Positions 1 through 64,000 of a DNA stretch of 64,000 bases are shown here, piece by piece. Both the position numbers and the translations under genes were made by a program. The notes beneath the pieces were generated by a model. It worked only from the letters and a program-made list of their open reading frames with translations, made no database searches and was not told the DNA's origin. How positions within the stretch are numbered: position 1 is the stretch's first letter; every line of letters begins with the position of its first letter. Origin of the DNA: a virus (lineage: Duplodnaviria > Caudoviricetes); the IMG/VR virus record IMGVR_UViG_3300014205_000205, positions 20,135 to 84,134 of that record. One strand, given 5' to 3'.

Positions 1-1342
1 TCTGCGCCTCGACAATGGTAATCCGGTCACTGATTTCGCGGGTGAGGATCTGCGCCATGCGATCGGAAGTGCCGTTATTCACCGTGATCGTCACAGTCGG
101 ACGCGGGTCCTGGTACCGGCCGACGAGAGCATTGACTAAATCTCGCGCCGTCTCCAAGGGAATCTCCTGACGCGTCGACAGGGTATAAACCTGCCGCCCG
201 TAGTTAGCGATGGAGGAAGTTGCATCAACGGTGTTTGCGGCAATCGTGGTGGTGTCAACGGTGACGAGTTGGGCCCGCAACTGCAAACCAGTCAAGACGG
301 CGCCAGACGGTCCAGCGGTCAATGTAATGGTGCATGACTGGCCGCTGGCGCGGTCCATCGTCAAAGAGGCAACCGAACCAGATGTGACAGCGTAGTCCGT
401 TGGCGATGTCGGCGTAACAGCAGCCATAAACGGCTCCGATGAGCTAGCGACAAACTTCTGCGTCTCATTTGCTGCCAGGGTAATCGCCTGTCCTAGTTGC
501 CAAAAAGATGATTCCGGCGCCGCCGAACGCGTGACAATCGTCACTTCGGCCACGTTGATGATGTCTTTCAAGCCTGGATTGTAAGCGAATGATTCCGAGA
601 AGAGCGGCTCGGCACCGGTATCACTGATGGTGGCTTGTGACACCGTCGAACGCGCTGTCGTCATGCGGTAGGTGCGACTTTCAAAAACAATCCGGCCCTG
701 ACCATCCTCATAGAGCGATGCGCCAGGACCCTCGGTGTTGAGCAGTGTTACCGCCGCCGAAAACGCATCCTCATCCTGCAACCACCACCAATCCAGTGTC
801 GTCTTGCCGGTGTCCAGTACCCGATCGGCCGCTGGCCAGCCTGCGGCGTCCAGTAGGTGCCCCAGAGCCACATCGGTGGTAATCGACGAATATAGCGCTG
901 TGCTCACGCGCTTGTTGGCTAATCTGGACAGCGTGCCGAGTGATGGCAAGCTAACCGAACGCCGGGACCGTTCCGGATGTTGGGGAATGTCGTCGAGGTA
1001 GCCGGTGAAGAGATAGTAGACGGTACCGCCGTAGGCCGCTTGAATCTGCACCTTCCGACCCGGTATCAGATTTCCATACAATGGCGATGATGTGTTTTCT
1101 GGTGAAAAGTTACGCGCTTGGTTGTCTACGTCGCAAGAAGCGGAACCAGCCATCGGAGGAGCGAGGGAGCGAATTTGGTCCCGTCCCCTCACCGTGTTGA
1201 TACCAGGGTCAGAACGCACGTAGTCGCCCACGTCTTCATAGACTTGCGCCGATGTGCCGGCCTGCCACGGAACGAGGAAGGCCGTCTTGGTGAGTGTTCC
1301 TGTGCCGTCCCAGTCTACTAAGACGGAATATTTTGTGGACAC
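1..1342 (-). CDS. Minor tail / baseplate-hub-like protein, truncated by window edge (>447 aa; absent from ORF track)
   Basis: Manual translation from GTG at 1342 (overlaps TMP stop) gives an open frame to position 2: MSTKYSVLVDWDGTGTLTKTAFLVPWQAG...GRKVQIQAAYGGTVYYLFTGYLDDIP...; lies directly after tape measure. Confidence 0.7.
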   Translation of the reverse strand, partial: MSTKYSVLVDWDGTGTLTKTAFLVPWQAGTSAQVYEDVGDYVRSDPGINTVRGRDQIRSLAPPMAGSASCDVDNQARNFSPENTSSPLYGNLIPGRKVQIQAAYGGTVYYLFTGYLDDIPQHPERSRRSVSLPSLGTLSRLANKRVSTALYSSITTDVALGHLLDAAGWPAADRVLDTGKTTLDWWWLQDEDAFSAAVTLLNTEGPGASLYEDGQGRIVFESRTYRMTTARSTVSQATISDTGAEPLFSESFAYNPGLKDIINVAEVTIVTRSAAPESSFWQLGQAITLAANETQKFVASSSEPFMAAVTPTSPTDYAVTSGSVASLTMDRASGQSCTITLTAGPSGAVLTGLQLRAQLVTVDTTTIAANTVDATSSIANYGRQVYTLSTRQEIPLETARDLVNALVGRYQDPRPTVTITVNNGTSDRMAQILTREISDRITIVEAQ

Positions 1343-4300
1343 TACCGCCGCCCCCTCCTGGTCGCATCTTCGTTCGCCGCAACTACGATGTCATACACCT
1401 GGCGCTCGCCGATGTAGACGTTGAAAACGGGCTGTCCACCACCCGCTCCCGCCATGGCGAGCTGACCGCCTTCGCTCATGCCACCACCGCCGCCGAAGGT
1501 GCCCATCACCGCCTGGTTGACTCTGGCGTTGAACCCGCCAAAGGCATCGTCCAGCCGGGCCAGAGGTGCCAGCGCCTGCTTGCCCATGGTAGATACGATG
1601 GTCTCAGCAAACGCCTGCATCCGATCTGCCAGCCAGGACAGCGGGGTCAATGCCTCGGTGCCAGCCTCCCCAAATACGCCCACGGTAGGTTTGAAGGCCA
1701 CGCCGCCGGCTGCATTCTGGGGCAGCGCTGATACGATGTTCGCCCGGGCCTGCTCCAGAGACATGCCATAGGCGTCCGACAGGGCCTTCGCTGCCGCTTC
1801 GATATCGCCTGACTGCGCCATTTTGCTTGCGTTGTTCAGGACATTGGTCCGACTTATGGCTGCGGCTTGTTCTGCTACCGTTGTCCTATCCGCTGAAGTG
1901 GTTGCCGCGGTTCCAACCAGAGGCGCTAAGTTTGCTTTGGCTGTCCCTTTGTCGATTCCCCAAGCATCGGCCAAAGTGGTAGCCGCTTGATCAAGATTCC
2001 CGGCTTGTGCCTGGGATTTCGCTGTCTCGAGCGCGTTTGTTTTCTGCGTTGGGGTTAGTGCTGGAACTGTAGATGCAGGAGGCGCAGCGGGCGCAGGGGT
2101 TGGAGGCGTTGGCGCTTTGGCACTTCCGAGCGTTGCCAATCCTGCTGCAGCCGCGCCGGCCGCGTCCCTGAGTGCTACCAAAGCCGCTGTTGCTTCATTC
2201 TCTTTGGCGACAAGTATCACCAATTCACCATTGTACTTGGCGATCATCTCGTTGCCGAACGCGACGAGTTTGGCTTGTTCCTCTTCGAGTTGCCGCAAGG
2301 GCTTCAAGGCTTCATCGTTTTCGAGAATCGTCTTGGAGTAGGCGTCGATCTTGGCCTTAGCCTCGTCGAAGGATGTGTTGGCAAGGGTAATGGCTGGATT
2401 GATTTTGACCAAAACTTCAGCGAGTGTGTCGTACTCCGTCTGCAGCCGATCATGCTTGGCGGTTAGTTTATCTAGTGCCATGTTGTTGTCGACAATCTTC
2501 TGGCGGAATCCGCCAATCGAATTCGCCGCCTGGTCGAACGTCGTCAGCGTCTTTTCTACAGAGGGGACGAGATCACCCACCGAAGCCTGCAGTTCCTTGG
2601 TGCGATCCTCCATGCGCTTCTGTTCGGCTGTGGCGTCGATGATCTTTCGCTGGTACTCCTCAATGGCCGTCTTAACCTCGTCGAACGTCAACTCTTTGGA
2701 CGTGTCGATGATCTTCCCTTGTGCGTCGTTCAGATTCACAAAGTTGTCGGCTAGCGTGTTGAGTTGATCCTTGAGAGGTTGAATGGTGGTTTCTTTTTGG
2801 AGCGCCAACTCTTCTTTCTGCAAACCAAGCTTTTCGATTTGCTTTTGCAGGACATTCACCCGCGTGTCCTTTTCACCCACGCCGGACTGCCGCAGCGTCT
2901 TGAGCGCCAATTCCGCTTGCTGCTGTTGGAGGCCCAGCGACTTCATCTGCTTGTCGAGAGCCGTCTCGCCGACTAGCTTCACGTTCGCCAGCGACTTCAT
3001 CTCAGCGCCAAGGTCCCTGATCTTGGTTTTAACGGCATCCACTTCGCGGCCCATGACATCGAAGGCAGACGTGATATCGCCTTGGTTGTCCGCTGTGGAT
3101 TTTTTGAGGACTTCCATTTCGTCTGTGACGGCTTGCAGTCCAGTTTTCCAAGCGTCAAGGGTATCGGAGATGCCGCCCCGCGCCGTCTTGGTGCTATCCT
3201 CTAACTCTTTGATTGCATCCTTGGTCTTGTTCAGCGCCTTGGTTGCCTCATCCAACCGTCCGGACAAGGTTTTCAGCCAGTCCTGCATGGTCTTGACGGC
3301 TTCAGACGCGGAGGAGAGATTTGTCTTGGCATCAGCGATGGGACCAGACACCTCGCGCAGTTGTGCCGACGTTTCTGCCACGGCTGTCGTGGCTGAGTTC
3401 AGCGAACCGGCCAGCCCAAGCGTCGTTTCGGAAAGCGCGCCGGTCAGTTGCTGCGCCTCATCGTACTGGCTCTTGAGCAGTTGAACGACGTTCTGTTGCG
3501 CTTCCAACTTGGTTGTCAGGTACTGTTGCCTCTCCGCATCATACCCAGCGCCCTTGGTAGCCTCACCGATCACCGCAGAGAAAGTGGCCCACGCCGCTTC
3601 GGTTTTCTTTAGTGCCCCTTCAACTTCAGCCATGGCGACGCGCTGGCGCTCGACCATTTCGGTTAGCGCCTTGTCGTGTGCGGCTTTTACCTCAGTATCG
3701 GTCAAAGGAATCACTGTCTTTGGAGGGACAACTTTAGGTGGGAGGATGGGTCCGTACACCTCATCGCCACCACGGACCAAAGCCAAGGCTCTCGCGAGTT
3801 TCCCTCTTGTTTCGTCGATCTGCTGGTTTATGTCACTCAATTCTCGGCCGAGTTCACTCAGAACATGGGCTTCGATGGCAGAAGGAGCTTTTTGGAAGTC
3901 ATTCAAAAGTTCTTGCTGTTGATCAATCCGCTTCTGAATCTCATCCCGCTTTTTCTGTAAGTCGTAGGATCCCTTCTGAAGCGCAGCAAGATCACTCAAG
4001 TTCTTTGCCTGTACGTTTTCGCGAGCGGCAACTGTGTTTTCCTTCAGCCTTTCGGTGTCTATCGCCACAGCCTTTCCGTGTTCGTCCCACTGCGTAACCA
4101 AGGCCGGGAACATGTCGCCAATCTCTTGGATAGTCTTCTTCTCTTCGTCCGATACCGCCTGATGCTCGGCTTCTGTTTTGGTCACATCACGCAGGGCGTT
4201 CTGCAATTCGGCATAACGGCTTGAAAGCTCAATCAAGGATGTAGCTTTTTGGGCTGTTTCTTCCTGGGCTTTCTTCTGAGCGGTAGCATAAGCAGTAACG

Positions 4301-5943
4301 CCGAGCGTCAAAACACCGAGCGCGATCGCAATACCAACAGCGACAGGATTGATTGCCGCCAACACCGGGGTGAGAGTCGCAATCGCCGTTTTCACGCCCG
4401 CGATAACAGCACCTAGTCCGGCCAGGCCGATCATGAGTGGACCCACAATCGCCAGCAAGCCCCCCAAGACCATGATTGACTGTTTCACCGGCATCGGGAG
4501 ATCCTGCAGGACTTGGACAAATGCTTTCAAATAACCAATCGCGCCGATGATCATGGGTTTGAAGGCATCACCGATCTGCCTGGTGAACTCATCCCAGGTG
4601 TTTTGCAGCATCTTGATCGCGCTTTCGGTAGTCGCAAACCGCTGCGCCGCCTCTTTGTTCAAGGCGGTATTCGACTGCCATGCCTGAGTAGCCAATCCGA
4701 GGCTTTTGCTCAGGACATCACCGGCGCCTGCGGTGCGCAGCAGGGCGTCGCGAACCCTGATATCATCCATCTCCAGTGTTTCCATGACGCCGAAGAGGTT
4801 TGTCCCTTCATCCTGCATGCGCTTGAGGCCGGTGATAAAGGCGACGGTGGCGCCCGCCGCGTCCTTTTGGAATGCCGTTGCAAATTCACCGGCCGACACG
4901 CCGGCTACCGCCGCAAACGCCTTTAGATCGTCGCCACCATTGGCTGCCGCTATGGCCAGCTTGGAAAACACGCGACTGATGGCCGTGCCGCCGGCTTCTG
5001 CGTTGATGCCGACCGAAGAAAGGGCCGCGCCAAATCCGAGCACCTGCGGCTCAGATAAACCGACTTGCTTACCGGCGCCTGCGATGCGCAAGGCAAACTC
5101 AGTGATTTCCGCTTCGGTGGTGGCCAAGTTGTTGCCTAATTCAACGATGGTGGACCCCAACTTGTCAGCATTGCCGATCGGCATCTGCATGATGTTGGCA
5201 AACCGCGCCAGAGACGTGGCGGCCTCTTCTGTGCCAAGGTTAGTCGAGACGCCCAGCTTGGAAACCACGTCTGTGAACTTCTGCAGGTTGTCGACGCCGC
5301 GCACACCCAATTGCCCGGCCAACATACCGATGTTCGAAAGCTCCTCCGCCGCAACTGGTACAACCTGAGACATGCCGCGGAAGCGCCCTTCGAGGTCTTT
5401 GAATTCGCCTTCGGTCGCGTTAACTGTCTTGCGCACGCCAGCAAAGGCCGATTCGAAGCCGATCGAGGTTTGGGCCGCCGCTTTGGCCATTGCCACAAAC
5501 GGCACCGTAAAAGCTCCGGATAGCGCCATGCCACCCATCAGCAGGTTCATCTGCGTTTGCATGTCGCCCAGTGTGCCAACCAGGCCCTCGGCCTGTTGTT
5601 TCGCTCCGTGCATGTGGCTGCCGGTTTTCTTGGCCGCCTCGCCGGCCTGGCCTACGCTCTTAGTGGTTTTTTCTGCACTCTCGCCGGTCTTCTTAAACGC
5701 CTCACCGGTTTCGGCTACAGTTTCAGAGGTTTTCTTGACAGATTCAGTTGCTTTGTCCAGTTTGCCGGGCAGAGCATCGAGTGGCACCAGCAGTCCACTC
5801 GCCGTTTTCCCGAACCCCTGCATGTCCTTTTCGATTTTCGCTGATGCGCTGGACACGGTTTTTTGCGCCGCTGCAAACTTGGCATCCATGTCGCCCAAAT
5901 CCACGCCGAGATGGATCAGTAGTTCGCCTAGATTTAGAGCCAC
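1342..5943 (-). CDS. Tail tape measure protein (TP901-type core)
   Basis: 1533 aa, Ala/Lys-rich coiled coil, FESAFAGVRKTV core, central hydrophobic segment, follows tail chaperones. Confidence 0.95.
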   Translation of the reverse strand: MALNLGELLIHLGVDLGDMDAKFAAAQKTVSSASAKIEKDMQGFGKTASGLLVPLDALPGKLDKATESVKKTSETVAETGEAFKKTGESAEKTTKSVGQAGEAAKKTGSHMHGAKQQAEGLVGTLGDMQTQMNLLMGGMALSGAFTVPFVAMAKAAAQTSIGFESAFAGVRKTVNATEGEFKDLEGRFRGMSQVVPVAAEELSNIGMLAGQLGVRGVDNLQKFTDVVSKLGVSTNLGTEEAATSLARFANIMQMPIGNADKLGSTIVELGNNLATTEAEITEFALRIAGAGKQVGLSEPQVLGFGAALSSVGINAEAGGTAISRVFSKLAIAAANGGDDLKAFAAVAGVSAGEFATAFQKDAAGATVAFITGLKRMQDEGTNLFGVMETLEMDDIRVRDALLRTAGAGDVLSKSLGLATQAWQSNTALNKEAAQRFATTESAIKMLQNTWDEFTRQIGDAFKPMIIGAIGYLKAFVQVLQDLPMPVKQSIMVLGGLLAIVGPLMIGLAGLGAVIAGVKTAIATLTPVLAAINPVAVGIAIALGVLTLGVTAYATAQKKAQEETAQKATSLIELSSRYAELQNALRDVTKTEAEHQAVSDEEKKTIQEIGDMFPALVTQWDEHGKAVAIDTERLKENTVAARENVQAKNLSDLAALQKGSYDLQKKRDEIQKRIDQQQELLNDFQKAPSAIEAHVLSELGRELSDINQQIDETRGKLARALALVRGGDEVYGPILPPKVVPPKTVIPLTDTEVKAAHDKALTEMVERQRVAMAEVEGALKKTEAAWATFSAVIGEATKGAGYDAERQQYLTTKLEAQQNVVQLLKSQYDEAQQLTGALSETTLGLAGSLNSATTAVAETSAQLREVSGPIADAKTNLSSASEAVKTMQDWLKTLSGRLDEATKALNKTKDAIKELEDSTKTARGGISDTLDAWKTGLQAVTDEMEVLKKSTADNQGDITSAFDVMGREVDAVKTKIRDLGAEMKSLANVKLVGETALDKQMKSLGLQQQQAELALKTLRQSGVGEKDTRVNVLQKQIEKLGLQKEELALQKETTIQPLKDQLNTLADNFVNLNDAQGKIIDTSKELTFDEVKTAIEEYQRKIIDATAEQKRMEDRTKELQASVGDLVPSVEKTLTTFDQAANSIGGFRQKIVDNNMALDKLTAKHDRLQTEYDTLAEVLVKINPAITLANTSFDEAKAKIDAYSKTILENDEALKPLRQLEEEQAKLVAFGNEMIAKYNGELVILVAKENEATAALVALRDAAGAAAAGLATLGSAKAPTPPTPAPAAPPASTVPALTPTQKTNALETAKSQAQAGNLDQAATTLADAWGIDKGTAKANLAPLVGTAATTSADRTTVAEQAAAISRTNVLNNASKMAQSGDIEAAAKALSDAYGMSLEQARANIVSALPQNAAGGVAFKPTVGVFGEAGTEALTPLSWLADRMQAFAETIVSTMGKQALAPLARLDDAFGGFNARVNQAVMGTFGGGGGMSEGGQLAMAGAGGGQPVFNVYIGERQVYDIVVAANEDATRRGRR

Positions 5944-5980
5944 CAGGAATCGCCACCCTCGGCGGAATTTTGTTTAGTCG

Positions 5981-6232
5981 TCATTCGCCAAACGAATCAG
6001 GCGCTTGGCCGCGCTTTTTCTTCAAGCTCGCGAAAAAATCATCAGGTTGGGCCGGCTTGCGTTTCTTTGTACTGGGTGTCGAATTGGAAATCAAGGCAGC
6101 CAAAATGCCTGTCCGGTAATCCTCACGCTGCTCATGCGCCAAAAATCGCTTCAGTCGCCAGTCAAATTGGAGCGGTGTGCTTCGCCAAAATTCACGTTCT
6201 GACATGCCCAGGTCGTGACAACCGATCGCCAA
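5981..6232 (-). CDS. Tail assembly chaperone, T-like part (probably made by frameshift)
   Basis: LGMSEREFWRSTPLQF motif typical of GT C-termini; frame stays open upstream past the G stop. Confidence 0.65.
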   Translation of the reverse strand: MAIGCHDLGMSEREFWRSTPLQFDWRLKRFLAHEQREDYRTGILAALISNSTPSTKKRKPAQPDDFFASLKKKRGQAPDSFGE

Positions 6233-6258
6233 TACGGCGTGCCACGAAAAAACCTGGG

Positions 6259-6579
6259 CTACTGAGGGCGGGCTCCCGCCTCCGGCTTCGGTACGTTGGC
6301 GGCGTACATCTCAGCCAGGGCCCCAGAGACCAGGCCGATATTGCCGAAATGAACCATGCCGCCTACGTCGTCGATGGTCAGATCTTTATCTTCGTGGCGC
6401 AGACAAGCCCACAGTAGAACGACCATGTCGGTGCCGCTGAGGTTGGTCAGGACACCGGAGGCCATCAGGTTCTTGCCGGTCTCCTTCTCGAAATAGCGAA
6501 CCGCGTTAAAGTCAAAACGGAGGTGCCGCTCCCGATCAAGGGAAATGGCGACCTCCGGTGCAGTCGGATTGTACCCCAT
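6259..6579 (-). CDS. Tail assembly chaperone G
   Basis: LDRERHLRFDFNA...LLWACLRHEDKDLT motif; between tail tube and TMP; start at MGYNP. Confidence 0.75.
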   Translation of the reverse strand: MGYNPTAPEVAISLDRERHLRFDFNAVRYFEKETGKNLMASGVLTNLSGTDMVVLLWACLRHEDKDLTIDDVGGMVHFGNIGLVSGALAEMYAANVPKPEAGARPQ

Positions 6580-6595
6580 TTGAAATGCCCCCTTA

Positions 6596-6628
6596 AAAAT
6601 AGAAGGGGAACCCGTCACCGAGTTCCCC
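6596..6628 (-). terminator. Intrinsic terminator after tail tube genes
   Basis: GGGGAAC-N10-GTTCCCC followed by TTCTATTTT on minus strand. Confidence 0.7.
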
Positions 6629-6636
6629 GCTTTGCG

Positions 6637-7278
6637 TTAGCCGCTTGTGCCTCGGGTCGTAAACGTAACCATACGCCCGTCGATATCCGCGGTCCCTTCG
6701 AACGACACCGAGCCGTCCACGATGCCATCCGCGGCGCCTGAGATGTCGTCACCAGAGAGGTAACCCCAACACCGCGCATCAAAGCTGGCAGTAGACGACG
6801 CGTGGAACGTAACCGCTACCGGCTGCGAGCTCGATGTCAGCAGTTGTGCGAACGTCGGTGTAGAATGGAAGTCCTGGATCGAACCGCTCATGTCAACCAG
6901 CGCCTGGATACGGCTTCGGAAGGCGCTGCCAAACACGGTCGAATCCTGGTTGTCGGCGCTGATCGAGTACGAATATCCGTGCGCCGCCGCCACAGAGGCC
7001 GTAGGCAGGACTGTGCCAGTGAACGTGTATGCGTTGGCGGATGATGTCGGAAACACCACCGAGCCATTCAACCGATACAGCGTGTAGGCCGTCGATGACA
7101 CGGCGCCACCAGAGGATGTGGCCACAGAGAATGGAGCAAGGGGAGCGAACGGCTCTCCTTGATAAGAGGAGGACGCAACCTGATACACCTTTCCATTTGC
7201 GGACGTTGTCGCCACGGCGGTGAGGGCGATACCCGTGGCCGACAGCGTGACCAAAGCATTCTTGCCAGCGTAGGCCAT
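6637..7278 (-). CDS. Tail tube protein paralog with ~80-aa Ser/Thr-rich insertion
   Basis: Aligns to 7292..7705 protein (MAYAGKNALV / MAVAGKNLLV; STVFGSAFRSRIQ / ITAFGAGWRSRLQ). Confidence 0.75.
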   Translation of the reverse strand: MAYAGKNALVTLSATGIALTAVATTSANGKVYQVASSSYQGEPFAPLAPFSVATSSGGAVSSTAYTLYRLNGSVVFPTSSANAYTFTGTVLPTASVAAAHGYSYSISADNQDSTVFGSAFRSRIQALVDMSGSIQDFHSTPTFAQLLTSSSQPVAVTFHASSTASFDARCWGYLSGDDISGAADGIVDGSVSFEGTADIDGRMVTFTTRGTSG

Positions 7279-7291
7279 CTAGTTCACCCCC

Positions 7292-7705
7292 TTAGCTGGT
7301 AGTCGCGACAGTGACCGCTCCGGAGCCCTCAAGGCCGATCGATAGGCCGACCACGCCATCAACCGAGGCGTCGACGTCATATGACCCCACCTTGACCTCT
7401 TGCTGGAACATGTTGTTGGTCGTGCCATCGATCATGAACTGGGTGTACAGGGCAGAGTCGTTGACCAGCGCATTGCGGATGGCTGATTGCCCGGACAGGT
7501 CCGTGCTCATGAGAAACCCGGACAGGCTGTAGGATGCGTCCTTTACCCCTTGCAGACGGGAACGCCACCCGGCGCCAAATGCCGTGATGTCGAAATTCTC
7601 GCCCGCTATGTTCATCGTCGCGGAGTTCATCTGGCCCACAGTGGTATAGGTACCCCCCGAGGCCGTCGACACCTTGACCAGTAGGTTCTTGCCAGCTACT
7701 GCCAT
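7292..7705 (-). CDS. Major tail tube protein (TP901-1-like family)
   Basis: 137 aa, FDITAFG..WRSRLQGVKDASYSLSGF and DGVV.LSI.LEGSG motifs; tail-module position. Confidence 0.8.
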   Translation of the reverse strand: MAVAGKNLLVKVSTASGGTYTTVGQMNSATMNIAGENFDITAFGAGWRSRLQGVKDASYSLSGFLMSTDLSGQSAIRNALVNDSALYTQFMIDGTTNNMFQQEVKVGSYDVDASVDGVVGLSIGLEGSGAVTVATTS

Positions 7706-7744
7706 TCAACTCACTCCTTTTTATTTAGATCTGAAAAGCCATTG

Positions 7745-7948
7745 CTAATCTGTTTGCGTGTGCCCGCACAAGCGGCACTGCCAAGACGGTGGGCCGCCCA
7801 TGGTGGACAAGTTCAGTCGGGATTCTGGTGGGTGCTCGCAGATGGGCGTTTCCTCAACGTCGGGCGGCTGCTCCGCCAATGAAAAAAGGGCCGCCTCGAC
7901 TAGCGCCCTCATCCCGACCAATATTTGGACCAAAGCTTTATCGTTCAA
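7745..7948 (-). CDS. Small Zn-finger-like tail-region protein
   Basis: CEH...CRLCGH; strong RBS GGAGTG. Confidence 0.55.
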   Translation of the reverse strand: MNDKALVQILVGMRALVEAALFSLAEQPPDVEETPICEHPPESRLNLSTMGGPPSWQCRLCGHTQTD

Positions 7949-7959
7949 AGCATCACTCC

Positions 7960-8421
7960 TTACATCGTCTGGTACATTGCTTCTAAGTTCACACTCCAGA
8001 AGTAGTGGTTATTTTTGTCCCGATCCAGAAAGTTCGGCTGCGTCTGCAGCATCCGTAAATCCATGTACACGTTTTGCAGAGGCACGTCGCCAGGCTGCCA
8101 AGGTATCAAGAATCCAAGTTCGGTCTCTGGGCTCGCGCTTTGGAGTGCGTCATTTACAGCCCAGGCCAGGTTTTGACCGCTCGTAAAGCCGTCAGAGCGC
8201 ACGATGATGGAGATGTGCGGGTGACTGATCTGCATTGCGGTTCCCAACACACGATCTGGCGCCCGGCCCCGCTCCGCAATAACGAATACGCATTCCACCG
8301 GCACGCCGGTCCTGGCGTCCGCCGGACGCGGGCTACCATGAAATAGGTTGACGTTGGCGGTTAAGGCGGTGCTATGGGCGTCCAGGTAGTTTTCGATGTC
8401 CTTTCCCGGTCTGTGCGCCAC
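7960..8421 (-). CDS. Tail terminator-like protein, paralog B
   Basis: GTG start at 8421 with GGAGG RBS; paralog of 8439..8849 with a ~15-aa insertion. Confidence 0.7.
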   Translation of the reverse strand: MAHRPGKDIENYLDAHSTALTANVNLFHGSPRPADARTGVPVECVFVIAERGRAPDRVLGTAMQISHPHISIIVRSDGFTSGQNLAWAVNDALQSASPETELGFLIPWQPGDVPLQNVYMDLRMLQTQPNFLDRDKNNHYFWSVNLEAMYQTM

Positions 8422-8438
8422 TGATGACCGCCTCCGCA

Positions 8439-8849
8439 CTAAGTCGTCTGGTACACCGCTTCGACATCCATTCGCCAGTGATAGTGGTTGTTTTTGTCTT
8501 GCCCTAACGGGTCTGGATGCGAATGTGGAATCTTCACATCAAGGTAGGAGTTGCCTGTGCTCGGGCTAGCGCTTTGCAGGGTCTCCATGACCTCCCAAGC
8601 TAGGTTCTCGCCACTGGTGAAGCCGCTCGACCGAACGATCACAGCGACATGCGGATGGCCGATCTGAATAGCGGTTCCTAGCACCCTGTCTGGTGGCGGC
8701 CCGCCGTCTGGCAGAACAAAGACGCACTCGACCGGCACGCTCGCGCTTACAGGTCGCACGATGCCTTGGAATAGGTTCGTCCCACCAGTTAGCGCTGTCG
8801 AGTGCGCATCCAAGTAGTTGAGGATATCGATTCCGGGCCGGTGTGCCAC
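8439..8849 (-). CDS. Tail terminator-like protein, paralog A
   Basis: Size and position upstream of tail tube; DKNNHYHW..D/N C-terminal motif. Confidence 0.7.
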   Translation of the reverse strand: MAHRPGIDILNYLDAHSTALTGGTNLFQGIVRPVSASVPVECVFVLPDGGPPPDRVLGTAIQIGHPHVAVIVRSSGFTSGENLAWEVMETLQSASPSTGNSYLDVKIPHSHPDPLGQDKNNHYHWRMDVEAVYQTT

Positions 8850-8860
8850 TTGTGATCACC

Positions 8861-9298
8861 TCATTTCGTGGCCAGGGCGGCTTTGGCAAGCGCCAGGATG
8901 TTGGCCGCGATCTGCGGAGCCCGTTCGTTGACAGGGTGCTCCAGGTACTTCCATGTGGTTGGCGGGTCGTGTCTCGCCGTTCGCTTCCCAGGGGTCCACT
9001 GCTCGGGATGCGGAGCGCCTTCTTCAGGCGATGGAATCTCGTGGACGTAGAGCGCGTACTTTGATGCAGCGCCGCCATATCCAAGCTCCACGAGGATCTG
9101 AGCGCCGACCTTCTGTGGCTTGGTCACATAGCCGGAGCTTTTGAGCGTGCCTGTATCCACCGGTACCCGGCGTTTTGAGATGGCCATGATGTTGTTGGCT
9201 TCCATGTAGACAGCGGAGCTCAGCGCGACCTTCACTCGTTCGCCGTACCTCGCCAGGTTGGCTTTGATCTGCTCCGCTCCGCTAACCGACCCCGCCAT
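8861..9298 (-). CDS. HK97 gp10-like tail completion protein
   Basis: SKRRVPVDTGTLKSSG motif, YALYVHE, WKYLEHP; ATG at 9298 with GGAGG RBS. Confidence 0.85.
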   Translation of the reverse strand: MAGSVSGAEQIKANLARYGERVKVALSSAVYMEANNIMAISKRRVPVDTGTLKSSGYVTKPQKVGAQILVELGYGGAASKYALYVHEIPSPEEGAPHPEQWTPGKRTARHDPPTTWKYLEHPVNERAPQIAANILALAKAALATK

Positions 9299-9641
9299 CG
9301 CCGCCAACTCCTCCCAACCATATCTTCCAGTGGTCAGAACTACCGGCCTCGCCGATGCGGAGCGCCAGTGCGGACACGGACCACCCGGCGTTGGCGCTTG
9401 TCGTCTCACCTGGTAGGTAGAGTAACGAACTAATCTGCACATCTACCGAGGAACCGCAGACGATCTGCTTCGACGACATGACAGTCTCGCCCAAGAGATT
9501 GCGGACGTGGACCACCTTGTCGATGGCCCGGCCCAAAAACGATGTGGCTGCACTGTAAATGTTCTCGCCGTCGGTGTTAACACTGGTGGAGTTAGCGATG
9601 AGAAGTGTCTGCTTAAATTGGGCTTGTAATTGCCAATCCAA
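9282..9641 (-). CDS. Head closure (stopper) protein
   Basis: 119 aa beta-rich protein between adaptor and gp10-like gene. Confidence 0.6.
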   Translation of the reverse strand: MDWQLQAQFKQTLLIANSTSVNTDGENIYSAATSFLGRAIDKVVHVRNLLGETVMSSKQIVCGSSVDVQISSLLYLPGETTSANAGWSVSALALRIGEAGSSDHWKIWLGGVGGDGGVG

Positions 9642-10076
9642 TTAACCACTCCCCGTCGTAGAAGCGATGGTGCCAGGGAAGTCATCCTGACCCATTCGGA
9701 AGTTGGGCTGCACGAAATCTGTGTCGGCATCGCGACTTTGCTTGGTGTTCTGTGACCGGCCGCCGACAAACATTCCGGCCGATGCAGTCCCGCGCCGCCG
9801 CAATATAACCGCCTGTCGTTCATACGCTTTGGACCGTTGGGATGCTGAGATGTCCAACCCTTCGTTGCGTGTATCAACGTAGCTGGCCCAGTGCGCCGCC
9901 AGGTTGTCACAACAGATGGCCGCCGCCCGGTAGTGGTTAGCTTCGATGTTGGCCAGTACGGCACTGATCTCTTCGTCGGCGAGGATAGCTGTCCCTGATA
10001 CCGTTTCACCTGTATAGAACCGGACAGTGGACAGCCCGGAACTGCCGACATTCGACGAGTTATAGGTAAAAGTCAT
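9642..10076 (-). CDS. Head-tail adaptor (head completion) protein
   Basis: MTFTY...VRFYTGET...ILADEEI..L...YRAAA.CC..LAA pattern; neck-module position. Confidence 0.75.
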   Translation of the reverse strand: MTFTYNSSNVGSSGLSTVRFYTGETVSGTAILADEEISAVLANIEANHYRAAAICCDNLAAHWASYVDTRNEGLDISASQRSKAYERQAVILRRRGTASAGMFVGGRSQNTKQSRDADTDFVQPNFRMGQDDFPGTIASTTGSG

Positions 10077-10084
10077 ATGTCCAC

Positions 10085-10447
10085 CTACTTCGTGAAGAGC
10101 TTCAACGTCCGGCCGGTCGCCTCACCGGTGGACCCTGATACCAGGCGCATGAACGGCCACGGCTTCAGCGAATCCGGTAGGATGTAGGCCTGGGCTGCCG
10201 CCGTTGATACAGTAATCGATATCTGCGTGCTGGCGATCGAATACAGGTCAACGAACGTACCGTCCGAGCTTGATGTCGGGCTGACGGCGAACGTGATCGT
10301 TGAGCTTCCAAACGCTGTCGCCCCCATGAGGCCCAGCACTTCGGCACTCCGGATATCCGCCACGGTGCTTACCGGGGACTGAGTAGTTCCTGATGTGAAA
10401 CTCAACGTCTGCACAGATGAAACCCGTTCAACTTCTGCCCTACTCAT
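10085..10447 (-). CDS. Ser/Thr-rich beta-sandwich virion protein (putative)
   Basis: 120 aa, about 32% Ser+Thr by manual count; in head-neck module. Confidence 0.5.
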   Translation of the reverse strand: MSRAEVERVSSVQTLSFTSGTTQSPVSTVADIRSAEVLGLMGATAFGSSTITFAVSPTSSSDGTFVDLYSIASTQISITVSTAAAQAYILPDSLKPWPFMRLVSGSTGEATGRTLKLFTK

Positions 10448-10474
10448 CTTTGTTTACCCCCTTTCAGGGTGGAA

Positions 10475-10720
10475 TCACGATCTGCGAGGCTTTCCTCTAG
10501 GCTTGGGCGCACCGAGGGCAGTCTCTTTCGGTTCTGCCAGGCCGGTCTTAGGTGGAGGCGTGTCTACCGCTTCGCCGTCAACGATTTCCGCAATCCAATT
10601 CAGTCGGCGCATGGAGGCCTCGGTGCGATCTGAACCGATGTCTTCTGAGGTGATCTTGTCGCCCCATTTGTAGTCGCCGCCCTGCAGTTTGATCGGAGTA
10701 TGACGGACGGTGTAAATCAT
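10475..10720 (-). CDS. Small hypothetical protein of head-neck region
   Basis: ATG overlaps upstream stop (ATGA). Confidence 0.55.
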   Translation of the reverse strand: MIYTVRHTPIKLQGGDYKWGDKITSEDIGSDRTEASMRRLNWIAEIVDGEAVDTPPPKTGLAEPKETALGAPKPRGKPRRS

Positions 10721-11685
10721 AACGCTACCCATGCCTCCTGCATGTACTGCTGGTTCTCCAGGGCGCCCAAGAGCTGCTGCTGCATATTGTTCAGCCGGGT
10801 CATCTCGGCCTGGACTTGGCCAAGGCGGGTCTGCAGCTCACCCTTGCGCGAGTTCAGCTTGACCATCATGGCGTGGGCCTTTGGCTGCTCCCAGCCATAG
10901 AGGTGCGAGGTCTTCAGCAAATCGCTTTCCTGCGGCATGTAAACCCGCACGCCGGCCTGTTTGGCAATGCCGAGGAAGTACTCGCACGACGGCCTTTGGG
11001 CGGCATACTCGCTGCCCTGGGCCATATCGACACCGTAGATGTGGATCTCTTGGAAGCCTTCGGATAGGGCCAGGGCCATCATGTAGCTGATCGAATTGGT
11101 GTAGTAGCCGCCGTACTTGGCGATCATCACCTGCAGCGGGTACTCAACGCTGTTTGGGATGTCGTCCCAGTGCCGCTGCATGTACACAAGGCACCCCAGA
11201 GCCGCCATCTTGGCAGCGTGTTCATTGGAAGCGTTGCGACTGTGGAAGAAGGGGTTGCCCGCGTACTCCGTCTCGCGGCCGTGGATCTCAAACCAGCGCA
11301 GGCGGGCCTCTACTTTCGGCTTCGCCCACGGGTCCGAGCCATCTGCCATCCGCATGTCGTAGGCTTCGTTGAGGGACCAGAGCTCGAAGTCTGGGTCATC
11401 GAACGGCGCTTGGTTCCAGTGGCTGGCGAACCCGACGATGGCCACTTTCTTGATCTTGACGGGCGATGCCGTCTTCGCCAGTTCCGCGGGCTCCTCTTCT
11501 ACGACCGGAGCCTCGTTAGGCCGCTCTGGTTCAACGGGCATCGGGACAACCGGCTGCGCTTCGGGAGCAGGGGCGGGAACACTAGTCTTTTTCTTTTTGG
11601 AAACGTTCGGCTGGTGCACTCTCGTCCTCGACCTCGTAGCGCTCGGTGCAAGGTCCACGGAGTTCTCGGTACTCAAATGATTCAT
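10717..11685 (-). CDS. Putative sialyltransferase/Maf-like (GT29/DUF115-like) nonulosonate transferase
   Basis: KVAIVG...WSLNE...NSISYMMALAL..GFQEIHIYGVDM pattern; low-complexity N-terminal linker, C-terminal coiled coil; coupled to pseB and methyltransferase. Confidence 0.5.
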   Translation of the reverse strand: MNHLSTENSVDLAPSATRSRTRVHQPNVSKKKKTSVPAPAPEAQPVVPMPVEPERPNEAPVVEEEPAELAKTASPVKIKKVAIVGFASHWNQAPFDDPDFELWSLNEAYDMRMADGSDPWAKPKVEARLRWFEIHGRETEYAGNPFFHSRNASNEHAAKMAALGCLVYMQRHWDDIPNSVEYPLQVMIAKYGGYYTNSISYMMALALSEGFQEIHIYGVDMAQGSEYAAQRPSCEYFLGIAKQAGVRVYMPQESDLLKTSHLYGWEQPKAHAMMVKLNSRKGELQTRLGQVQAEMTRLNNMQQQLLGALENQQYMQEAWVAL

Positions 11686-12365
11686 GCCCCCTCGATGTTT
11701 TTCACTACCTGGTCGCCCCCGGCTAGGTAGTGGTCATTCAACTGCTTCCTGAGAAGCCATAGGCCGTAACGCTCTTGCTCTGGCGCATAGGGATCCGGCC
11801 GATTCACACCATGGACCCCGGTAAGCGCCCCCACGACGTGATACAAGCCCGACGCCAGGAATATCGCCTGGTAATCCTGCTTGTAGGTGTACATCGCCGG
11901 GTGGTGCCGATAGGGATTCGCAACCTTGTTGTCAGGCGCGAAGTCCCCGAGCAACAAAAAACCACCGTCTTTCACGGCGGCATCAATCTTTGCGACGGAC
12001 TCCAGCAAACGGGACCGGTCTACCCAGTGCAGTACGTAGTTGACAATGACAAGATCAAACTGCTCACCGATCCGCATGTCGGCGGCCGTGCTCTGGATGT
12101 ACTCGATGCCCTGGTATCTGCTCCGGCCGTCCGCAATCGCCTCCGCAGACGGTTCCACAGCCACCAGACGCAGGGTGTTCGCCGTCTTGATCAGGTGCAG
12201 ACGGTACCCGGTGGAGGCCCCGACTTCCAGGATGGTAGGCGGATCAAGGTGGTAGTCGCGAAGTAGCCGAATGGGCAGATCGTCGTGCAGTTTCGACATC
12301 GCTACGGCATTACGGCGGTAGTAGGCATCTGACTCGGTGCTGCTGAACACGTGGTCCTGCGTCAT
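11682..12365 (-). CDS. Class I SAM-dependent methyltransferase (nonulosonate-locus type)
   Basis: ILEVGASTG motif I, VEPS, FDLVIVNYVLHW, DGGFLLLGDF; ATGA overlap with pseB. Confidence 0.85.
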   Translation of the reverse strand: MTQDHVFSSTESDAYYRRNAVAMSKLHDDLPIRLLRDYHLDPPTILEVGASTGYRLHLIKTANTLRLVAVEPSAEAIADGRSRYQGIEYIQSTAADMRIGEQFDLVIVNYVLHWVDRSRLLESVAKIDAAVKDGGFLLLGDFAPDNKVANPYRHHPAMYTYKQDYQAIFLASGLYHVVGALTGVHGVNRPDPYAPEQERYGLWLLRKQLNDHYLAGGDQVVKNIEGA

Positions 12366-13342
12366 GAGGGCACCGCCTCGCACAGCGCTTCCAGGTCCTG
12401 CACCGACAGCCACCGGTCATTTACGTCTGAGGAGTACCGGAAGCCGGCCGGCAGCGGATCGCCTTGGGCCTGTTCTGCCGTCCACCAGGGGTGTTGGGGT
12501 TGTACGACATACACCGGCCCGGCGTCAATTGTGTGGGCGGTCTCCTCATCAGAGAGCAACGCCTCGCCGAGCTTTTCGCCCGGTCTGATGCCGGTAACCA
12601 TGATGGGCACGCCTGGGGCAATCGCTTGCGCCAGATCTGTAACCTTCATGCTGGGCAGTTTGGGAATGAAGATCTCGCCGCCCTGCATGTGCGTCAGGGA
12701 GTACTTCACTAGGTCTGCGGCTTGAGGTAGAGACAGCCAGAACCGGGTCATGCGGGGGTCCGTGATGGTGATGCGCCCGGTCTGGGCCAGCTGGCGGAAC
12801 AGCGGCACCACGGAGCCCCGAGAGCCTACGACGTTTCCGTATCGACAGGCGCTAAACGAAGTCCGTCCGGGGCTGTAGGCATTCCCTTGAATGAACAGAT
12901 CCTCCGCCACCGCCTTGGTCTTGCCGTAGAGGTTGCTCGGTGAGCAGGCTTTGTCGCTGGAAACCAGCAGGACCTTCTTGACCCAACCATCAATTGCGGC
13001 GTCGATGACGTTCTGACTGCCTTGGATGTTGGTTTTGACGGCCTCGGCCGGGTTGTATTGGCAAGCCGGAACCTGTTTGAGCGCCGCTGCGTGAATCACT
13101 ATGTCGACCCCGGCGAAAGCCCGTTCCAGCCGGTCCTTGTCTCGCACGTCGCCAATGAAATACCGGACGACACTCCCTGTGTCATCTGGCCACCGCGCGC
13201 GCATCTCGTGCTGCTTGAGCTCATCACGACTAAATACAATCAACCGTTTAGGATTCTGCGGCAGTATTTTTTGAATTAATTGGTGTCCCAGTGATCCGGT
13301 TCCACCGGTGATCAGGATCGTCTTGCCTGTAAAGAGCCCCAC
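12362..13342 (-). CDS. pseB: UDP-N-acetylglucosamine 4,6-dehydratase (inverting)
   Basis: TGGTGSLG, SRDELKQ, GDVRD, HAAALKQVP, SSDKA..P.NLYGKTK, RYGNVVGSRGSVVPLF, TDPRMTRFW, GIRPGEKL; probable GTG start 13342. Confidence 0.92.
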   Translation of the reverse strand: MGLFTGKTILITGGTGSLGHQLIQKILPQNPKRLIVFSRDELKQHEMRARWPDDTGSVVRYFIGDVRDKDRLERAFAGVDIVIHAAALKQVPACQYNPAEAVKTNIQGSQNVIDAAIDGWVKKVLLVSSDKACSPSNLYGKTKAVAEDLFIQGNAYSPGRTSFSACRYGNVVGSRGSVVPLFRQLAQTGRITITDPRMTRFWLSLPQAADLVKYSLTHMQGGEIFIPKLPSMKVTDLAQAIAPGVPIMVTGIRPGEKLGEALLSDEETAHTIDAGPVYVVQPQHPWWTAEQAQGDPLPAGFRYSSDVNDRWLSVQDLEALCEAVPS

Positions 13343-13367
13343 TAATAATCGCCCCAATCTATAAAGT

Positions 13368-13393
13368 AAGGAGGAGGCGCCTGCCCCCTCCTT
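13368..13393 (-). terminator. Hairpin / probable attenuating terminator upstream of pseB
   Basis: AAGGAGGGGGC-AGGC-GCCTCCTCCTT (11 bp, one G-U) then ACTTTAT. Confidence 0.55.
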
Positions 13394-13405
13394 CAAAACT
13401 CGAGC

Positions 13406-14107
13406 CTACGAAATCCCCGAATGATTCCCGCTTGACGACACGACCAACCAACGCGTGGATGAGGCCCCGACCAAACGAACAAACTGGTCAAGAGCATCGA
13501 ACGTCAGGATGGTGCCCGTCGAATCGAATGTTTGGACCGTTGAGGCCGTTGTGACCGTGTGCGCCTTCGTAGTGTTGGCGATGTTGTAGATGACCTTTTG
13601 GACACCGGCCACGGGAGCACTGATGGTCACGGCCATCTGCGACGTGTTGCTCAGAACGCTGATGCCGTATGCAGTTAGCACACCACTTGTGGTCGCCACC
13701 GTCTGCAGGGCCTGAAACAATCCACCGGAGAGGGTGGCAGTACCGGTAACTGCCAAATTGCTAGAGCCGGTAAGCGTTCCGCCCACTCCAAAGGTGCCAG
13801 CGATGGTGCCGTTGCTGGAACCGGTGATGGTCTTGGAAACCGTGAGTCCGCCGCTCACCAGGGCGCTACTCGATGCCGTAAGCGTGCCGCCAATCGTAGC
13901 GGCACTCGACCCGGTGATGGTTTTGCTGACAGTCAGCCCGCCCGAGACCAACGCACTGGAAGAGGCGGTGAGCGTCCCACCGACGGTTGCCGCTCCTGAA
14001 CTGACAACAGCTCCCGAGACATTCAATCCGGATGACAGCGTCACCGCTCGCTCGAACGTCGCCGGAGACTCAAAATACTCTGTTTGCCGCCGATTGATAC
14101 CCGCCAT
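13406..14107 (-). CDS. Ser/Thr-rich head fibre / decoration protein with tandem 30-aa repeat
   Basis: Directly after major capsid gene; about 33% Ser+Thr by manual count; beta-fibre-like GGTLT repeats. Confidence 0.6.
   Translation of the reverse strand: MAGINRRQTEYFESPATFERAVTLSSGLNVSGAVVSSGAATVGGTLTASSSALVSGGLTVSKTITGSSAATIGGTLTASSSALVSGGLTVSKTITGSSNGTIAGTFGVGGTLTGSSNLAVTGTATLSGGLFQALQTVATTSGVLTAYGISVLSNTSQMAVTISAPVAGVQKVIYNIANTTKAHTVTTASTVQTFDSTGTILTFDALDQFVRLVGASSTRWLVVSSSGNHSGIS
13814..13993 (-). repeat. Two tandem 90-nt units encoding AAT[VI]GGTLTASSSALVSGGLTVSKTITGSS
   Basis: 29/30 amino acids identical but only 5/30 codons identical. Confidence 0.9.
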
Positions 14108-14165
14108 TGCACTTCACTCCTTTCTATGCCGGGGCCCGCCACATGACAGGCCCCGCATGACTCAA

Positions 14166-15128
14166 TCAGGCGACGCACGCATTGAAGAACGCAGCGCAGT
14201 CCGCGGCGACGACCTTCTGGGCGTAGGCCATTTCGCCTTCAATCCGATCCGAACGCTTCAGGTCGATCCGGAAACGGCTGATGACGGAGCCGGACTGATT
14301 GGCGCCCAGATACCCGGTCCAGTCGAATGTGTAGCCGGCAGACGGCATCAGAAGGCCCGGAGACGGAGCCGAGTAGCAGAGCAGGGCATGCTTGCCGTAG
14401 AGGAATGACATGGAGGCGTTTGCCCCCTCAACAGCGGAGTTCTGCACGGCATAGGGCACCAATACCCGGTCGACGTCAAACAGGGCCGGAAGCAGATCCA
14501 GAGTGACAACACCGCGCTGGACGTGCTTGATCCGGTCGATGATGTCCGGGTGATGGCGCAAGGCGTCAAAGACCTGCGGGCCGATCACCAGGGTGTTGGG
14601 TTTGTAGCCGGTGTTCTGCGAAACAGCGATGGACTGGGCGGTGACGTCCTCGATTGGCGTGCTGGAGTTCGTGCCCCACTGGGTGCCGACGGTGATGTCG
14701 GTACCGGTGGTGGAGCCTGTCCAGATGCCGGTCGTGAAGAAGTTCGTCACCCAATCAGCTTCACGCTTGATCAAAAGCTGATGCGTCACCCACTCGGTAG
14801 CATCCCGGTCCATGTCGAGCGGCGCATCGGCATTGGCCCGGGTCTGATCGTCGATATCCTTGTGGACGGCAACCACGTTAGCCGAATACACGTCTGTGCT
14901 GTTGGAATAGCCGCTGCCAGCCGACTCGGTAGCCGGGGCCCGGACCTTGGCCTCAGACCGATGCCAGTATTCCTTGGGGTACGTAAAGAACTTGTCGGAT
15001 TGCTTGCTGACAGGGACGCGCGGGAAGGCTGTCCCGGCGATAAAATTGGTAGCCCTCTGGAGGTATGCCACGCTGATGTTAGTCAGCGGCCGGTTTACAT
15101 GTACTTGGTTAATGGACGGATCAGGCAT
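14166..15128 (-). CDS. Major capsid protein (HK97 fold, gpE-like family)
   Basis: 320 aa, RPLTNISVAY...FIA...FPRVPV, LRHHPDIIDRIK; follows scaffold and cement genes. Confidence 0.88.
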   Translation of the reverse strand: MPDPSINQVHVNRPLTNISVAYLQRATNFIAGTAFPRVPVSKQSDKFFTYPKEYWHRSEAKVRAPATESAGSGYSNSTDVYSANVVAVHKDIDDQTRANADAPLDMDRDATEWVTHQLLIKREADWVTNFFTTGIWTGSTTGTDITVGTQWGTNSSTPIEDVTAQSIAVSQNTGYKPNTLVIGPQVFDALRHHPDIIDRIKHVQRGVVTLDLLPALFDVDRVLVPYAVQNSAVEGANASMSFLYGKHALLCYSAPSPGLLMPSAGYTFDWTGYLGANQSGSVISRFRIDLKRSDRIEGEMAYAQKVVAADCAAFFNACVA

Positions 15129-15151
15129 ATTTGTTCATCCCATCCTGTGCT

Positions 15152-15258
15152 CGCCAGCCCCTGGCGGCGCGACACATGCCCCACGAAAACTAATCGTCGG
15201 GCTCTGGCCGTGGGGCGCGACCATACGGGCGGAATAGCGAGTTCCGCCTGAGCCCGAC
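15152..15258 (-). ncRNA. Candidate structured cis-regulatory RNA in capsid-gene leader
   Basis: 9-bp, 7-bp and 6-bp stems forming a junction, an 8-nt loop-tail complement, and a terminal hairpin. Confidence 0.45.
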
Positions 15259-15292
15259 AAAGTTAATTTAGATCAGGTTGATTTAGATCGAA

Positions 15293-15670
15293 TCAGCTCG
15301 ACTGAAGCATGTGCAGAATTTCCAGCGACACGATGTTGCCAGAGACCAGCGAGGTCGTGCCGGATACCAGCATGCCGAGAATGTAATCACGGACGCCGGT
15401 GGATGAACCAGCCCGGCCCAGGGTGGTAGCGCCAACCAAGTCGGTGACCGCAAAGTTGCCATCGGTCATGACCTTGGTTTGACCGCCGATGGCGACCTCA
15501 GCGAACCCGCTGGAGGTGCCGGATTGAATCACACCAATGACTTTGGCGCCGGCGCTGGTCGGAAATACCAACAAGCTCTGCGTGGTCAGGCCGACGATCG
15601 CATACTGGGACGTGGAGAAGTCTGCGCCTACCTCGTAGGTGCGAGTGATAAGCCCTTGCGAAACAGCCAT
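15293..15670 (-). CDS. Capsid cement/decoration protein (DUF2190-like)
   Basis: 125 aa between scaffold and capsid; VIGVIQ...G..AEVAIGGQTKV pattern; about 25% Ser+Thr. Confidence 0.7.
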   Translation of the reverse strand: MAVSQGLITRTYEVGADFSTSQYAIVGLTTQSLLVFPTSAGAKVIGVIQSGTSSGFAEVAIGGQTKVMTDGNFAVTDLVGATTLGRAGSSTGVRDYILGMLVSGTTSLVSGNIVSLEILHMLQSS

Positions 15671-15671
15671 G

Positions 15672-16823
15672 TTAGTTAGCCTCCTTCAGGCTCAGGGTGT
15701 ACAACTCAGGATTGGCAGCGGTAACGTCGGCATAGGCCTGGGCATAGGTCTTGGCCGCGCCCTTGGCAACTTGTTCCTTGGCCATCTTGTCCAGACGGGC
15801 CTCCGCGCTGCCTTCCACGGGGCCGTTGCCAGTCTTGCCGATTTCGCGAGTGATCTGGTCATTGGCCTTGATCCGGGCTTCGGCCTTGGCCAAAGACTCT
15901 TCGACAGCCTTGCCAACATCCTCACCGGCCGCATAAGCCTTGCGAAGCATGGCAGAAACAGCGGTCGCCTCGCCGGCACTGGGGTACTGGGAGGCCTTGG
16001 TCAGGAACTCGCGGCTAACCCGCACCTCGCGCTCGGCGTTGAGATCGGTCTCTGCCTTGGCAAGTTTGGTTTCGGCTTCGGTGGCCCGCTTTTGCAGTTC
16101 GGTCACTTGACCGGCGGTCTTTTCGAGGTCATCGAGCCGCTTGGCAACTTCAACCGGCAACGCGGGCGCGGGCGGGGCTGCCTTCTTGGCGATCTCGGCC
16201 TCTACAGCAACGCGATCCTCGGCCTTGAGGCCCTTCAGGAGCTCTTCGAGGGTCATGATTACCTCATCACCTTTCTTTACGGGCGGATTTTTCTTAGGCA
16301 TGCCGTCCTCGCCCATCTCTTCCTTTGGATCCATATCCGGCGGGGGCACCTTGGCCTTCTCCACGGCGGCCGTTGTCTGCTGCATCAGATCCATCATGGC
16401 CTGCATGTGTTCCATGAGCTTCGTGTGGTATTGCTCCATGGTCTCACGCAGCATCTCGTCCTTCTTCGCCTTGTCCACACTCTCGTCACCCATGATAGAA
16501 CGCACCGAGGAATGGAAGGCGTCAGACATCCTCCACTCTTGCTCCCAGAGGTCGCTCTCTTTCTCTTGGACGGTCAGGACTTGGTCCATGGTCATCGCTT
16601 TGTCGCCCATGCCCATCATCTTGCGTATGCCCTCAAGCGCCCGCTTGAAAATGCTTTGTCGCTCTTCTGGTTTGTCCGTCTTGATCACCCCCCCTTCCGG
16701 CGGCGCCGGATCCCCGCCTGGAACGTCGGCCGCCTTGATGATGAGGAACTTGCGCTTGTTGGCCGCCTTGTCAACGCCAGCTACGGCGGTAATTTCCATG
16801 TCAACCAGTTTCTTTTGGGGCAT
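15672..16823 (-). CDS. Capsid scaffolding protein
   Basis: Starts MPQKKLVDMEITAVAGVDKAANKRKF (ATG 16823, GGAGG RBS); charged coiled coil. Confidence 0.7.
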   Translation of the reverse strand: MPQKKLVDMEITAVAGVDKAANKRKFLIIKAADVPGGDPAPPEGGVIKTDKPEERQSIFKRALEGIRKMMGMGDKAMTMDQVLTVQEKESDLWEQEWRMSDAFHSSVRSIMGDESVDKAKKDEMLRETMEQYHTKLMEHMQAMMDLMQQTTAAVEKAKVPPPDMDPKEEMGEDGMPKKNPPVKKGDEVIMTLEELLKGLKAEDRVAVEAEIAKKAAPPAPALPVEVAKRLDDLEKTAGQVTELQKRATEAETKLAKAETDLNAEREVRVSREFLTKASQYPSAGEATAVSAMLRKAYAAGEDVGKAVEESLAKAEARIKANDQITREIGKTGNGPVEGSAEARLDKMAKEQVAKGAAKTYAQAYADVTAANPELYTLSLKEAN

Positions 16824-17340
16824 CCTCTTCCACCCTCCTTCCTTGGCCTTCCATACTGTAGCCGGTGCGCTCACCGCTCTGGATCTTGGCGAAGTAGTCC
16901 TCGGGCCAGACCACACCCATTAGCCACGTGCCTTTTGTGATGTGCTGGTCGCCCTCATCGAAATCAGTGGGGGCGATGTAGCACTGAACCACATCCGGCG
17001 TTTCGCCCTCGAAGTCGACGGCGTGCATGTCGTTAATCGGACCGCCTGCCTTGGCGATTTCCTCTGCCAGGCCGGTCACATCCAAGCGAACAGTTTCGCC
17101 AGTCTCGGCCGCCTTGGCGACGGCTCCAAGCAATTGCATGGCCGCTTTTACCAGTTTGCCTTTGCCCTGCATCAACCGCATAAAGCCATAGCAGGCTTTC
17201 TCGATCTCTTCGGCCGTTGACCAGTCGCCCTGTGTGTCCACAACGTTCGGCTCGTACACGATGCCCAAGGTATATCGCTGCGCATCGGTCTTGCGAATGA
17301 TCCGCACGCCGACATCGACATCCGTCCTGGTAGTTACCAC
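16801..17340 (-). CDS. XkdF-like prohead serine protease
   Basis: LGIVYEPNVVDTQGD, EIEKACYGFM, GTWLMGV, IQSGERTGYSMEG; GTG start with AGGAGGT RBS. Confidence 0.85.
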   Translation of the reverse strand: MVTTRTDVDVGVRIIRKTDAQRYTLGIVYEPNVVDTQGDWSTAEEIEKACYGFMRLMQGKGKLVKAAMQLLGAVAKAAETGETVRLDVTGLAEEIAKAGGPINDMHAVDFEGETPDVVQCYIAPTDFDEGDQHITKGTWLMGVVWPEDYFAKIQSGERTGYSMEGQGRRVEEDAPKETG

Positions 17341-17350
17341 GTCACACCTC

Positions 17351-18547
17351 CTAAAATTGCTCCATCCACGTAAATGCGACAAAAACATCTGCAGCCGCAC
17401 TGCTCTTGGCGGTCACGGTCAAATGCTCGCCCGGACGCATATTCAACGCGAATAGGCTAAGATCCAAAAACAACTGATCAGCTTTTGCCATTTGGAGAGC
17501 GAAGGCCAGGATGCCGCTAGAGGCCGCAGTGCTCGCGACATTGATTTGCGCCACAGATGTCAAGGCGTTGAAATCGGTATATGCTGATGTACTGGTGACA
17601 ATCGGGTTTTTGTATGCCTGGATCGTGACTGGCTTCGTGCCATCCGTCGCCAGGCTGATGGCGTCGGACCGAATACGGACCTTGTTCACCACGCTTTGGT
17701 ACGTCGTCGAGTTGCGCAGGGTGAACAGTGGGACTTCGGCGGTGATCGAAGCCTTTGACGTCTCATAGGTATGGTGGACGTCATAGACCTCTTGAATGGC
17801 CGGTCCCTCAGTGGCGCCCATCGCGCTGCCGGTCTTGAGGGCGATGCTCGTATTGTTTGTGGTATTCTTGACTTCCGCCATGCAGGGTAATGTCGGATGC
17901 GTCAGACTTGGAGCGGTGTTGGCGTTAGCATAGTGAATGCGGTGAACATCGACGAACTTTCCGCTCGCGGGGTTTTCCACTGCGAACTCGATGGCGCCGA
18001 ACCCCAACCATTGATAACGGATCTGGTATACGTTGCCTTTTGTTGGGTCTAGTGTCATCCCGGACGAAGTGGTACCATCCATTTCGTCAAGGTTCCAGGA
18101 TGTTTGGGATGTCCATGTATCAACACCGTTGTTGCGGTGCAGAACTCCGAACGCTGCGCCGTTGTAGCCGAAGAAGAATCCATCAGTCTCATCGCCAGCG
18201 CCAATAATTTGTGTGCTGCCAACCACACCAGACGTAAAGATGGCTGTGAAGCGTACCACCGCGCCCACTCCTGGTATGTACCGGATCAGGTGGGTGGAGG
18301 CGATCTTGGCCGAACTGTTGGTCTGGGCGCCGGTCGCCAGAACCCCCAATCCTGATGCCGTCGTGATTGTGCCCGCCCCTGTCACTGCGGAGTCAACCAA
18401 CTCGCTGTTGATTTTCTGCGCCAAATTCCATCCCGAGGAGACATTCAGTTGGCTGGTGACAATCTCGCCAAACGCCCCCTGCGCTCTTGCAAGCTCAAAC
18501 ACTGACAGTTGGTTAACGTTACCCGGCATGTGGCGAACGACAGCCAT
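17351..18547 (-). CDS. Putative virion beta-sandwich (lectin-like) protein
   Basis: 398 aa, Gly/Ser/Thr-rich, NVYQIRYQWLGFGAIEF motif; inside head module. Confidence 0.45.
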   Translation of the reverse strand: MAVVRHMPGNVNQLSVFELARAQGAFGEIVTSQLNVSSGWNLAQKINSELVDSAVTGAGTITTASGLGVLATGAQTNSSAKIASTHLIRYIPGVGAVVRFTAIFTSGVVGSTQIIGAGDETDGFFFGYNGAAFGVLHRNNGVDTWTSQTSWNLDEMDGTTSSGMTLDPTKGNVYQIRYQWLGFGAIEFAVENPASGKFVDVHRIHYANANTAPSLTHPTLPCMAEVKNTTNNTSIALKTGSAMGATEGPAIQEVYDVHHTYETSKASITAEVPLFTLRNSTTYQSVVNKVRIRSDAISLATDGTKPVTIQAYKNPIVTSTSAYTDFNALTSVAQINVASTAASSGILAFALQMAKADQLFLDLSLFALNMRPGEHLTVTAKSSAAADVFVAFTWMEQF

Positions 18548-18562
18548 TTCGTCCGCCTCCTT

Positions 18563-19453
18563 TTATTTCGGGATTTCAGTGACCAGCGCGACGGCACACC
18601 GGCAACTCGGGTGGAGTGTCGGTCCTGATATCAGTCCGGCGTCCGATTGAAATGGTTCGCCAATCGGCACCTTTTGACCATCCATCGCCAAGCATCTAGG
18701 GCACGTTCGCGGACTGTCTACCGCTGCGATCCATTCCTGCATGGACATACTCAGAAGCAAGCCCTCTGCCCTGGCCTCTTCCCAAGCATACTGGGAACCT
18801 CTAGAGGCTGCGTTTATAGTCTCGGTGCGAGCGATGTTCTCGGCTCGTCGGCGCAAGAGCTTCTTTTCGTAGGTCTCAGCCATCTTGTTCGCTGCCGAAA
18901 CCGACCTGGTGCCATCCATTGCGACCGTCTTCCAGTACTTCAGAGCAGTGTTTGCATCCCGCTCTGTCAGCCCAACCATCTCTTTGATGGCTTTCGCTGA
19001 TTGGTACGGGTGCACACCAGTCTCAAATGCGTTTCGGATCACGCTTTTGATGGCCTTGCGGGTCTCATCACCAATCTGCACCACGAGTTCGGCCGTGTGT
19101 GTGTCGATCCACTGGTAGACGTATGGGTTTTGCAGGTCGAATTTCATCGTCAGCCGCATGTGCTCCAGTTCGAGCTTCCCGGCCCTTTCCAGGGCTTGCG
19201 CCATCAAGGAAGCGCTCTCGACCACGAATAGGTTCGAGGCGGCTGTCCAGTCCATGCGGTCCAATATGCCAGCAGGGTCGCCGGATTCAACTGCCCGAAT
19301 GACGTCTTCAACGGTCACATCGCGTTTGAGTGTCTGCGAGTAGCCTGCAATTGTCTTGTCCCAGCCTGTGGTCAATTCGGTGGATAAGGTCTGTGATTGC
19401 CGTAGATGGCGGTCTAACTCGGGGTCTAGCTTGCGTACCCACTGCCAGGTCAT
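18563..19453 (-). CDS. Head morphogenesis protein (SPP1 gp7 / Mu gpF family)
   Basis: RAENIARTE, CPRC...GQKV, PTLHPSCRC. Confidence 0.9.
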   Translation of the reverse strand: MTWQWVRKLDPELDRHLRQSQTLSTELTTGWDKTIAGYSQTLKRDVTVEDVIRAVESGDPAGILDRMDWTAASNLFVVESASLMAQALERAGKLELEHMRLTMKFDLQNPYVYQWIDTHTAELVVQIGDETRKAIKSVIRNAFETGVHPYQSAKAIKEMVGLTERDANTALKYWKTVAMDGTRSVSAANKMAETYEKKLLRRRAENIARTETINAASRGSQYAWEEARAEGLLLSMSMQEWIAAVDSPRTCPRCLAMDGQKVPIGEPFQSDAGLISGPTLHPSCRCAVALVTEIPK

Positions 19454-20754
19454 AGGACCTCCACTTGTTCAGGCTCGGGCAGGTTGGCCATACGTCGCAT
19501 TTCAGTTTCCAACACCGGATCCGGTGTGATGATGCCGACCTTGGCCAGATTGGCGACGTAGTTGCCCACTGCTTCTAGCGCGGGCTTCTCGATCGGCCCG
19601 GGGACCAACGTTGGCAATTTCTCCAGCTTCATGTTGTTCAATGCGAACAATCGGGGGATGGCGAACCGGTTGAAGATGGAAGCGATCATGTCCAGCCAGG
19701 CGGAGATAGCCAGGCCGAAGAGTTCGGTCTTATCCGATGAGAGAGCGAAGCTGCCGACTTTGTCGGTCCCCAGGAACATGAATTCGGCTAACACCGACAT
19801 AGCGATCCGGGTCTCGTACCGCTTGATCGGCTTGTCTGAATCCACTTGCCGTTGCCCGCCCGAGGTAGCTAGCCTGAATTTGTACCCAGTTTTGATCGCA
19901 GTTCCATTGTCGTCGGTGTACTCCTCGGCGGGGATGACCAGCCCCTCGCGCTCATCTCGCTTGATCTCACTGATCATCGTCTCGAATTCGGCCCGTAATG
20001 CGGCGTCAGTTGATCCGGCTTCGGCGGTCATAATGTGCAGAGGAACTTCCATGATCGTCAGCCCGGTGGCGTCCCGCTCCATCGCAATCGCTTCGAGTTC
20101 CTGGAAACGCTTAACAAAAAACCAAGAGCGGTAGGCGTTGCGAAGAATGCTACGGCCCTCGGGGTTCCCTTTGGTCGTCTCCGTCCGGAACAGCAAGGCC
20201 TTCTCGATGGGGATAAAGACCCGCTCGAACGTCGGCGGCGCCGACTGCCACATACCGGTGACAGACCCGTCGTCGAGGTCGAATTCCCAGTCGCTCAGCG
20301 TCTCCTGGGATCGGATTTCGATCTTGCGCCAGCCGATCTTGTTGTCCGTGTAAACGCTTCGAGATTCAGGGGGGCCAGTCGGGCCGCCTCGGCGCTTGTA
20401 CACGATCTCGAAGAAAGACCACCCGGCCCACAGCATGGAAAGAACCTCGCTGATGAGGTCGCCCCAGGTATGTGACATGTCCGCCCGGCACTCGGCCAGG
20501 AATTGGGCGGCATCGACGTCGACCCTATCTTCGGATGCGGCCTTTTCGGTCCAGGTTGACTGGCGCACCAACATCTTGATCAAAAACAAAAAGGCGCCCA
20601 CTATGGCGTCGTTGTCTCGCATTTCTTGGTAGATCTTAATGGCCTGCGTACCGCGGAGCTTAGGGTGAAGCTCTTCATAAACGTGGCCGCCGTATCGGTT
20701 AAGACCTGTCCGACCGTATATCTGTGTGATCTTCTTTTTCTCGACAGCCACCAA
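19450..20754 (-). CDS. Portal protein (DUF935 / Mu gp29-like)
   Basis: 434 aa, GWSFFEIVY, NPEGRSILRNAY, GSFALS motifs; precedes gpF-like gene. Confidence 0.85.
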   Translation of the reverse strand: MVAVEKKKITQIYGRTGLNRYGGHVYEELHPKLRGTQAIKIYQEMRDNDAIVGAFLFLIKMLVRQSTWTEKAASEDRVDVDAAQFLAECRADMSHTWGDLISEVLSMLWAGWSFFEIVYKRRGGPTGPPESRSVYTDNKIGWRKIEIRSQETLSDWEFDLDDGSVTGMWQSAPPTFERVFIPIEKALLFRTETTKGNPEGRSILRNAYRSWFFVKRFQELEAIAMERDATGLTIMEVPLHIMTAEAGSTDAALRAEFETMISEIKRDEREGLVIPAEEYTDDNGTAIKTGYKFRLATSGGQRQVDSDKPIKRYETRIAMSVLAEFMFLGTDKVGSFALSSDKTELFGLAISAWLDMIASIFNRFAIPRLFALNNMKLEKLPTLVPGPIEKPALEAVGNYVANLAKVGIITPDPVLETEMRRMANLPEPEQVEVL

Positions 20755-20757
20755 TCA

Positions 20758-21417
20758 TCACCTCCCCAGTAGCTCCCGGTAATCGGTGTGTCCGGGTTGA
20801 ACACTCTGGTGCAGGGCCCGGATTAGGTCGAGGTCGGCAGGCGTGTCCAACGTCCACCGCAGCGACGATGTGTCACCGGTGGAGGACACGTTGACGGCCC
20901 CGAAGCGCCCGGGGGCGTGCCATAGATACGGTGTAACGTGCTCTCGGTCAAACTTGCTGCCTGCTTCGTCCCAGGCTGTTTGCAGAGCAGCGATGCTCAT
21001 GACTTCGCAATCCAAGCCGTCCGGGTAACTCGGCGGGTGCACGTTGCTGGCATACTCACAACCGGCCGCCTGGAACTCCTGGATGACCCGAGACACCACG
21101 GTGGGATCGAGCAGCGGGCAATCGGCAGTAATGCGCACCACAACGGTGAGGAGGTGCAGGGCTGCCGCCTTGAAGTAGCGGTCCAATACATCCGTCTCGT
21201 CACCGCGGTAGACCCTGACACCCCACTCCCGGCACTTGGCCGCGATCGCATCGTCCTTCTGTTCCCGGCTGGTGGCCACGACAATGCGCTCAATCTCGGG
21301 AACGAGCTTCACCCGATCAATGACGTGACGGAGAACCGGCTTCCCGCCAAGATCCATGAGGACCTTACCAGGAAGCCGGGTGCTGCCCATGCGGGCCTGT
21401 ATAATCGCGCCGATCAT
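20758..21417 (-). CDS. spsF: SpsF/NeuA-family cytidylyltransferase (CMP-nonulosonate synthetase)
   Basis: IIQARMGSTRLPGKVL, GDETDVLDRY, RITADCPLLDP, REHVTPY, RWTLDT..D. Confidence 0.88.
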   Translation of the reverse strand: MIGAIIQARMGSTRLPGKVLMDLGGKPVLRHVIDRVKLVPEIERIVVATSREQKDDAIAAKCREWGVRVYRGDETDVLDRYFKAAALHLLTVVVRITADCPLLDPTVVSRVIQEFQAAGCEYASNVHPPSYPDGLDCEVMSIAALQTAWDEAGSKFDREHVTPYLWHAPGRFGAVNVSSTGDTSSLRWTLDTPADLDLIRALHQSVQPGHTDYRELLGR

Positions 21418-21485
21418 ACCCAAATAAAGCGCCCCTCTACGAAAAAGCGGCCCCGCACCCGTGGGCACAAGACCTCATCATGGAA

Positions 21486-21518
21486 ATTGTAGGGGATTCG
21501 ACCCCCCGAAAACTGCAA
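21486..21518 (-). promoter_or_regulatory. Candidate activator-dependent late promoter
   Basis: TTGCAG-21 nt-TACAAT at 3' end of ArpU-like gene; same spacing recurs at 46723..46755. Confidence 0.5.
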
Positions 21519-21522
21519 ACCT

Positions 21523-21987
21523 TCACGTTCCAGAACGAGAGAAGATAATCCCCTCGTCCCAGTACGCCAAGGCCAGAGCCAGCAATCCCTTATTGGCGAG
21601 GTAGTACACGTTCCGCTCGCTCATATGCAGCTCAAAGGCCACGCCGGTCGCCGTGTATCTGCCGTCCACCAGGAGCATCTGCAAGACCTGTCGGGTCTCA
21701 CTTTCGAGGCTGGGCAGAGTGTCATCAATCCAGCGGACGCGTTCTCGTTTTTGCGCAACAGTCTTGTTTTGGGCCAGGGCAGACGCTCGACTTCCTACCG
21801 GGTCACCCGGGCCCCCGTTTTGTATTCCTGGTGTCTCGTTCACCGGCGAGGCGAGAATGACGTCCATCTCGGAAACCGCCGCCTGCTTTTTGTGCCTCTG
21901 GTAGTGGCGCAGTTCCTCGCGCACGAACCAAAGGTAGTGCGCTTCTATGACACAGCCATCGATGTGGAATAGGCCAGAACGCCGCAA
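21523..21987 (-). CDS. ArpU/RinA-like late transcriptional regulator
   Basis: WIDDTLPSL...RQVLQM...TGVAFELHMSERNVYY region-4-like HTH. Confidence 0.7.
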   Translation of the reverse strand: MRRSGLFHIDGCVIEAHYLWFVREELRHYQRHKKQAAVSEMDVILASPVNETPGIQNGGPGDPVGSRASALAQNKTVAQKRERVRWIDDTLPSLESETRQVLQMLLVDGRYTATGVAFELHMSERNVYYLANKGLLALALAYWDEGIIFSRSGT

Positions 21988-21999
21988 GCGACCGCCCCC

Positions 22000-23049
22000 T
22001 CAGATATTCACCACGCGCCCGGTGTCCGATGCCTTGCGAGCGGCCTCCACGATCTGAACGGCTCTTAACCCGTCCTCGCCCGTCACCAAGGGCTTTTCCT
22101 CACCGCGGATGCAGGCCAGGAAGTGCCGTAGTTCGGCCCGGTACATGTCGTCGGGATGGAACGGTTGGGCTTGCCCTTGGTGCTCGTAGGTGTGCTTCCC
22201 GGCTTTTTTGGACACCTTGACTACCCACGCGTTGAAGTTCCAGTCAATACTCCCGGTATCTCCGACAATCCGGCATCCTCGCTGTGCTTCTTGGTCCAAG
22301 TAGTCCAAGTGGATGCTGGCCTGGACTCCACTCTCAAACCGCACTACCAGGTCGGCGATATCCTCCGTCTCGATCTGCAGAGCGCCCGAGTTCTGCATCG
22401 TGCAGGATACGCTCACAGGCTGCCCGAACAGCCAGCAGGCGTAGTCCAGTTCATGGCTGGCATCCATGAGAATGCCGCCCCCGGTTTTCCGTGAGGCGGC
22501 ATAGTTGGTACGGTAGTCGATCCCTGGGCGCCAGTCTGGCAGATAGGATCCGAAGTGGATGGAGGCGTGGCGGACCGTGCCAATGGCACCGGAGTCGATG
22601 ATCCCCTTCGTTCGGCGTAGGCCGGGATGGAAACGCAAACAGTATCCGACGAGAAGGGGCACCTCTTCCGTGTCAGCATGGAGGAGGATATGTTCGGCAT
22701 CGTTCAGATCGTGGGCCAATGGTTTCTCGATCATCACCGCCGACATTCTGCCGTCCACGATGGCTTCCCGTGCGGCATCATAATGCAGATGGTTCGGTGT
22801 GGCGATGATAGCGCCATCGTATTGTTCGCAAATGCCGCGGTAGGTGCCCCAAACCTTGAATGGCCACTTGCACCCTTGTTTTTCCGAGATTGTCGGCGAC
22901 CCGTATTCCCTGTATAGCGCCAATCCCGCCCGCGGATCCGTATCGCAAGCGTCGACTTCCACCCCCATCTCTTTGAGCAGTCGAATGTGCCGGCGTCCGA
23001 TGGAGCCGCAACCCACGACCAAGATCTTCAGGGGCTTATCATTTGGCAA
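22000..23049 (-). CDS. Gfo/Idh/MocA family oxidoreductase
   Basis: VVGCGSIGRRH, IATPNHLH, MIEKP, VGYCLRF, GGGILMDASHELD; TTG start 23049 with GGAGGT RBS. Confidence 0.9.
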   Translation of the reverse strand: MPNDKPLKILVVGCGSIGRRHIRLLKEMGVEVDACDTDPRAGLALYREYGSPTISEKQGCKWPFKVWGTYRGICEQYDGAIIATPNHLHYDAAREAIVDGRMSAVMIEKPLAHDLNDAEHILLHADTEEVPLLVGYCLRFHPGLRRTKGIIDSGAIGTVRHASIHFGSYLPDWRPGIDYRTNYAASRKTGGGILMDASHELDYACWLFGQPVSVSCTMQNSGALQIETEDIADLVVRFESGVQASIHLDYLDQEAQRGCRIVGDTGSIDWNFNAWVVKVSKKAGKHTYEHQGQAQPFHPDDMYRAELRHFLACIRGEEKPLVTGEDGLRAVQIVEAARKASDTGRVVNI

Positions 23050-23480
23050 GTCATTGTTACCTCCGTCTCTGTTCGCCTGGTCTCCGCGTACCCAGCCTGG
23101 GCGAAGGCCTTTTGGGATGCTGTGTTCTCCGTCTTGATCACAGCCTTGATGGTCTTGACCCCAACCTTCTGCATCTCGGCGTTTCCCAGCCGCAGTATTT
23201 CTGCCCCCACTCCGCAGCCACGATGGCCCGGCGCCACCGTCACACTGACGAATGCCTCGCCACCCTCGACGTCGTAGCGGACGGTACCCAGCGAAAGACC
23301 GGCCCGCCGAGCGATGAACAGGCGCCGGCTCGAATCCTCCATAACATTTCGTAGCCACTGGAGGTGCTCTTTCCACGAGACGGGCTTCGAGTCGAACATC
23401 ATCGCCCTAGTGGTCGGATGATTGCGCCAGACGTACAGCAGCGATGCGTCCTCCATAATAGCTCGTCGCAGAGCGGTCAT
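23028..23480 (-). CDS. PseH-like GNAT N-acetyltransferase
   Basis: LRRA..EDA.LL..WRN...R.M, EHLQW, HRGCGVG, N.AS...F...GY. Confidence 0.8.
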   Translation of the reverse strand: MTALRRAIMEDASLLYVWRNHPTTRAMMFDSKPVSWKEHLQWLRNVMEDSSRRLFIARRAGLSLGTVRYDVEGGEAFVSVTVAPGHRGCGVGAEILRLGNAEMQKVGVKTIKAVIKTENTASQKAFAQAGYAETRRTETEVTMTCQMISP

Positions 23481-24301
23481 CGGATCTCCCTCACAAGCTG
23501 GAAGGCTTCGGCGGCCATCAGGCCGGACTGGGCGCCCCGGAGCATGGCCTGCGCCCGCAGGGCCTCTGGCGATCGCGGGTGCGGAAACGGCCGCCGCTCA
23601 GTCTCATACATCTCCATGGCTTGAATCTTCTTCTCCAGGTAGTCACCCGAGATGTCCACGAAGGTGGTAGGCCGGAATGCCGGTTCCGTGCTGAAAGCCC
23701 ATTCGGTCGAGCTGGCCACCTCGTAGGCATAGACACTCTTTACGGAGCAGCCCGGAACCGGCCGCGTTGCGATCAGAGTAGCATGCGCCATTGCCCGGTG
23801 ATCCTGATTCAGGTCCCCAATGTGATGGGTATACACCACTTCTGGCTGGTATAAGTCGAGCAGGTGCTTGATAACTTCAGAGATGTCCAAGCCGCCGATT
23901 GTGTCCAGACGTTGGTCTGGCAAGTTTCCGAAGCTAACGATGGAAGCTCCTAGAAACTTGGAGGCGTTATCAGCTTGACTCATCAACGTCTCTAGTTCTG
24001 CCGTTGTCGTCGTGCCTCGTGATGTTAGGCCGGTTGCCAGTATGCCGATGCTTACCTCGTGGCCCTCGGCCGCCAGGCGGGCAATGGTACCGCCGCATCC
24101 AAGGCACTCATCGTCTGGATGTGCGGCCAAGACGAGAATCCGCTTGCTTTTGGCGCTCGGCTGACGCGGCGCTACCATGGCTTGGTCGGCCTTACACACA
24201 TGGCAGAAATTCGGACCACCGCACCGCATCTGTTTCCCGTCGGGACGGGGGAACACCCGCCCGTGTCCGCTATTTGGATTAGCTGGATTGTAACGTTCCA
24301 A
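23477..24301 (-). CDS. PIG-L/LmbE family N-acyl-sugar deacetylase with N-terminal Cys-rich extension
   Basis: LVLAAHPDDECLGCGG, HHIGDLNQDH, KIQAMEMYETE.R..PHPRS. Confidence 0.9.
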   Translation of the reverse strand: MERYNPANPNSGHGRVFPRPDGKQMRCGGPNFCHVCKADQAMVAPRQPSAKSKRILVLAAHPDDECLGCGGTIARLAAEGHEVSIGILATGLTSRGTTTTAELETLMSQADNASKFLGASIVSFGNLPDQRLDTIGGLDISEVIKHLLDLYQPEVVYTHHIGDLNQDHRAMAHATLIATRPVPGCSVKSVYAYEVASSTEWAFSTEPAFRPTTFVDISGDYLEKKIQAMEMYETERRPFPHPRSPEALRAQAMLRGAQSGLMAAEAFQLVREIR

Positions 24302-24317
24302 GTAAAATACGTCCTTT

Positions 24318-24965
24318 CTAAGCCCACCAAGTCTGATGGGTGTCCAAGTCCAATAGAGAAAGGCGCCCTCCCCAGACGGCGCCCGTGTCGATGCCTATTT
24401 TGTCGGGTCCGCGCCACACCTCGTAGCTGCCGTGCAGCAGATGCGTCGGTGTGTGGCCGAAGACCACTCGTTTACCGCGGTAACCCTCGTGGAACTCCCC
24501 GCGGATCCAAAGGAGGTCATCTGGTGTCTGTTCGCTCAACGGAACTCCCGGCCGCAGGCCCGCATGGACGAGGATGCAGTCAGGCTCCTCGTGGTAGAGT
24601 GGCAAGCCGGCGAGGAAGTTGACCACGTGGTCCGGGATAGCACCGCCGAAGTCTGCCATAGTTTTGTCTCCGCCTTGTTGCATCCACACTTGGCGGTCCC
24701 ACTCGCGCATCCAGGCATGGCGACTTGCATCTCCTTGCAGGTAGGCCAGCATTACAGCGTCGTGGTTGCCAAGGACGGCCTTCGCCCCTCGGTCTACCAG
24801 GTCCATCACAAGGTGAATGGTTGAGGCCGCGTCCGCCCCTCGGTCCATGTAATCGCCCAACAAAAAAAGCCGGTCGCTCTCCGGCTTGTAGTGGGCCATA
24901 TCCAGGATTTGCAGCAGTCGATGTCCTTCGCTGTGGATGTCTGCCACGGCCAGCCTACGACCCAC
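24318..24965 (-). CDS. Calcineurin-like metallophosphoesterase
   Basis: DIH, GDYMDRG, GNHD, VHAG, FGHTP, IDTG motifs. Confidence 0.9.
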   Translation of the reverse strand: MGRRLAVADIHSEGHRLLQILDMAHYKPESDRLFLLGDYMDRGADAASTIHLVMDLVDRGAKAVLGNHDAVMLAYLQGDASRHAWMREWDRQVWMQQGGDKTMADFGGAIPDHVVNFLAGLPLYHEEPDCILVHAGLRPGVPLSEQTPDDLLWIRGEFHEGYRGKRVVFGHTPTHLLHGSYEVWRGPDKIGIDTGAVWGGRLSLLDLDTHQTWWA

Positions 24966-25899
24966 GGCGAATCTCCTCCAACACTTGGGCCAGGCGTTCC
25001 TTGCGGGATTTGGGGTGCCAGTCTAAATGTGGTGAAGGATATAGATTCATCGTCGGTTGCTTCACGGCGCCACAGACGACCGAGGTTCCCGGCACTAAGC
25101 CGGTGATTTCATGGGCAAGTACGGCCAGGCTGCATGTTTCCGACCCGGTGACATCGGTGGTAAGGCCCTCCGCCCAGTTGGCATTGAAGGGCGTCCATTT
25201 GACGGCGGCCAAGAAAGCGCCAGCAACATCCTCGATGTGCATGACGTTGAGCGGCAATGGGTAGGGCGCGGTCACCCGCACTTCGCTTTTGGCCAAGGCG
25301 TCCCGGCATATTTGGTAGACAACGCCTTCTCTGCGATCTCCGCCAAACACTCCGGGCAGTCGCAGAATCGAGACGGTCAAGCCCTGTTTCCTACCCATTT
25401 GAAGAACCTGTTCCGCAGCCAACTTACTGGCCGCGTAGTGATCCAAAGGATCAGCGAGGAGTTCATCATCGCACGTACCGCCATAAGCCAGAACGCCGTA
25501 TACCGCCTGCGTGCTGGCAAAGATCAGGTGCTTTACCCCAGCCTTAAGGCAGTAGTCCAAGACGTTGGCCGTTGCTACTACGTTGTCACGGTACAGCCGG
25601 GCGATGTCGCAAGGCCCGGGTACGGGCGGCAAATCGGCCCCTTCGGGATTTGGCAGAAGGCTGATGTCTACCCGCCCCGCCAGGTGGATGACGACGTCGG
25701 GCGGCCGCTCCTCGATCAGTTTGCCAAAGCCCTTGGACAAGTCGCAGAACCATCGCCTCTCCGGCCCTCCCGCATACCGCCGCACATGTGGCTCGTTCGG
25801 CCAGTTGCACAGCGGTATGGCGTAGTGACCAGCCTTCTGCAACTTCGGCACCAGATGCCTGCCAATATAGCCTTCCGCCCCGGTGACTAGGATTCTCAC
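24955..25899 (-). CDS. NAD-dependent epimerase/dehydratase (extended SDR)
   Basis: TGAEGYIG, VVIHLAG, FASTQAVYG, YAASK, LRLPGVFG. Confidence 0.9.
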   Translation of the reverse strand: MRILVTGAEGYIGRHLVPKLQKAGHYAIPLCNWPNEPHVRRYAGGPERRWFCDLSKGFGKLIEERPPDVVIHLAGRVDISLLPNPEGADLPPVPGPCDIARLYRDNVVATANVLDYCLKAGVKHLIFASTQAVYGVLAYGGTCDDELLADPLDHYAASKLAAEQVLQMGRKQGLTVSILRLPGVFGGDRREGVVYQICRDALAKSEVRVTAPYPLPLNVMHIEDVAGAFLAAVKWTPFNANWAEGLTTDVTGSETCSLAVLAHEITGLVPGTSVVCGAVKQPTMNLYPSPHLDWHPKSRKERLAQVLEEIRRGS

Positions 25900-25928
25900 G
25901 CGTTACACTCCTTTTACAGGCGGACGTC

Positions 25929-26165
25929 TCAGCCGCGCAAGATCTTATCGACGGTCGTATACGTTTCAAGCACTTCCCGCCAATCGTCGCCATAGCGTCC
26001 AAGAAGCGCCGTGGCTTTACGCAACCAATCACCGTGAGCATATCTTTTCCAGTCAGGGTGGTTTCCGATGTGCTCATAGCCCCATGAGCACTGGTCAATG
26101 TGACTGAGCTTACAGAAACGCTCATGCAATTCGATCGCAACCGATTGCTCAGCAGTCAAGCTCAT
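25929..26165 (-). CDS. Hypothetical protein
   Basis: ATGA-coupled to ATP-grasp gene. Confidence 0.55.
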   Translation of the reverse strand: MSLTAEQSVAIELHERFCKLSHIDQCSWGYEHIGNHPDWKRYAHGDWLRKATALLGRYGDDWREVLETYTTVDKILRG

Positions 26166-27139
26166 GCGTTCCACCCCTTCGGCGCCCGCTCTTTGAAGTC
26201 CGCCTCACTCATGATCCCGTCATGCGTCTGCCTGACCAGGACCACACCCTCCCGCCACTCGCCAAAGGTGTACGGCCGCCCCAGGGCCAATTCGATCAGC
26301 CCGCCAACCTCATCACAGCCGGCCGCGATCGTCAGGTTGACCGTGCCGCTGAACCTCGGATTGATCTCGAACACATAGGGTACGCCATCCCGCATCCGAA
26401 GTTGCACGTTGAAGGGGCCGCACGGGTTCAGCTTCTCGGCGATGTCGCGGCACACCTGGTCAATGGCTTTGTTGCGCCGGGTGACGGCCAGCCGCGTAGA
26501 GCCTCTCTTGTCGATGATCTCCTTTGGCACCACGGCGTGAACAGTGTTGCGCTGGTCGCAGACGACGGAGACGGTGTACTCCGGGCCGTCGATGTACTCC
26601 TGGATAATGAGCGCATCAAGGTAGCCCGCGGTTTCGGCGTGAGCCAATCCCTCTTGGCGGGACCGGATAATCGCTACTCCGCGACTGCCTCGCCCTGTAC
26701 GCGGCTTAATTACCCATGGATATAGCAAATCAAATGGGGCTGTATCGTCGATGGTTTTCGTTCTGTTATACGTGCGAGGGACCGTGACGCCGATGCCGCC
26801 CAGGACGCGCATTAGTTCTCGCTTGTCTAGGCAGGCGCGGATAAAGGTCTCCGTTGGAGTAAGCACTTTGGACGGATTAGCGGCTTTGAACAACGCCGAC
26901 TCTTCGTCCACCAGCGGAATGGCTATATCAACTGACTGGCGAATGCAGAGGTCCATCATAGCAAGCATGTAGCCATTGTCCGTCGCTTTTGGCACAACAA
27001 AACCCCCATCGCCCAGGTATAGCCCAGGTGCATGGGGGTCCGTGTCGCAAGTTAGTACTCGATGGCCTCGGGACTGCAAATGGCGGATCAGATCAGGTAT
27101 GGCGGCGCCGCCCGCACCTGTAAGTAATATGGTTGCCGT
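26162..27139 (-). CDS. ATP-grasp domain protein (amide-ligase type), apparent ACG start
   Basis: IKPRTGRGSRG, QEYIDGPEYTV, FNVQL, FEINPRFSG; conserved TILLTGAGG N-terminus reached only from ACG at 27139. Confidence 0.85.
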   Translation of the reverse strand, partial: TATILLTGAGGAAIPDLIRHLQSRGHRVLTCDTDPHAPGLYLGDGGFVVPKATDNGYMLAMMDLCIRQSVDIAIPLVDEESALFKAANPSKVLTPTETFIRACLDKRELMRVLGGIGVTVPRTYNRTKTIDDTAPFDLLYPWVIKPRTGRGSRGVAIIRSRQEGLAHAETAGYLDALIIQEYIDGPEYTVSVVCDQRNTVHAVVPKEIIDKRGSTRLAVTRRNKAIDQVCRDIAEKLNPCGPFNVQLRMRDGVPYVFEINPRFSGTVNLTIAAGCDEVGGLIELALGRPYTFGEWREGVVLVRQTHDGIMSEADFKERAPKGWNA

Positions 27140-27144
27140 TTAGA

Positions 27145-27363
27145 TTACCTCCACATTCTTGTCTGCGCATCATTCAATTTGCGCAACGTATCTTGAATGC
27201 TCTGCCACTCCTTTGAAAGGTGGCGAAGCCGGTCTGTTTCTGCCACAACCTCAGCCGTCCTCCGCTTCTGGTCTTTATCCATCCTGTGAATCAAATACAA
27301 ACTCAACGGTAGGGATAAAGCCATCGATACCAAAGCGACAAGAGGAACCACCCACCAATTCAT
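27145..27363 (-). CDS. Small membrane protein
   Basis: N-terminal hydrophobic helix then coiled coil; ATGA-coupled to neuB. Confidence 0.55.
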   Translation of the reverse strand: MNWWVVPLVALVSMALSLPLSLYLIHRMDKDQKRRTAEVVAETDRLRHLSKEWQSIQDTLRKLNDAQTRMWR

Positions 27364-28403
27364 CGCAGCACCCTCCATTCCACAACCTCATCCTCTGGAA
27401 TGTCCGCCTTGGCCACTCGCCCAACCACCAAAGTGATGTCCTTCGCCGGTATCCCATGTCCCGGTCGCTTGCTTGTCAACATCTCCGCTGTGATCACAGT
27501 CCCGGAAGGGATATAGCAGGCGGACACCACCGAACGCCGCGCCTTGAGGTACATATCTTGCTCCTCAGGTGCCGGGCCGGTCTTATCTCCGTCACCCATG
27601 GCGGCCTCTACGTCTCGGATCTGGCTTACCATGGCTTTGAGTTCGCCGGGCTCCAAGGCGAAAGCGTGGTCTGGGCCCGGCGATGTGCGGTCAAGCGTGA
27701 AGTGCTTCTCGATGATGCAGGCACCCATAGCAACGGCTGCGAGGGGGATGTGCCAGCCTAGTGTGTGGTCGGAGTAGCCAAGCAGGCCGTCGTAAGTGCA
27801 TGACCATTCGGGGATGAATCTCAGGTTGGCGATATGGCAAGGCGCCGGATAGAGCGACGCGCACTGAAGAAAGGCCACTGCGTCGTTGTCCATGTCCCAA
27901 CAAGCGCCATATACATCCCCGATTTCTCGCGCGGTACACATCCCGGTAGAGATGATCATCGGCCTGCCCTTGCTGGCCACGTACCGCACAAACGGCAGGT
28001 CTACGGCCTCATAGGAGCTGATCTTGAATGCCGGCACCCCAATGGCGTCAAGCTCGTCCACCCCGGCCCGATCGGTCGGCGTGCTCAGCCAGTGGATGCC
28101 TTTGGCTGTGGCGTAATCGAACAAGGGCTTCTGCCATTCCCTCGGCAATTCGGCTTTGCGGATAATGTCCCAGGTGTCTTCGTCACGACCCGCCAGGTAA
28201 GTAAAGCGCGGCGTACGCTTGGAATAGAGAGTATCGGCACTGTAGGTTTGGAACTTTACCGCATCGCAGCCGGCTTCGACAGCGGCATCAATCAAGCGCT
28301 TAGCCGTCTCGAAGTCGCGGTTGTGGTTGCTTCCGGCCTCGGCTATTACGTAACAAGGATGGCCCGGGCCCACGGTTCGGTGGCCGATTTGGATGGTACT
28401 CAT
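27360..28403 (-). CDS. neuB: N-acetylneuraminate synthase family (PseI/SpsE/NeuB) nonulosonate synthase
   Basis: IAEAGSNHN, DAVKFQ, FKISS, IISTGM, GYSDHT, IIEKHFTLDR, GPDH, C-terminal SAF domain KRPGHGI. Confidence 0.95.
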   Translation of the reverse strand: MSTIQIGHRTVGPGHPCYVIAEAGSNHNRDFETAKRLIDAAVEAGCDAVKFQTYSADTLYSKRTPRFTYLAGRDEDTWDIIRKAELPREWQKPLFDYATAKGIHWLSTPTDRAGVDELDAIGVPAFKISSYEAVDLPFVRYVASKGRPMIISTGMCTAREIGDVYGACWDMDNDAVAFLQCASLYPAPCHIANLRFIPEWSCTYDGLLGYSDHTLGWHIPLAAVAMGACIIEKHFTLDRTSPGPDHAFALEPGELKAMVSQIRDVEAAMGDGDKTGPAPEEQDMYLKARRSVVSACYIPSGTVITAEMLTSKRPGHGIPAKDITLVVGRVAKADIPEDEVVEWRVLR

Positions 28404-28404
28404 C

Positions 28405-28644
28405 TCAGACTCTCCTCCCATCCATCCTACGCACACCCGGGAACTGACGAGATATTGCCTCCCAAAATGACCGGGCGGCCTCATCTGGTACGTACCCAGG
28501 ACCGAATGCTACCTGCCCGGTTCCCAAGTGGATCTTGACCATACCATTTCCGATGTTGATGTGGCCATACAGAGCAGGAGCCGCCGTTATACCCATGCCT
28601 CCCAAGGCGGAAAGCGGCATTATGACTTCGCGGTCGTCGCCCAT
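28405..28644 (-). CDS. Hypothetical protein
   Basis: ORF packed between neighbours. Confidence 0.5.
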   Translation of the reverse strand: MGDDREVIMPLSALGGMGITAAPALYGHINIGNGMVKIHLGTGQVAFGPGYVPDEAARSFWEAISRQFPGVRRMDGRRV

Positions 28645-28961
28645 ATGGCTCTCGCCTCTTTCTTAATCTCAACGTTGCCGTGAAGCACTTCTTCGCAAGC
28701 TCCTTCTTCACAGGAACACCGATGGACCGATGTTGCCCGGTCATCCTCGGCGCAGAAGTGGACCACAAATCCATTCGGACCGGCCAGCGCCTCCGTCGTC
28801 AGCAGAACCTTGTTGCCATTGAGGAATACCTCTACCGTGGTTGTCTCCGCTTCCTTGCGATCGGTCTTAAAACGCAGGGCTGTGTGATCCGGCCCTTGCC
28901 GCGGGCCACTCGGAAACGGCTCGGGATGACAGCGCCGGCACCGACATACATGCTCGGCCAT
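28620..28961 (-). CDS. Hypothetical Cys-containing protein
   Basis: ORF packed after aminotransferase with RBS. Confidence 0.5.
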   Translation of the reverse strand: MAEHVCRCRRCHPEPFPSGPRQGPDHTALRFKTDRKEAETTTVEVFLNGNKVLLTTEALAGPNGFVVHFCAEDDRATSVHRCSCEEGACEEVLHGNVEIKKEARAIWATTAKS

Positions 28962-28965
28962 GGTT

Positions 28966-30219
28966 CTACCGCGCCCCTTCCCTTGGCTCCTCCAACCACT
29001 TCTCCAGCACCTCGGCTACCTCGTAGTACACCTGCGCCGTGCGCCGAATGTCTTCGTCACTGTGGCTGTAGCCAACGTAGGTGATCAAGCCTGGCAGCAC
29101 GCCGCGGGCCGCACATTCGGCCATGAAACGCATCTTCAGCTCCTGCGCTCGGGGTCCGGTGAATGTCTGGCGCCAGCAAACCGGGATGCCCTCGGCGTAA
29201 GCAGGCACGTCGTGGCGGTTCATCGCGCCCTCGAAGCCAGCCATGAGCGTTGATCCCGCCCGGTAGATGTGGTCTGCGACCGGCTCCGAACGGAGGATGT
29301 TTAGCGTAGCCTTAGCCGCAGCCAGGCCGATCAGCTCGCCGTTGTAGGTCCCTGAAATGAAACACTTTTCAAAGGCGTCCATAACATCCCGGCGGCCAGC
29401 TACAGCCCCGGTCGCATAGCCATTGCCCATCGCTTTCCCCAAGCAAATCAAGTCGGGCGTAACACCGCACCACGCGGAATACGTGAGCCCGTTGAAGCGG
29501 CCGAAGGTCACGACCTCATCCGCCACATACAACGCACCGTACCGGACACACAGTTTTTTGACCTTACGCAGAAACTCGAAGGAAGCCATGAACGTCCGGG
29601 CTGGCTCAATGAGTACCGCAGCGACTTGGGTCCCTCGTTCGGCATGCCATTCCAGACGCTCCTGAAGCGAGATGGCATCGCCGTAAGTGAATTGGTCGAT
29701 GTTGTCTGCCAGGTTCTTCGGCACACCGTACTCGCCCCGGCCTAACTGAGTCACCTGGAAGTAGTCATCCTGCCCGTGATACGAGTTGCTGGCTACCAAG
29801 ACAACATCGCGCCCGGTATATGTCCGGGCCGCCCTGACCGCTGCCGACGTCGCCGCCGATCCGGTCTTGACGAAACGAACTGCATCCGCTCCGGGCAGGA
29901 TCTCGGTCAGCATCTCAGCCACCTCGACGACCAAGGGGTGCTCTAAAGAAAAAAGCACGCCCTTGCGTGCCTGCTCGACCACCGCTTCGGTAACTGCCGG
30001 GTAGTTGTACCCCAGGACGATTGGCCCGAGGGCCGCCATGTAGTCGATGTACTCGTGACCGTCAACGTCCCAGACGTGTGAGCCTTGCCCTCGCTCGATG
30101 AACGACGGGTAATCGATCGGGTTTCTCGCCGTGGCCTTGCTGAGTGTCTGGGCCCCTTGGCAGGGCATCACTTTCTCTGCCCTCGCTAGCCATTCTCGCG
30201 ACTTGTCATACTGCCCCAC
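28966..30219 (-). CDS. Class III PLP aminotransferase (GSA-aminomutase-like, sugar-locus type)
   Basis: GQGSHVWDVDGHEYIDY, FVKTGS, DEVVTFGR, GKAMGNG (PLP Lys), SGTYNG. Confidence 0.9.
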   Translation of the reverse strand: MGQYDKSREWLARAEKVMPCQGAQTLSKATARNPIDYPSFIERGQGSHVWDVDGHEYIDYMAALGPIVLGYNYPAVTEAVVEQARKGVLFSLEHPLVVEVAEMLTEILPGADAVRFVKTGSAATSAAVRAARTYTGRDVVLVASNSYHGQDDYFQVTQLGRGEYGVPKNLADNIDQFTYGDAISLQERLEWHAERGTQVAAVLIEPARTFMASFEFLRKVKKLCVRYGALYVADEVVTFGRFNGLTYSAWCGVTPDLICLGKAMGNGYATGAVAGRRDVMDAFEKCFISGTYNGELIGLAAAKATLNILRSEPVADHIYRAGSTLMAGFEGAMNRHDVPAYAEGIPVCWRQTFTGPRAQELKMRFMAECAARGVLPGLITYVGYSHSDEDIRRTAQVYYEVAEVLEKWLEEPREGAR

Positions 30220-30470
30220 GAATGATGTTCCTCCTCCATCAACAAGCCGGTAGAAGGTGATTTTGTCTATTGGATGCAGGCGATATTAAGAGCTTTTCGT
30301 AGCTGCAGCGAGATACACGATTGCATAAATCGCCTGCATGAACGGCCCTGTTCGCCCCTTTGTTTACCAGTCCCCAGAAACACGCAATCGCCGCCCATGG
30401 CCCAAAACCAGCCGAAACGGCGATCGGACTACCTCAAAAACGCAACGTCCGATAATCACCATTCCGTCTC

Positions 30471-32123
30471 TTAGACCTTCCACGGGCTGGAGCGATGCCC
30501 GGCCTGCAGATTCAGCGTCATACCGTCATGGGATGGCGCCTTTCCTGTCCGCTCAAAAGCCATCTCGTCATAGAGCTCCGCATGGGCGAAGTGATCGGCT
30601 TTGGTACCCTCCACATAGCGATACACCGGCTGCCCGGTCCGCTTGTCCGTGGAGAGGATACGCTTCGGGGCCTTCATCTGTGTGAAATAGCCCTCGATGG
30701 TTTGCGCATGCGCCGGCAGGATGAGATGTTGCCCCTGCACCCGAGCCATCATCTTGTCCATGGCTACCGTCCGGTTAAGATGCACGATGCGTTTATCACC
30801 GTCCCATCTGGCCGTCTCCGCTTTGTCCTCGATGTCATACTGTGCCGCCCAGGCCCGGCCCGGAAACCGCTCGCAGAACTCAACGACTTTGCGCGTCTCC
30901 GGGTTCTTGTCAATCACTGCACAGCGGACGTCGTAGCGAGTCATCAATGACACCAAGTCTTCGAAGTCGAGCACCGTGCCGATATAGACGGCGCGTTTTT
31001 CGTCCTTGTAGCGCATAGAGATTCGAACATGCAAGGCTTTGCCGACGTCTACGCCCATGGAACAGCGTTTTCCAACGGATGGCATTTCGCGGTACTCTGG
31101 GTCTCGGCAAGCCAACAGCAAATCGTCGTCCAGGGCGCCACCCTTGGCAACGTGGGGCAGGCCTATGCCTTGGTTCCAAAACTCCTGTTCCGCTGCTGGG
31201 TCGTCATCGGCGGCCTTCGCCTCGGTTGCCATTTCCTGCGCCGTCTTGGTTGGGCTTAGGAGCTGGCTGACGCGACGCCCCCGGATTTCGCCCGAAGGGT
31301 TCTGCGGCACCCACAGACCGTTCCAGGCCATGAACGTCGTCGTCGGCTTGTGGCACTTGGCGCACCAATAATTGGCCGGGACGACCTCCAAGTTGATGTT
31401 GTCGGGCCAGGTTGGGATTTGCTGCAGACCGCAAGCTGGGCATACGACCATGAATTCATGCTGATCGCTTTCTAACCACCGGGCATGGATGCCAAACTCG
31501 GGCACCGTTGGCGTCGAGATGTCGAGCTCCCATTTCCACGGACTGGCATCCAGGCGTCGGCGCGCCAACGGCAGGTGTTTTTGCACCATTTCGTCGAACT
31601 CATCAACGATCAGGAAGTCGATCGGCATGCTCTTCAGCTTCGACTTACTGCGAGAGCCCCGGATGAAGAAGTTGCGCTCCCCGGCGCGCTTATGCTGGGT
31701 ATTTGAGACATCCGTGAAAAGCGACTCCAGGTAGTCCGACCCTTCGATGGCCGGCCCGAACCTGGAGTTGGAGAAGTCGTATGACTCGTCGTCGGTGGGT
31801 AAAAGATAGAGAATATCCATGTTGTGGATGTCCAAGCCCCAAAGCGACTTGTTAATGGCGTATTCCGATAGGCCCATCTGCGCAGCCTTTGAGAGCACCA
31901 TCACAGGAGATTCATCGGCGTAAATATCCCGAAGAAATGGGTATCGATCCAGATTGAAGGGGCGCCCATCAATGACACGTCGCCGCTTCGTCCATTCTTC
32001 CAAACCGATACGCACTACCGCATGCAGATCCTCCGCTGATTGTATCGGGCCCGCCTTCTTGATGAAGTAGGCGATCAGCTCCGCTGTCGTCTGCGGTTGT
32101 TGAGGTGATTTCTTATTGAACAC
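30471..32123 (-). CDS. terL: Terminase large subunit (GpA-like family)
   Basis: KAAQMGLSE Walker A, FLIVDEFD Walker B, ISTPT coupling motif, MGVDVG nuclease, DHFAHA. Confidence 0.92.
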   Translation of the reverse strand: MFNKKSPQQPQTTAELIAYFIKKAGPIQSAEDLHAVVRIGLEEWTKRRRVIDGRPFNLDRYPFLRDIYADESPVMVLSKAAQMGLSEYAINKSLWGLDIHNMDILYLLPTDDESYDFSNSRFGPAIEGSDYLESLFTDVSNTQHKRAGERNFFIRGSRSKSKLKSMPIDFLIVDEFDEMVQKHLPLARRRLDASPWKWELDISTPTVPEFGIHARWLESDQHEFMVVCPACGLQQIPTWPDNINLEVVPANYWCAKCHKPTTTFMAWNGLWVPQNPSGEIRGRRVSQLLSPTKTAQEMATEAKAADDDPAAEQEFWNQGIGLPHVAKGGALDDDLLLACRDPEYREMPSVGKRCSMGVDVGKALHVRISMRYKDEKRAVYIGTVLDFEDLVSLMTRYDVRCAVIDKNPETRKVVEFCERFPGRAWAAQYDIEDKAETARWDGDKRIVHLNRTVAMDKMMARVQGQHLILPAHAQTIEGYFTQMKAPKRILSTDKRTGQPVYRYVEGTKADHFAHAELYDEMAFERTGKAPSHDGMTLNLQAGHRSSPWKV

Positions 32124-32124
32124 G

Positions 32125-32742
32125 TCACATCAACGCCCTTACCGCGGGATCAGCTTTCAACCGATTGATTATCTTTTCGAGTATGGCCGGCGGGCACTCC
32201 GCTGCGAGTGCCGCCAAAATAGCCTTGACAGCGTTTTCAAACTGCTCGTGCTGCGCAAGGCGGTCTTTAATATCGACGAACAAAACCATCCACCCGCGCA
32301 TTTCTTTGGATAGCCCCACCATACTGGAGTAGTACTTACCAAAGTCCGGGGCCACCAATTTGCCGGTGAGTTGATCCCTCTCCATAACGGTTTCTAACCG
32401 TATTACCTCGGCGTCAATGCGTTGCACGTACCGATTCAGCGTCTGGGCCACATCCACTTGGATGGCGACGATTTCCTTGACGGCCTCGACCTTGAGTTCT
32501 TCCGCCCGATCCTGCTGTTTGCAGCGCTTCGTCCGCCTATCGATCGGACCGGACTTCATGTACCTGGTAATCGCCATGGTGATCGCGTTATCGTTCGGCA
32601 TGGGCTCCTTGGTGCGGGTTGCCCAGGCTTCCACATCGCCCCGCACGTCCTTGACGATGGAACGACCTTTACGCCCCATGGCCCACATCTCTGATACCCG
32701 GGGACCGATGCCCCACTCATCCACCTTATGGGGCTTGGCCAC
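32125..32742 (-). CDS. Probable terminase small subunit
   Basis: 205 aa helical protein directly upstream of terL. Confidence 0.55.
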   Translation of the reverse strand: MAKPHKVDEWGIGPRVSEMWAMGRKGRSIVKDVRGDVEAWATRTKEPMPNDNAITMAITRYMKSGPIDRRTKRCKQQDRAEELKVEAVKEIVAIQVDVAQTLNRYVQRIDAEVIRLETVMERDQLTGKLVAPDFGKYYSSMVGLSKEMRGWMVLFVDIKDRLAQHEQFENAVKAILAALAAECPPAILEKIINRLKADPAVRALM

Positions 32743-32761
32743 TATAACACTCCTTTTATGC

Positions 32762-32871
32762 GTAACGCTTGTAACGATTCAAAACGTTACTTTTTGTAAC
32801 GAGTAACGTTACACGCTCTTGGCGAATCGCTTCCCTACCTTGGAATGCACCGTTTCTTTGCATCGCGTTAC
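32762..32871. repeat. Cluster of GTAACG/CGTTAC hexamers upstream of terS
   Basis: Seven copies including palindrome GTAACGTTAC at 32803-32812. Confidence 0.75.
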
Positions 32872-33099
32872 ATCGTCCAATCAGCAGCGAGGTGATGCCT
32901 TTGGCCCGACACCGTCAGGCTTCAAAAGTCGTTCCGCTTGGTGCTCCGCAGTTGGTGTCTCGTGCTACCGATGACCTCCCCGAATGCGGTCCCATCAAAG
33001 TGGAGGTCTACCGAAGGCCCGGGTCCCTGTCTCTGGATATCTCCATTGGACCAGCAAGCGATCATCCGGGCGCTATCGTCACAGACCTGACATCGCGTA

Positions 33100-33133
33100 G
33101 AAAGCCCCCGCCGCCATGAGGTTGTCGGGGGCT
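33100..33133 (-). terminator. Intrinsic terminator
   Basis: AGCCCCCG-N15-CGGGGGCT then TTTC. Confidence 0.55.
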
Positions 33134-33674
33134 AGTTCTTTGCCTTTTGCAATCGTTCCTCGATGTCCCGGCACGTCTCCGGGTCAACCTCCACCACCGG
33201 CCCCCATCTGGGCGCTCTAGCCTCTGGTGAGCCGAAACAGGTCCGGAACCGCTCCGCCCAGGCCTCGGCTTCTGGTATGGTCGGGAATTGTACCCCTAGG
33301 ATCTGCGCCGCCCAGTGGCCGATCTCGTGGGCGCTTGTTTGCTGTGCCTGATCCTCACGAAAGAAGGGCCCGGTGATGACTGCCAGGTCTATACCGCCTA
33401 TGCGAGTGTAGTAGCCCTTGGCGTCCGGGGGTGGTGTGAGGAGATAGAGCGTGCCGAGGTCCACACCGAGGTTTTTCTCCACTGCGGCTCGCTCCGTGTC
33501 GAAGATGTCGAACCGGCTGGCCTCTATCTGCGGTCTCGTCAGGCCGGCATCTTTCAGCACTGCCTCGGGCACCGTCATACCGCTTCCACCCGCTGCTCCT
33601 ACCATGAGGAGGATACCGAGGGCCATTCCAGCAATGAAGGTTAGCGCTATTCCGCCAGCCAGTTTTCCGCTCAT
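33132..33674 (-). CDS. Membrane-anchored HExxH putative metallopeptidase
   Basis: N-terminal TM helix; AHEIGHW. Confidence 0.5.
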   Translation of the reverse strand: MSGKLAGGIALTFIAGMALGILLMVGAAGGSGMTVPEAVLKDAGLTRPQIEASRFDIFDTERAAVEKNLGVDLGTLYLLTPPPDAKGYYTRIGGIDLAVITGPFFREDQAQQTSAHEIGHWAAQILGVQFPTIPEAEAWAERFRTCFGSPEARAPRWGPVVEVDPETCRDIEERLQKAKN

Positions 33675-34087
33675 ACTTTTACCTCAGTGGCCTCTGGCCA
33701 AAAGTCAGGTGGATAGACAGGTTCCAGGTCATTCCCGTCGCGAGAGTTGTTGATATTACCGATGATGCGTTCCTGGGTGAATGAGTCTGGCGGGTAGATG
33801 ACGCCCTTTTCTTGAAGCCACGCGGGTATCTTTTGATTGCTCCACCATACGGCACCATCGAGAAGAGTCCACGGCTCTTTAGCTCTGTCGTGAACCATCA
33901 GGTCCAACTCGGTCCCATCCGGAAAACGGTAGCGGTTTGGCATGATCCCCATCAATTGCAGACCGTTCCAGACCTCCAAGCTCCACCCACTACTAGGACT
34001 GGAGTCGTACTTCTCCCAGACCCATGCCAAATCTAATGTGGACCCCGCCTGCCATTTCGCCTCAGATACGCGAGTGCAAATAATCAC
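33671..34087 (-). CDS. Hypothetical protein
   Basis: Overlap-coupled ORF, Trp-rich. Confidence 0.55.
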   Translation of the reverse strand: MIICTRVSEAKWQAGSTLDLAWVWEKYDSSPSSGWSLEVWNGLQLMGIMPNRYRFPDGTELDLMVHDRAKEPWTLLDGAVWWSNQKIPAWLQEKGVIYPPDSFTQERIIGNINNSRDGNDLEPVYPPDFWPEATEVKV

Positions 34088-34147
34088 TGGGTGATATGGT
34101 GCTTCATGGTGCTTTGGGCGCGGTCCCCCGCTTGATCAGGTAAAGGT

Positions 34148-34855
34148 TCATGCCTTCACGTCCAATCGCGGGTTGAGGGGCTTCGTGTATGTTGATACCT
34201 CGGCTGGAATCAGTAGCGGAGGGAAGCCTTCTTCGGACCGGATGGCGTTCACAACATCTAGCCATTCCTGATGCGTGATGACTCCAAGGTCCGCCTCCCA
34301 ATGCGCTTGGTCCAGGCGTTGACGGTAACCGAAAAAGCGCCTTTGCGCCTCTGGTGAACTTGCAGGGCTCGGCGTCGTCGGCGGTCTGTGCAAATCCCAT
34401 TTGATAAATCCATCTTCCACACCGTGCCCGCAACAAGCGCCAATAGCGCCTGGAATGTGGCCCAAGCACGGGTCATGTCCCTCTGGCGTGGGCATCTTGC
34501 GGCACTGCATACAGGGTCGCTCCTGGCTGATGGGGGTCTGGTCGTCAGCGTAGAACCACGCTTTACGGTCTTCGTCCCAGTAGATCAAGTGGCCGCGAGT
34601 GTGTGAGGTGACTGTTTTCGGTCTTGACGCTTGGGGCGGCGTCGACGATCTGGGGGTGGAGGGCTCTGTATTTACTCCACCCTTGCAGACGGTCCCCTCT
34701 CGTAGGGGAATGCCATGCGCCGGAGTTGTCGGGCTCAAGCTGTCCTGCATCCCTTTGATCTTCTTACGCCAATGGGTATCTGTGATCTTGTAGGCGATGT
34801 ACGCGCCTAAAGCGAAAGCCGCCCAGATAAGGGCGGCGATTGCGGTTGTGGTCAT
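34148..34855 (-). CDS. Hypothetical protein with N-terminal TM and CxxC...C...CC motif
   Basis: ATGA overlap at 34852-34855; RPCMQC...HDPCLGHIPG..GACCGHG. Confidence 0.55.
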   Translation of the reverse strand: MTTTAIAALIWAAFALGAYIAYKITDTHWRKKIKGMQDSLSPTTPAHGIPLREGTVCKGGVNTEPSTPRSSTPPQASRPKTVTSHTRGHLIYWDEDRKAWFYADDQTPISQERPCMQCRKMPTPEGHDPCLGHIPGAIGACCGHGVEDGFIKWDLHRPPTTPSPASSPEAQRRFFGYRQRLDQAHWEADLGVITHQEWLDVVNAIRSEEGFPPLLIPAEVSTYTKPLNPRLDVKA

Positions 34856-35292
34856 GCCGCCATCCTCCAGACGATCCAAGCCGCAGCCAGAGCGATTTGC
34901 ACCAGGTGCAGGGTGTTGTCGAACACGATGAGCAGCCATGTGCATTCGGGATCGTGCCCGGTAACTCGCATCAGCCACTTCACCGGCCAGCGGCGGTCTT
35001 GGATCCAGTGGATGGCGCCGAGGATAAAGCACACCACTACAAGCAAAGGAAGAACGGCAAGCCCCCAAGCGGTGCGGGCTACAAGAGCCATGCACGTAAA
35101 AACTGCCAGAGCCCACGATTCAGCGTGTAGCGTAATAGCGGTGAAAGCCATGTCGGTGCCGTTGAAAAGTGGTTTGGCCTTGTTCTGCGCCATCCAATTG
35201 GTCTGCACCACGTAGTCACCCAGCAAGTGCCCCAGGAACCCGGCAATGAAAAGTGCCGCCCATATTTGGACGGCTTCTGCTCCGTTTGTCAT
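34852..35292 (-). CDS. DUF3307-like membrane protein
   Basis: HLLGDYVVQTNWMA..K, H...D, DNTLH. Confidence 0.75.
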   Translation of the reverse strand: MTNGAEAVQIWAALFIAGFLGHLLGDYVVQTNWMAQNKAKPLFNGTDMAFTAITLHAESWALAVFTCMALVARTAWGLAVLPLLVVVCFILGAIHWIQDRRWPVKWLMRVTGHDPECTWLLIVFDNTLHLVQIALAAAWIVWRMAA

Positions 35293-35303
35293 TTACTTTC
35301 CCC

Positions 35304-36068
35304 CTATGCCCGAGCGCCGAAGAGTGATGCTATCCGACGCTTCAGCCAGCCGGGGGCATCGGCGAACCCCTCTTCGATCTGACCGAAGTACGACCGGGAG
35401 ATGCCGAGGAAAACCGCCGCTTGGGCCTGCGTCCAACCCATGCCCTTGCGCTGATCCCGAAGCGCAACCATGATAGTGGGTGCTAGCTCGTCGGCCCCCT
35501 CGGTATCCATGACAAGTTGGAGAGGTCGGCGAGCGAGTTGCTTTGCCGTGCGCTCCAAGGTACCCAATCGGCCCGTGGTCTTAGCGACTTGCTTGGCCAT
35601 GGCGGCGTTTCGTTCGTCTTGGGCTCGTAGTGCTCCATGGATCGCCGCCGCAACGGTCTCTTCGACCAACTCCCGGAGCAGCGGCGTCGCGGCACGGATG
35701 ACGCTAGCCTCCATCTGGCCAGGCGACCGTTGCCGCCGAAACTCTTTCAGCATGGCCCGAACCTTCTTGCGAAACTCTGCGCCTTTGTCCGTCTGGGCCA
35801 GCATAGCGAATGAATACGCGCCCTCTTCACTCAGGACCTTGGTGTCTTGGATTCCTGAAGGGGTGGTCAATTTGACCACCCCTGTCTCGCCATCGAACTC
35901 CTCCGGATTGCGGCTCAGCAGGCGCGCTCCGCTTTGTTTCGGTTCGCTGTAGCCCAGAGCTTTGGCCACATCGATCACCGGGAAGTAGAACTCGCCGTCC
36001 TTTTCAACGAGCCTCACCTGAGCGCCATGAAAATCAAACTCAGACACCGGAACGACACGGTTCTCCAT
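35304..36068 (-). CDS. BRO-N antirepressor-like protein with C-terminal XRE HTH
   Basis: FDFHGAQVR..EKDGE.YF...DVAKALGY; C-terminal WTQAQAA..LGISRSY..QIE. Confidence 0.85.
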   Translation of the reverse strand: MENRVVPVSEFDFHGAQVRLVEKDGEFYFPVIDVAKALGYSEPKQSGARLLSRNPEEFDGETGVVKLTTPSGIQDTKVLSEEGAYSFAMLAQTDKGAEFRKKVRAMLKEFRRQRSPGQMEASVIRAATPLLRELVEETVAAAIHGALRAQDERNAAMAKQVAKTTGRLGTLERTAKQLARRPLQLVMDTEGADELAPTIMVALRDQRKGMGWTQAQAAVFLGISRSYFGQIEEGFADAPGWLKRRIASLFGARA

Positions 36069-36190
36069 GATCCATCTTCCCCTTCGCATCTGATTTGCTC
36101 CTCTTTCCCCTGGATCCAAAAGCACACCAGCGCGTTCCACCGGGGGAAGTCGGTAGAACTAGGCCTGGCCGGGCCCGCTGGTGGCAAACT

Positions 36191-36685
36191 TTACACCTCG
36201 ACGCTATGGGGCATATGCACCATCCGCCACGCCGACGCCGCCATTGCCGCCTCAGCCTCCGACGAAAAATATCCAAGATGGTATGCCTTCCCGTTCAGCC
36301 TTTCTGCAGCCCGCCATTTCTGACGCTGTTTGCTCCACCACACGCCGCGGTGTTTTGACGTTGAACCTTCGTATGATCCTCGGTTCTGATGGTTTTCCGC
36401 GCAGGTGACCACCCGCAAATTTTCTCTCCGATTATCCAGCCGATTACGGTTTATATGGTCAACTTGCATGTCAGAATCCGGCCCCAAGCCCATTATCACC
36501 CGATGCATCAGGACGACCGTTGTCCGACCTCGTGACCTCCTGGAATGACAGGCGTAACCGCCAGAGTGTAAATGCCACGTTTGATGCTCTACAGTAGCCG
36601 AAGTTTCGCGATCAACCATTGCATTGGCTGTTATCACACCGTCAATCCCATACAATGGTATTTGAACAAAATCACTGCACGCCAT
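36191..36685 (-). CDS. HNH endonuclease with AP2 domain
   Basis: MHRVIM, VDHINRNRLDNRRENLR, SKHRGV, HLGYF..E.EAA. Confidence 0.9.
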   Translation of the reverse strand: MACSDFVQIPLYGIDGVITANAMVDRETSATVEHQTWHLHSGGYACHSRRSRGRTTVVLMHRVIMGLGPDSDMQVDHINRNRLDNRRENLRVVTCAENHQNRGSYEGSTSKHRGVWWSKQRQKWRAAERLNGKAYHLGYFSSEAEAAMAASAWRMVHMPHSVEV

Positions 36686-36774
36686 CTTTCTGCCTCCAAT
36701 CTAAAACGCCTCTCCTGTTGGTGGAGGGGCGCTGCGCTGTCGTGTTTGGGTTCTACTGGCGAGGGCGCACCAGC

Positions 36775-37269
36775 CTATTTGCTCACGCTTTTGGCGTGTT
36801 GAAACCAATTGCTCTGCGCCAGCCCTTCACTAATGGCCCGGCTAGACCACCCGCAACTGCACACGACTTTGAACCTCTCGCCATCGGGGCCGCGGGAGGC
36901 CACCTCGTGAGGCGGTTCTTTATCGGAGCGCTCCTTCTCTTGAGACTCTTTCTCTGACCGCAGACGCGCCGCGCGCTGTTCCTTAAGTAATTCTGATGTG
37001 ATATCGGGCACTCGCTGATGCGCGATCTCGGCGATTAACCGCTGCACATCGTCCAAGGCGTACTTCAATAGGCGGCCGGATGGGGCGAGTCTGGGTTCCG
37101 TGTGGATCTTACCCTCGATCTGCTCCAGAATCGTGCCGACCCGGGCGCGGGTCTGGTCCCAGACTGTAGCCTTGATCTCCTCTACCAGAGCCGCAACCTC
37201 GGAAGCTGAATACCGCCTGATGTCCGCAGTGTTGGCCTTCGGAACGAAATCTTCGATCCCTTCCATCAT
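36775..37269 (-). CDS. Hypothetical protein (C-terminal CSCGW motif)
   Basis: ORF with RBS. Confidence 0.55.
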   Translation of the reverse strand: MMEGIEDFVPKANTADIRRYSASEVAALVEEIKATVWDQTRARVGTILEQIEGKIHTEPRLAPSGRLLKYALDDVQRLIAEIAHQRVPDITSELLKEQRAARLRSEKESQEKERSDKEPPHEVASRGPDGERFKVVCSCGWSSRAISEGLAQSNWFQHAKSVSK

Positions 37270-37421
37270 TCATCGTCTCCTTCGCTTTGCTTGTCGGTTC
37301 TTCGCTATGCTTCGCTTGGCTTTGCCCTCGCCAAAATCTAAAGAGCGCCCTTCTCCGCAGAGAGGACGCCCGATTGTGCAAAATAATCATCAACAGTGTA
37401 CGTATACGGGCTAAATACCGC

Positions 37422-37451
37422 TTGACAGTGTACGTACACATGCGGTATACT
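37422..37451 (+). promoter_or_regulatory. Sigma70/SigA promoter with palindromic operator GTGTACGTACAC in spacer
   Basis: TTGACA-18-TATACT; palindrome 37428-37439; extra near-copy at 37396-37407. Confidence 0.85.
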
Positions 37452-37483
37452 GAGTTCAGAAGGTAGCGAAAGGGGTTGCGGAC

Positions 37484-37867
37484 ATGAGCGGATACGTGGA
37501 CGCCTTGACAGGCAAATGGGACGGCAAGTTTCACCCGGTAGTGATAGCCAGCCAGGTGCAACAAGCGCAGGAATTGATGGCGTCTTTTGACACCGATGCC
37601 ACCGTGGACGCCAACGGCGTGGTCCGGTGGAACAGCAACAAGCAGGTCCCGCCGCAGGATGTCTTGGAGCTCTGGGCTTACGCTCACAAGTCCTTTAACC
37701 TAGAAGCCAGCACCGAGGCCCGCAAGGTCGATACCGACACCTTCCTGACCACCTACCGCAAGAACTACAAGACACCATCAGCCGAACACCGGGCAGCAGC
37801 TCGGGCGGCCCACGGCCCCGGAGTGACTTTGGTCGACGTGATCAGCGGGCACCGATTCCGGACCTAA
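37484..37867 (+). CDS. Hypothetical protein, plus-strand cassette
   Basis: Follows promoter, AAAGGGG RBS. Confidence 0.7.
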   Translation: MSGYVDALTGKWDGKFHPVVIASQVQQAQELMASFDTDATVDANGVVRWNSNKQVPPQDVLELWAYAHKSFNLEASTEARKVDTDTFLTTYRKNYKTPSAEHRAAARAAHGPGVTLVDVISGHRFRT

Positions 37868-37887
37868 GATTCGAAGGAGGACCGCTG

Positions 37888-38214
37888 GTGTACGCTGTGA
37901 ACATCACGGACATGGAGGCTTGCGGAACGTCTGCCAGCCTCCTGATGCGATCCTTGACCATCTCTTTGCAGGCGGTTTCCATAGATTCGGATGAGGTGGA
38001 TAGCGACGCTTTGGTCTGCAATCATCCGAACCAGACGCAGGTAAAAGCGGCCTTGCAAATCCTCATCAGGATCGCACGCAACCGCAAGCGCCGTCTGCGC
38101 ATCTACCAGCAGGGCAAAAGAGGCGGCTGGAAACGGGCCACCATCAACCCAGAGGAAGTGACCTCTGAGGACATGGCCCTTGTGGATCCCTCTGGTCAGA
38201 TGCGGTTCTTTTGA
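37888..38214 (+). CDS. Hypothetical protein
   Basis: AAGGAGG RBS upstream. Confidence 0.6.
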   Translation: MYAVNITDMEACGTSASLLMRSLTISLQAVSIDSDEVDSDALVCNHPNQTQVKAALQILIRIARNRKRRLRIYQQGKRGGWKRATINPEEVTSEDMALVDPSGQMRFF

Positions 38215-38259
38215 AACCGAGCCAGCGGGTCCTGTCACAAACGAAAGGCGGAACTCAAC

Positions 38260-38508
38260 GTGTCACCACAAAAGCCGGGAGCAAACCGGCGCACCACCTG
38301 GACAAGCCGCAAGGACGCGGAAGGAAACCTCCTTGGTAACCGTACCGTGTACCTCACTGGGGTCATGGCTGCCGAATTGGACCAAGGAGCCCGCGAGGCG
38401 GGGTTCGTGTTCGTCAAGACAGTCAAGGGTCAACCTGTTGAAGTGGTCGACTTGCAAGGCTACATCATGAGCTTGCACCACGCGGCCAAAGGCATCACTC
38501 CCAAGTGA
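38260..38508 (+). CDS. Small protein, possibly ribbon-helix-helix
   Basis: RTVYL strand then helix; AAAGGCGG RBS. Confidence 0.5.
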   Translation: MSPQKPGANRRTTWTSRKDAEGNLLGNRTVYLTGVMAAELDQGAREAGFVFVKTVKGQPVEVVDLQGYIMSLHHAAKGITPK

Positions 38509-38550
38509 GATAGGTTCGAAAAGTTTTTGAAAAAAGTTTCGTCTAACCCC

Positions 38551-38578
38551 TTTACAGTGTACGTACACATGGTATACT
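38551..38578 (+). promoter_or_regulatory. Second promoter with same GTGTACGTACAC operator
   Basis: TTTACA-16-TATACT; palindrome 38557-38568. Confidence 0.85.
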
Positions 38579-38615
38579 TGTCTCAGAAGGACAGGAACGG
38601 AAGGGGCTGGCGAAG

Positions 38616-38768
38616 ATGCCGCAACAGAAGCTGTACATCTGCCGGATCGATAAGCACGGCAAGGAGAACTGGTACCTAGATAGCCGTCTCGCACGCCGCT
38701 TGATCCGGGTCTCTGCCGACGAAGCGAAACTCGCCATCGCCACCGGAACCGGCCGCAGGTCAGACTAA
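38616..38768 (+). CDS. 50-aa small protein MPQQKLYICRIDKHG... (below ORF-track cutoff)
   Basis: Manual translation; first ORF after second promoter, GAAGGGG RBS. Confidence 0.6.
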   Translation: MPQQKLYICRIDKHGKENWYLDSRLARRLIRVSADEAKLAIATGTGRRSD

Positions 38769-38821
38769 CGGAGCGCAGACAACGGCTACAGTCCCCATGT
38801 GTATGGGGGTGGATACCGAAT

Positions 38822-39082
38822 TTGATTCGAGGAGGTTTTACCGTGGAATACACGACGCCCGACCAGGCGTGGGATGGACTAGTTGGTTCGCAGACGCCCG
38901 CCCAGTTCATGCAGTCCAGTCGCGAAATGGGTTTGACGACCGTTGAGGATGCCTGCGCCGCCTACGCCCAGACGATTCCGGCCATGTTCGACGGCTGGAG
39001 CGCCGAGAACCCCGAGGTTGACCTGAACGAGATCGCTGGTCTGTTGGCTCGGTACATCCGGACGAGTGAGCCGAACGCCTAA
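38822..39082 (+). CDS. Hypothetical acidic protein
   Basis: GAGGAGG RBS inside ORF start (likely GTG 38845). Confidence 0.65.
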   Translation: MIRGGFTVEYTTPDQAWDGLVGSQTPAQFMQSSREMGLTTVEDACAAYAQTIPAMFDGWSAENPEVDLNEIAGLLARYIRTSEPNA

Positions 39083-39137
39083 CCACCCAGGCCAGCCGGG
39101 GCCTAATACCGGCGTAGTAGAGAAAGGGGCGCTCGCC

Positions 39138-39455
39138 ATGGGATACATCAGCAGCTTTACCCCCGCTCGCGTCCGCAAGGGTACCGACTGGGGCAAGCGT
39201 CCGTGCTTTGTTTGCGGCCACAACACCACCAAGACGCCCGCCGCATGGACACCGCCCTTGATCTGCCACCGGCCAGCCTTTGCGGCCACCGGGCACGTCG
39301 AGGCAACGCATCACCGTCTATGCTCCAAGTGCCGGACCTGGATTACGCCGGACGGACGGTTTAAGATGCCCGGCGCTCCCGCCGAGTCGCTTGCCGCTCG
39401 GTGCGAATTTGAAGTTGCTCCTCCCGGAACCAATATCGTCTACTACAGAGACTAG
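39138..39455 (+). CDS. Zn-finger-like small protein
   Basis: CFVC...C...CSKC; ATG 39138 with AAAGGGG RBS. Confidence 0.65.
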   Translation: MGYISSFTPARVRKGTDWGKRPCFVCGHNTTKTPAAWTPPLICHRPAFAATGHVEATHHRLCSKCRTWITPDGRFKMPGAPAESLAARCEFEVAPPGTNIVYYRD

Positions 39456-39499
39456 CCCGGCTAACTACCGGGCTCTACACTGGAAAGGGGGCGCTCGTC

Positions 39500-39742
39500 A
39501 TGGCGCCAATCACAACACAAAAGGTCAACGCCATCCTGAGCAAGCACTTTCAGAAGGCCACCGCTGACAAACCGGGATTCACGGTCGGTAAATTCATGGG
39601 CTCTGTTGACTGCATCATAGTCGGCCACGAACCCCAGGGCGCTCCGCACTTGGTTTCTGCGTATGCCGAGGTGCTAAAGGCCGCAAGGGTGCGAGTGGAG
39701 GCAGGGAGCTTCGCAATCATTTGCCACGGGATTGAGGACTGA
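39500..39742 (+). CDS. Hypothetical protein
   Basis: AAAGGGGG RBS. Confidence 0.65.
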   Translation: MAPITTQKVNAILSKHFQKATADKPGFTVGKFMGSVDCIIVGHEPQGAPHLVSAYAEVLKAARVRVEAGSFAIICHGIED

Positions 39743-39840
39743 GTCCAGGCTCCGTAGCGGGCAACCGCTCCCCCTCGTCTGTACCGCCAAGTTCTGGCTT
39801 GGCAGCAGAGACCAGGGGTTCCGATTAGGAGGTTTGAATC

Positions 39841-40200
39841 GTGGATGTTACCCTGTCCCCGGCTTCGGTCCAGGCTATCCAAACTAATGGCTATGGCGAT
39901 TTTCCTGAGTTACTGACCGGCCACATCGCTGCCGCCTTGGCGGCCTACTACCAACGGGGGATTATTTGGAACCTGCGAGATGGTGAGGTGGTCGACCCAA
40001 AACGCCTCGATGCGCTGAACGGCCTGCGGCTAGAGTTGACGGCGGGCGAGTACCTCCCGTACCGGATCCTGAACGGCCGGCTGTGCTGGGGCTCTCGGAT
40101 GCAGGATGGGCATGTCGAGTGGTGGAGTGTAGGTGATTGCGTGCCGATCATGTCGGACGTGCCGGGCTGCATAAGCACTTCCCCCTCAGTGGCATCCTAG
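39841..40200 (+). CDS. Hypothetical protein
   Basis: AGGAGGT RBS. Confidence 0.65.
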   Translation: MDVTLSPASVQAIQTNGYGDFPELLTGHIAAALAAYYQRGIIWNLRDGEVVDPKRLDALNGLRLELTAGEYLPYRILNGRLCWGSRMQDGHVEWWSVGDCVPIMSDVPGCISTSPSVAS

Positions 40201-40236
40201 AGCTTGCAGGCGTTGTGTCGGCTCGGTTGTGCCTGT

Positions 40237-40265
40237 ATCCCCTACCTTTCGGGTGGGGGATTTTG
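40237..40265 (+). terminator. Terminator closing plus-strand cassette (convergent junction)
   Basis: ATCCCCTACC-N5-GGTGGGGGAT then TTTG. Confidence 0.7.
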
Positions 40266-40429
40266 CTATGTTTTAGTGGCGAGGAATAGGGCCCCTGCTA
40301 TCCATCCCAACATCGCGATCATTGCGGCGAGTGGGTCGAGTTTCCTGGCGATTCCGAGGGCCAAATGCACGGCCGCCAATGCGAGCGCCAACCTGCTCGC
40401 CCATAAGAGCACTGTGCGCTTCCATGCGA

Positions 40430-40612
40430 TCAAGCCTTATCCCCTCCCTCTCCCTGGGCTCTGACCGTCTTGAATGCGTCCGGGGGAACTCCGCAGTCGA
40501 TGGCCAGTTCCTGCAGCTCCTCTGGCGTCATCCCATCAATCATGGTGCGGAACTTGCGGCCTAATTCCGTCTGTGGGAACTTCTGCTTCACGCTCGCCAC
40601 CTCCGATCGCAA
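40430..40612 (-). CDS. Hypothetical protein
   Basis: GGAGGTGG RBS; alternative start GTG. Confidence 0.45.
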   Translation of the reverse strand: MRSEVASVKQKFPQTELGRKFRTMIDGMTPEELQELAIDCGVPPDAFKTVRAQGEGGDKA

Positions 40613-41438
40613 ACTCCGCCCCGGGCCGCGTCTGGTCCAGCAGCTCCGCCACGCTTCGCAAGGTTTTGGCCAGGTTGTAGGGGTGCCCAGCCTGCGGGAT
40701 CTTGGGTAGCGCCACGTCGATACCCGCCGTCCTTGCAGCGTCTGCCAGGGCCTCCAGGAATGTCATGGCCGTATCAGGGATGGGCGCCAGTCCGTTGAGC
40801 GATTCTGCCCTACGCTCCCAGCTCTTGGCGATTTTCGCTTGCACGTGCAGGCCATAGTCCCCGGCCAGACACCGGGCAACGTAGGCCGCCGCTTCTCTGC
40901 CCTTGATGATCCGCTCTGCCTCTTTCGCCCCATCCTCCGCGCCGAATCGTTTGACCTTGCGCACTGGGAGGTACCCGCCCGCCCGCAATCGGTCCTCAAA
41001 TGCGCCGGCGCCCTCCGCCGCATGGTAGCAACCAACCAGCCATGCGACTCGTTCCTCCGAGCTTAGCCCCAGGCCATTGGGGTGCTCCGCTCGGGCCACG
41101 GTGCGCAGATGACCCAGGCCGATGCGCTGACACCATTGCGTATCGGAAATGCCTTCCTGATTGAAAGCCCATCGCAGGTCTTTTTCGTTGATCTTGCGCG
41201 CCCAACCGAGATCTACCTTCATGGCTTCCGGCGATGTCCCGGCAAGCTCCGCATACGACAAGATGATTTCTTCGTGTTGTGCTTGTGGCTTTTCGCGGAG
41301 TTCGTCCACGATGTAGTAGACTGCCATGGTTCGCGCAAACCTGCTGGCGCCCATAGCCTGCCCGAATTTGAGCCGATTGGGCGATTCGTCGGCCTGGCGT
41401 TGCTCCTCGCGGCTCATCTCTGATACTGCCGCTACCAT
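40536..41438 (-). CDS. Hypothetical helical protein (possible DNA-binding)
   Basis: ATG 41438 with GGGAGG RBS. Confidence 0.6.
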   Translation of the reverse strand: MVAAVSEMSREEQRQADESPNRLKFGQAMGASRFARTMAVYYIVDELREKPQAQHEEIILSYAELAGTSPEAMKVDLGWARKINEKDLRWAFNQEGISDTQWCQRIGLGHLRTVARAEHPNGLGLSSEERVAWLVGCYHAAEGAGAFEDRLRAGGYLPVRKVKRFGAEDGAKEAERIIKGREAAAYVARCLAGDYGLHVQAKIAKSWERRAESLNGLAPIPDTAMTFLEALADAARTAGIDVALPKIPQAGHPYNLAKTLRSVAELLDQTRPGAEFAIGGGEREAEVPTDGIRPQVPHHD

Positions 41439-41451
41439 GGTGGTCCTCCCT

Positions 41452-41856
41452 CTATCCGTCGAGCGTGAGCCAGTCAGCCTGCTCCAGGAACTCCTCAACG
41501 CCATAGTAGACGTTGATGCCCAGTTGTTCGGCAAATAGCACCTCCTGGTCTGCCCCCGGCGATTCGCCCGGCAGCCGAATCAGCGCGTCGCACCGGCTAA
41601 TCCATGCAAGGTCAAGTTCCATCCAGTCTTCGTAGGGGTGAGGGGTTTGGAGGTGCCAGAAGTGACTAAGATGGGGAATGTACGGCGCATACCCAAGCTT
41701 CAGGAGTGGATCTGCCGCCGCTATGGCAATGCGGGTGTTCTCCGCAGGGTCTGGTTTGGTGTAAGGAGCCGAAATGTAGACGAACCGCAAGGCCTTGCCC
41801 TCCTCAGATGTACCGATCTGGACGCCAGCCGTCAGGAACCGCGTAGAAGCAACCAA
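41452..41856 (-). CDS. DUF4406 / nucleoside-deoxyribosyltransferase-like protein
   Basis: VYISAPYT, RCDALIRLPGESPGADQE. Confidence 0.75.
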   Translation of the reverse strand: MVASTRFLTAGVQIGTSEEGKALRFVYISAPYTKPDPAENTRIAIAAADPLLKLGYAPYIPHLSHFWHLQTPHPYEDWMELDLAWISRCDALIRLPGESPGADQEVLFAEQLGINVYYGVEEFLEQADWLTLDG

Positions 41857-41967
41857 GCGTTAGCCATGGCTCTTCCGATTCGTGATAGAAGCCCCAATCA
41901 CGTTCGCTCCATACCGGCTTGTCCAGCCATGCGGCAAGGTCCAGGAGTGCGCCAACCCAGAATGGTT

Positions 41968-42150
41968 TCATGCTGTGCGCCTCCACGGCACCCACCCAAG
42001 GAATCGATAACGCCGAATCTTGCTCATGGCATAGCACCCGAAACAGAGTTGGGGCCCGCCGCGCGCCATGGCGATATAGATTTCATCGCCGCGTTGAGGA
42101 TGCCCGCAACGGTGGCAAGGTAGGTTCAGACTCACGCACTGGTTGCTCAT
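41968..42150 (-). CDS. Small Zn-finger protein
   Basis: CHRC...CFGC; GAGGAG RBS. Confidence 0.5.
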   Translation of the reverse strand: MSNQCVSLNLPCHRCGHPQRGDEIYIAMARGGPQLCFGCYAMSKIRRYRFLGWVPWRRTA

Positions 42151-42184
42151 GCCGCATCTCCTCCTCTAGACCACTATCCGATGT

Positions 42185-42394
42185 CTAATCCCGCAGTCCG
42201 GCATATGGTTGGTTGGTCCACCCGTGGAATTTGCAGACGGGGCAATCGCTGTGATGTGGGCCTGACCACACGAGGGGAGCGCACCCGTTTGGACACATTC
42301 CTTCCGACCAGTTTCGGTCGTGCCTGCGAAAGGCCACGGCCATTTCAGCATCCTTCTTCGGATCACCGCTTGACTGAAAGGCAATCTCCCTCAT
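42185..42394 (-). CDS. Small Zn-ribbon protein
   Basis: CPNGC...CPVC. Confidence 0.5.
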   Translation of the reverse strand: MREIAFQSSGDPKKDAEMAVAFRRHDRNWSEGMCPNGCAPLVWSGPHHSDCPVCKFHGWTNQPYAGLRD

Positions 42395-42405
42395 CGTTCA
42401 TACCC

Positions 42406-42657
42406 CTATCTGGTGTTCCGCAAATCGTAAGCTGTTTGCAGGTTCACCCATACTTGCGCGCTTGTGCCAAACGCCGCTGCCAGGCCGGACGCGGTGTCTG
42501 GAGTGATGCCGCACTTGCCGTCTAGAAGATCGCCAACCGTCTGAGCGGTACAGCCGAGAATCTCTGCAAGGCCCGCTTGTGTCCAGCCCCGCGCCTCAAT
42601 CTCTGCTTTTATGTAGTCCCCTGGAGGGAATACTTCTGCCGCCGTGATACTGCACAC
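42406..42657 (-). CDS. HigA-family XRE HTH protein (orphan antitoxin-like)
   Basis: FPPGDYIK.E..ARGWTQ..LA.ILG...ITP.TA..LAAAFGTS...W.NLQ..YDL. Confidence 0.85.
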   Translation of the reverse strand: MCSITAAEVFPPGDYIKAEIEARGWTQAGLAEILGCTAQTVGDLLDGKCGITPDTASGLAAAFGTSAQVWVNLQTAYDLRNTR

Positions 42658-42700
42658 GCCATTTCCTCCACATCAAGATATCCGGTGATCCGATGATTTT

Positions 42701-43280
42701 CTGGGTAGTTCACGGTAGGCAGAACCCGTGCAAGCCCCGATTAGCCTTTATCCGTGGCTTGACTTACCGGCGGACGGGCGGGTCCGGTTGGCTAAGACCG
42801 TTGACCCCATTCCCCGCGGCGCTTAGGCCCTTAAATTCTCCCTTAACCTGCCTACCGTCAATTACCCAGGTCTCCTTGTTCCACAATGGCGTCGCAAGTA
42901 CAAAGCCCCTGCACTGGCATATTGGCATCCCTGATAACATACGCCCCCGCCTCTTCAGCGAGGGCGTCGTATAGTCTCAGGGATTCTGTCCCATTTACTC
43001 GTGCCAACCACCCCCTAGTTTGGCCGATGCTTCGTTGCCCGCGCTTCCCGTTGCTGGGGTTCTCGGGACGTGACCAGAAGGACGGCTTCCTCTGGGCTCG
43101 TGTGTTTGTGCCTGCCTTGTGGATGGCCTGTGAACCATTGTGGTCGGGCTGATGACATGCCTGCCCAAGTAGGCCCGCAGGTTCTGAATGGGCCAAAACA
43201 CTATGGTTTGGTCGGGCTGATTTCGCCATGGCCGGGGGCCGTAACGCCGCCCCTGTTCATGGGCTATAGGTCGCCAGCCG
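42701..43280 (-). ncRNA. Candidate large structured ncRNA downstream of tRNA-Gln
   Basis: About 580 nt with no convincing CDS, many stems, ends in a domain closed by a 20/22-bp inverted repeat. Confidence 0.4.
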
Positions 43281-43281
43281 T

Positions 43282-43357
43282 TGGCAGGGGCAGCAGGATT
43301 CGAACCTACGCATCCGGGAGTCAAAGTCCCGCGCCTTACCAACTTGGCTATACCCCT
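43282..43357 (-). tRNA. tRNA-Gln (anticodon TTG), CCA encoded
   Basis: AGGGGTA/TGCCCCT acceptor, TAGCCAAG..GGTAAGGC D arm, CGGGA-CTTTGAC-TCCCG anticodon arm, GGTTCGAATCC T arm. Confidence 0.97.
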
Positions 43358-43366
43358 GTGAAACTT

Positions 43367-43439
43367 TGGCTGGACAGTTACGGAGCCCGCCGAACTGAAT
43401 CGGTATGGTCCGCAGACCGAGCTTGCCGCCGACCGTCCA
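43367..43439 (-). ncRNA. 73-nt tRNA-like element ending G-CCA
   Basis: TGGACGGT/ACTGTCCA closing stem + GCCA, 9 nt upstream of tRNA-Gln; inner arms non-canonical. Confidence 0.4.
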
Positions 43440-43452
43440 AAGGTTGTTGCCA

Positions 43453-43740
43453 TTACTTACGTTCAACCGTCAGAACATCGCTGGTCCGATAGCCGCGCGC
43501 CTTGCGCTTGCCTTTTGGCTTGATGGCTACACGATAACTTGGTAACCAAACCGCTCCAGGTGTGGGGGTGTCATACGCTGACCATGTGCCCAAACCGCCA
43601 ACCTCGTAATATCCGTCGTGTACCGATGGAGCGGCAATGGTGCCCTCTCTGGTCCACGGTGTTTGGTCAAAGCATAACCCTGTCAGGACCACACGCTCCC
43701 CAGGCTTTAGGGCAAGTATCTCTTCGGGTGTGAGCACCAT
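43453..43740 (-). CDS. Hypothetical protein
   Basis: RBS GGAGGGGA. Confidence 0.6.
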   Translation of the reverse strand: MVLTPEEILALKPGERVVLTGLCFDQTPWTREGTIAAPSVHDGYYEVGGLGTWSAYDTPTPGAVWLPSYRVAIKPKGKRKARGYRTSDVLTVERK

Positions 43741-43755
43741 CCGTTCCCCTCCGCT

Positions 43756-43962
43756 CTACCGATACAGCCGCCGCCAATAGTTGTGCTCCCTGTCGTGCTC
43801 CTCTTTCCGCACTTGTGCCGCTTCAGGGGTGTTGTAATCCTTCAGGCGCTCCCGGACGTAATCGCGTATCCACTGAGGAGTATTCGCTGCCGCCTTTTCC
43901 ACCGCGGCCCATATCTTGCGCGCCTCGGGTGTGTCTGCTCTTGCTACTGGGCGACAGGGCAT
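43756..43962 (-). CDS. Hypothetical protein
   Basis: GGAGGAGG RBS. Confidence 0.6.
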   Translation of the reverse strand: MPCRPVARADTPEARKIWAAVEKAAANTPQWIRDYVRERLKDYNTPEAAQVRKEEHDREHNYWRRLYR

Positions 43963-44001
43963 AGTGGTGTCCCTCCTCCGCTCTACCTGGTAGGTATTGA
44001 C

Positions 44002-44457
44002 CTACCGAGCCGCCTCTATGTTCAGCGACCAACCGCGGTAAACGCGGTATTCACTGAGCGAACTCATGTGATAGCGCAAAGAGTCGCCATCAACCGTCTT
44101 AAAGGTGATTATGTACGACGGCACCATTTCGGCGATTCCGCGCCCGGTCAGGCATTGAACAGCCTCTTTGGTCTCGTCGGTTGGGTCTACCCGGCAGGAC
44201 CAGAACCCGTTCAAGTCTGTCCATCCGTGTTCGCGAATGCTGGTGACCCTTGCACGATACGGCGTGTAGCTCTTCACAAAGGTCTTGCCAACCGTTGTAA
44301 AGTGGCGTTGAAACACGGTCACGTTATCACCGCGACGAAGATGCGTCAGATCCTCATAGGCGAGTGGTTGGTCTGACTCGACCGCGGCGTCGGTGTTCCA
44401 TCGTTCTTCCGCCTTCGCCATGGCAGATAGCAGCGATTTGAGCGCAACCGTTTTCAT
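44002..44457 (-). CDS. Hypothetical protein
   Basis: AAGGAGGT RBS. Confidence 0.65.
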   Translation of the reverse strand: MKTVALKSLLSAMAKAEERWNTDAAVESDQPLAYEDLTHLRRGDNVTVFQRHFTTVGKTFVKSYTPYRARVTSIREHGWTDLNGFWSCRVDPTDETKEAVQCLTGRGIAEMVPSYIITFKTVDGDSLRYHMSSLSEYRVYRGWSLNIEAAR

Positions 44458-44788
44458 GGTCTACCTCCTTGGCGGTCTATGCCGCCTACCTAGCTCGGCC
44501 CGTCATTGTGCCCGTAAGTTCGTCATATCGCCTGATACCCATGGCTTCCATGGCCTTCAGCGTGCGCCGTTTGTACCACCCTGCGCCGTTATAGTAGCGA
44601 CTTCCTGATGCTCCAGCAGCCACCACACATTTCTACGCTCATAGAACCGACTGTGCAGTCTCATACGTCATGCCGCCTCTTCCTGAAGCCGCCGTAGTTC
44701 GTTCTTCTCCCACGTCCGGCCCTTCCGCTTCTGGCGATTGAGCCTGCACATCCGGCAAGAGCACGCGCCGTTCCACTTGGCAAGCCGC

Positions 44789-44990
44789 CCAAGTGTGCGA
44801 CCGTCCCATTGACACTCCCCGGACTAAAGTCCGAAAATTCTCAGGGAACCAGGCTATTGCCCAGATTGACCCCTGAACGGTGATGACCCACCGTGACCCC
44901 TTAAGAGAGCCGTTTAACCAGCACGTTTCAGGATGTTGATGGCTGCGTTATGGTCCCGGTCCAAACTGCATCCGCATTCGCATTTGTGCC
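44789..44990 (-). ncRNA. Predicted omegaRNA of element 1 with guide TGGGACGGTCGCACACTTGG (5' limit approximate)
   Basis: RE ends TCAA at 44809; flanking sequence forms guide by known TnpB architecture. Confidence 0.6.
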
Positions 44991-45984
44991 AGCGAACACC
45001 TAGCTTTTTGGGGACCAACTGACCGCAACCACTGCATTCCTGAGATGTGTTGTAGGGATTGACCTTGATGACCTTCCGTCCGGCTGTCGCCGCTTTCACT
45101 GACAAGAAGGTGAGAAATTGAGTCCAACCAGCATCTGCTGCGGTTCTTGCAGTACGCTTGTTTGCCAGCATGAACTTCGGGTTGATGTCTTCGTGATGGA
45201 TCTCAGCGTTCTCTTTGACTAGTTTCGTACTGACCTTGTGGTGCATGTCGGCCCGTTGATTGGCGATCTTCTCATAAAGCCGTTGGATGCGCCTTACGGC
45301 CTTCTTCCGGCGATTGCTCAACTTGTTCCGCTTCCGGGCCAGTGACCGATTCAGCCGCCGCAAATGCTTGAGTTTGCGCTTCAGGAACTTGGTATCACCA
45401 AGGGCCTCGCCTTCGCTAGTCGTCACCAGTTTGAGCGTCCCCATGTCGATTCCAATTGCCTTGTTGGTAGGCGGATACGCCAGTGCGGGCACGTTGTCGC
45501 ATGAGAAGCACACGAACCATTTTCCCGACCTAGACCTCTTGACAGTCACGGTTTTGATGTCGCCCGCGATCTCGCGTGACCACTTGACATTGACAGGACC
45601 GCAACCCCGAAGGCGAAGCCTTTCTTCCTCCAACTTCCACGAATTTTGCTTGAAGGTAATGGAGTTGTAGCGGTCCCGGCCTTGGAACTTCGGATAACCA
45701 CCGCCTTGAAAGAACTTTTGAAACGACTTGTCCAAGCGTTCGAGGACATCTTGCAGGGCTTGTGCGTCAACCTCTGCGCATTCTGGCAGGCACTTCTTCA
45801 AGTCGGGCAGTTCCTTCATCTGGTCGTACTTGCTGATTCTACGGCGCTGTTCCCGAGCAATCTGCCGCTGTTCCAGTCCGGCGTTGTAGAGCCTGCGACA
45901 CAACCACAGCCACCGATCAAGCGTCTGTTCTTGCGTCTTTGTCGGGTATATCCGAAACTTGAACGTCTTTCGCATCTTGTTCAC
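44914..45984 (-). CDS. tnpB: RNA-guided endonuclease TnpB
   Basis: FKFRIYPT, GIDMG (RuvC-I), HEDI (RuvC-II), CSGC..CECG Zn finger, DRDHNAA (RuvC-III). Confidence 0.95.
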   Translation of the reverse strand: MNKMRKTFKFRIYPTKTQEQTLDRWLWLCRRLYNAGLEQRQIAREQRRRISKYDQMKELPDLKKCLPECAEVDAQALQDVLERLDKSFQKFFQGGGYPKFQGRDRYNSITFKQNSWKLEEERLRLRGCGPVNVKWSREIAGDIKTVTVKRSRSGKWFVCFSCDNVPALAYPPTNKAIGIDMGTLKLVTTSEGEALGDTKFLKRKLKHLRRLNRSLARKRNKLSNRRKKAVRRIQRLYEKIANQRADMHHKVSTKLVKENAEIHHEDINPKFMLANKRTARTAADAGWTQFLTFLSVKAATAGRKVIKVNPYNTSQECSGCGQLVPKKLGVRWHKCECGCSLDRDHNAAINILKRAG

Positions 45985-46073
45985 CTCCTATCTATGTGAT
46001 TCCACACCGAATACGCATTCTCCTGCTACCCGTTCGGTGTGATTTCACTTATAATAGTTGCGAGGTGATAATG

Positions 46074-46274
46074 ATGCTCATAAATGCAGAGCAAGCCGCA
46101 AAGCTACTGAAAAGGCACCCTTCGTTACTGCGAAAGTGGGCCAAAGATGGAAAGGTGATTGGAATATTCAGGGTTGGTGTGGCCTGGGTTGCTGAGTTTG
46201 AAGCCTGGGAAGCGGCGGCTAGCGAGGTTCGGAAGCCGGGGCGAAAGCCTAAGTCGGCTTCACCCCCGGAATGA
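46074..46274 (+). CDS. Small excisionase/MerR-like HTH protein inside element 1
   Basis: LINAEQAAKLLKRHPSLLRKWAKDG; conserved in element 2. Confidence 0.8.
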   Translation: MLINAEQAAKLLKRHPSLLRKWAKDGKVIGIFRVGVAWVAEFEAWEAAASEVRKPGRKPKSASPPE

Positions 46275-46436
46275 ATTCCGGGGCTCTCACCGCGAGGTTA
46301 CTGTAGTAACCACTGGCCGCCAGGCGGGTGCCGACTTCGTAGTCCACACCACTGCACCATCGAGCGAATTGCCTGCGCCGTTTGGTTATGTAGCGTTCGC
46401 GGGCGTTACGGGTATGCAGGCGGCTATGCCTGAGCA

Positions 46437-46655
46437 TCACGACTCCACCTTGACGAATTCGTATTTCGTTCGGCATTCGTCTGCCGTGGCTTGTGATATG
46501 ACGTGACGCGGCACGACCACGCGGTTGCGACGCTTCACTTCGAGCGTGTAGACGCCATTGCAGAGTTCCAGGATAGTGAGTTGCGCCTCTTCGGGCTCCC
46601 CTTCGGAGTAGTGGCAGAATGTCCAGCGCTCCATTCGGGTCGCCTCCTTGGCCAA
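46437..46655 (-). CDS. Hypothetical protein
   Basis: Likely start MERWT with AAGGAGG RBS. Confidence 0.55.
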   Translation of the reverse strand: MAKEATRMERWTFCHYSEGEPEEAQLTILELCNGVYTLEVKRRNRVVVPRHVISQATADECRTKYEFVKVES

Positions 46656-46657
46656 CC

Positions 46658-46692
46658 AAAAAGGAGCCGACCACCCGCAGGTGAACGGCTCC
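46658..46692 (-). terminator. Intrinsic terminator after ArpU-associated promoter
   Basis: GGAGCCG..CACC-TGCG-GGTG..CGGCTCC then TTTTT. Confidence 0.8.
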
Positions 46693-46722
46693 CGTGTGTC
46701 AGTGTCAAGACTCTACACTGAG

Positions 46723-46755
46723 ACTATATCACGGAAAAGCGGTCCTGGAGTGCAT
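46723..46755 (-). promoter_or_regulatory. Candidate activator-dependent promoter
   Basis: ATGCAC-21 nt-TATAGT overlapping stop of ArpU-like gene; TGCAC repeated upstream. Confidence 0.5.
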
Positions 46756-47242
46756 GATTAGTGCAAACTTTGTTTTCGCCGATGAGGGCGAAGGCGAATT
46801 CGAGCAGGGCCTCATTCATGCGGTAAAAGGCTTCACGCCGCTCGACTCCCCGTCCCTCTACCCACACATCCATGGTGGGCCGCTTCTTGGTTGGCACCAT
46901 TACGTAGTCCTCGATGATGGCCCGCTGAACCGCATCCAAGCGCTCCTCCAGGACCATTTCCACCGCGCCTACCCATGCGTCCAGGTAGGCCAGTTCCTGC
47001 GTTTCCAGGATGCCGATGACCTTGTTCAAAGTGGGGTCGCCGACGTGTTCCGGGGCCCCTGGTTGTTGGCCCACCTGGGGGGATCGGTAGGACAGATAGT
47101 CCTCGGGGTCGCGGTCCTCGTATTTGGCTTGCAGGATGGATAGCCGGAGCTTGCGGAGTTGGTACAGACACAAGCTGAACTTAACCTCTTCGAGCTTGTC
47201 CCGGTACACGGTGTATCGGCCGACGCGAATCGTTCCGCTCAT
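46724..47242 (-). CDS. ArpU/RinA-like transcriptional regulator
   Basis: WVGAVEMVLEERLD..QRAII..Y...ERREAFYRMNEALLEFA; start MSGTIR. Confidence 0.65.
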   Translation of the reverse strand: MSGTIRVGRYTVYRDKLEEVKFSLCLYQLRKLRLSILQAKYEDRDPEDYLSYRSPQVGQQPGAPEHVGDPTLNKVIGILETQELAYLDAWVGAVEMVLEERLDAVQRAIIEDYVMVPTKKRPTMDVWVEGRGVERREAFYRMNEALLEFAFALIGENKVCTNHALQDRFSVI

Positions 47243-47361
47243 AAGGGCCTCCTTGTGGGGATAGGGGGTGCCGGTTTCCCGAGCCGCTGTCCCCCTCCCT
47301 GGAGAGGCGACGGTGCCCAATATGCGTTAGTCCCGCCCCGCAGAGCGGCGACCGAGCTGTC

Positions 47362-47523
47362 CTACTTGCCTGTATCCTCGGGCCGAATACGTGTTTCGGC
47401 GTAGGTGTCAGTAATGTGGCCCTTCACGACTTTCTGCACGAGGAGCCCGTCTTCTATCTGGGTGCCCACACTTATCGCTTTGGGTAGGTTCTTCTGGACT
47501 TCTTCGGCCTTCAGTTTAGCCAT
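47362..47523 (-). CDS. 53-aa small protein MAKLKAEEVQ... (below ORF-track cutoff)
   Basis: Manual translation, RBS present. Confidence 0.5.
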   Translation of the reverse strand: MAKLKAEEVQKNLPKAISVGTQIEDGLLVQKVVKGHITDTYAETRIRPEDTGK

Positions 47524-47533
47524 AGGGGGAGGT

Positions 47534-48037
47534 TCACTCCTTGGGTTGCGTCTCGGGCTCGTAGACGTTGCCGATTACCGCAAAGTCGTCTTCGCAGAAC
47601 CGCCACGTTGCGAATGGCGCCGTGTCCGACGTTCCTTCTTGACCGCCAATATGCCGTATCCAGTCGGCGTTCTTCACGCCACGTAGCCCATACGACATGG
47701 ATTCCGGCAGGTAGACGACTTCGCCAATGAGGTGACTCTCCGCTGCGTTGCCATCGAACCACCAATATGTGAAGTCCACGATGTCGCCTTCGTAGATTTC
47801 CGTGCCGTTGGTGTCTTTTAGTCCGGTGTACTGCCCGAGCGTCTTCGCATCAATCACGAAGGAGACGGTATCCCGCACGATGCAGTGGCGAGTCTCGCCG
47901 TCCAGGAAGAACCATCCCGCTTCTGGGGGAGCGCCAGAGTTCTCGTCGGTAAGTGGCGTCTGAAAGTATTGTCCATATTCCCAGCGGCCGCCATCAATGC
48001 GTTTACCACGGAACTTCAGTTCGCGTGCCACCTTCAT
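47534..48037 (-). CDS. YopX family protein
   Basis: RELKFRG, GQYTGLKD.NG.EIYEGDIV, VIGNVYE. Confidence 0.9.
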   Translation of the reverse strand: MKVARELKFRGKRIDGGRWEYGQYFQTPLTDENSGAPPEAGWFFLDGETRHCIVRDTVSFVIDAKTLGQYTGLKDTNGTEIYEGDIVDFTYWWFDGNAAESHLIGEVVYLPESMSYGLRGVKNADWIRHIGGQEGTSDTAPFATWRFCEDDFAVIGNVYEPETQPKE

Positions 48038-48487
48038 TCACTCCTTGAGGATAGCGACGGTCTCTTGTGGGGTCTCGGGGTGGAGCGCCCCGTGCAGCCG
48101 GTCGCGAATCTCCGCCAGTCTATCAGCGCGCCTTGTGCAGTCGTCTTCCAGATCAAATCTCTCGATCTTCTTCCATTTCCACGCCGCCATTCGCCAGTCG
48201 CTCACACGAAACACGACTTGTTCCGCGCACTCTCTGGCATCCTCTATAGAGATCATCACCATTCCTTTGGGTGGCTCCAGTAGGCGGAGTATCAACAACA
48301 CCTGTGCGCTCACCACCGGTGGGCAAGAATAGAACAACGGTTCTTGACCGGCCTGCAGTCGAAAGGCCGTTTCGTGGGCCATGCTCCATCTCTCCTCGGT
48401 TCCGGCGCGTTCCAGGGACAGGGCGAGGCCCAACTCGGTGAACGCCGCCCGAATCTCTGGGCTCGTCGGCAGTGTGATCGTCTTCAT
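48038..48487 (-). CDS. Hypothetical protein
   Basis: Packed ORF with RBS. Confidence 0.55.
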   Translation of the reverse strand: MKTITLPTSPEIRAAFTELGLALSLERAGTEERWSMAHETAFRLQAGQEPLFYSCPPVVSAQVLLILRLLEPPKGMVMISIEDARECAEQVVFRVSDWRMAAWKWKKIERFDLEDDCTRRADRLAEIRDRLHGALHPETPQETVAILKE

Positions 48488-48611
48488 GGCTTGTCCTCCC
48501 CCTTCCCGTGGTAGTGCTTATGGATGTGGATGGTGAAGAACTTCGGCCAGCCGTTGAAGATAAGCGCCACAAGGGCAGCCAAAACGAGAAAGCCCCAAAA
48601 ATCACTGTCAC

Positions 48612-49211
48612 TCATGGCTTCTCCTCCTCTTGCTGGCGGTTTTGCCTAATGTTTTGAAAGAGTGGCGATGCAACGTAGCATTGAGCGTCATTGATCAGCG
48701 CATGAGCGTGCTCTTGATAGGCCATAGTTACGTGCTCTGCGTCGAAGTTTTCGGCCGCCGCCATTGCCCCGAGGAGGGCTAGAATGCGCCCGGTCCTGCC
48801 GTTCGCCGCCGACTTGAGCCTTGCGCATTCAGAGGCGACTTTGCCAATCTCCTCCGCAAGCGCCTTGACCAACCTTCCGTGCTCTTCCTGATTGAGTGCT
48901 CCATTATAGGCTACGTAGCCCACCACCCCTCGGCCTTCCCAAACCGCGTCTCGGAGGTTCAGTTCTGCCGCTCGGGACTCGTCGTCATTCTCGATCCGGC
49001 CTGCTGGATAGCCGTGTGTGGCGTTCAGGCTAATCCCCGCCTGTTCGACGCGCCGCTTGATGCGAGCCTGCATGGCCGCTTTCCGTTTTCCTTCCCAACG
49101 GTATCCGCTATGGAGGCAGCTCTCCATATCGTTGAGGAGGTCAACCAGAAACCCAGCAGTTAGAGGGATGGTCGACTTCGCTTGGTCTTTGTTCACTGTG
49201 TACCTTGGCAT
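48612..49211 (-). CDS. Hypothetical protein
   Basis: AAGGAGG RBS. Confidence 0.55.
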   Translation of the reverse strand: MPRYTVNKDQAKSTIPLTAGFLVDLLNDMESCLHSGYRWEGKRKAAMQARIKRRVEQAGISLNATHGYPAGRIENDDESRAAELNLRDAVWEGRGVVGYVAYNGALNQEEHGRLVKALAEEIGKVASECARLKSAANGRTGRILALLGAMAAAENFDAEHVTMAYQEHAHALINDAQCYVASPLFQNIRQNRQQEEEKP

Positions 49212-49251
49212 TAGTGGTGCGGCCTCCTTGCTGGTGACAACCTAATCTCGT

Positions 49252-49707
49252 TCAAGACTTCTGCTCCTCTCCTCGGGGTGCCGTTGGGGGCTTGACTCCA
49301 AAACATTGCACAAACGATTCCAGTCGTCTCGCCGCCGCCTGCAAGTAAGGCGCTTCTTTGCCTACGCAGTCCGCCAAGGTGTCCAGGTTTGTGCGGAGCT
49401 TGCCCACCTCGGTTTCGAGCGCCTTTATGCGCTTTTCCTTGACGGCTATAGTGGCGATAAGGCGGGGGATTGCCTGCCGGGAGTGCGCCGCAAACGTGGT
49501 GTCAGCCTCGTGTTGCGCTTTCTCCGCCGCGTCGTAGCTTTGACCGAATAGCACTCCGTCGAAGCTCGCACCACGTGCCAAGAACAGCGTCCGCTCGGCC
49601 CCAGCGTATCCCCATTCAGCGGTCCACGGTCCCTTCGTGGCCTTCGCCTCGTATGCCGTGATCTCTGCCACCTCTTGATGGGAGAGGGGCTTGCACTCCT
49701 CGGTCAT
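49252..49707 (-). CDS. Ead/Ea22-like hypothetical protein
   Basis: KATKGPW...ADTTFAAHSRQAIPRLI pattern; start MTEECK. Confidence 0.6.
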   Translation of the reverse strand: MTEECKPLSHQEVAEITAYEAKATKGPWTAEWGYAGAERTLFLARGASFDGVLFGQSYDAAEKAQHEADTTFAAHSRQAIPRLIATIAVKEKRIKALETEVGKLRTNLDTLADCVGKEAPYLQAAARRLESFVQCFGVKPPTAPRGEEQKS

Positions 49708-50171
49708 GGCTTCACCCCATTCGTTAAGAGGTTTTCCACCCGTTGGATTGTCAGGGGATGCCCGTATAGGGTGTTCCCTGCTTGGATCAGGTCTTTCTTG
49801 GGCACTGTGCGATAGCCGTAGCGTTTCAGCCACTTCTTGTTGATGCGCGTCCGACGATGTGTACGCCGTTGGATGCGGTCCATCATATGGACGTTGGAAA
49901 TCAGGTTGAAGCCCGCCAACACAGAAGGACCGAAGCCTCCGATGCTCGGGCCTGCGAACTTAGCGGCACCTCTTTCGGTGGTCGCAGGGCGTGGCGTCTG
50001 CATCAAGCGTTGCGCCCGTTCGATGGCCTGCATCAGTCCTTCCTTGGTGAGGGGCTTGTCCGGAGCGGCGTTCGCCGTGCTGAACGTCCTGGTCCCGCCA
50101 AGGAACATGGCGTCAATCTCGGCGTCGATGGACTTGCGCATCTCCTCGGCGATTCGCTGCTCATCGGTCAT
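49704..50171 (-). CDS. Hypothetical protein
   Basis: RRTHRRTRINKKWLKRYG motif common in phage ORFans. Confidence 0.6.
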   Translation of the reverse strand: MTDEQRIAEEMRKSIDAEIDAMFLGGTRTFSTANAAPDKPLTKEGLMQAIERAQRLMQTPRPATTERGAAKFAGPSIGGFGPSVLAGFNLISNVHMMDRIQRRTHRRTRINKKWLKRYGYRTVPKKDLIQAGNTLYGHPLTIQRVENLLTNGVKP

Positions 50172-50521
50172 GGCTGCTTCTCCATCTCCCCCGCTGGATC
50201 CATCTGAGAAGTGCGCAGAACGTAGTCCACCAGTTTCCCCCCCGCTCGTGGAACCCCGTGGTACCCCACGCCGCCTTCCGTCGCGGCTAGCAGTTCCTCT
50301 GCCGATACCGTCATGGATCCGCCATTCTTCTGCACGATTGCCGTCAGGAGCCCCACCATTCGGAAGTGCTCTATCGGATCAATGATGGGCATTCTGGGTT
50401 TTGGCCATTTCACCGCTTGTCCACCTCCTTGGGCTCTGACTCGGCCGCCGTTGCGGATCGCCAGGGTTTCGTTGTGCAGAACAGACATCCAACCCAACCG
50501 AGCGTCACCCCGGTTAGCCAC
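50168..50521 (-). CDS. Hypothetical protein
   Basis: Overlap-coupled ORF. Confidence 0.45.
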   Translation of the reverse strand: MANRGDARLGWMSVLHNETLAIRNGGRVRAQGGGQAVKWPKPRMPIIDPIEHFRMVGLLTAIVQKNGGSMTVSAEELLAATEGGVGYHGVPRAGGKLVDYVLRTSQMDPAGEMEKQP

Positions 50522-50542
50522 ATGAGCAATGCGAACTCGAAG

Positions 50543-50908
50543 TCACTCACTGGGCTTCCCTCCCTCTTGGGGATTTAGAGCGGCATCCCCGAAATCCTGT
50601 ACCGCCTCGATCACGCCGTTGGTGATGTCGAAACTGTCCTTCTCGGGCGTGATGAGCCCGCGTATCCGGTCGTGGAATTCACTCAGTTGGCGGTGCTCAT
50701 CCAGGAGGAGTTGAAGGGCTTCGGCGGTCGCTTCGTCCGATGCCGCAACCGCCGCTTGTCGTTCGCGTTCTCCGGGGTAAGCCGCGTGCACTCCGCCAGC
50801 CACCTTGCGAGATAGCACTGCACCCTCTGCATACTCCTGTTGCACCACTTTGACCAATTCAATCGCCCGTTCCCGGCTCATTGGCTCTTTGGTCCGCTCT
50901 CCACTCAT
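50543..50908 (-). CDS. Hypothetical coiled-coil protein
   Basis: ATGA-coupled. Confidence 0.55.
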   Translation of the reverse strand: MSGERTKEPMSRERAIELVKVVQQEYAEGAVLSRKVAGGVHAAYPGERERQAAVAASDEATAEALQLLLDEHRQLSEFHDRIRGLITPEKDSFDITNGVIEAVQDFGDAALNPQEGGKPSE

Positions 50909-51273
50909 GGCTGAATTCTCGCCTCCTCCGGGTACAACGGACGCAACGTCCCGCCTGCTAGAATCGCGTCTGTCGTGGCATCGATGGCTTGTCCCAGCGT
51001 GTCGCCGTCCGCGATGGCTGGAGTAACCAGGTACAGCGGCCAGACGTACTGCGCAATGTCTGCGATGATCGGTGCACCAAGGACGATGCTACGGTCGAAC
51101 GCTTGCCATCGGGGGATATCGTATCGCCCCAGGATGGGCACGAACTCGGCTAGCAGTCGGCCTTGCAGGAGGCACCGTTGCAGCACGCGTGGTGGATCTT
51201 TGGCGATGCCCTTCTGTGGCTGTCCACCGGGCTCGTCGGTGTGACGAACCCGGCTTGGTTTCAGTTGGCGCAT
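50905..51273 (-). CDS. Hypothetical protein
   Basis: AGGAGG RBS. Confidence 0.55.
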   Translation of the reverse strand: MRQLKPSRVRHTDEPGGQPQKGIAKDPPRVLQRCLLQGRLLAEFVPILGRYDIPRWQAFDRSIVLGAPIIADIAQYVWPLYLVTPAIADGDTLGQAIDATTDAILAGGTLRPLYPEEARIQP

Positions 51274-51283
51274 GGTGGTCCTC

Positions 51284-51784
51284 CTAGTCTCCGGCTTCAG
51301 CCTGCCGCCTCAGCCGATGCAATTCTACCCCGGCCGCCAGGAGTATGGCTTTTGCCCGCTTTTGGTCGGTGTGGATCGTCTTGGCTACCTTCTCGATGCT
51401 CCCCCACTGCGCGTAGACCTGAACAGCCCATTCCGTCCGCGGGTCTGCCGATGGACCTTCGTGGTGCCCTTCGGCTGGTCGGGCTTCGCCGCCGATCGGC
51501 ACGCCGCTTCGAGGTGCCCCAAGGAGGCTGACGAAGTGGCTAACCTTCGTGATGGTGTCTGCCGCCTTCTTGCCGTCCTCGGTCAAACTCCAGCCGTCGC
51601 CTACTGGGTGGATAAACCCGTGACTAGCTAACCAGCCAAGCGGCCTGCCTGTGTCTCGTTCGGTCAGCCGCAGGTCGTCGCGAATTTCCTGGCGCGTACT
51701 CGGGGCATAATCCTCCAGGTAGAGGATAATCTTCCGTTGGTGGGCGTCCATATTTTGCAGGGCACCCGGTGGTAGTCCGGCCAT
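51284..51784 (-). CDS. Winged-helix DNA-binding protein
   Basis: KIILYL...STRQEI...L...GFI...WSLTEDG; second C-terminal HTH. Confidence 0.65.
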   Translation of the reverse strand: MAGLPPGALQNMDAHQRKIILYLEDYAPSTRQEIRDDLRLTERDTGRPLGWLASHGFIHPVGDGWSLTEDGKKAADTITKVSHFVSLLGAPRSGVPIGGEARPAEGHHEGPSADPRTEWAVQVYAQWGSIEKVAKTIHTDQKRAKAILLAAGVELHRLRRQAEAGD

Positions 51785-51808
51785 CTTATGTCACTTCCCT
51801 CGCCAATC

Positions 51809-52609
51809 TCAAATCGCCGTTCTTTTGGCCTTGGTCTTCGGCTCCTGCACCAAGGACCAGAGCTTGGGACCGAGGCGGTATACTCGATGCCCTACGCCGG
51901 ATTCGTCGCGGCCCAGAATCTCCGCGATCTTCGTGTAGGCGAACCCTCGCTTGAGGGATTGCGCCAATTGAATATCCTCAGCCAGCGTCCACCGTTTGGC
52001 CCTGCGACCCCGGCGAATATCCGCCGCCAGCTTCTCTTTTAACCATAGGGGGCGATCACCAGGACGGGCGTCTGACCGTTTGGATTTGATGCCTAGCTTC
52101 AGATGCAGATCGGGACAACGGCGTGCGTCCCATAGTTCGGGATGCGCTTTCAGGCATTCGATCAGGTCTGGTGGTTGGACCGCATAAATTTGTGGCGTCT
52201 TGCGCCGGATGGCCTCAGCCTTGAGCCAGCCCTTTTCGATCCACCGTTTCACCTGTTTGGAGCAGAGGTGCATCATAACGCCAATGTCTCGCGGGGTGAG
52301 TCGCTGTTTGCGGGCCTTCAGTTTCAACCGAGTGCCCTTGATCTTCACCGCTTCGGGTGTGCGTCCCAGATCCTCGGCGATCTTGTGGGTTGATTCTCGA
52401 CCAAACCGGGCCCGCAACGTAGCCAAGTCAGCTTCACTCCAAGGCGGTTCTTTGGGCCTTCGCAGTCCGAGAACTGTGAGGCGACCAGCACAAGAGGCGA
52501 TACTGCGTCCCGGCAATAAAGCGGGTAGGTCCTTGAGCGAAACCTCTCCGTGGTGTTTCCCAAGAATGGCGTCCTCCTCGGGCGTCCAACGAACTTTGGG
52601 TGCAGGCAA
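51809..52609 (-). CDS. Multi-HTH (Myb/SANT-like repeat) DNA-binding protein
   Basis: WTPEED, WSEAD, WTLAED repeats plus excisionase-like HTH. Confidence 0.7.
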   Translation of the reverse strand: MPAPKVRWTPEEDAILGKHHGEVSLKDLPALLPGRSIASCAGRLTVLGLRRPKEPPWSEADLATLRARFGRESTHKIAEDLGRTPEAVKIKGTRLKLKARKQRLTPRDIGVMMHLCSKQVKRWIEKGWLKAEAIRRKTPQIYAVQPPDLIECLKAHPELWDARRCPDLHLKLGIKSKRSDARPGDRPLWLKEKLAADIRRGRRAKRWTLAEDIQLAQSLKRGFAYTKIAEILGRDESGVGHRVYRLGPKLWSLVQEPKTKAKRTAI

Positions 52610-52630
52610 CTTGTCACCTCCCTTGTCCCT

Positions 52631-53386
52631 CTATTGGGCCTTAGCCGTCGATTGCGCTTTCAGGATGTTCTGCTCTGCCAGGGCGCAGTAACCAGGGTCA
52701 AGGTCTACGCCAATCCACCGCCGCCCGAGTTGTTCAGCTGCCACGCACGTCGTGCCGCTCCCCATGAATGGATCCAACACGAGGTCGTTCTTGTAGGTGT
52801 ATAACTTGATGAGCCGGTTCGGCAACTCCAGCGGGAACGGCGCCGGGTGTCCGGCCTTCTTGGCGCTTGCCGTTGGCATATCCCAAACTGATTTGGTCAG
52901 CTTGACGAACTCCTCTGAAACCAGGTCGGTTTCACCCTTGTGCCCCATCGCCCAATCGCTTTTGGAGAATATCAAGATGTACTCGTGGACATCGCGGAGA
53001 GTTGGGTTTGACGGCTTGCACCAAGACCCCCAGGCGGTGGACACCCCCACGCTGGCACCCTTGTTCCAGATCACTTCGCCCCGCATGTTGAAATCCAACT
53101 GGAGCATTTGCAGTGTGATGTAGCTGTGCAGGGGCAGGTAGGGCTTCCGGTCCACCCCGGCGACGTTGATGGCGATGCGCCCGCTGGGGGCCATGACTCG
53201 GTAGCATTCCTTCCAGACGCTCTCCAGCAGGGCCAGGTACTCATCCAGTGGGAGCGAATCGCCGTGAGTCGCATACGCTTTCCCGACGTTGTAGGGCGGA
53301 CTGGTTATGATCAGATCAACCACCCCATCAGGGAGGAAGGAGAGGTCTCGGCTATCCCGGCAGTAGATTTGGTTTGTGTAAGTCAT
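52631..53386 (-). CDS. DNA amino-methyltransferase, beta class (SPPY, probably m4C)
   Basis: DLIITSPPYNVG, HPAPFP, LVLDPFMGSGTT, WIGVD. Confidence 0.92.
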   Translation of the reverse strand: MTYTNQIYCRDSRDLSFLPDGVVDLIITSPPYNVGKAYATHGDSLPLDEYLALLESVWKECYRVMAPSGRIAINVAGVDRKPYLPLHSYITLQMLQLDFNMRGEVIWNKGASVGVSTAWGSWCKPSNPTLRDVHEYILIFSKSDWAMGHKGETDLVSEEFVKLTKSVWDMPTASAKKAGHPAPFPLELPNRLIKLYTYKNDLVLDPFMGSGTTCVAAEQLGRRWIGVDLDPGYCALAEQNILKAQSTAKAQ

Positions 53387-53664
53387 TTTCTGGCACTCGC
53401 CTTCTTCTCCCAATCTCGCAGGGTCCGGAGACCACGAAAGGTTATGGACCATCTGCCGGTTTGTTTGTCCGCAACCGCCATCTTCAAGTGTTCAAGTTGG
53501 TAGAGACGAAGGCGGATCTCGTCGTCCTCCGGACTATCGGCACCAAGGACACAGAGGTCGGCGTCTACTTGGTTGTACAGATCACAGACTTCCCCCAGCT
53601 TGTTTTCCAGGGCGTGCAGGATGAGCAGGTCCATAACCTCAATGTTCACCGATACCGTAATCAC
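53383..53664 (-). CDS. Small winged-helix-like protein
   Basis: WSITFRGL C-terminal wing. Confidence 0.5.
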   Translation of the reverse strand: MITVSVNIEVMDLLILHALENKLGEVCDLYNQVDADLCVLGADSPEDDEIRLRLYQLEHLKMAVADKQTGRWSITFRGLRTLRDWEKKASARK

Positions 53665-53812
53665 CAGGGCTCACCTCCTCCGCTTGCGCCTTGCTGGATA
53701 TCGCCCTTCACTCCCCTGGATCTCCCCTGCGATAGCCGCCAGCTCATCCGGTCGCAGGGGGCGAAGTTGGGCGCCGGTGGTCAGAATCACGGTATGGTCA
53801 CGCATGGGTGTT

Positions 53813-54001
53813 CTACCCCTCCTTTGGCTTGCGCTGTGCGGCCTTGCGTTCGGCCCGGACCGCGGCATTCAGGTAGTCACGTGTCAGTGAAGCGACCGTG
53901 CCCGGACTAAACGGAACGCCGTCCTTCGTCACAAAATCCTTCACAGCATCAAGGGCCTCACAGATGGTCTTCGGCTCCAACATTCCTAGTAGGTGCTGCA
54001 T
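53813..54001 (-). CDS. Hypothetical protein
   Basis: RBS GGAGGGAG. Confidence 0.45.
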   Translation of the reverse strand: MQHLLGMLEPKTICEALDAVKDFVTKDGVPFSPGTVASLTRDYLNAAVRAERKAAQRKPKEG

Positions 54002-54040
54002 AGTTTCTTCGCCCTCCCTTTCCCTCTTGTGGACCAGCCG

Positions 54041-54331
54041 TCAGATCAGCACTCGGCAGATTGGTGCCACAATCCCATGCGGAAGGGCGACCGTCCGCCC
54101 TGTCGGCTCCACGATTCCCGCACCGACGAGAACTTCCAGCATGCCTTCGTTCTCGCTGTAGTCCTTGATGATCGCCTCGTCGGGTGCAAGTTTGACGCCC
54201 TCGACGTAAACCGTGGCCTTCGCCACCGGGTCGCCCTCTATTGCGTGTACAAGGAGCAGAGCTTGTCCGCCCTCTACGTATTGGTGCTTCTGGACTACGC
54301 ATGGACAACTGCAGAATTGAATTGGGTTCAT
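54041..54331 (-). CDS. Hypothetical phage protein (DUF4313-like)
   Basis: P.AKATV...IIKDYSENEGML..L..AGIVE.TGR. Confidence 0.6.
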   Translation of the reverse strand: MNPIQFCSCPCVVQKHQYVEGGQALLLVHAIEGDPVAKATVYVEGVKLAPDEAIIKDYSENEGMLEVLVGAGIVEPTGRTVALPHGIVAPICRVLI

Positions 54332-54771
54332 CGTTCGCGCGCCCTCCTGTCTATGTACCAAGTCTTATAGCAGTAAGTCTCCAGGATTGGCCTTACCTCT
54401 TCAGAGGTGAGGCGTTTCTGTTTCTCTCGGGCCAGTTTGAGCAGTTCGGCCTTGGCGTGTTCTCCTCGGGGATTGTGGTCCAGCCAATCGGCCAGATCCA
54501 AACAAGCGGGTAGGTTGTTCCAATCCTTGTTGCGTGTCGCCTCGGCGCACCGGCCGATCAGGTGCGCTCTGCTGATGAGTCCCTTTCCTGGGATGCCATC
54601 TACTCCTGGTCGGAGGTGGGCGTTGCATCCGCAGGCGCAGGGCAGTTGATGGCTTGCGGCTTCCTGCTTGCGATCACCGGGGGCCAGCCGTTTACCACGT
54701 ACCCCTTGAGGCTTGAGTCTCTGTCCTCTCGCCAGTGCGAACCGTGTTGTCTGCCGTACTCCTCGGATCAC
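54328..54771 (-). CDS. Putative HNH-like nuclease
   Basis: PCACGC...AHL.GR...PAC. Confidence 0.45.
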   Translation of the reverse strand: MIRGVRQTTRFALARGQRLKPQGVRGKRLAPGDRKQEAASHQLPCACGCNAHLRPGVDGIPGKGLISRAHLIGRCAEATRNKDWNNLPACLDLADWLDHNPRGEHAKAELLKLAREKQKRLTSEEVRPILETYCYKTWYIDRRARER

Positions 54772-54948
54772 CCCGGCCCGGGTTTTCGCCGCTCGCTGGA
54801 GTTTGTACGTTCCCGGCTTGCGGGCGAACCCTGTGCGCTTTAGGAGCTTGGGGGGCTTCTTCGCCTTGGGAGCGGGCTTGAGGAGGTTGGGCTGTCGTTC
54901 GGATCGCGGCCGGCGATGCGTCTCTTTGGGGACTGCTGGCGTATTGAA

Positions 54949-55611
54949 TTACCTCCCTACCGTTCGCCCCAGGACCGCCCCGGCGTAATCTCGGGCCTCT
55001 GGGAACTCTTGCCAGCGTGGTCCTCGGTTGTAGGACGCCAGCCCCTTAAACACGTCCCCGCCTTCAGCGTCGATGCATTCCCGCAAGTAGCGGGCGCCGA
55101 TTCGGATGCCATCCGCCCCGGCTAGGTCCGCCATGCTCAATCCGTTGCGTTTGGCCACATCTTCGGCGGTGGACACCAGCGTCTGAAGCGGTCCCTGCTC
55201 CCCATGTGCGCCTACCTCGCCAGCCTTGCAGTCGCTCTCCTGGATGCACACCGCCACGAGGAGCGCCAGGCTCAGGCGGTTCTCCTCTGACGCTTGGTAC
55301 ATCGCCGCTTTGAGGTCGCCGGGTACCGCTGCCATGATGGCTCGGTCGGCGTCGGCTCGTTCGCGCCGCATTCGATCGACCGCGGACCTGGACACCTGCG
55401 CCGCCGATTTTGCCATAGCCAATTCTGCCTGTAGGGCATCTATTTGCCCCTCGAGTATCCAGGTAGGTGCCGACGTAGCGGAGGTGAGGGGAAAATCGCT
55501 TGTGGCATCTCTGGCTGCGTCGGCGGGGTATCCGTTTAGCACGGTCGAAGCGATGATTCCGAGTGCAAAGGCGATGAGCGGGGTGATGGCTTTGCGCATT
55601 TTAGCCTCCAT
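54949..55611 (-). CDS. Lytic transglycosylase (SLT) with signal peptide and coiled coil
   Basis: LLVAVCIQES, GEQGPLQ, IGARYL, LASYNRG. Confidence 0.85.
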   Translation of the reverse strand: MEAKMRKAITPLIAFALGIIASTVLNGYPADAARDATSDFPLTSATSAPTWILEGQIDALQAELAMAKSAAQVSRSAVDRMRRERADADRAIMAAVPGDLKAAMYQASEENRLSLALLVAVCIQESDCKAGEVGAHGEQGPLQTLVSTAEDVAKRNGLSMADLAGADGIRIGARYLRECIDAEGGDVFKGLASYNRGPRWQEFPEARDYAGAVLGRTVGR

Positions 55612-55687
55612 GGGTTGACCAATAATTTGTTACGGGTAACTTAACATTTCTGGCTCCGCCTTGCTCTCTCCCCAAGGGGTGGGGTGT

Positions 55688-56251
55688 TCAGGGGGCAAGG
55701 TACTCGTTTAGAAGGTCGGGGGCCAACTTGCGAATGCGGATTCTTGCGGCGTTCAGCCTACTTTTGACCGTGCCTAGCGGGATCTCGAGCTGTGCGGAGA
55801 CCGACTCCATGGTCAATCCATCGAAGTGATAGGCCGCGATCACCGCTCGGTATTTGGGTGTTAGCCTTTCTACAGCGTGCTCCAGGTCGGATCTAGCGGT
55901 CTCACCGGCCAAGGCTTTGATCACCTGATCATCCAACCGTTCCCTCTGTTCGGCAATTCCGCCTGGGGGGTTTGACTCGGCCAGGTGCCATTGGGTTATG
56001 GCGGTTCGCAGTAGGTCGTAGCAACGGTTTCGGGTCACGGTTAGTAGCCAGGGGAGGATGACGTCTGCGTTTGCGATGGTTCCGGCCCGCCGCCAGAGTT
56101 GGAGGAACGCCTCTTGGGTAACTTCTTCCGCGTCCCGGCGGTCACAGATGAACTTCCCTGCGTACCAGTGCAGGTAGCCACGGTGTTTTGCCATGATCTC
56201 GGCCAAGGCCACTTCGTCACCAGCTACGATGCGGGCTAGAAGGTCAGGCAC
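55688..56251 (-). CDS. ECF RNA polymerase sigma factor
   Basis: DAEEVTQEAFLQLW, WLLTVTRNRCYD, L.IPLGTVKSRL..AR. Confidence 0.9.
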   Translation of the reverse strand: MPDLLARIVAGDEVALAEIMAKHRGYLHWYAGKFICDRRDAEEVTQEAFLQLWRRAGTIANADVILPWLLTVTRNRCYDLLRTAITQWHLAESNPPGGIAEQRERLDDQVIKALAGETARSDLEHAVERLTPKYRAVIAAYHFDGLTMESVSAQLEIPLGTVKSRLNAARIRIRKLAPDLLNEYLAP

Positions 56252-56717
56252 CTCGGATCACCTGGGCTATCGTCCGGGCGTATCGCCGCTTCACCGCCGA
56301 CTCCGTTGTGCCCAACAGGTGGGCAATAGTCCTGTTGCGGGGCCCGTCTCCTTTGAGGACTAGCAGGCGCTTTTGGTCTGGCGTCATGGCCTTAGTGGCT
56401 TGGCATATGGTCTCACGCTGGATCGATAGTTCCTCCGGTTCTGTGAGTGGGGACACTTCTTCGGTCAGCAGTTCGTAGGGGATAGGATTGTGGCGATGTG
56501 TGCGGTGATAGTCAATCCACCGAAAATAGACAGTCCTGTAGAGGAGTGCTCTGCTTACCTGCTTGATCGTCGCCCGCCGCTCCCAAAGTTGCACGCAGGC
56601 TTCCTGCACCAGGTCTTTGGCGATTTCGCGGTTCTGCACTTTTCGGTAGATCCAGCACAGGACGAGTTTGTAACGGCCCTCGAACAGCTTGGCAAGTTGA
56701 TCCTCTACCGTCTCCAC
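56244..56717 (-). CDS. Second ECF sigma-like factor
   Basis: AKDLVQEACVQLW, LLYRTVYFRWID, IAHLLGTTESAVKRRY. Confidence 0.8.
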   Translation of the reverse strand: METVEDQLAKLFEGRYKLVLCWIYRKVQNREIAKDLVQEACVQLWERRATIKQVSRALLYRTVYFRWIDYHRTHRHNPIPYELLTEEVSPLTEPEELSIQRETICQATKAMTPDQKRLLVLKGDGPRNRTIAHLLGTTESAVKRRYARTIAQVIRGA

Positions 56718-56737
56718 ATCTCTCTGCCCCCCTCTAC

Positions 56738-56914
56738 CTACCCGGCCTTAGCTGGCACTAGCGGCCACCGTTGTTCCTGCGGGGACTGTGCTTCTCGCCA
56801 CTCCCACCCGGCGCGGGCTTCTGTGAAGTCTACCTGTGCCGGGCATTCAGAGCAGATCCATTCGCTATGGCCATTGTTGCCGTTGATGCGGATACTCCAG
56901 TGGTGGATACACAT
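56738..56914 (-). CDS. 58-aa Cys/His small protein (below ORF-track cutoff)
   Basis: Manual translation MCIHHW...CSECP. Confidence 0.4.
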   Translation of the reverse strand: MCIHHWSIRINGNNGHSEWICSECPAQVDFTEARAGWEWREAQSPQEQRWPLVPAKAG

Positions 56915-56919
56915 CAGGT

Positions 56920-58029
56920 TCAGCCCCTTTCGCTCGCCCCTCCGGTCTGGCTCTCCATCAAATTGAAGAACGTTTCCTGTTTACTGCCGCTCAGGCAGTG
57001 TGGCGAAAACCAGATCACCTCGCGTGACGCGTTGACCCTGCCCCGTCCCTCCGCATCACCCTGCGAACCGAACCCACCGCGGGCTTTCCATGGGACCGCC
57101 ACCCAATCGGCAGGCATCGCGTGTTCGGTGTCATATCCCGCTAGCGCAATACGCATCAGCTTGTCCCGCCCGTGTTCAATGGCCCATTCCCGGACGGCAT
57201 CGGCGCAGGGCATTTCGACGGCGTACAGGTTCCCCTCCCGCTCATTGTGGTTGTACGGCGGGTCCAGGAAAACCCCGGTGATACCTAACTTTGTTGTTGG
57301 CGACGGCCCCAGAACACGGGACCAATCGCCGCAGCACACCCTGACGCGGCGCAGGCGGCCAGCCAGGGCTTGCATGGTCTCTTGTAAGTGCTCGGACCAT
57401 TCAGCGCATAAACCCCGCCCTGCGTCACCCAAATGCGGTAGTTTGCGGTTGATGCCCCGCCCTGCGTTGCCCAAGTGCGGTAGTTTGCGCAATTCCCTAT
57501 CTATCACTTGCCAAGGGCCTGCACAGCTACACCAGCCAGAGCCAATCCAAGAGCAGATACCCCACAGCCACCAACCGGCGATTTGGGTGTCGTAGTATGT
57601 CGGGTCCCCTTCCAAACGGGCTTGTAGTGATGGCCGTTGCCCGACTAGCCAAGCGTGTCTGGCGTGGAGGTCGTTTTCGTTGATCGGCCAATCCGCCCAA
57701 CGCGCCACCTCATCCGGCGCAGTTTGCACCGCTCGCCAGAAGTTGGCGATCATGCCGTCGAGGTCGTTGACCGTCTCTGTGCGTTCCCACCAACGGTGGT
57801 TCTTGGGGCGGTCTAGCAGGACTGCAAGGCTGCCTGCGAATGGTTCGACGTAGTTAGGGGTGTCGCCCAGGCGGTCCCAGACTAGTTTGGCAACGGCGGA
57901 TTTACCGCCGAAGTAGGGAAAAGGCGCTTTCAAGGTTGTTATCACTTCCGTTAGCTTCGGTGTTGGAAAGAGCACGGCGTCGTATAGCTCATCCACTTCT
58001 ACGGGGTCGAAGTCCTCTGGATGTTCCAC
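56920..58029 (-). CDS. DNA adenine methyltransferase (Dam-like alpha class)
   Basis: FPYFGGKS, VEPFAGS, NDLD, FLDPPY. Confidence 0.88.
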   Translation of the reverse strand: MEHPEDFDPVEVDELYDAVLFPTPKLTEVITTLKAPFPYFGGKSAVAKLVWDRLGDTPNYVEPFAGSLAVLLDRPKNHRWWERTETVNDLDGMIANFWRAVQTAPDEVARWADWPINENDLHARHAWLVGQRPSLQARLEGDPTYYDTQIAGWWLWGICSWIGSGWCSCAGPWQVIDRELRKLPHLGNAGRGINRKLPHLGDAGRGLCAEWSEHLQETMQALAGRLRRVRVCCGDWSRVLGPSPTTKLGITGVFLDPPYNHNEREGNLYAVEMPCADAVREWAIEHGRDKLMRIALAGYDTEHAMPADWVAVPWKARGGFGSQGDAEGRGRVNASREVIWFSPHCLSGSKQETFFNLMESQTGGASERG

Positions 58030-58032
58030 GGG

Positions 58033-59223
58033 CTACTCTCCACTCGCAAACCACCGGTATAGATCCTCTGGTTCCACCGGACGAATCTTCAGGTCCAGAT
58101 CCTTACCGACGACCACCTTGGCCCGCTGGTCCACCGCAAAGGCGATGAACGTCTGATCGCCGACCGTCACCTGCCGGAAGCGCTCCAGGGCCATGGGGGC
58201 TAGCTTGATCCCGATATCGCCCGCCTGCATCTTGAGCATGGTCGGCTTTTCCTGGGTCTCGCTACCAAAGAGCGAGTCGTAAGCAGGCTTGTACCCCAAG
58301 TCACCAAAGGCTAATTCCCACCGGGCCTTGAATCCCAACCGATCGATGCCGTGCCCGACTGCCCGCTCCATGCTGTCGGCCACTGTCTCCACATTCAGAC
58401 CAGTCTTGGCCTCGTCCAGCAGGCTTGTCCCCATCTTGCGGAAGAGGTCGTGTGGCACTTCGCCGTCGACATTCTCCGCTGCGATCATCCGTATCAGGGC
58501 CTTGCCTTCACGGGCGGGACTCAGTTTCAGGCCGGACTCCAACGCCTTGAACCAGGGAGCCGCCGCCCCTGATGCGTAAACCATGAGGTCTGCGGATTCC
58601 TTGCCGTCCTCGTCCAGGCAAGGGAAGAAGCATCCCAGCTTCAGGTTGCCTCGCTTCAAGATCCCGGTGAGTGCCGTCATGGCGAACCGCCCGGTGTGCT
58701 CGTCTAGCAGGGCTTCCTCGCGGTCCTCTAACCCACAGATGGTGGCGAAGACGAACCGGACGGGCTGAGCACCCATGACGGGCACGATCTCGAACTTGAG
58801 CACTGCCACTAGATGGTTTTTGATCGCGCCGGCCGCCATGACCTTGTAGGCGAGCGTATTGCCGAGGTTGATGAGTTGCTCGGTCTGGTCGGCGGGTAGG
58901 CCCCGGATCGCCTCCAGGATCTCGACCGTTGGGCGGTTGCGCGTGTGGTCGAATTCTGGTGACGCTACCTTTGCCACGGAGAGGACTTCGCCCGTGTAAA
59001 AGGCCGGGAAGTTGGCCTCGTTCAGCTCGCCCTCGATGGCCTGATACAGGTACTGCTCAAGGAGTGCGCTGATCGGCGGTTCAAGGTCGGCCCACAGGAC
59101 GGCCACGGCGTTGGCGAGGACTTTGCGGTCCTCTTCCCGCTTGATGTGGCCGAGGTAGGCATGAGTCATAGTGATGGAGCCTTGGCGGGCTACCTGATGC
59201 AGTTTTTCGAGCACGACATACAC
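58033..59223 (-). CDS. Nucleoid-associated-protein-like (NdpA/DUF4317-like)
   Basis: 396 aa; overall pattern resembles nucleoid-associated family. Confidence 0.45.
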   Translation of the reverse strand: MYVVLEKLHQVARQGSITMTHAYLGHIKREEDRKVLANAVAVLWADLEPPISALLEQYLYQAIEGELNEANFPAFYTGEVLSVAKVASPEFDHTRNRPTVEILEAIRGLPADQTEQLINLGNTLAYKVMAAGAIKNHLVAVLKFEIVPVMGAQPVRFVFATICGLEDREEALLDEHTGRFAMTALTGILKRGNLKLGCFFPCLDEDGKESADLMVYASGAAAPWFKALESGLKLSPAREGKALIRMIAAENVDGEVPHDLFRKMGTSLLDEAKTGLNVETVADSMERAVGHGIDRLGFKARWELAFGDLGYKPAYDSLFGSETQEKPTMLKMQAGDIGIKLAPMALERFRQVTVGDQTFIAFAVDQRAKVVVGKDLDLKIRPVEPEDLYRWFASGE

Positions 59224-59228
59224 TCTCC

Positions 59229-60167
59229 TTATTGGGTCCTTGCTGGCATCTCATCCCAGACTTTACCGTCCAGGAGTCGGCCCGCTTTCTTTGCGCCCAC
59301 TCTCCGCACGCAGACCACGCGCTCGCCGTGGAAGCCGAATCCGCCTGCCAAATTCAGGTATCGTTCGTTCGGTGCGCACTTCGGGCAGTTCCGCCAGTCA
59401 GGGTCTTCGCGGTCCCGGTCGTAAAACGGTATCCATTCGCCCCACTGCTTGAAGTGGAATGCCACCCCTGCCGCTTGGCACTGGTCGCGCAGGGACCGGA
59501 ACCAGTCAGGGTGACTCGGGCGAGCGTTCGGTCCCGATTCGCCGCCGGTGATTACCCAGTCGATACGGGGTTCAAACCGTGCAGAAAACCGCTTCGGCGG
59601 ATCGGTGACACCGTGAACGGTTCCGGTGGGCCACGGAATTTCAGACCCGCGCACTTGGTTTAGGTGCAGCCACTTCGTCAGGTCCAATGGTCCAAGAAGC
59701 GGCTCACACGAGACGAAATGGACCGCTGCTGGAATCTGCAAGAGGTAGGGAATCCGTTCGTCGGCCCGCCTTTGATTCTCCACCGTCGCACCTAACCAAG
59801 CGTTCGGCCAGGGCCAGTCTGGAGGAAGATGGTCGGCAACTCGCTCGATGCGCTTTGTCAGGAACTGGAGGGTCAAGTCATCACGTTGCCGCAGGATGTC
59901 GAAGGCTTCATCCCGCCACTCGTCCGCCGCCGGGTGCCAGAAGTCCGTCCAAGAACTGAGGAACACCTTGGTTCCGGGTGGGTACTTCTTGCGGTTGAGG
60001 ATGTCAATCCACGCGCCCTTCGTCCGGGTGACTGTGCCGAAGTCCCTGCCGTAGACTTTCATATCCCGCTCTGCATAGCAGAACTGGCACGCTTCTGACA
60101 CCTTGTTGCAGCCAATCCAGAAGTTCGCCGTGGCGTCGGTCCAGGAAATTGCCGTCTTTTCGCCCAT
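59229..60167 (-). CDS. DUF5131 (phage Gp37/Gp68) family protein
   Basis: ISWTD.T.NFW.GC.KVS..C.FCYA, LTKR, FVSCEPLLG, IDWVI.GGESGP.ARP. Confidence 0.92.
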   Translation of the reverse strand: MGEKTAISWTDATANFWIGCNKVSEACQFCYAERDMKVYGRDFGTVTRTKGAWIDILNRKKYPPGTKVFLSSWTDFWHPAADEWRDEAFDILRQRDDLTLQFLTKRIERVADHLPPDWPWPNAWLGATVENQRRADERIPYLLQIPAAVHFVSCEPLLGPLDLTKWLHLNQVRGSEIPWPTGTVHGVTDPPKRFSARFEPRIDWVITGGESGPNARPSHPDWFRSLRDQCQAAGVAFHFKQWGEWIPFYDRDREDPDWRNCPKCAPNERYLNLAGGFGFHGERVVCVRRVGAKKAGRLLDGKVWDEMPARTQ

Positions 60168-60207
60168 CTACTCCGCCCTCCTCATCGGAAACCGCGTCCG
60201 CCAGCCG

Positions 60208-60615
60208 TTAGAAGGGAACGTCATCGTCGTCGGTGAACTTCGGCTCACTGCCCATACCGGGTCCCGCCTTGGGTCCGGTACGTTCGCCACCGGTGTCAGG
60301 CCCCTTGTCCAGGAAGCGCACCGAGGTGCAGACCACTTCGGCCTTTTCCCGCTTTGCGCCATCCTTCTCGAATTGGCGGATTTGCAAACGCCCCTGCACC
60401 GCCACTTGACGGCCCTTCTGCAGGTAGTTAGCGGCGCTCTCTGCCTGCCTTTCCCATACGGTGCAATCTACGAAATCTGTTTCCTTCTCGCCTTGGGCGT
60501 TCGTGGTGCCCCGGTCTACGGCCAGGCGCAGGGTTGCGACAGCCTTGCCGCTCGTTGTATACCGTAGCTCGGGATCTTTGGTGAGGCGACCGATTAGGAC
60601 CACTACGTTCAGCAC
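60208..60615 (-). CDS. ssb: Single-stranded DNA-binding protein
   Basis: LN.V.LIGRLTKDPELRYT.SGKAVA, KGRQVAV.GRLQ.R, DDDVPF tail. Confidence 0.97.
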   Translation of the reverse strand: MLNVVVLIGRLTKDPELRYTTSGKAVATLRLAVDRGTTNAQGEKETDFVDCTVWERQAESAANYLQKGRQVAVQGRLQIRQFEKDGAKREKAEVVCTSVRFLDKGPDTGGERTGPKAGPGMGSEPKFTDDDDVPF

Positions 60616-60622
60616 TTGCTAC

Positions 60623-60838
60623 TCACTCCTTCTCTGTGGGGGTTCCGCCGCTCGAAGCGAGTTGGTTCACCTTCAACCGGCCGAAAACGATGTCTCGGCA
60701 TGTGCGCTCGACAGCGAAGGCGATCAGGTCGTTTTTACTCACCTTGCCAATGGTGCGCGGGTCGCTGTTCAGGCGTGCCAGCGCCAATTCAACCTCTCCC
60801 TTGGTCTCGTCTGGGAACCTTACGTTCAAGGCCCACAT
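60623..60838 (-). CDS. Ribbon-helix-helix-like protein
   Basis: ALNVRFP..TK...E..L, SKNDLI..AV. Confidence 0.65.
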   Translation of the reverse strand: MWALNVRFPDETKGEVELALARLNSDPRTIGKVSKNDLIAFAVERTCRDIVFGRLKVNQLASSGGTPTEKE

Positions 60839-61455
60839 GATGGGGTCTCCTTCTGTTTTGTAGGGGTGGACTGGCTTCTGACCGCCAGCAAGTCCATCAC
60901 CTCATCCGCCAAATCGTCCGGGTCATCTGTTCTGCCGATGCTCAGGATGTATTTGCAGTGGTCGTGGATGGCGTCCCGAATCTGCTGTGCTGCGTATTGC
61001 ACGGATCGCTTAGCAGGCTTTACGGCATCTGTGGGGGTGGACTGGCTCGGCTCCTGCAAATGGTCGAATACCGCCTCAATGAACCGTCGCCACTCGCCCT
61101 CGTCTATACCTTCATAGCCGGGCAAGCATCCTGTTGCGGCCTGCCACTCGCCGATTAAAGCGCACTCTACCTGCTCCAGAGTGACCATAGAGGACATCTG
61201 GGCCTTGAGTGCCACTATCTCTGACTTCGCCTCTCCGAGTTCTTTGCGGTAGTTCTGCCTGAAAAACTCGACCAAGCGATAAGCTTTGGTTAGTTGTGCT
61301 ATCTCTGCATCGGCGGTGTCAAGGTCGTGGCACAAGTTGCGAATGTCAACGTCAGCCTGTGAGACCACTTCCCGCCAACCTGTGGGGGTGTGTGCCTTTT
61401 GAATCCGTTTGCGCTCGTCCATCGCCAGCTTGCGCTCACTCACTTTTGACACCAC
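60826..61455 (-). CDS. Hypothetical coiled-coil protein
   Basis: Packed ORF. Confidence 0.55.
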   Translation of the reverse strand: MVSKVSERKLAMDERKRIQKAHTPTGWREVVSQADVDIRNLCHDLDTADAEIAQLTKAYRLVEFFRQNYRKELGEAKSEIVALKAQMSSMVTLEQVECALIGEWQAATGCLPGYEGIDEGEWRRFIEAVFDHLQEPSQSTPTDAVKPAKRSVQYAAQQIRDAIHDHCKYILSIGRTDDPDDLADEVMDLLAVRSQSTPTKQKETPSCGP

Positions 61456-61660
61456 CTTGCAGAACTGCTAGTCGTTGACGTGCATCCCACATGGCGTTGC
61501 AGGGTTCACAAATGGTTACGACCTTGCGCTTCGCTCGGTAGGAAGGGTGTCGAGAACATCCGTTGGCGAGAATCGTCAGTGCCGCTATCTCGGCCCGCAG
61601 TTCCTTGATGATTTGGCCAGGAGTTGGGATGTCGTTCTCTTGCTCACTCACTCTTACCAC
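61436..61660 (-). CDS. Hypothetical protein
   Basis: GCSRHPSYRAKR...CEPC motif. Confidence 0.5.
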   Translation of the reverse strand: MVRVSEQENDIPTPGQIIKELRAEIAALTILANGCSRHPSYRAKRKVVTICEPCNAMWDARQRLAVLQGGVKSE

Positions 61661-62255
61661 CTCCCGCCATAATCAGTTCCGTCAAGGCTGCGTTGTACTC
61701 GTTGATGTGACTGGCGCAGAAGCACGAAGCAGACTCATCGCCGCCGTCGCAGTTGGGACACGTCTGGTTGAACTCCTGATAGGCATGGGCGAACCGCTTG
61801 GTCTTCGCCTTGATGTCCGCTGCCTCTTTGGCGAGACGGTCCCGGTCGGCTATGGCGGAAGCCAACTCGCCTTCTTTGGCGTCCACGCAAGCCGCCAGTA
61901 CATCCTTGGCTCTGGAAAGTTGGGCCGCCTCTGCATGCGCTGTTACCAGGGATTGGGCCAGGGCGTCTGCGCCAGCGCGGGCTTGAGTGAGTTCTGCGGT
62001 GATCCTTTGGTTTGTGTACTCGATTACATGAGCCGCTTGGTCAATTGCAAGACACTTGGCCGCCAGCTCGTCCCGTTCCTTGACCGTCTCTTTGCAGTGC
62101 AGGAGGGAGGGCGTTAGTTCATGCAGGACAGTGGCCGCTACTTGTTCAGGTGATAGCACATCTCGGCGCTCGCCGGTTCCTACGCCGATTCGGGCACCAT
62201 CCAAGGCTTTGAGGATGGCCAACCGAATGGCCTCGCCGATGCTCTGCTCTCCCAC
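61644..62255 (-). CDS. Hypothetical coiled-coil protein
   Basis: GGAGGGG RBS, C-terminal Cys motif. Confidence 0.55.
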   Translation of the reverse strand: MGEQSIGEAIRLAILKALDGARIGVGTGERRDVLSPEQVAATVLHELTPSLLHCKETVKERDELAAKCLAIDQAAHVIEYTNQRITAELTQARAGADALAQSLVTAHAEAAQLSRAKDVLAACVDAKEGELASAIADRDRLAKEAADIKAKTKRFAHAYQEFNQTCPNCDGGDESASCFCASHINEYNAALTELIMAGGGKSE

Positions 62256-62256
62256 G

Positions 62257-62502
62257 TTATCCCCTCCGTCCCATCTGTTCGCTCATCCACTCATCCAGGG
62301 CTGAAACCACCTTCTGCGCTCGGTCGGCGTACCGATGGCAATCCTCCATCACTTGTGGCAGGCTTGCGTCGAGCATGAATCCCCTCTGGGCGGCCTTCGC
62401 GACGCCAAGGATGTATGCCCACCTGCGCCTCACTGTGAGTGCTGTGCCGATTGGATCGTCGGACCCAGCGACCAGCATCAACACTTCCATCTGCTCCAGG
62501 GA
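62257..62502 (-). pseudogene. 3' part of phage gene interrupted by TnpB element 2
   Basis: CTC TAC (63995-64000) + TCC CTG GAG CAG gives in-frame LY|SLEQMEVLMLV...GRRG. Confidence 0.7.
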
Positions 62503-62597
62503 TTGACACTCCCCGGACTGAAGTCCGAGGATTCTCGGGCCATGGTTCCAGCGAACCAATTAGCGCCCGAAGGCTTTGTCCAAGCCTTAAACCTGTG

Positions 62598-63677
62598 TTA
62601 CGCTGGTCGTTTCAGGATGACTCTGGCAGCGTTGACATCCCGGTGTTCGTGGTTCCCACAAGCTGGGCAATCGTACCACCGTGTATGCAAAGGCATCTTC
62701 TGGATGCCGCCGCAGACATCACATTCCATCGAGGTCCGGTAGGGATTCTTTGCGACTAACTTCCGCCCGGCTGTCGCCGATTTACTCTGCAAGAAGTTTA
62801 GTTGCATCCCCCAGGCCATGTCAGATGCCGCTTGCGCCAGATGGTGGTTCGCCAGCATGAACTTCGGACTGATGTCTTCGTGATGGATCTCAGCGTTCTC
62901 CCGGACCAACTTCGTGCTGATCTTGTGGTGCAGGTCTTGCCGTTGATTGGCGATGTGTTCGTGGAGCCGTGCCAGTTGGCGGACGGTTTTCTTCCTGCGG
63001 TTGCTCCGCTTGTTCTTCTGGCGGGCTAGATGCCGCTGGATGCGGCGCAACTGCTTGAGTTTGGCCTTCAGAAACTTGGTTTCGCCCAAGCGTTCCCCGT
63101 TCGAGGTCGTGACCAGACACTCGATACCCAAGTCGATGCCTATGGCTTTGTCGGTTGCTGGGTAACACGGCGCAGGTACGTTGTCGCAGGAGAAGCAGAC
63201 GAACCACTTGCCGCTCCTGGAACGCTTCACCGTCACGGTTTTGATGTCGCCTTCAACGGGACGGGACCACCGAACTTTGAGGGGACCGCATCCCCGTAGC
63301 CGGAGCCGTTCACCCTTTAACTTCCAACTGGTCTGCTTGAAGGTGATGGAGTTGTAACGGTCACGGTTCTGAAACTTCGGATATCCTGTGCCTTTGATTT
63401 TGAAGAAGCGTTGGAATGCCTTGTCCAACCGTTCCGCCACATCTTGCAGGGCTTGAGCGTCCACTTCCCGGTACTCAGCTAACTCAGCTTTCAGGTCTGG
63501 TAACTCTGCCATTTGATCGTACTTTCCGATACGCCGACGCTGTTGCCAAGCGATTTTCCGCTGCTCCAGGTAAGCGTTGTAGAGCCTGCGACACAACCAC
63601 AGCCAGCGGTCAAGCGTTTGCTCTTGCGTCCTCGTTGGGTAAATCCGATACTTGAACGTCTTTCGCATCTTGTTCAC
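62598..63677 (-). CDS. tnpB: RNA-guided endonuclease TnpB
   Basis: GIDLG, HEDI, CDVC..CPAC, RDVNAA; paralog of 44914..45984. Confidence 0.95.
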   Translation of the reverse strand: MNKMRKTFKYRIYPTRTQEQTLDRWLWLCRRLYNAYLEQRKIAWQQRRRIGKYDQMAELPDLKAELAEYREVDAQALQDVAERLDKAFQRFFKIKGTGYPKFQNRDRYNSITFKQTSWKLKGERLRLRGCGPLKVRWSRPVEGDIKTVTVKRSRSGKWFVCFSCDNVPAPCYPATDKAIGIDLGIECLVTTSNGERLGETKFLKAKLKQLRRIQRHLARQKNKRSNRRKKTVRQLARLHEHIANQRQDLHHKISTKLVRENAEIHHEDISPKFMLANHHLAQAASDMAWGMQLNFLQSKSATAGRKLVAKNPYRTSMECDVCGGIQKMPLHTRWYDCPACGNHEHRDVNAARVILKRPA

Positions 63678-63766
63678 CTCCTATCTATGTGATTCCACAC
63701 CGAATACAGGTTCTCCTGCTATCTGTTCGATGTGATTTCGCTTATAATAGTTGCGAGGTGATAACG

Positions 63767-63967
63767 ATGCTCATGAATGCAGAGCAAGCCGCGAAGCTGT
63801 TGAAAAGGCACCCTTCGTTGCTGCGAAAGTGGGCCAAAGATGGAAAGGTGAATGGGATATTCAGGGTTGGTGTGGCGTGGGTGGCTGAGTTTGAAGCCTG
63901 GCAGGCAGCGGCGAGTGAGGTTCGGAAGCCGGGGCGAAAACCTAAATCAGTTTCACCCCCGGAATGA
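63767..63967 (+). CDS. Small HTH protein inside element 2
   Basis: Near-identical to 46074..46274. Confidence 0.8.
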   Translation: MLMNAEQAAKLLKRHPSLLRKWAKDGKVNGIFRVGVAWVAEFEAWQAAASEVRKPGRKPKSVSPPE

Positions 63968-64000
63968 ATTCCGGGGCACTCGCCGCGAAGTTCTGTAGAG

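Follow-up and report, generated by a model that had tools for sequence, protein, structure and literature searches.

The late operon of an uncultured tailed phage, represented by an 84-kb contig that is ~74% complete, carries genes for roughly a dozen enzymes of nonulosonate synthesis, a protein with a sialyltransferase fold and a Ser/Thr-rich protein next to the capsid gene. Hundreds of uncultured phages have this combination, so the phage probably adds a sugar coat to its own head: we favor, at a probability of roughly 60%, self-glycosylation of a head-fiber-like protein with a tailored nonulosonate, by means of a late-operon module that would have three parts, namely donor synthesis, transferase and acceptor. 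No published report of such a phage system was found in the literature. The window analyzed here is a 64,000-nt stretch of this contig, and all module and head genes given with coordinates below lie on its minus strand.

Sugar-enzyme genes in the head operon

HMM annotation of the contig places the sugar-enzyme genes throughout on the minus (late) strand, split into two blocks. Block 1 (20758-30219) is bounded upstream by the large terminase gene TerL (30471-32123; PF05876 and PF20454) and downstream by the portal gene (19450-20754; PF06074, 1.4e-30), and block 2 (10717-14107) by the major capsid protein gene (14166-15128; phrog_1005, 5.2e-87; PF03864) and the neck genes. The head-gene frame further includes MuF (18563-19453) and an XkdF protease, with the tail terminator, tube and tape measure genes downstream of the head genes. 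All module genes are inside the late operon, several with stop/start overlaps, and sites resembling promoters or terminators show no enrichment. Profile searches of the open reading frames bear out the sequence-only reading that the enzymes it listed are all present on this strand within the terminase-portal-capsid-neck order; a metallophosphoesterase and a regulator-like gene of block 1 were absent from its list.

Block 2 contains a PseB-type UDP-GlcNAc 4,6-dehydratase (12362-13396; TIGR03589, 418.6 bits with a cut-off of 407.75; PF02719, 4.8e-95) and a NodS-like class-I SAM methyltransferase (11682-12413; PF13649, PF08241 and PF08242), whose adjacency is kept in the relatives L031, L033 and L034. 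The first gene after TerL in block 1 codes for a class-III (glutamate-1-semialdehyde-aminomutase-like) PLP aminotransferase (28966-30219; PF00202, 1.1e-52); its bacterial relatives (43-47% identity) are often fusions with an SpsF-type cytidylyltransferase, and an aminoglycoside C-6' aminotransferase is among its PDB relatives. It is followed by a NeuB-family nonulosonate synthase with a SAF domain (27360-28484, with a likely start at 28403 just preceded by a ribosome-binding site; PF03102, 275 bits, 8.7e-82). This synthase scores under the cut-offs of both the NeuB and PseI equivalogs (TIGR03569, 340 bits with a cut-off of 400; TIGR03586, 297 bits with a cut-off of 340), and among its solved relatives Bacillus subtilis SpsE (227 bits) ranks above PseI, and PseI above NeuB. 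Hence, its earlier assignment to the NeuB family holds, but the PseI label gives way to one closer to SpsE.

An open reading frame for a 77-aa protein with a single hydrophobic helix (27145-27378) overlaps the end of the synthase gene and fills the gap to an ATP-grasp ligase with a PylC-like N domain (26162-27136; PF02655, PF15632 and PF21360). The first ATG/GTG/TTG of the latter is at 27079, with a conserved N-terminus upstream of that codon; the frame is open to 27136, and the alignment with the L037 orthologue extends that far. Next come an SDR epimerase/reductase-type enzyme (24955-25899; PF01370, 5.2e-28), which reaches none of the equivalog cut-offs, and a calcineurin-like metallophosphoesterase (24318-24965; PF00149, 4.8e-12) with an 11-nt overlap with the SDR stop, a pair also kept in L037. 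They are followed by a PIG-L/LmbE-type de-N-acetylase (23477-24301; PF02585, 2.1e-24), a PseH-like GNAT N-acetyltransferase (23028-23480; PF13302; TIGR03585, 57.5 bits, under the cut-off of 93.1) and a Gfo/Idh/MocA oxidoreductase (22000-23049; PF01408, PF22725 and PF02894), whose start was refined to a TTG at 23049 with a GGAGG site. A variable slot holds the regulator-like gene (21523-21987; phrog_36 and phrog_248); in L037, a T5orf172/MUG113 gene directly follows the Gfo/Idh/MocA gene, and in L031 no gene is called from there to the cytidylyltransferase. This last enzyme (20758-21468; PF02348, 6.3e-35), of the SpsF/KdsB (CTP_transf_3) type and assigned to the CMP-sugar activation step, ends 3 nt from the portal gene; it reaches only 22 bits against the PseF profile TIGR03584, and its best PDB relative, 6oew, is a cytidylyltransferase.

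From these assignments, we predict a pathway in which the PseB-type dehydratase would provide entry from host UDP-GlcNAc, with the GNAT, the NeuB/SpsE-like synthase and the SpsF-type cytidylyltransferase leading to a CMP-activated 5,7-diamino-type nonulosonate of the Pse or Leg configuration. The PIG-L deacetylase and the ATP-grasp ligase would swap an N-acyl group, the Gfo/Idh/MocA oxidoreductase and the class-III aminotransferase would carry out an oxidation and then an amination, probably at the nonulosonate level, and the SDR and methyltransferase could diversify the sugar further. Neither DegT/PseC nor PseG has a match on the 84-kb, ~74%-complete contig; hence, it does not hold the complete canonical PseBCHGIF set, the 'whole' nonulosonate pathway claimed from the sequence was too strong, and the phage may be unable to make the sugar alone. 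The PseC and PseG steps could come from the host, from the quarter of the genome left unsequenced or from non-orthologous phage enzymes.

A phage-restricted protein with a sialyltransferase fold

The 322-aa protein encoded at 10717-11685, whose gene overlaps the methyltransferase stop at its start and the next head gene at its end, is probably a soluble transferase; it belongs to a new phage-restricted family, and its model has the GT42 sialyltransferase fold. The AF2 model (pLDDT 82) predicts a disordered N-terminal region of 75 aa, a catalytic core (76-258) and a C-terminal helix of 57 residues. A PDB profile search puts CstII on top (E 0.06), with GT42 enzymes making up six of the seven best matches; the ten best Foldseek matches of the model are all GT42 (probability 1.0), and VIA-align superimposes it on CstII with a Z of 10.8 and an rmsd of 3.3 Å over 154 residues. 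Campylobacter jejuni Cst-II/Cst-I (GT42, PF06002) is the best structural match (Z 10.4-10.8 over ~155 residues; 13-22% identity by Foldseek and VIA-align), and in the profile search, the nucleotide-binding strand at the N-terminus aligns as well, as does the conserved stretch that precedes the 'G-x-D' strand. Unlike Cst-II, whose acceptor is a lipooligosaccharide galactose, the phage protein has no evident lid or membrane-association region—a disordered N-terminus and a long C-terminal helix are predicted instead—and its proposed acceptor is a protein. For this protein, earlier labelled 'Maf/GT29-like', GT42 is the best match, human GT29 scores Z 6.4-6.7 and the Maf family PF01973 is unmatched.

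This protein could alternatively be a head-assembly factor or an MptE/pyrophosphokinase-type nucleotide-binding enzyme, with the sugar genes as unrelated auxiliary metabolic genes. It has no Pfam or PHROG match, in HMM searches neither PF06002 nor PF01973 was matched, and a catalytic base or His could not be mapped on it; MptE-type enzymes and thiamin pyrophosphokinases share its fold at Z 8-9.6 (MptE-like HPPK, 9.6), and its terminal helix and disordered region could serve assembly. However, the top profile and structure matches are consistently sialyltransferases and the contig has no other transferase for a CMP-sugar, which, together with the very strong NeuB co-occurrence detailed below, makes this alternative decidedly unlikely. 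No GT2 or Maf was matched on the contig, which fits a single sugar moved straight onto protein.

The transferase family has more than 1000 proteins and is found on 482 IMG/VR contigs. Among GTDB species genomes, it occurs on only 22 MAG contigs, each of at most 36 kb, and among GenBank phages in one of 50,697 records, where the gene adjoins terS and not the capsid gene. NeuB is present on 21 of 41 transferase-bearing records, rising to 14 of 16 for those at least 50% complete and five of five for those at least 90% complete; there are just three NeuB matches among GenBank phage records.

A Ser/Thr-rich protein beside the capsid gene

Between the capsid and PseB genes lies a gene for a Ser/Thr/Gly-rich repeat protein (13406-14107; 33% Ser+Thr), which, judging by its sequence and context, is probably a head fiber or decoration protein and is the candidate glycan acceptor. 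Its orthologues (227-332 aa) differ in repeat number, and its atlas neighbors are 95-100% viral (69% in one row), with fiber-like families among them; AF2 models it poorly (pLDDT 51). Across 73 non-redundant loci, in which the position of this protein is conserved, the ORF immediately upstream of the transferase has a median Ser+Thr content of 24% against a background of 13.4%, and 79% of these ORFs reach at least 20% against 23% of the background (Mann-Whitney p ~1e-18). The second or third ORF before the transferase codes for the major capsid protein in all ten loci sampled, these proteins belonging to four PHROG families. We assign the acceptor role by position and composition alone, and Ser/Thr richness is common among structural proteins in general.

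The sequence-only reading had named related phages lacking the synteny as evidence that would count against it. The relatives give a mixed picture: both blocks are in place in the close relatives L031, L033, L034 and L037, and the entire module is absent from more distant portal relatives, which makes it accessory rather than core. None of five portal relatives has NeuB, and three of these lack a transferase after the capsid gene; PseB and the transferase are missing from every one of six distinct capsid relatives, the Ser/Thr-rich protein is missing from five of them, and NeuB is absent from both capsid-relative records searched. The fold, the near-confinement to viral contigs, the NeuB presence in 14 of 16 records, the capsid and Ser/Thr-rich neighbors and the joint absence together favor the proposal that the phage puts its own CMP-nonulosonate on virion proteins. 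We suggest that in the infected cell, prior to assembly, the transferase would attach the nonulosonate by O-linkage to Ser/Thr residues of the Ser/Thr-rich protein, and other Ser/Thr-rich virion proteins may be modified too. What the analysis establishes is gene content, fold, synteny and co-occurrence, whereas the identity of the donor, O-linkage to protein, the acceptor and a location on the virion are inferred.

The acidic sugar could also be destined for the bases of phage DNA. Kdo and other sugars on 5-hydroxymethylcytosine are known in other phages, whose DNA glycosyltransferases can put this CMP-activated ulosonic acid on cytosine (bioRxiv 10.1101/2023.12.21.572611), and DNA methylases, a PAPS-reductase-like gene and an SNF2 helicase are on the same contig. 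Against this, the contig has no Tet/JBP dioxygenase, thymidylate-synthase-like hydroxymethylase or C5 methylase, the GT42 fold differs from the GT-B fold of the T4 beta-GT-like DNA glycosyltransferases (bioRxiv 10.1101/2023.12.21.572611), and the transferase gene is in the head module by that of the Ser/Thr-rich protein rather than among replication genes. We hence consider DNA hypermodification highly improbable.

Relationship to bacterial and viral glycosylation systems

The same set of enzymes occurs in bacterial islands, one of which terminates in a Maf flagellin glycosyltransferase; hence, the chemistry has a precedent in protein O-glycosylation. The flagellin islands (Pse/Leg with Maf) include a variant with Gfo/Idh/MocA, an SpsF-aminotransferase fusion, ATP-grasp and PIG-L, and the phage proteins share with the islands 57% identity for PseB, 48-52% for the cytidylyltransferase, 43-44% for the aminotransferase, 51% for PIG-L (with that of island L035) and 37-40% for NeuB. 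The common logic, as proposed for the phage, is that a cytoplasmic transferase, acting ahead of export or assembly, moves a CMP-nonulosonate to Ser/Thr residues of a filament protein exposed at the surface. Unlike in the islands, the phage genes are in a head operon lacking DegT/PseC and PseG, the aminotransferase and cytidylyltransferase, often fused in bacteria, are encoded separately at a distance of 7.5 kb, the transferase is nearer GT42 than the Maf of the islands, and a capsid-linked repeat protein takes the place of flagellin as the proposed acceptor. The phage synthase is nearest to SpsE of the B. subtilis sps system (SpsE, SpsF; spore-crust legionaminic acid), and its cytidylyltransferase is of the SpsF type; in contrast to that system, the SpsC-type DegT aminotransferase is absent, the genes sit in the head operon of a phage and the configuration could be Leg or Pse.

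The likeness to bacterial islands raises the possibility of host-surface remodeling, whereby the phage would make or boost CMP-nonulosonate and its transferase would act on flagellin, S-layer protein, pilin or polysaccharide during infection or lysogeny, for instance to block superinfection. A tyrosine recombinase-family (integrase-type) gene on the contig makes lysogenic conversion of the host surface conceivable, the absent PseC and PseG suggest a host already owning such a pathway, and relatives of the endolysin have wall or S-layer binding domains. However, the transferase family is almost wholly on viral contigs, directly after the gene for the Ser/Thr-rich protein and a capsid gene, the capsid genes coming from four families; loci without the transferase mostly lack the Ser/Thr-rich protein as well; and several of the genes overlap within the late operon with no enrichment of promoter-like or terminator-like sites. 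We therefore regard a host-surface target as unlikely and retain self-glycosylation of the head as the favored reading.

Mycobacteriophage virion glycosylation employs glycosyltransferases of the ordinary GT-A/GT-B types and draws its sugar nucleotides from the host. Unlike in those phages, GT2 is unmatched here, the nonulosonate would be largely phage-made and the transferase has a predicted sialyltransferase fold; a phage-encoded transferase, with the phage's own virion proteins as the proposed target, is common to both. According to the account of Freeman et al. (2023, Cell Host Microbe) cited in PMC12619734 (see also PMC11256854), the mycobacteriophage transferases glycosylate the phage's own capsid or tail proteins. 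Giant viruses glycosylate autonomously, encoding the enzymes that make the sugar nucleotides as well as the transferases that act on their own particles (reviewed in PMC9614988); they are viruses of eukaryotes with fibril glycans of other sugars, whereas the system described here is that of a tailed phage of at least 84 kb with one sialyltransferase-fold enzyme. If head self-glycosylation is correct, the particles of this phage would bear an acidic sugar coat.

Architecture of the head module and its sugar genes

The window takes up bases 20135-84134 of a linear IMG/VR viral contig of 84,134 bp with an estimated completeness of ~74%, and within the window the minus strand holds every gene from 32742 down to 1. 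Spacing along this run is mostly tight, with several stop/start overlaps and five gaps of 160-280 nt. In transcription order, it opens with an unknown protein of 205 aa, followed by TerL (30471-32123) and a first block of sugar genes: a class-III aminotransferase (28966-30219), small ORFs, a NeuB-family synthase (27360-28484), a 77-aa ORF with one hydrophobic helix (27145-27378), an ATP-grasp protein (26162 to ~27136), an SDR (24955-25899), a metallophosphoesterase (24318-24965), a PIG-L deacetylase (23477-24301), a PseH-like GNAT (23028-23480), a Gfo/Idh/MocA protein (22000-23049), a regulator-like gene (21523-21987) and a CTP_transf_3 cytidylyltransferase (20758-21468). The portal, MuF, a virion protein, the XkdF protease and scaffold-like proteins come next and lead to the major capsid gene (14166-15128). 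After it, a second block specifies a 233-aa Ser/Thr/Gly repeat protein (13406-14107), PseB (12362-13396), a SAM methyltransferase (11682-12413) and a 322-aa transferase-like protein (10717-11685), ahead of the neck, tail terminator, tube and tape measure genes. The sugar module here is an especially large one, of 13 genes split over these two head-module blocks. Gene-by-gene annotation recovers the families named in the sequence-only reading, and the TerL-portal-capsid-neck order around the sugar genes bears out their placement inside the head module.

GC is even across the window (0.56-0.60), and hence a recent acquisition is unlikely. Promoter and terminator scans of the window returned matches at or below chance; there is a terminator-like hairpin with an 11-bp stem at 21449-21474, positioned between the regulator-like gene and the start of the cytidylyltransferase gene. 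Close relatives differ in what follows Gfo/Idh/MocA, with a T5orf172/MUG113 gene in one locus (L037) and nothing called before the cytidylyltransferase in another (L031). In the ATP-grasp gene, no ATG, GTG or TTG lies ahead of the conserved N-terminal Gly-rich motif (27079-27140), the reading frame stays open from 27136 on, and the alignment to the L037 orthologue begins at residue 2 of that protein. The 77-aa ORF directly precedes this gene and overlaps the NeuB stop. This arrangement suggests that the ATP-grasp protein is translated from a non-canonical start or by re-initiation after the 77-aa ORF.

A predicted sialyltransferase-fold protein

Metagenome proteins include over 1000 homologues of the 322-aa protein, which has no Pfam or PHROG match. 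A profile of 41 homologues run against the PDB ranks GT42 sialyltransferases first (CstII at E 0.06), and the alignment spans the region from the N-terminal nucleotide-binding strand through the conserved 'YGVD' strand. With the AF2 model (mean pLDDT 82, core mostly mid-90s), the best ten Foldseek matches are ten GT42 chains at probability 1.0. VIA-align pairs the model with CstII at Z 10.8 (rmsd 3.3 Å over 154 aligned residues), with an MptE-like HPPK (8sd5) just under GT42 at Z 9.6 and human GT29 at Z 6.4-6.7; no Maf structure is among the matches listed. By both structural searches, the predicted model has a GT-A-variant sialyltransferase fold with a CMP-binding core, and H135, D220, E226, R231 and E235 are invariant in the family. 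PF06002 (GT42) gave no match at E≤10, a weak test in that control genomes likewise gave none, and PF01973 (MptE-like/Maf) gave none on the contig at E≤10. From the PDB profile, Foldseek and VIA-align on the one hand, and these non-matches on the other, the protein as modelled is of the sialyltransferase fold and lies outside GT42 and Maf by sequence. As this fold is common to pyrophosphokinases, a role other than glycosyl transfer is conceivable for the transferase-like protein, and we hold it to be rather improbable.

No second glycosyltransferase turned up on the contig, where PF00535 (GT2-type) has no match at E≤1. This sets the phage apart from the mycobacteriophage-type virion glycosylation cassette, in which GT-A (GT2-type) enzymes lie near structural genes, whereas the sole transferase-like protein here has a GT42 fold. 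Attachment of the nonulosonate to DNA would have a precedent in the Kdo modification of phages (bioRxiv 10.1101/2023.12.21.572611). However, the contig has no 5hmC-making enzymes (PF12851, PF00303 and PF00145 are all absent), nor the pairing of a 5hmC-generating enzyme (a C5 methylase with Tet/JBP, or a dCMP hydroxymethylase) with a DNA glycosyltransferase that marks a DNA glycosyl-hypermodification cluster, and we accord DNA glycosylation a very slight chance.

The candidate acceptor and the capsid neighborhood

The protein encoded directly after the capsid gene (13406-14107) is 33% Ser+Thr and is built of ~20-residue repeats, the number of which differs among orthologues. Its Atlas neighbors are 95-100% viral save for one row (69%), with fibre-like families among them. 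The AF2 model is poor (pLDDT 51) and displays short, regularly spaced strands; it is this strand spacing, in a low-confidence model, that suggests a β-solenoid. Across 73 non-redundant loci, Ser+Thr makes up a median of 24% of the ORF directly upstream of the transferase, versus 13.4% in other ORFs, and 79% of these upstream ORFs reach at least 20%, compared with 23% among the other ORFs (Mann-Whitney p ~1e-18). A PHROG search of ten of the Ser/Thr-rich proteins gave no match, and the ORF upstream of the Ser/Thr-rich one, the second or third before the transferase, is a major capsid gene in 10/10 sampled cases, drawn from four PHROG families.

In the window, as in three loci of close relatives (L031, L033 and L034), the Ser/Thr-rich gene is separated from the transferase by an insertion of PseB and the methyltransferase, and in L037 the TerL-side block recurs gene for gene from the aminotransferase to Gfo/Idh/MocA. 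PseB and the transferase are both missing from all six distinct capsid relatives, five of which also lack the Ser/Thr-rich protein; those without it have either a small ordinary protein after the capsid gene or directly a head-tail adaptor-like gene. NeuB is absent from both transferase-less capsid relatives whose records were searched. Going by this pattern of absence, the acceptor candidate, the transferase and the donor genes act as a single accessory module.

Further Ser/Thr-rich proteins are encoded in the structural module, namely at 10085-10447 (32%), 6637-7278 (27%), 9443-10051 (24%) and 15293-15670 (25%), and the enzymes of the window have 7-13% Ser+Thr. It is possible that these structural proteins are additional acceptors, or that they just have the usual composition of β-rich virion proteins.

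Predicted donor synthesis and tailoring

The sequence-only reading spoke of a whole nonulosonate pathway; measured against the canonical CMP-pseudaminic acid set (PseB, C, H, G, I and F), the correspondence is partial. PseB scores 418.6 bits against TIGR03589, above the equivalog cut-off of 407.75. GNAT, synthase and cytidylyltransferase are members of the expected families but miss the specific cut-offs: the GNAT reaches 57.5 bits against TIGR03585 (PseH; cut-off 93.1), the synthase (PF03102) 297 bits against TIGR03586 (PseI; cut-off 340) and 340 bits against TIGR03569 (cut-off 400), and the cytidylyltransferase, which matches PF02348 at 121 bits, 22 bits against TIGR03584 (PseF; cut-off 205.7). 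Among solved structures, Bacillus subtilis SpsE is closest to the synthase, followed by PseI and NeuB. PseC and PseG were not found: neither PF01041 (DegT), on the 84-kb, ~74%-complete contig, nor TIGR03590 (PseG) has a match at E≤1, and the sole aminotransferase present is of class III, as against the DegT type expected of PseC. Hence, going by these family assignments, the pathway is of the Pse- or Leg-type 5,7-diamino nonulosonate kind; two of its canonical steps have no gene assigned to them, and it is richly supplied with tailoring enzymes.

In bacteria, relatives of the class-III aminotransferase (43-47% identity) very often occur as fusions with an SpsF-type cytidylyltransferase, two of which lie in nonulosonate islands (at 10001-12055 of L035 and 10001-12046 of L036). 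The fusion is widespread in bacteria and is annotated at source only as 'glutamate-1-semialdehyde aminomutase/SpsF'. The two islands inspected share largely the same enzyme families as the phage: the first holds PseB, DegT, Gfo/Idh/MocA, GNAT, the fusion, NeuB, ATP-grasp, methyltransferase and PIG-L, and the second PseB, DegT, Gfo/Idh/MocA, the fusion, a PseG-GNAT fusion and NeuB, with a Maf flagellin glycosyltransferase as its terminal gene. Given these SpsF-fused relatives and shared families, the tailoring set, as read from gene content, is non-random. The fusion further suggests, as a Rosetta-stone link, that the aminotransferase acts on the nonulosonate or CMP-nonulosonate; PDB relatives of this enzyme include a sugar C-6' aminotransferase. 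The bacterial fusion itself points to an uncharacterised late tailoring step of nonulosonate chemistry.

Host hints and other genes

The relatives of the endolysin are metagenome proteins, of which the best one that bears a taxon name is from an Armatimonadota MAG (44%), and they do not assign a host; a wall-binding domain of the Cu_amine_oxidN1 type gives no more than a hint of a Firmicutes-like envelope. A single tRNA-Gln (UUG; minus strand, 43282-43357) is the only Rfam match in the window at gathering thresholds. Two TnpB/IS605 OrfB genes with HTH_OrfB_IS605, OrfB_IS605 and Cas12f1-like TNB domains lie on the minus strand of the early/replication region (44914-45984 and 62598-63677), and one such gene occurs among the tail genes of L034. 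In the first 20,000 positions of the contig, outside the window, a tyrosine recombinase (15344-16276), with an adjoining subtilase (13775-14962) and ALK/LTK glycine-rich-domain protein (18163-19341), lies between tail-distal and lysis genes, and may be either an integrase or a recombinase that switches tail fibres. The same part of the contig codes on the plus strand (4022-7595) for an SNF2-family helicase and then a PAPS-reductase/DUF3440 protein, a pair frequently linked to DNA modification or anti-defence.

Distribution and interpretation

The transferase family is present on 482 IMG/VR contigs. Among 185,579 species genomes, it matches only 22 MAG contigs, all ≤36 kb, the scattered taxon labels of which probably reflect the binning of viral contigs. 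The sole homologue in 50,697 GenBank phage records (8908-9711 of PP496355.1, Microcystis phage Mvi-Yong1342-1; 30% identity) is annotated as 'type 11 methyltransferase' and sits just upstream of terS, away from the capsid gene; a 'sugar O-methyltransferase' is found at another site of that genome. NeuB, counted by matches above the Pfam cut-off, occurs in 21 of the 41 IMG/VR records that carry the transferase and measure at least 12 kb, in 14/16 of those at least 50% complete and in 5/5 of those at least 90% complete. Only three GenBank phage records have NeuB matches, and a NeuB-based scan of IMG/VR yielded one distant locus. The portal has relatives at 26 IMG/VR loci (34-56% identity), none with sugar genes; NeuB is absent from all five whole records of such relatives, three of which show no transferase after the capsid gene. 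TerL finds only distant relatives among GenBank phages (<27% identity).

The genes might instead serve to remodel the host surface, which agrees with their bacterial origin and with the recombinase on the contig. However, such remodelling leaves unexplained both the conserved capsid-acceptor-transferase order and the restriction of the transferase to phages, and we regard it as unlikely. The best reading, to which we give a probability of roughly 0.6 and the functional side of which we infer, is late-expressed self-glycosylation, whereby a tailored nonulosonate would be put on the phage's own head-fibre-like protein. Our literature search found work on flagellin and Maf, mycobacteriophage virion glycosylation and giant-virus glycans, and no report of a tailed phage with its own nonulosonate coat. 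The broader proposition, which we consider evenly balanced, is that this phage-restricted and so far undescribed sialyltransferase-fold family represents a novel class of protein O-nonulosonyl transferase. In many uncultured tailed phages it would coat the head-fibre proteins with sialic-acid-like sugars made by the phage, 'sialylated' phage particles would be a common trait of environmental viromes, and the nonulosonate of this lineage would be unusually elaborate, possibly new, and amino-acylated or extra-aminated.

Animal cells are known to be coated with nonulosonic acids, as are the flagella, capsules and spores of bacteria. If the self-glycosylation reading is true, the transferase would represent a new family of protein glycosyltransferases with a compact soluble scaffold useful for glyco-engineering. 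It would also account for the 10-15 kb of sugar genes placed within phage head operons, and would add an extra layer to phage surface chemistry, with a bearing on charge, stability, adhesion to mucus or biofilms, evasion of recognition and imitation of host glycans.
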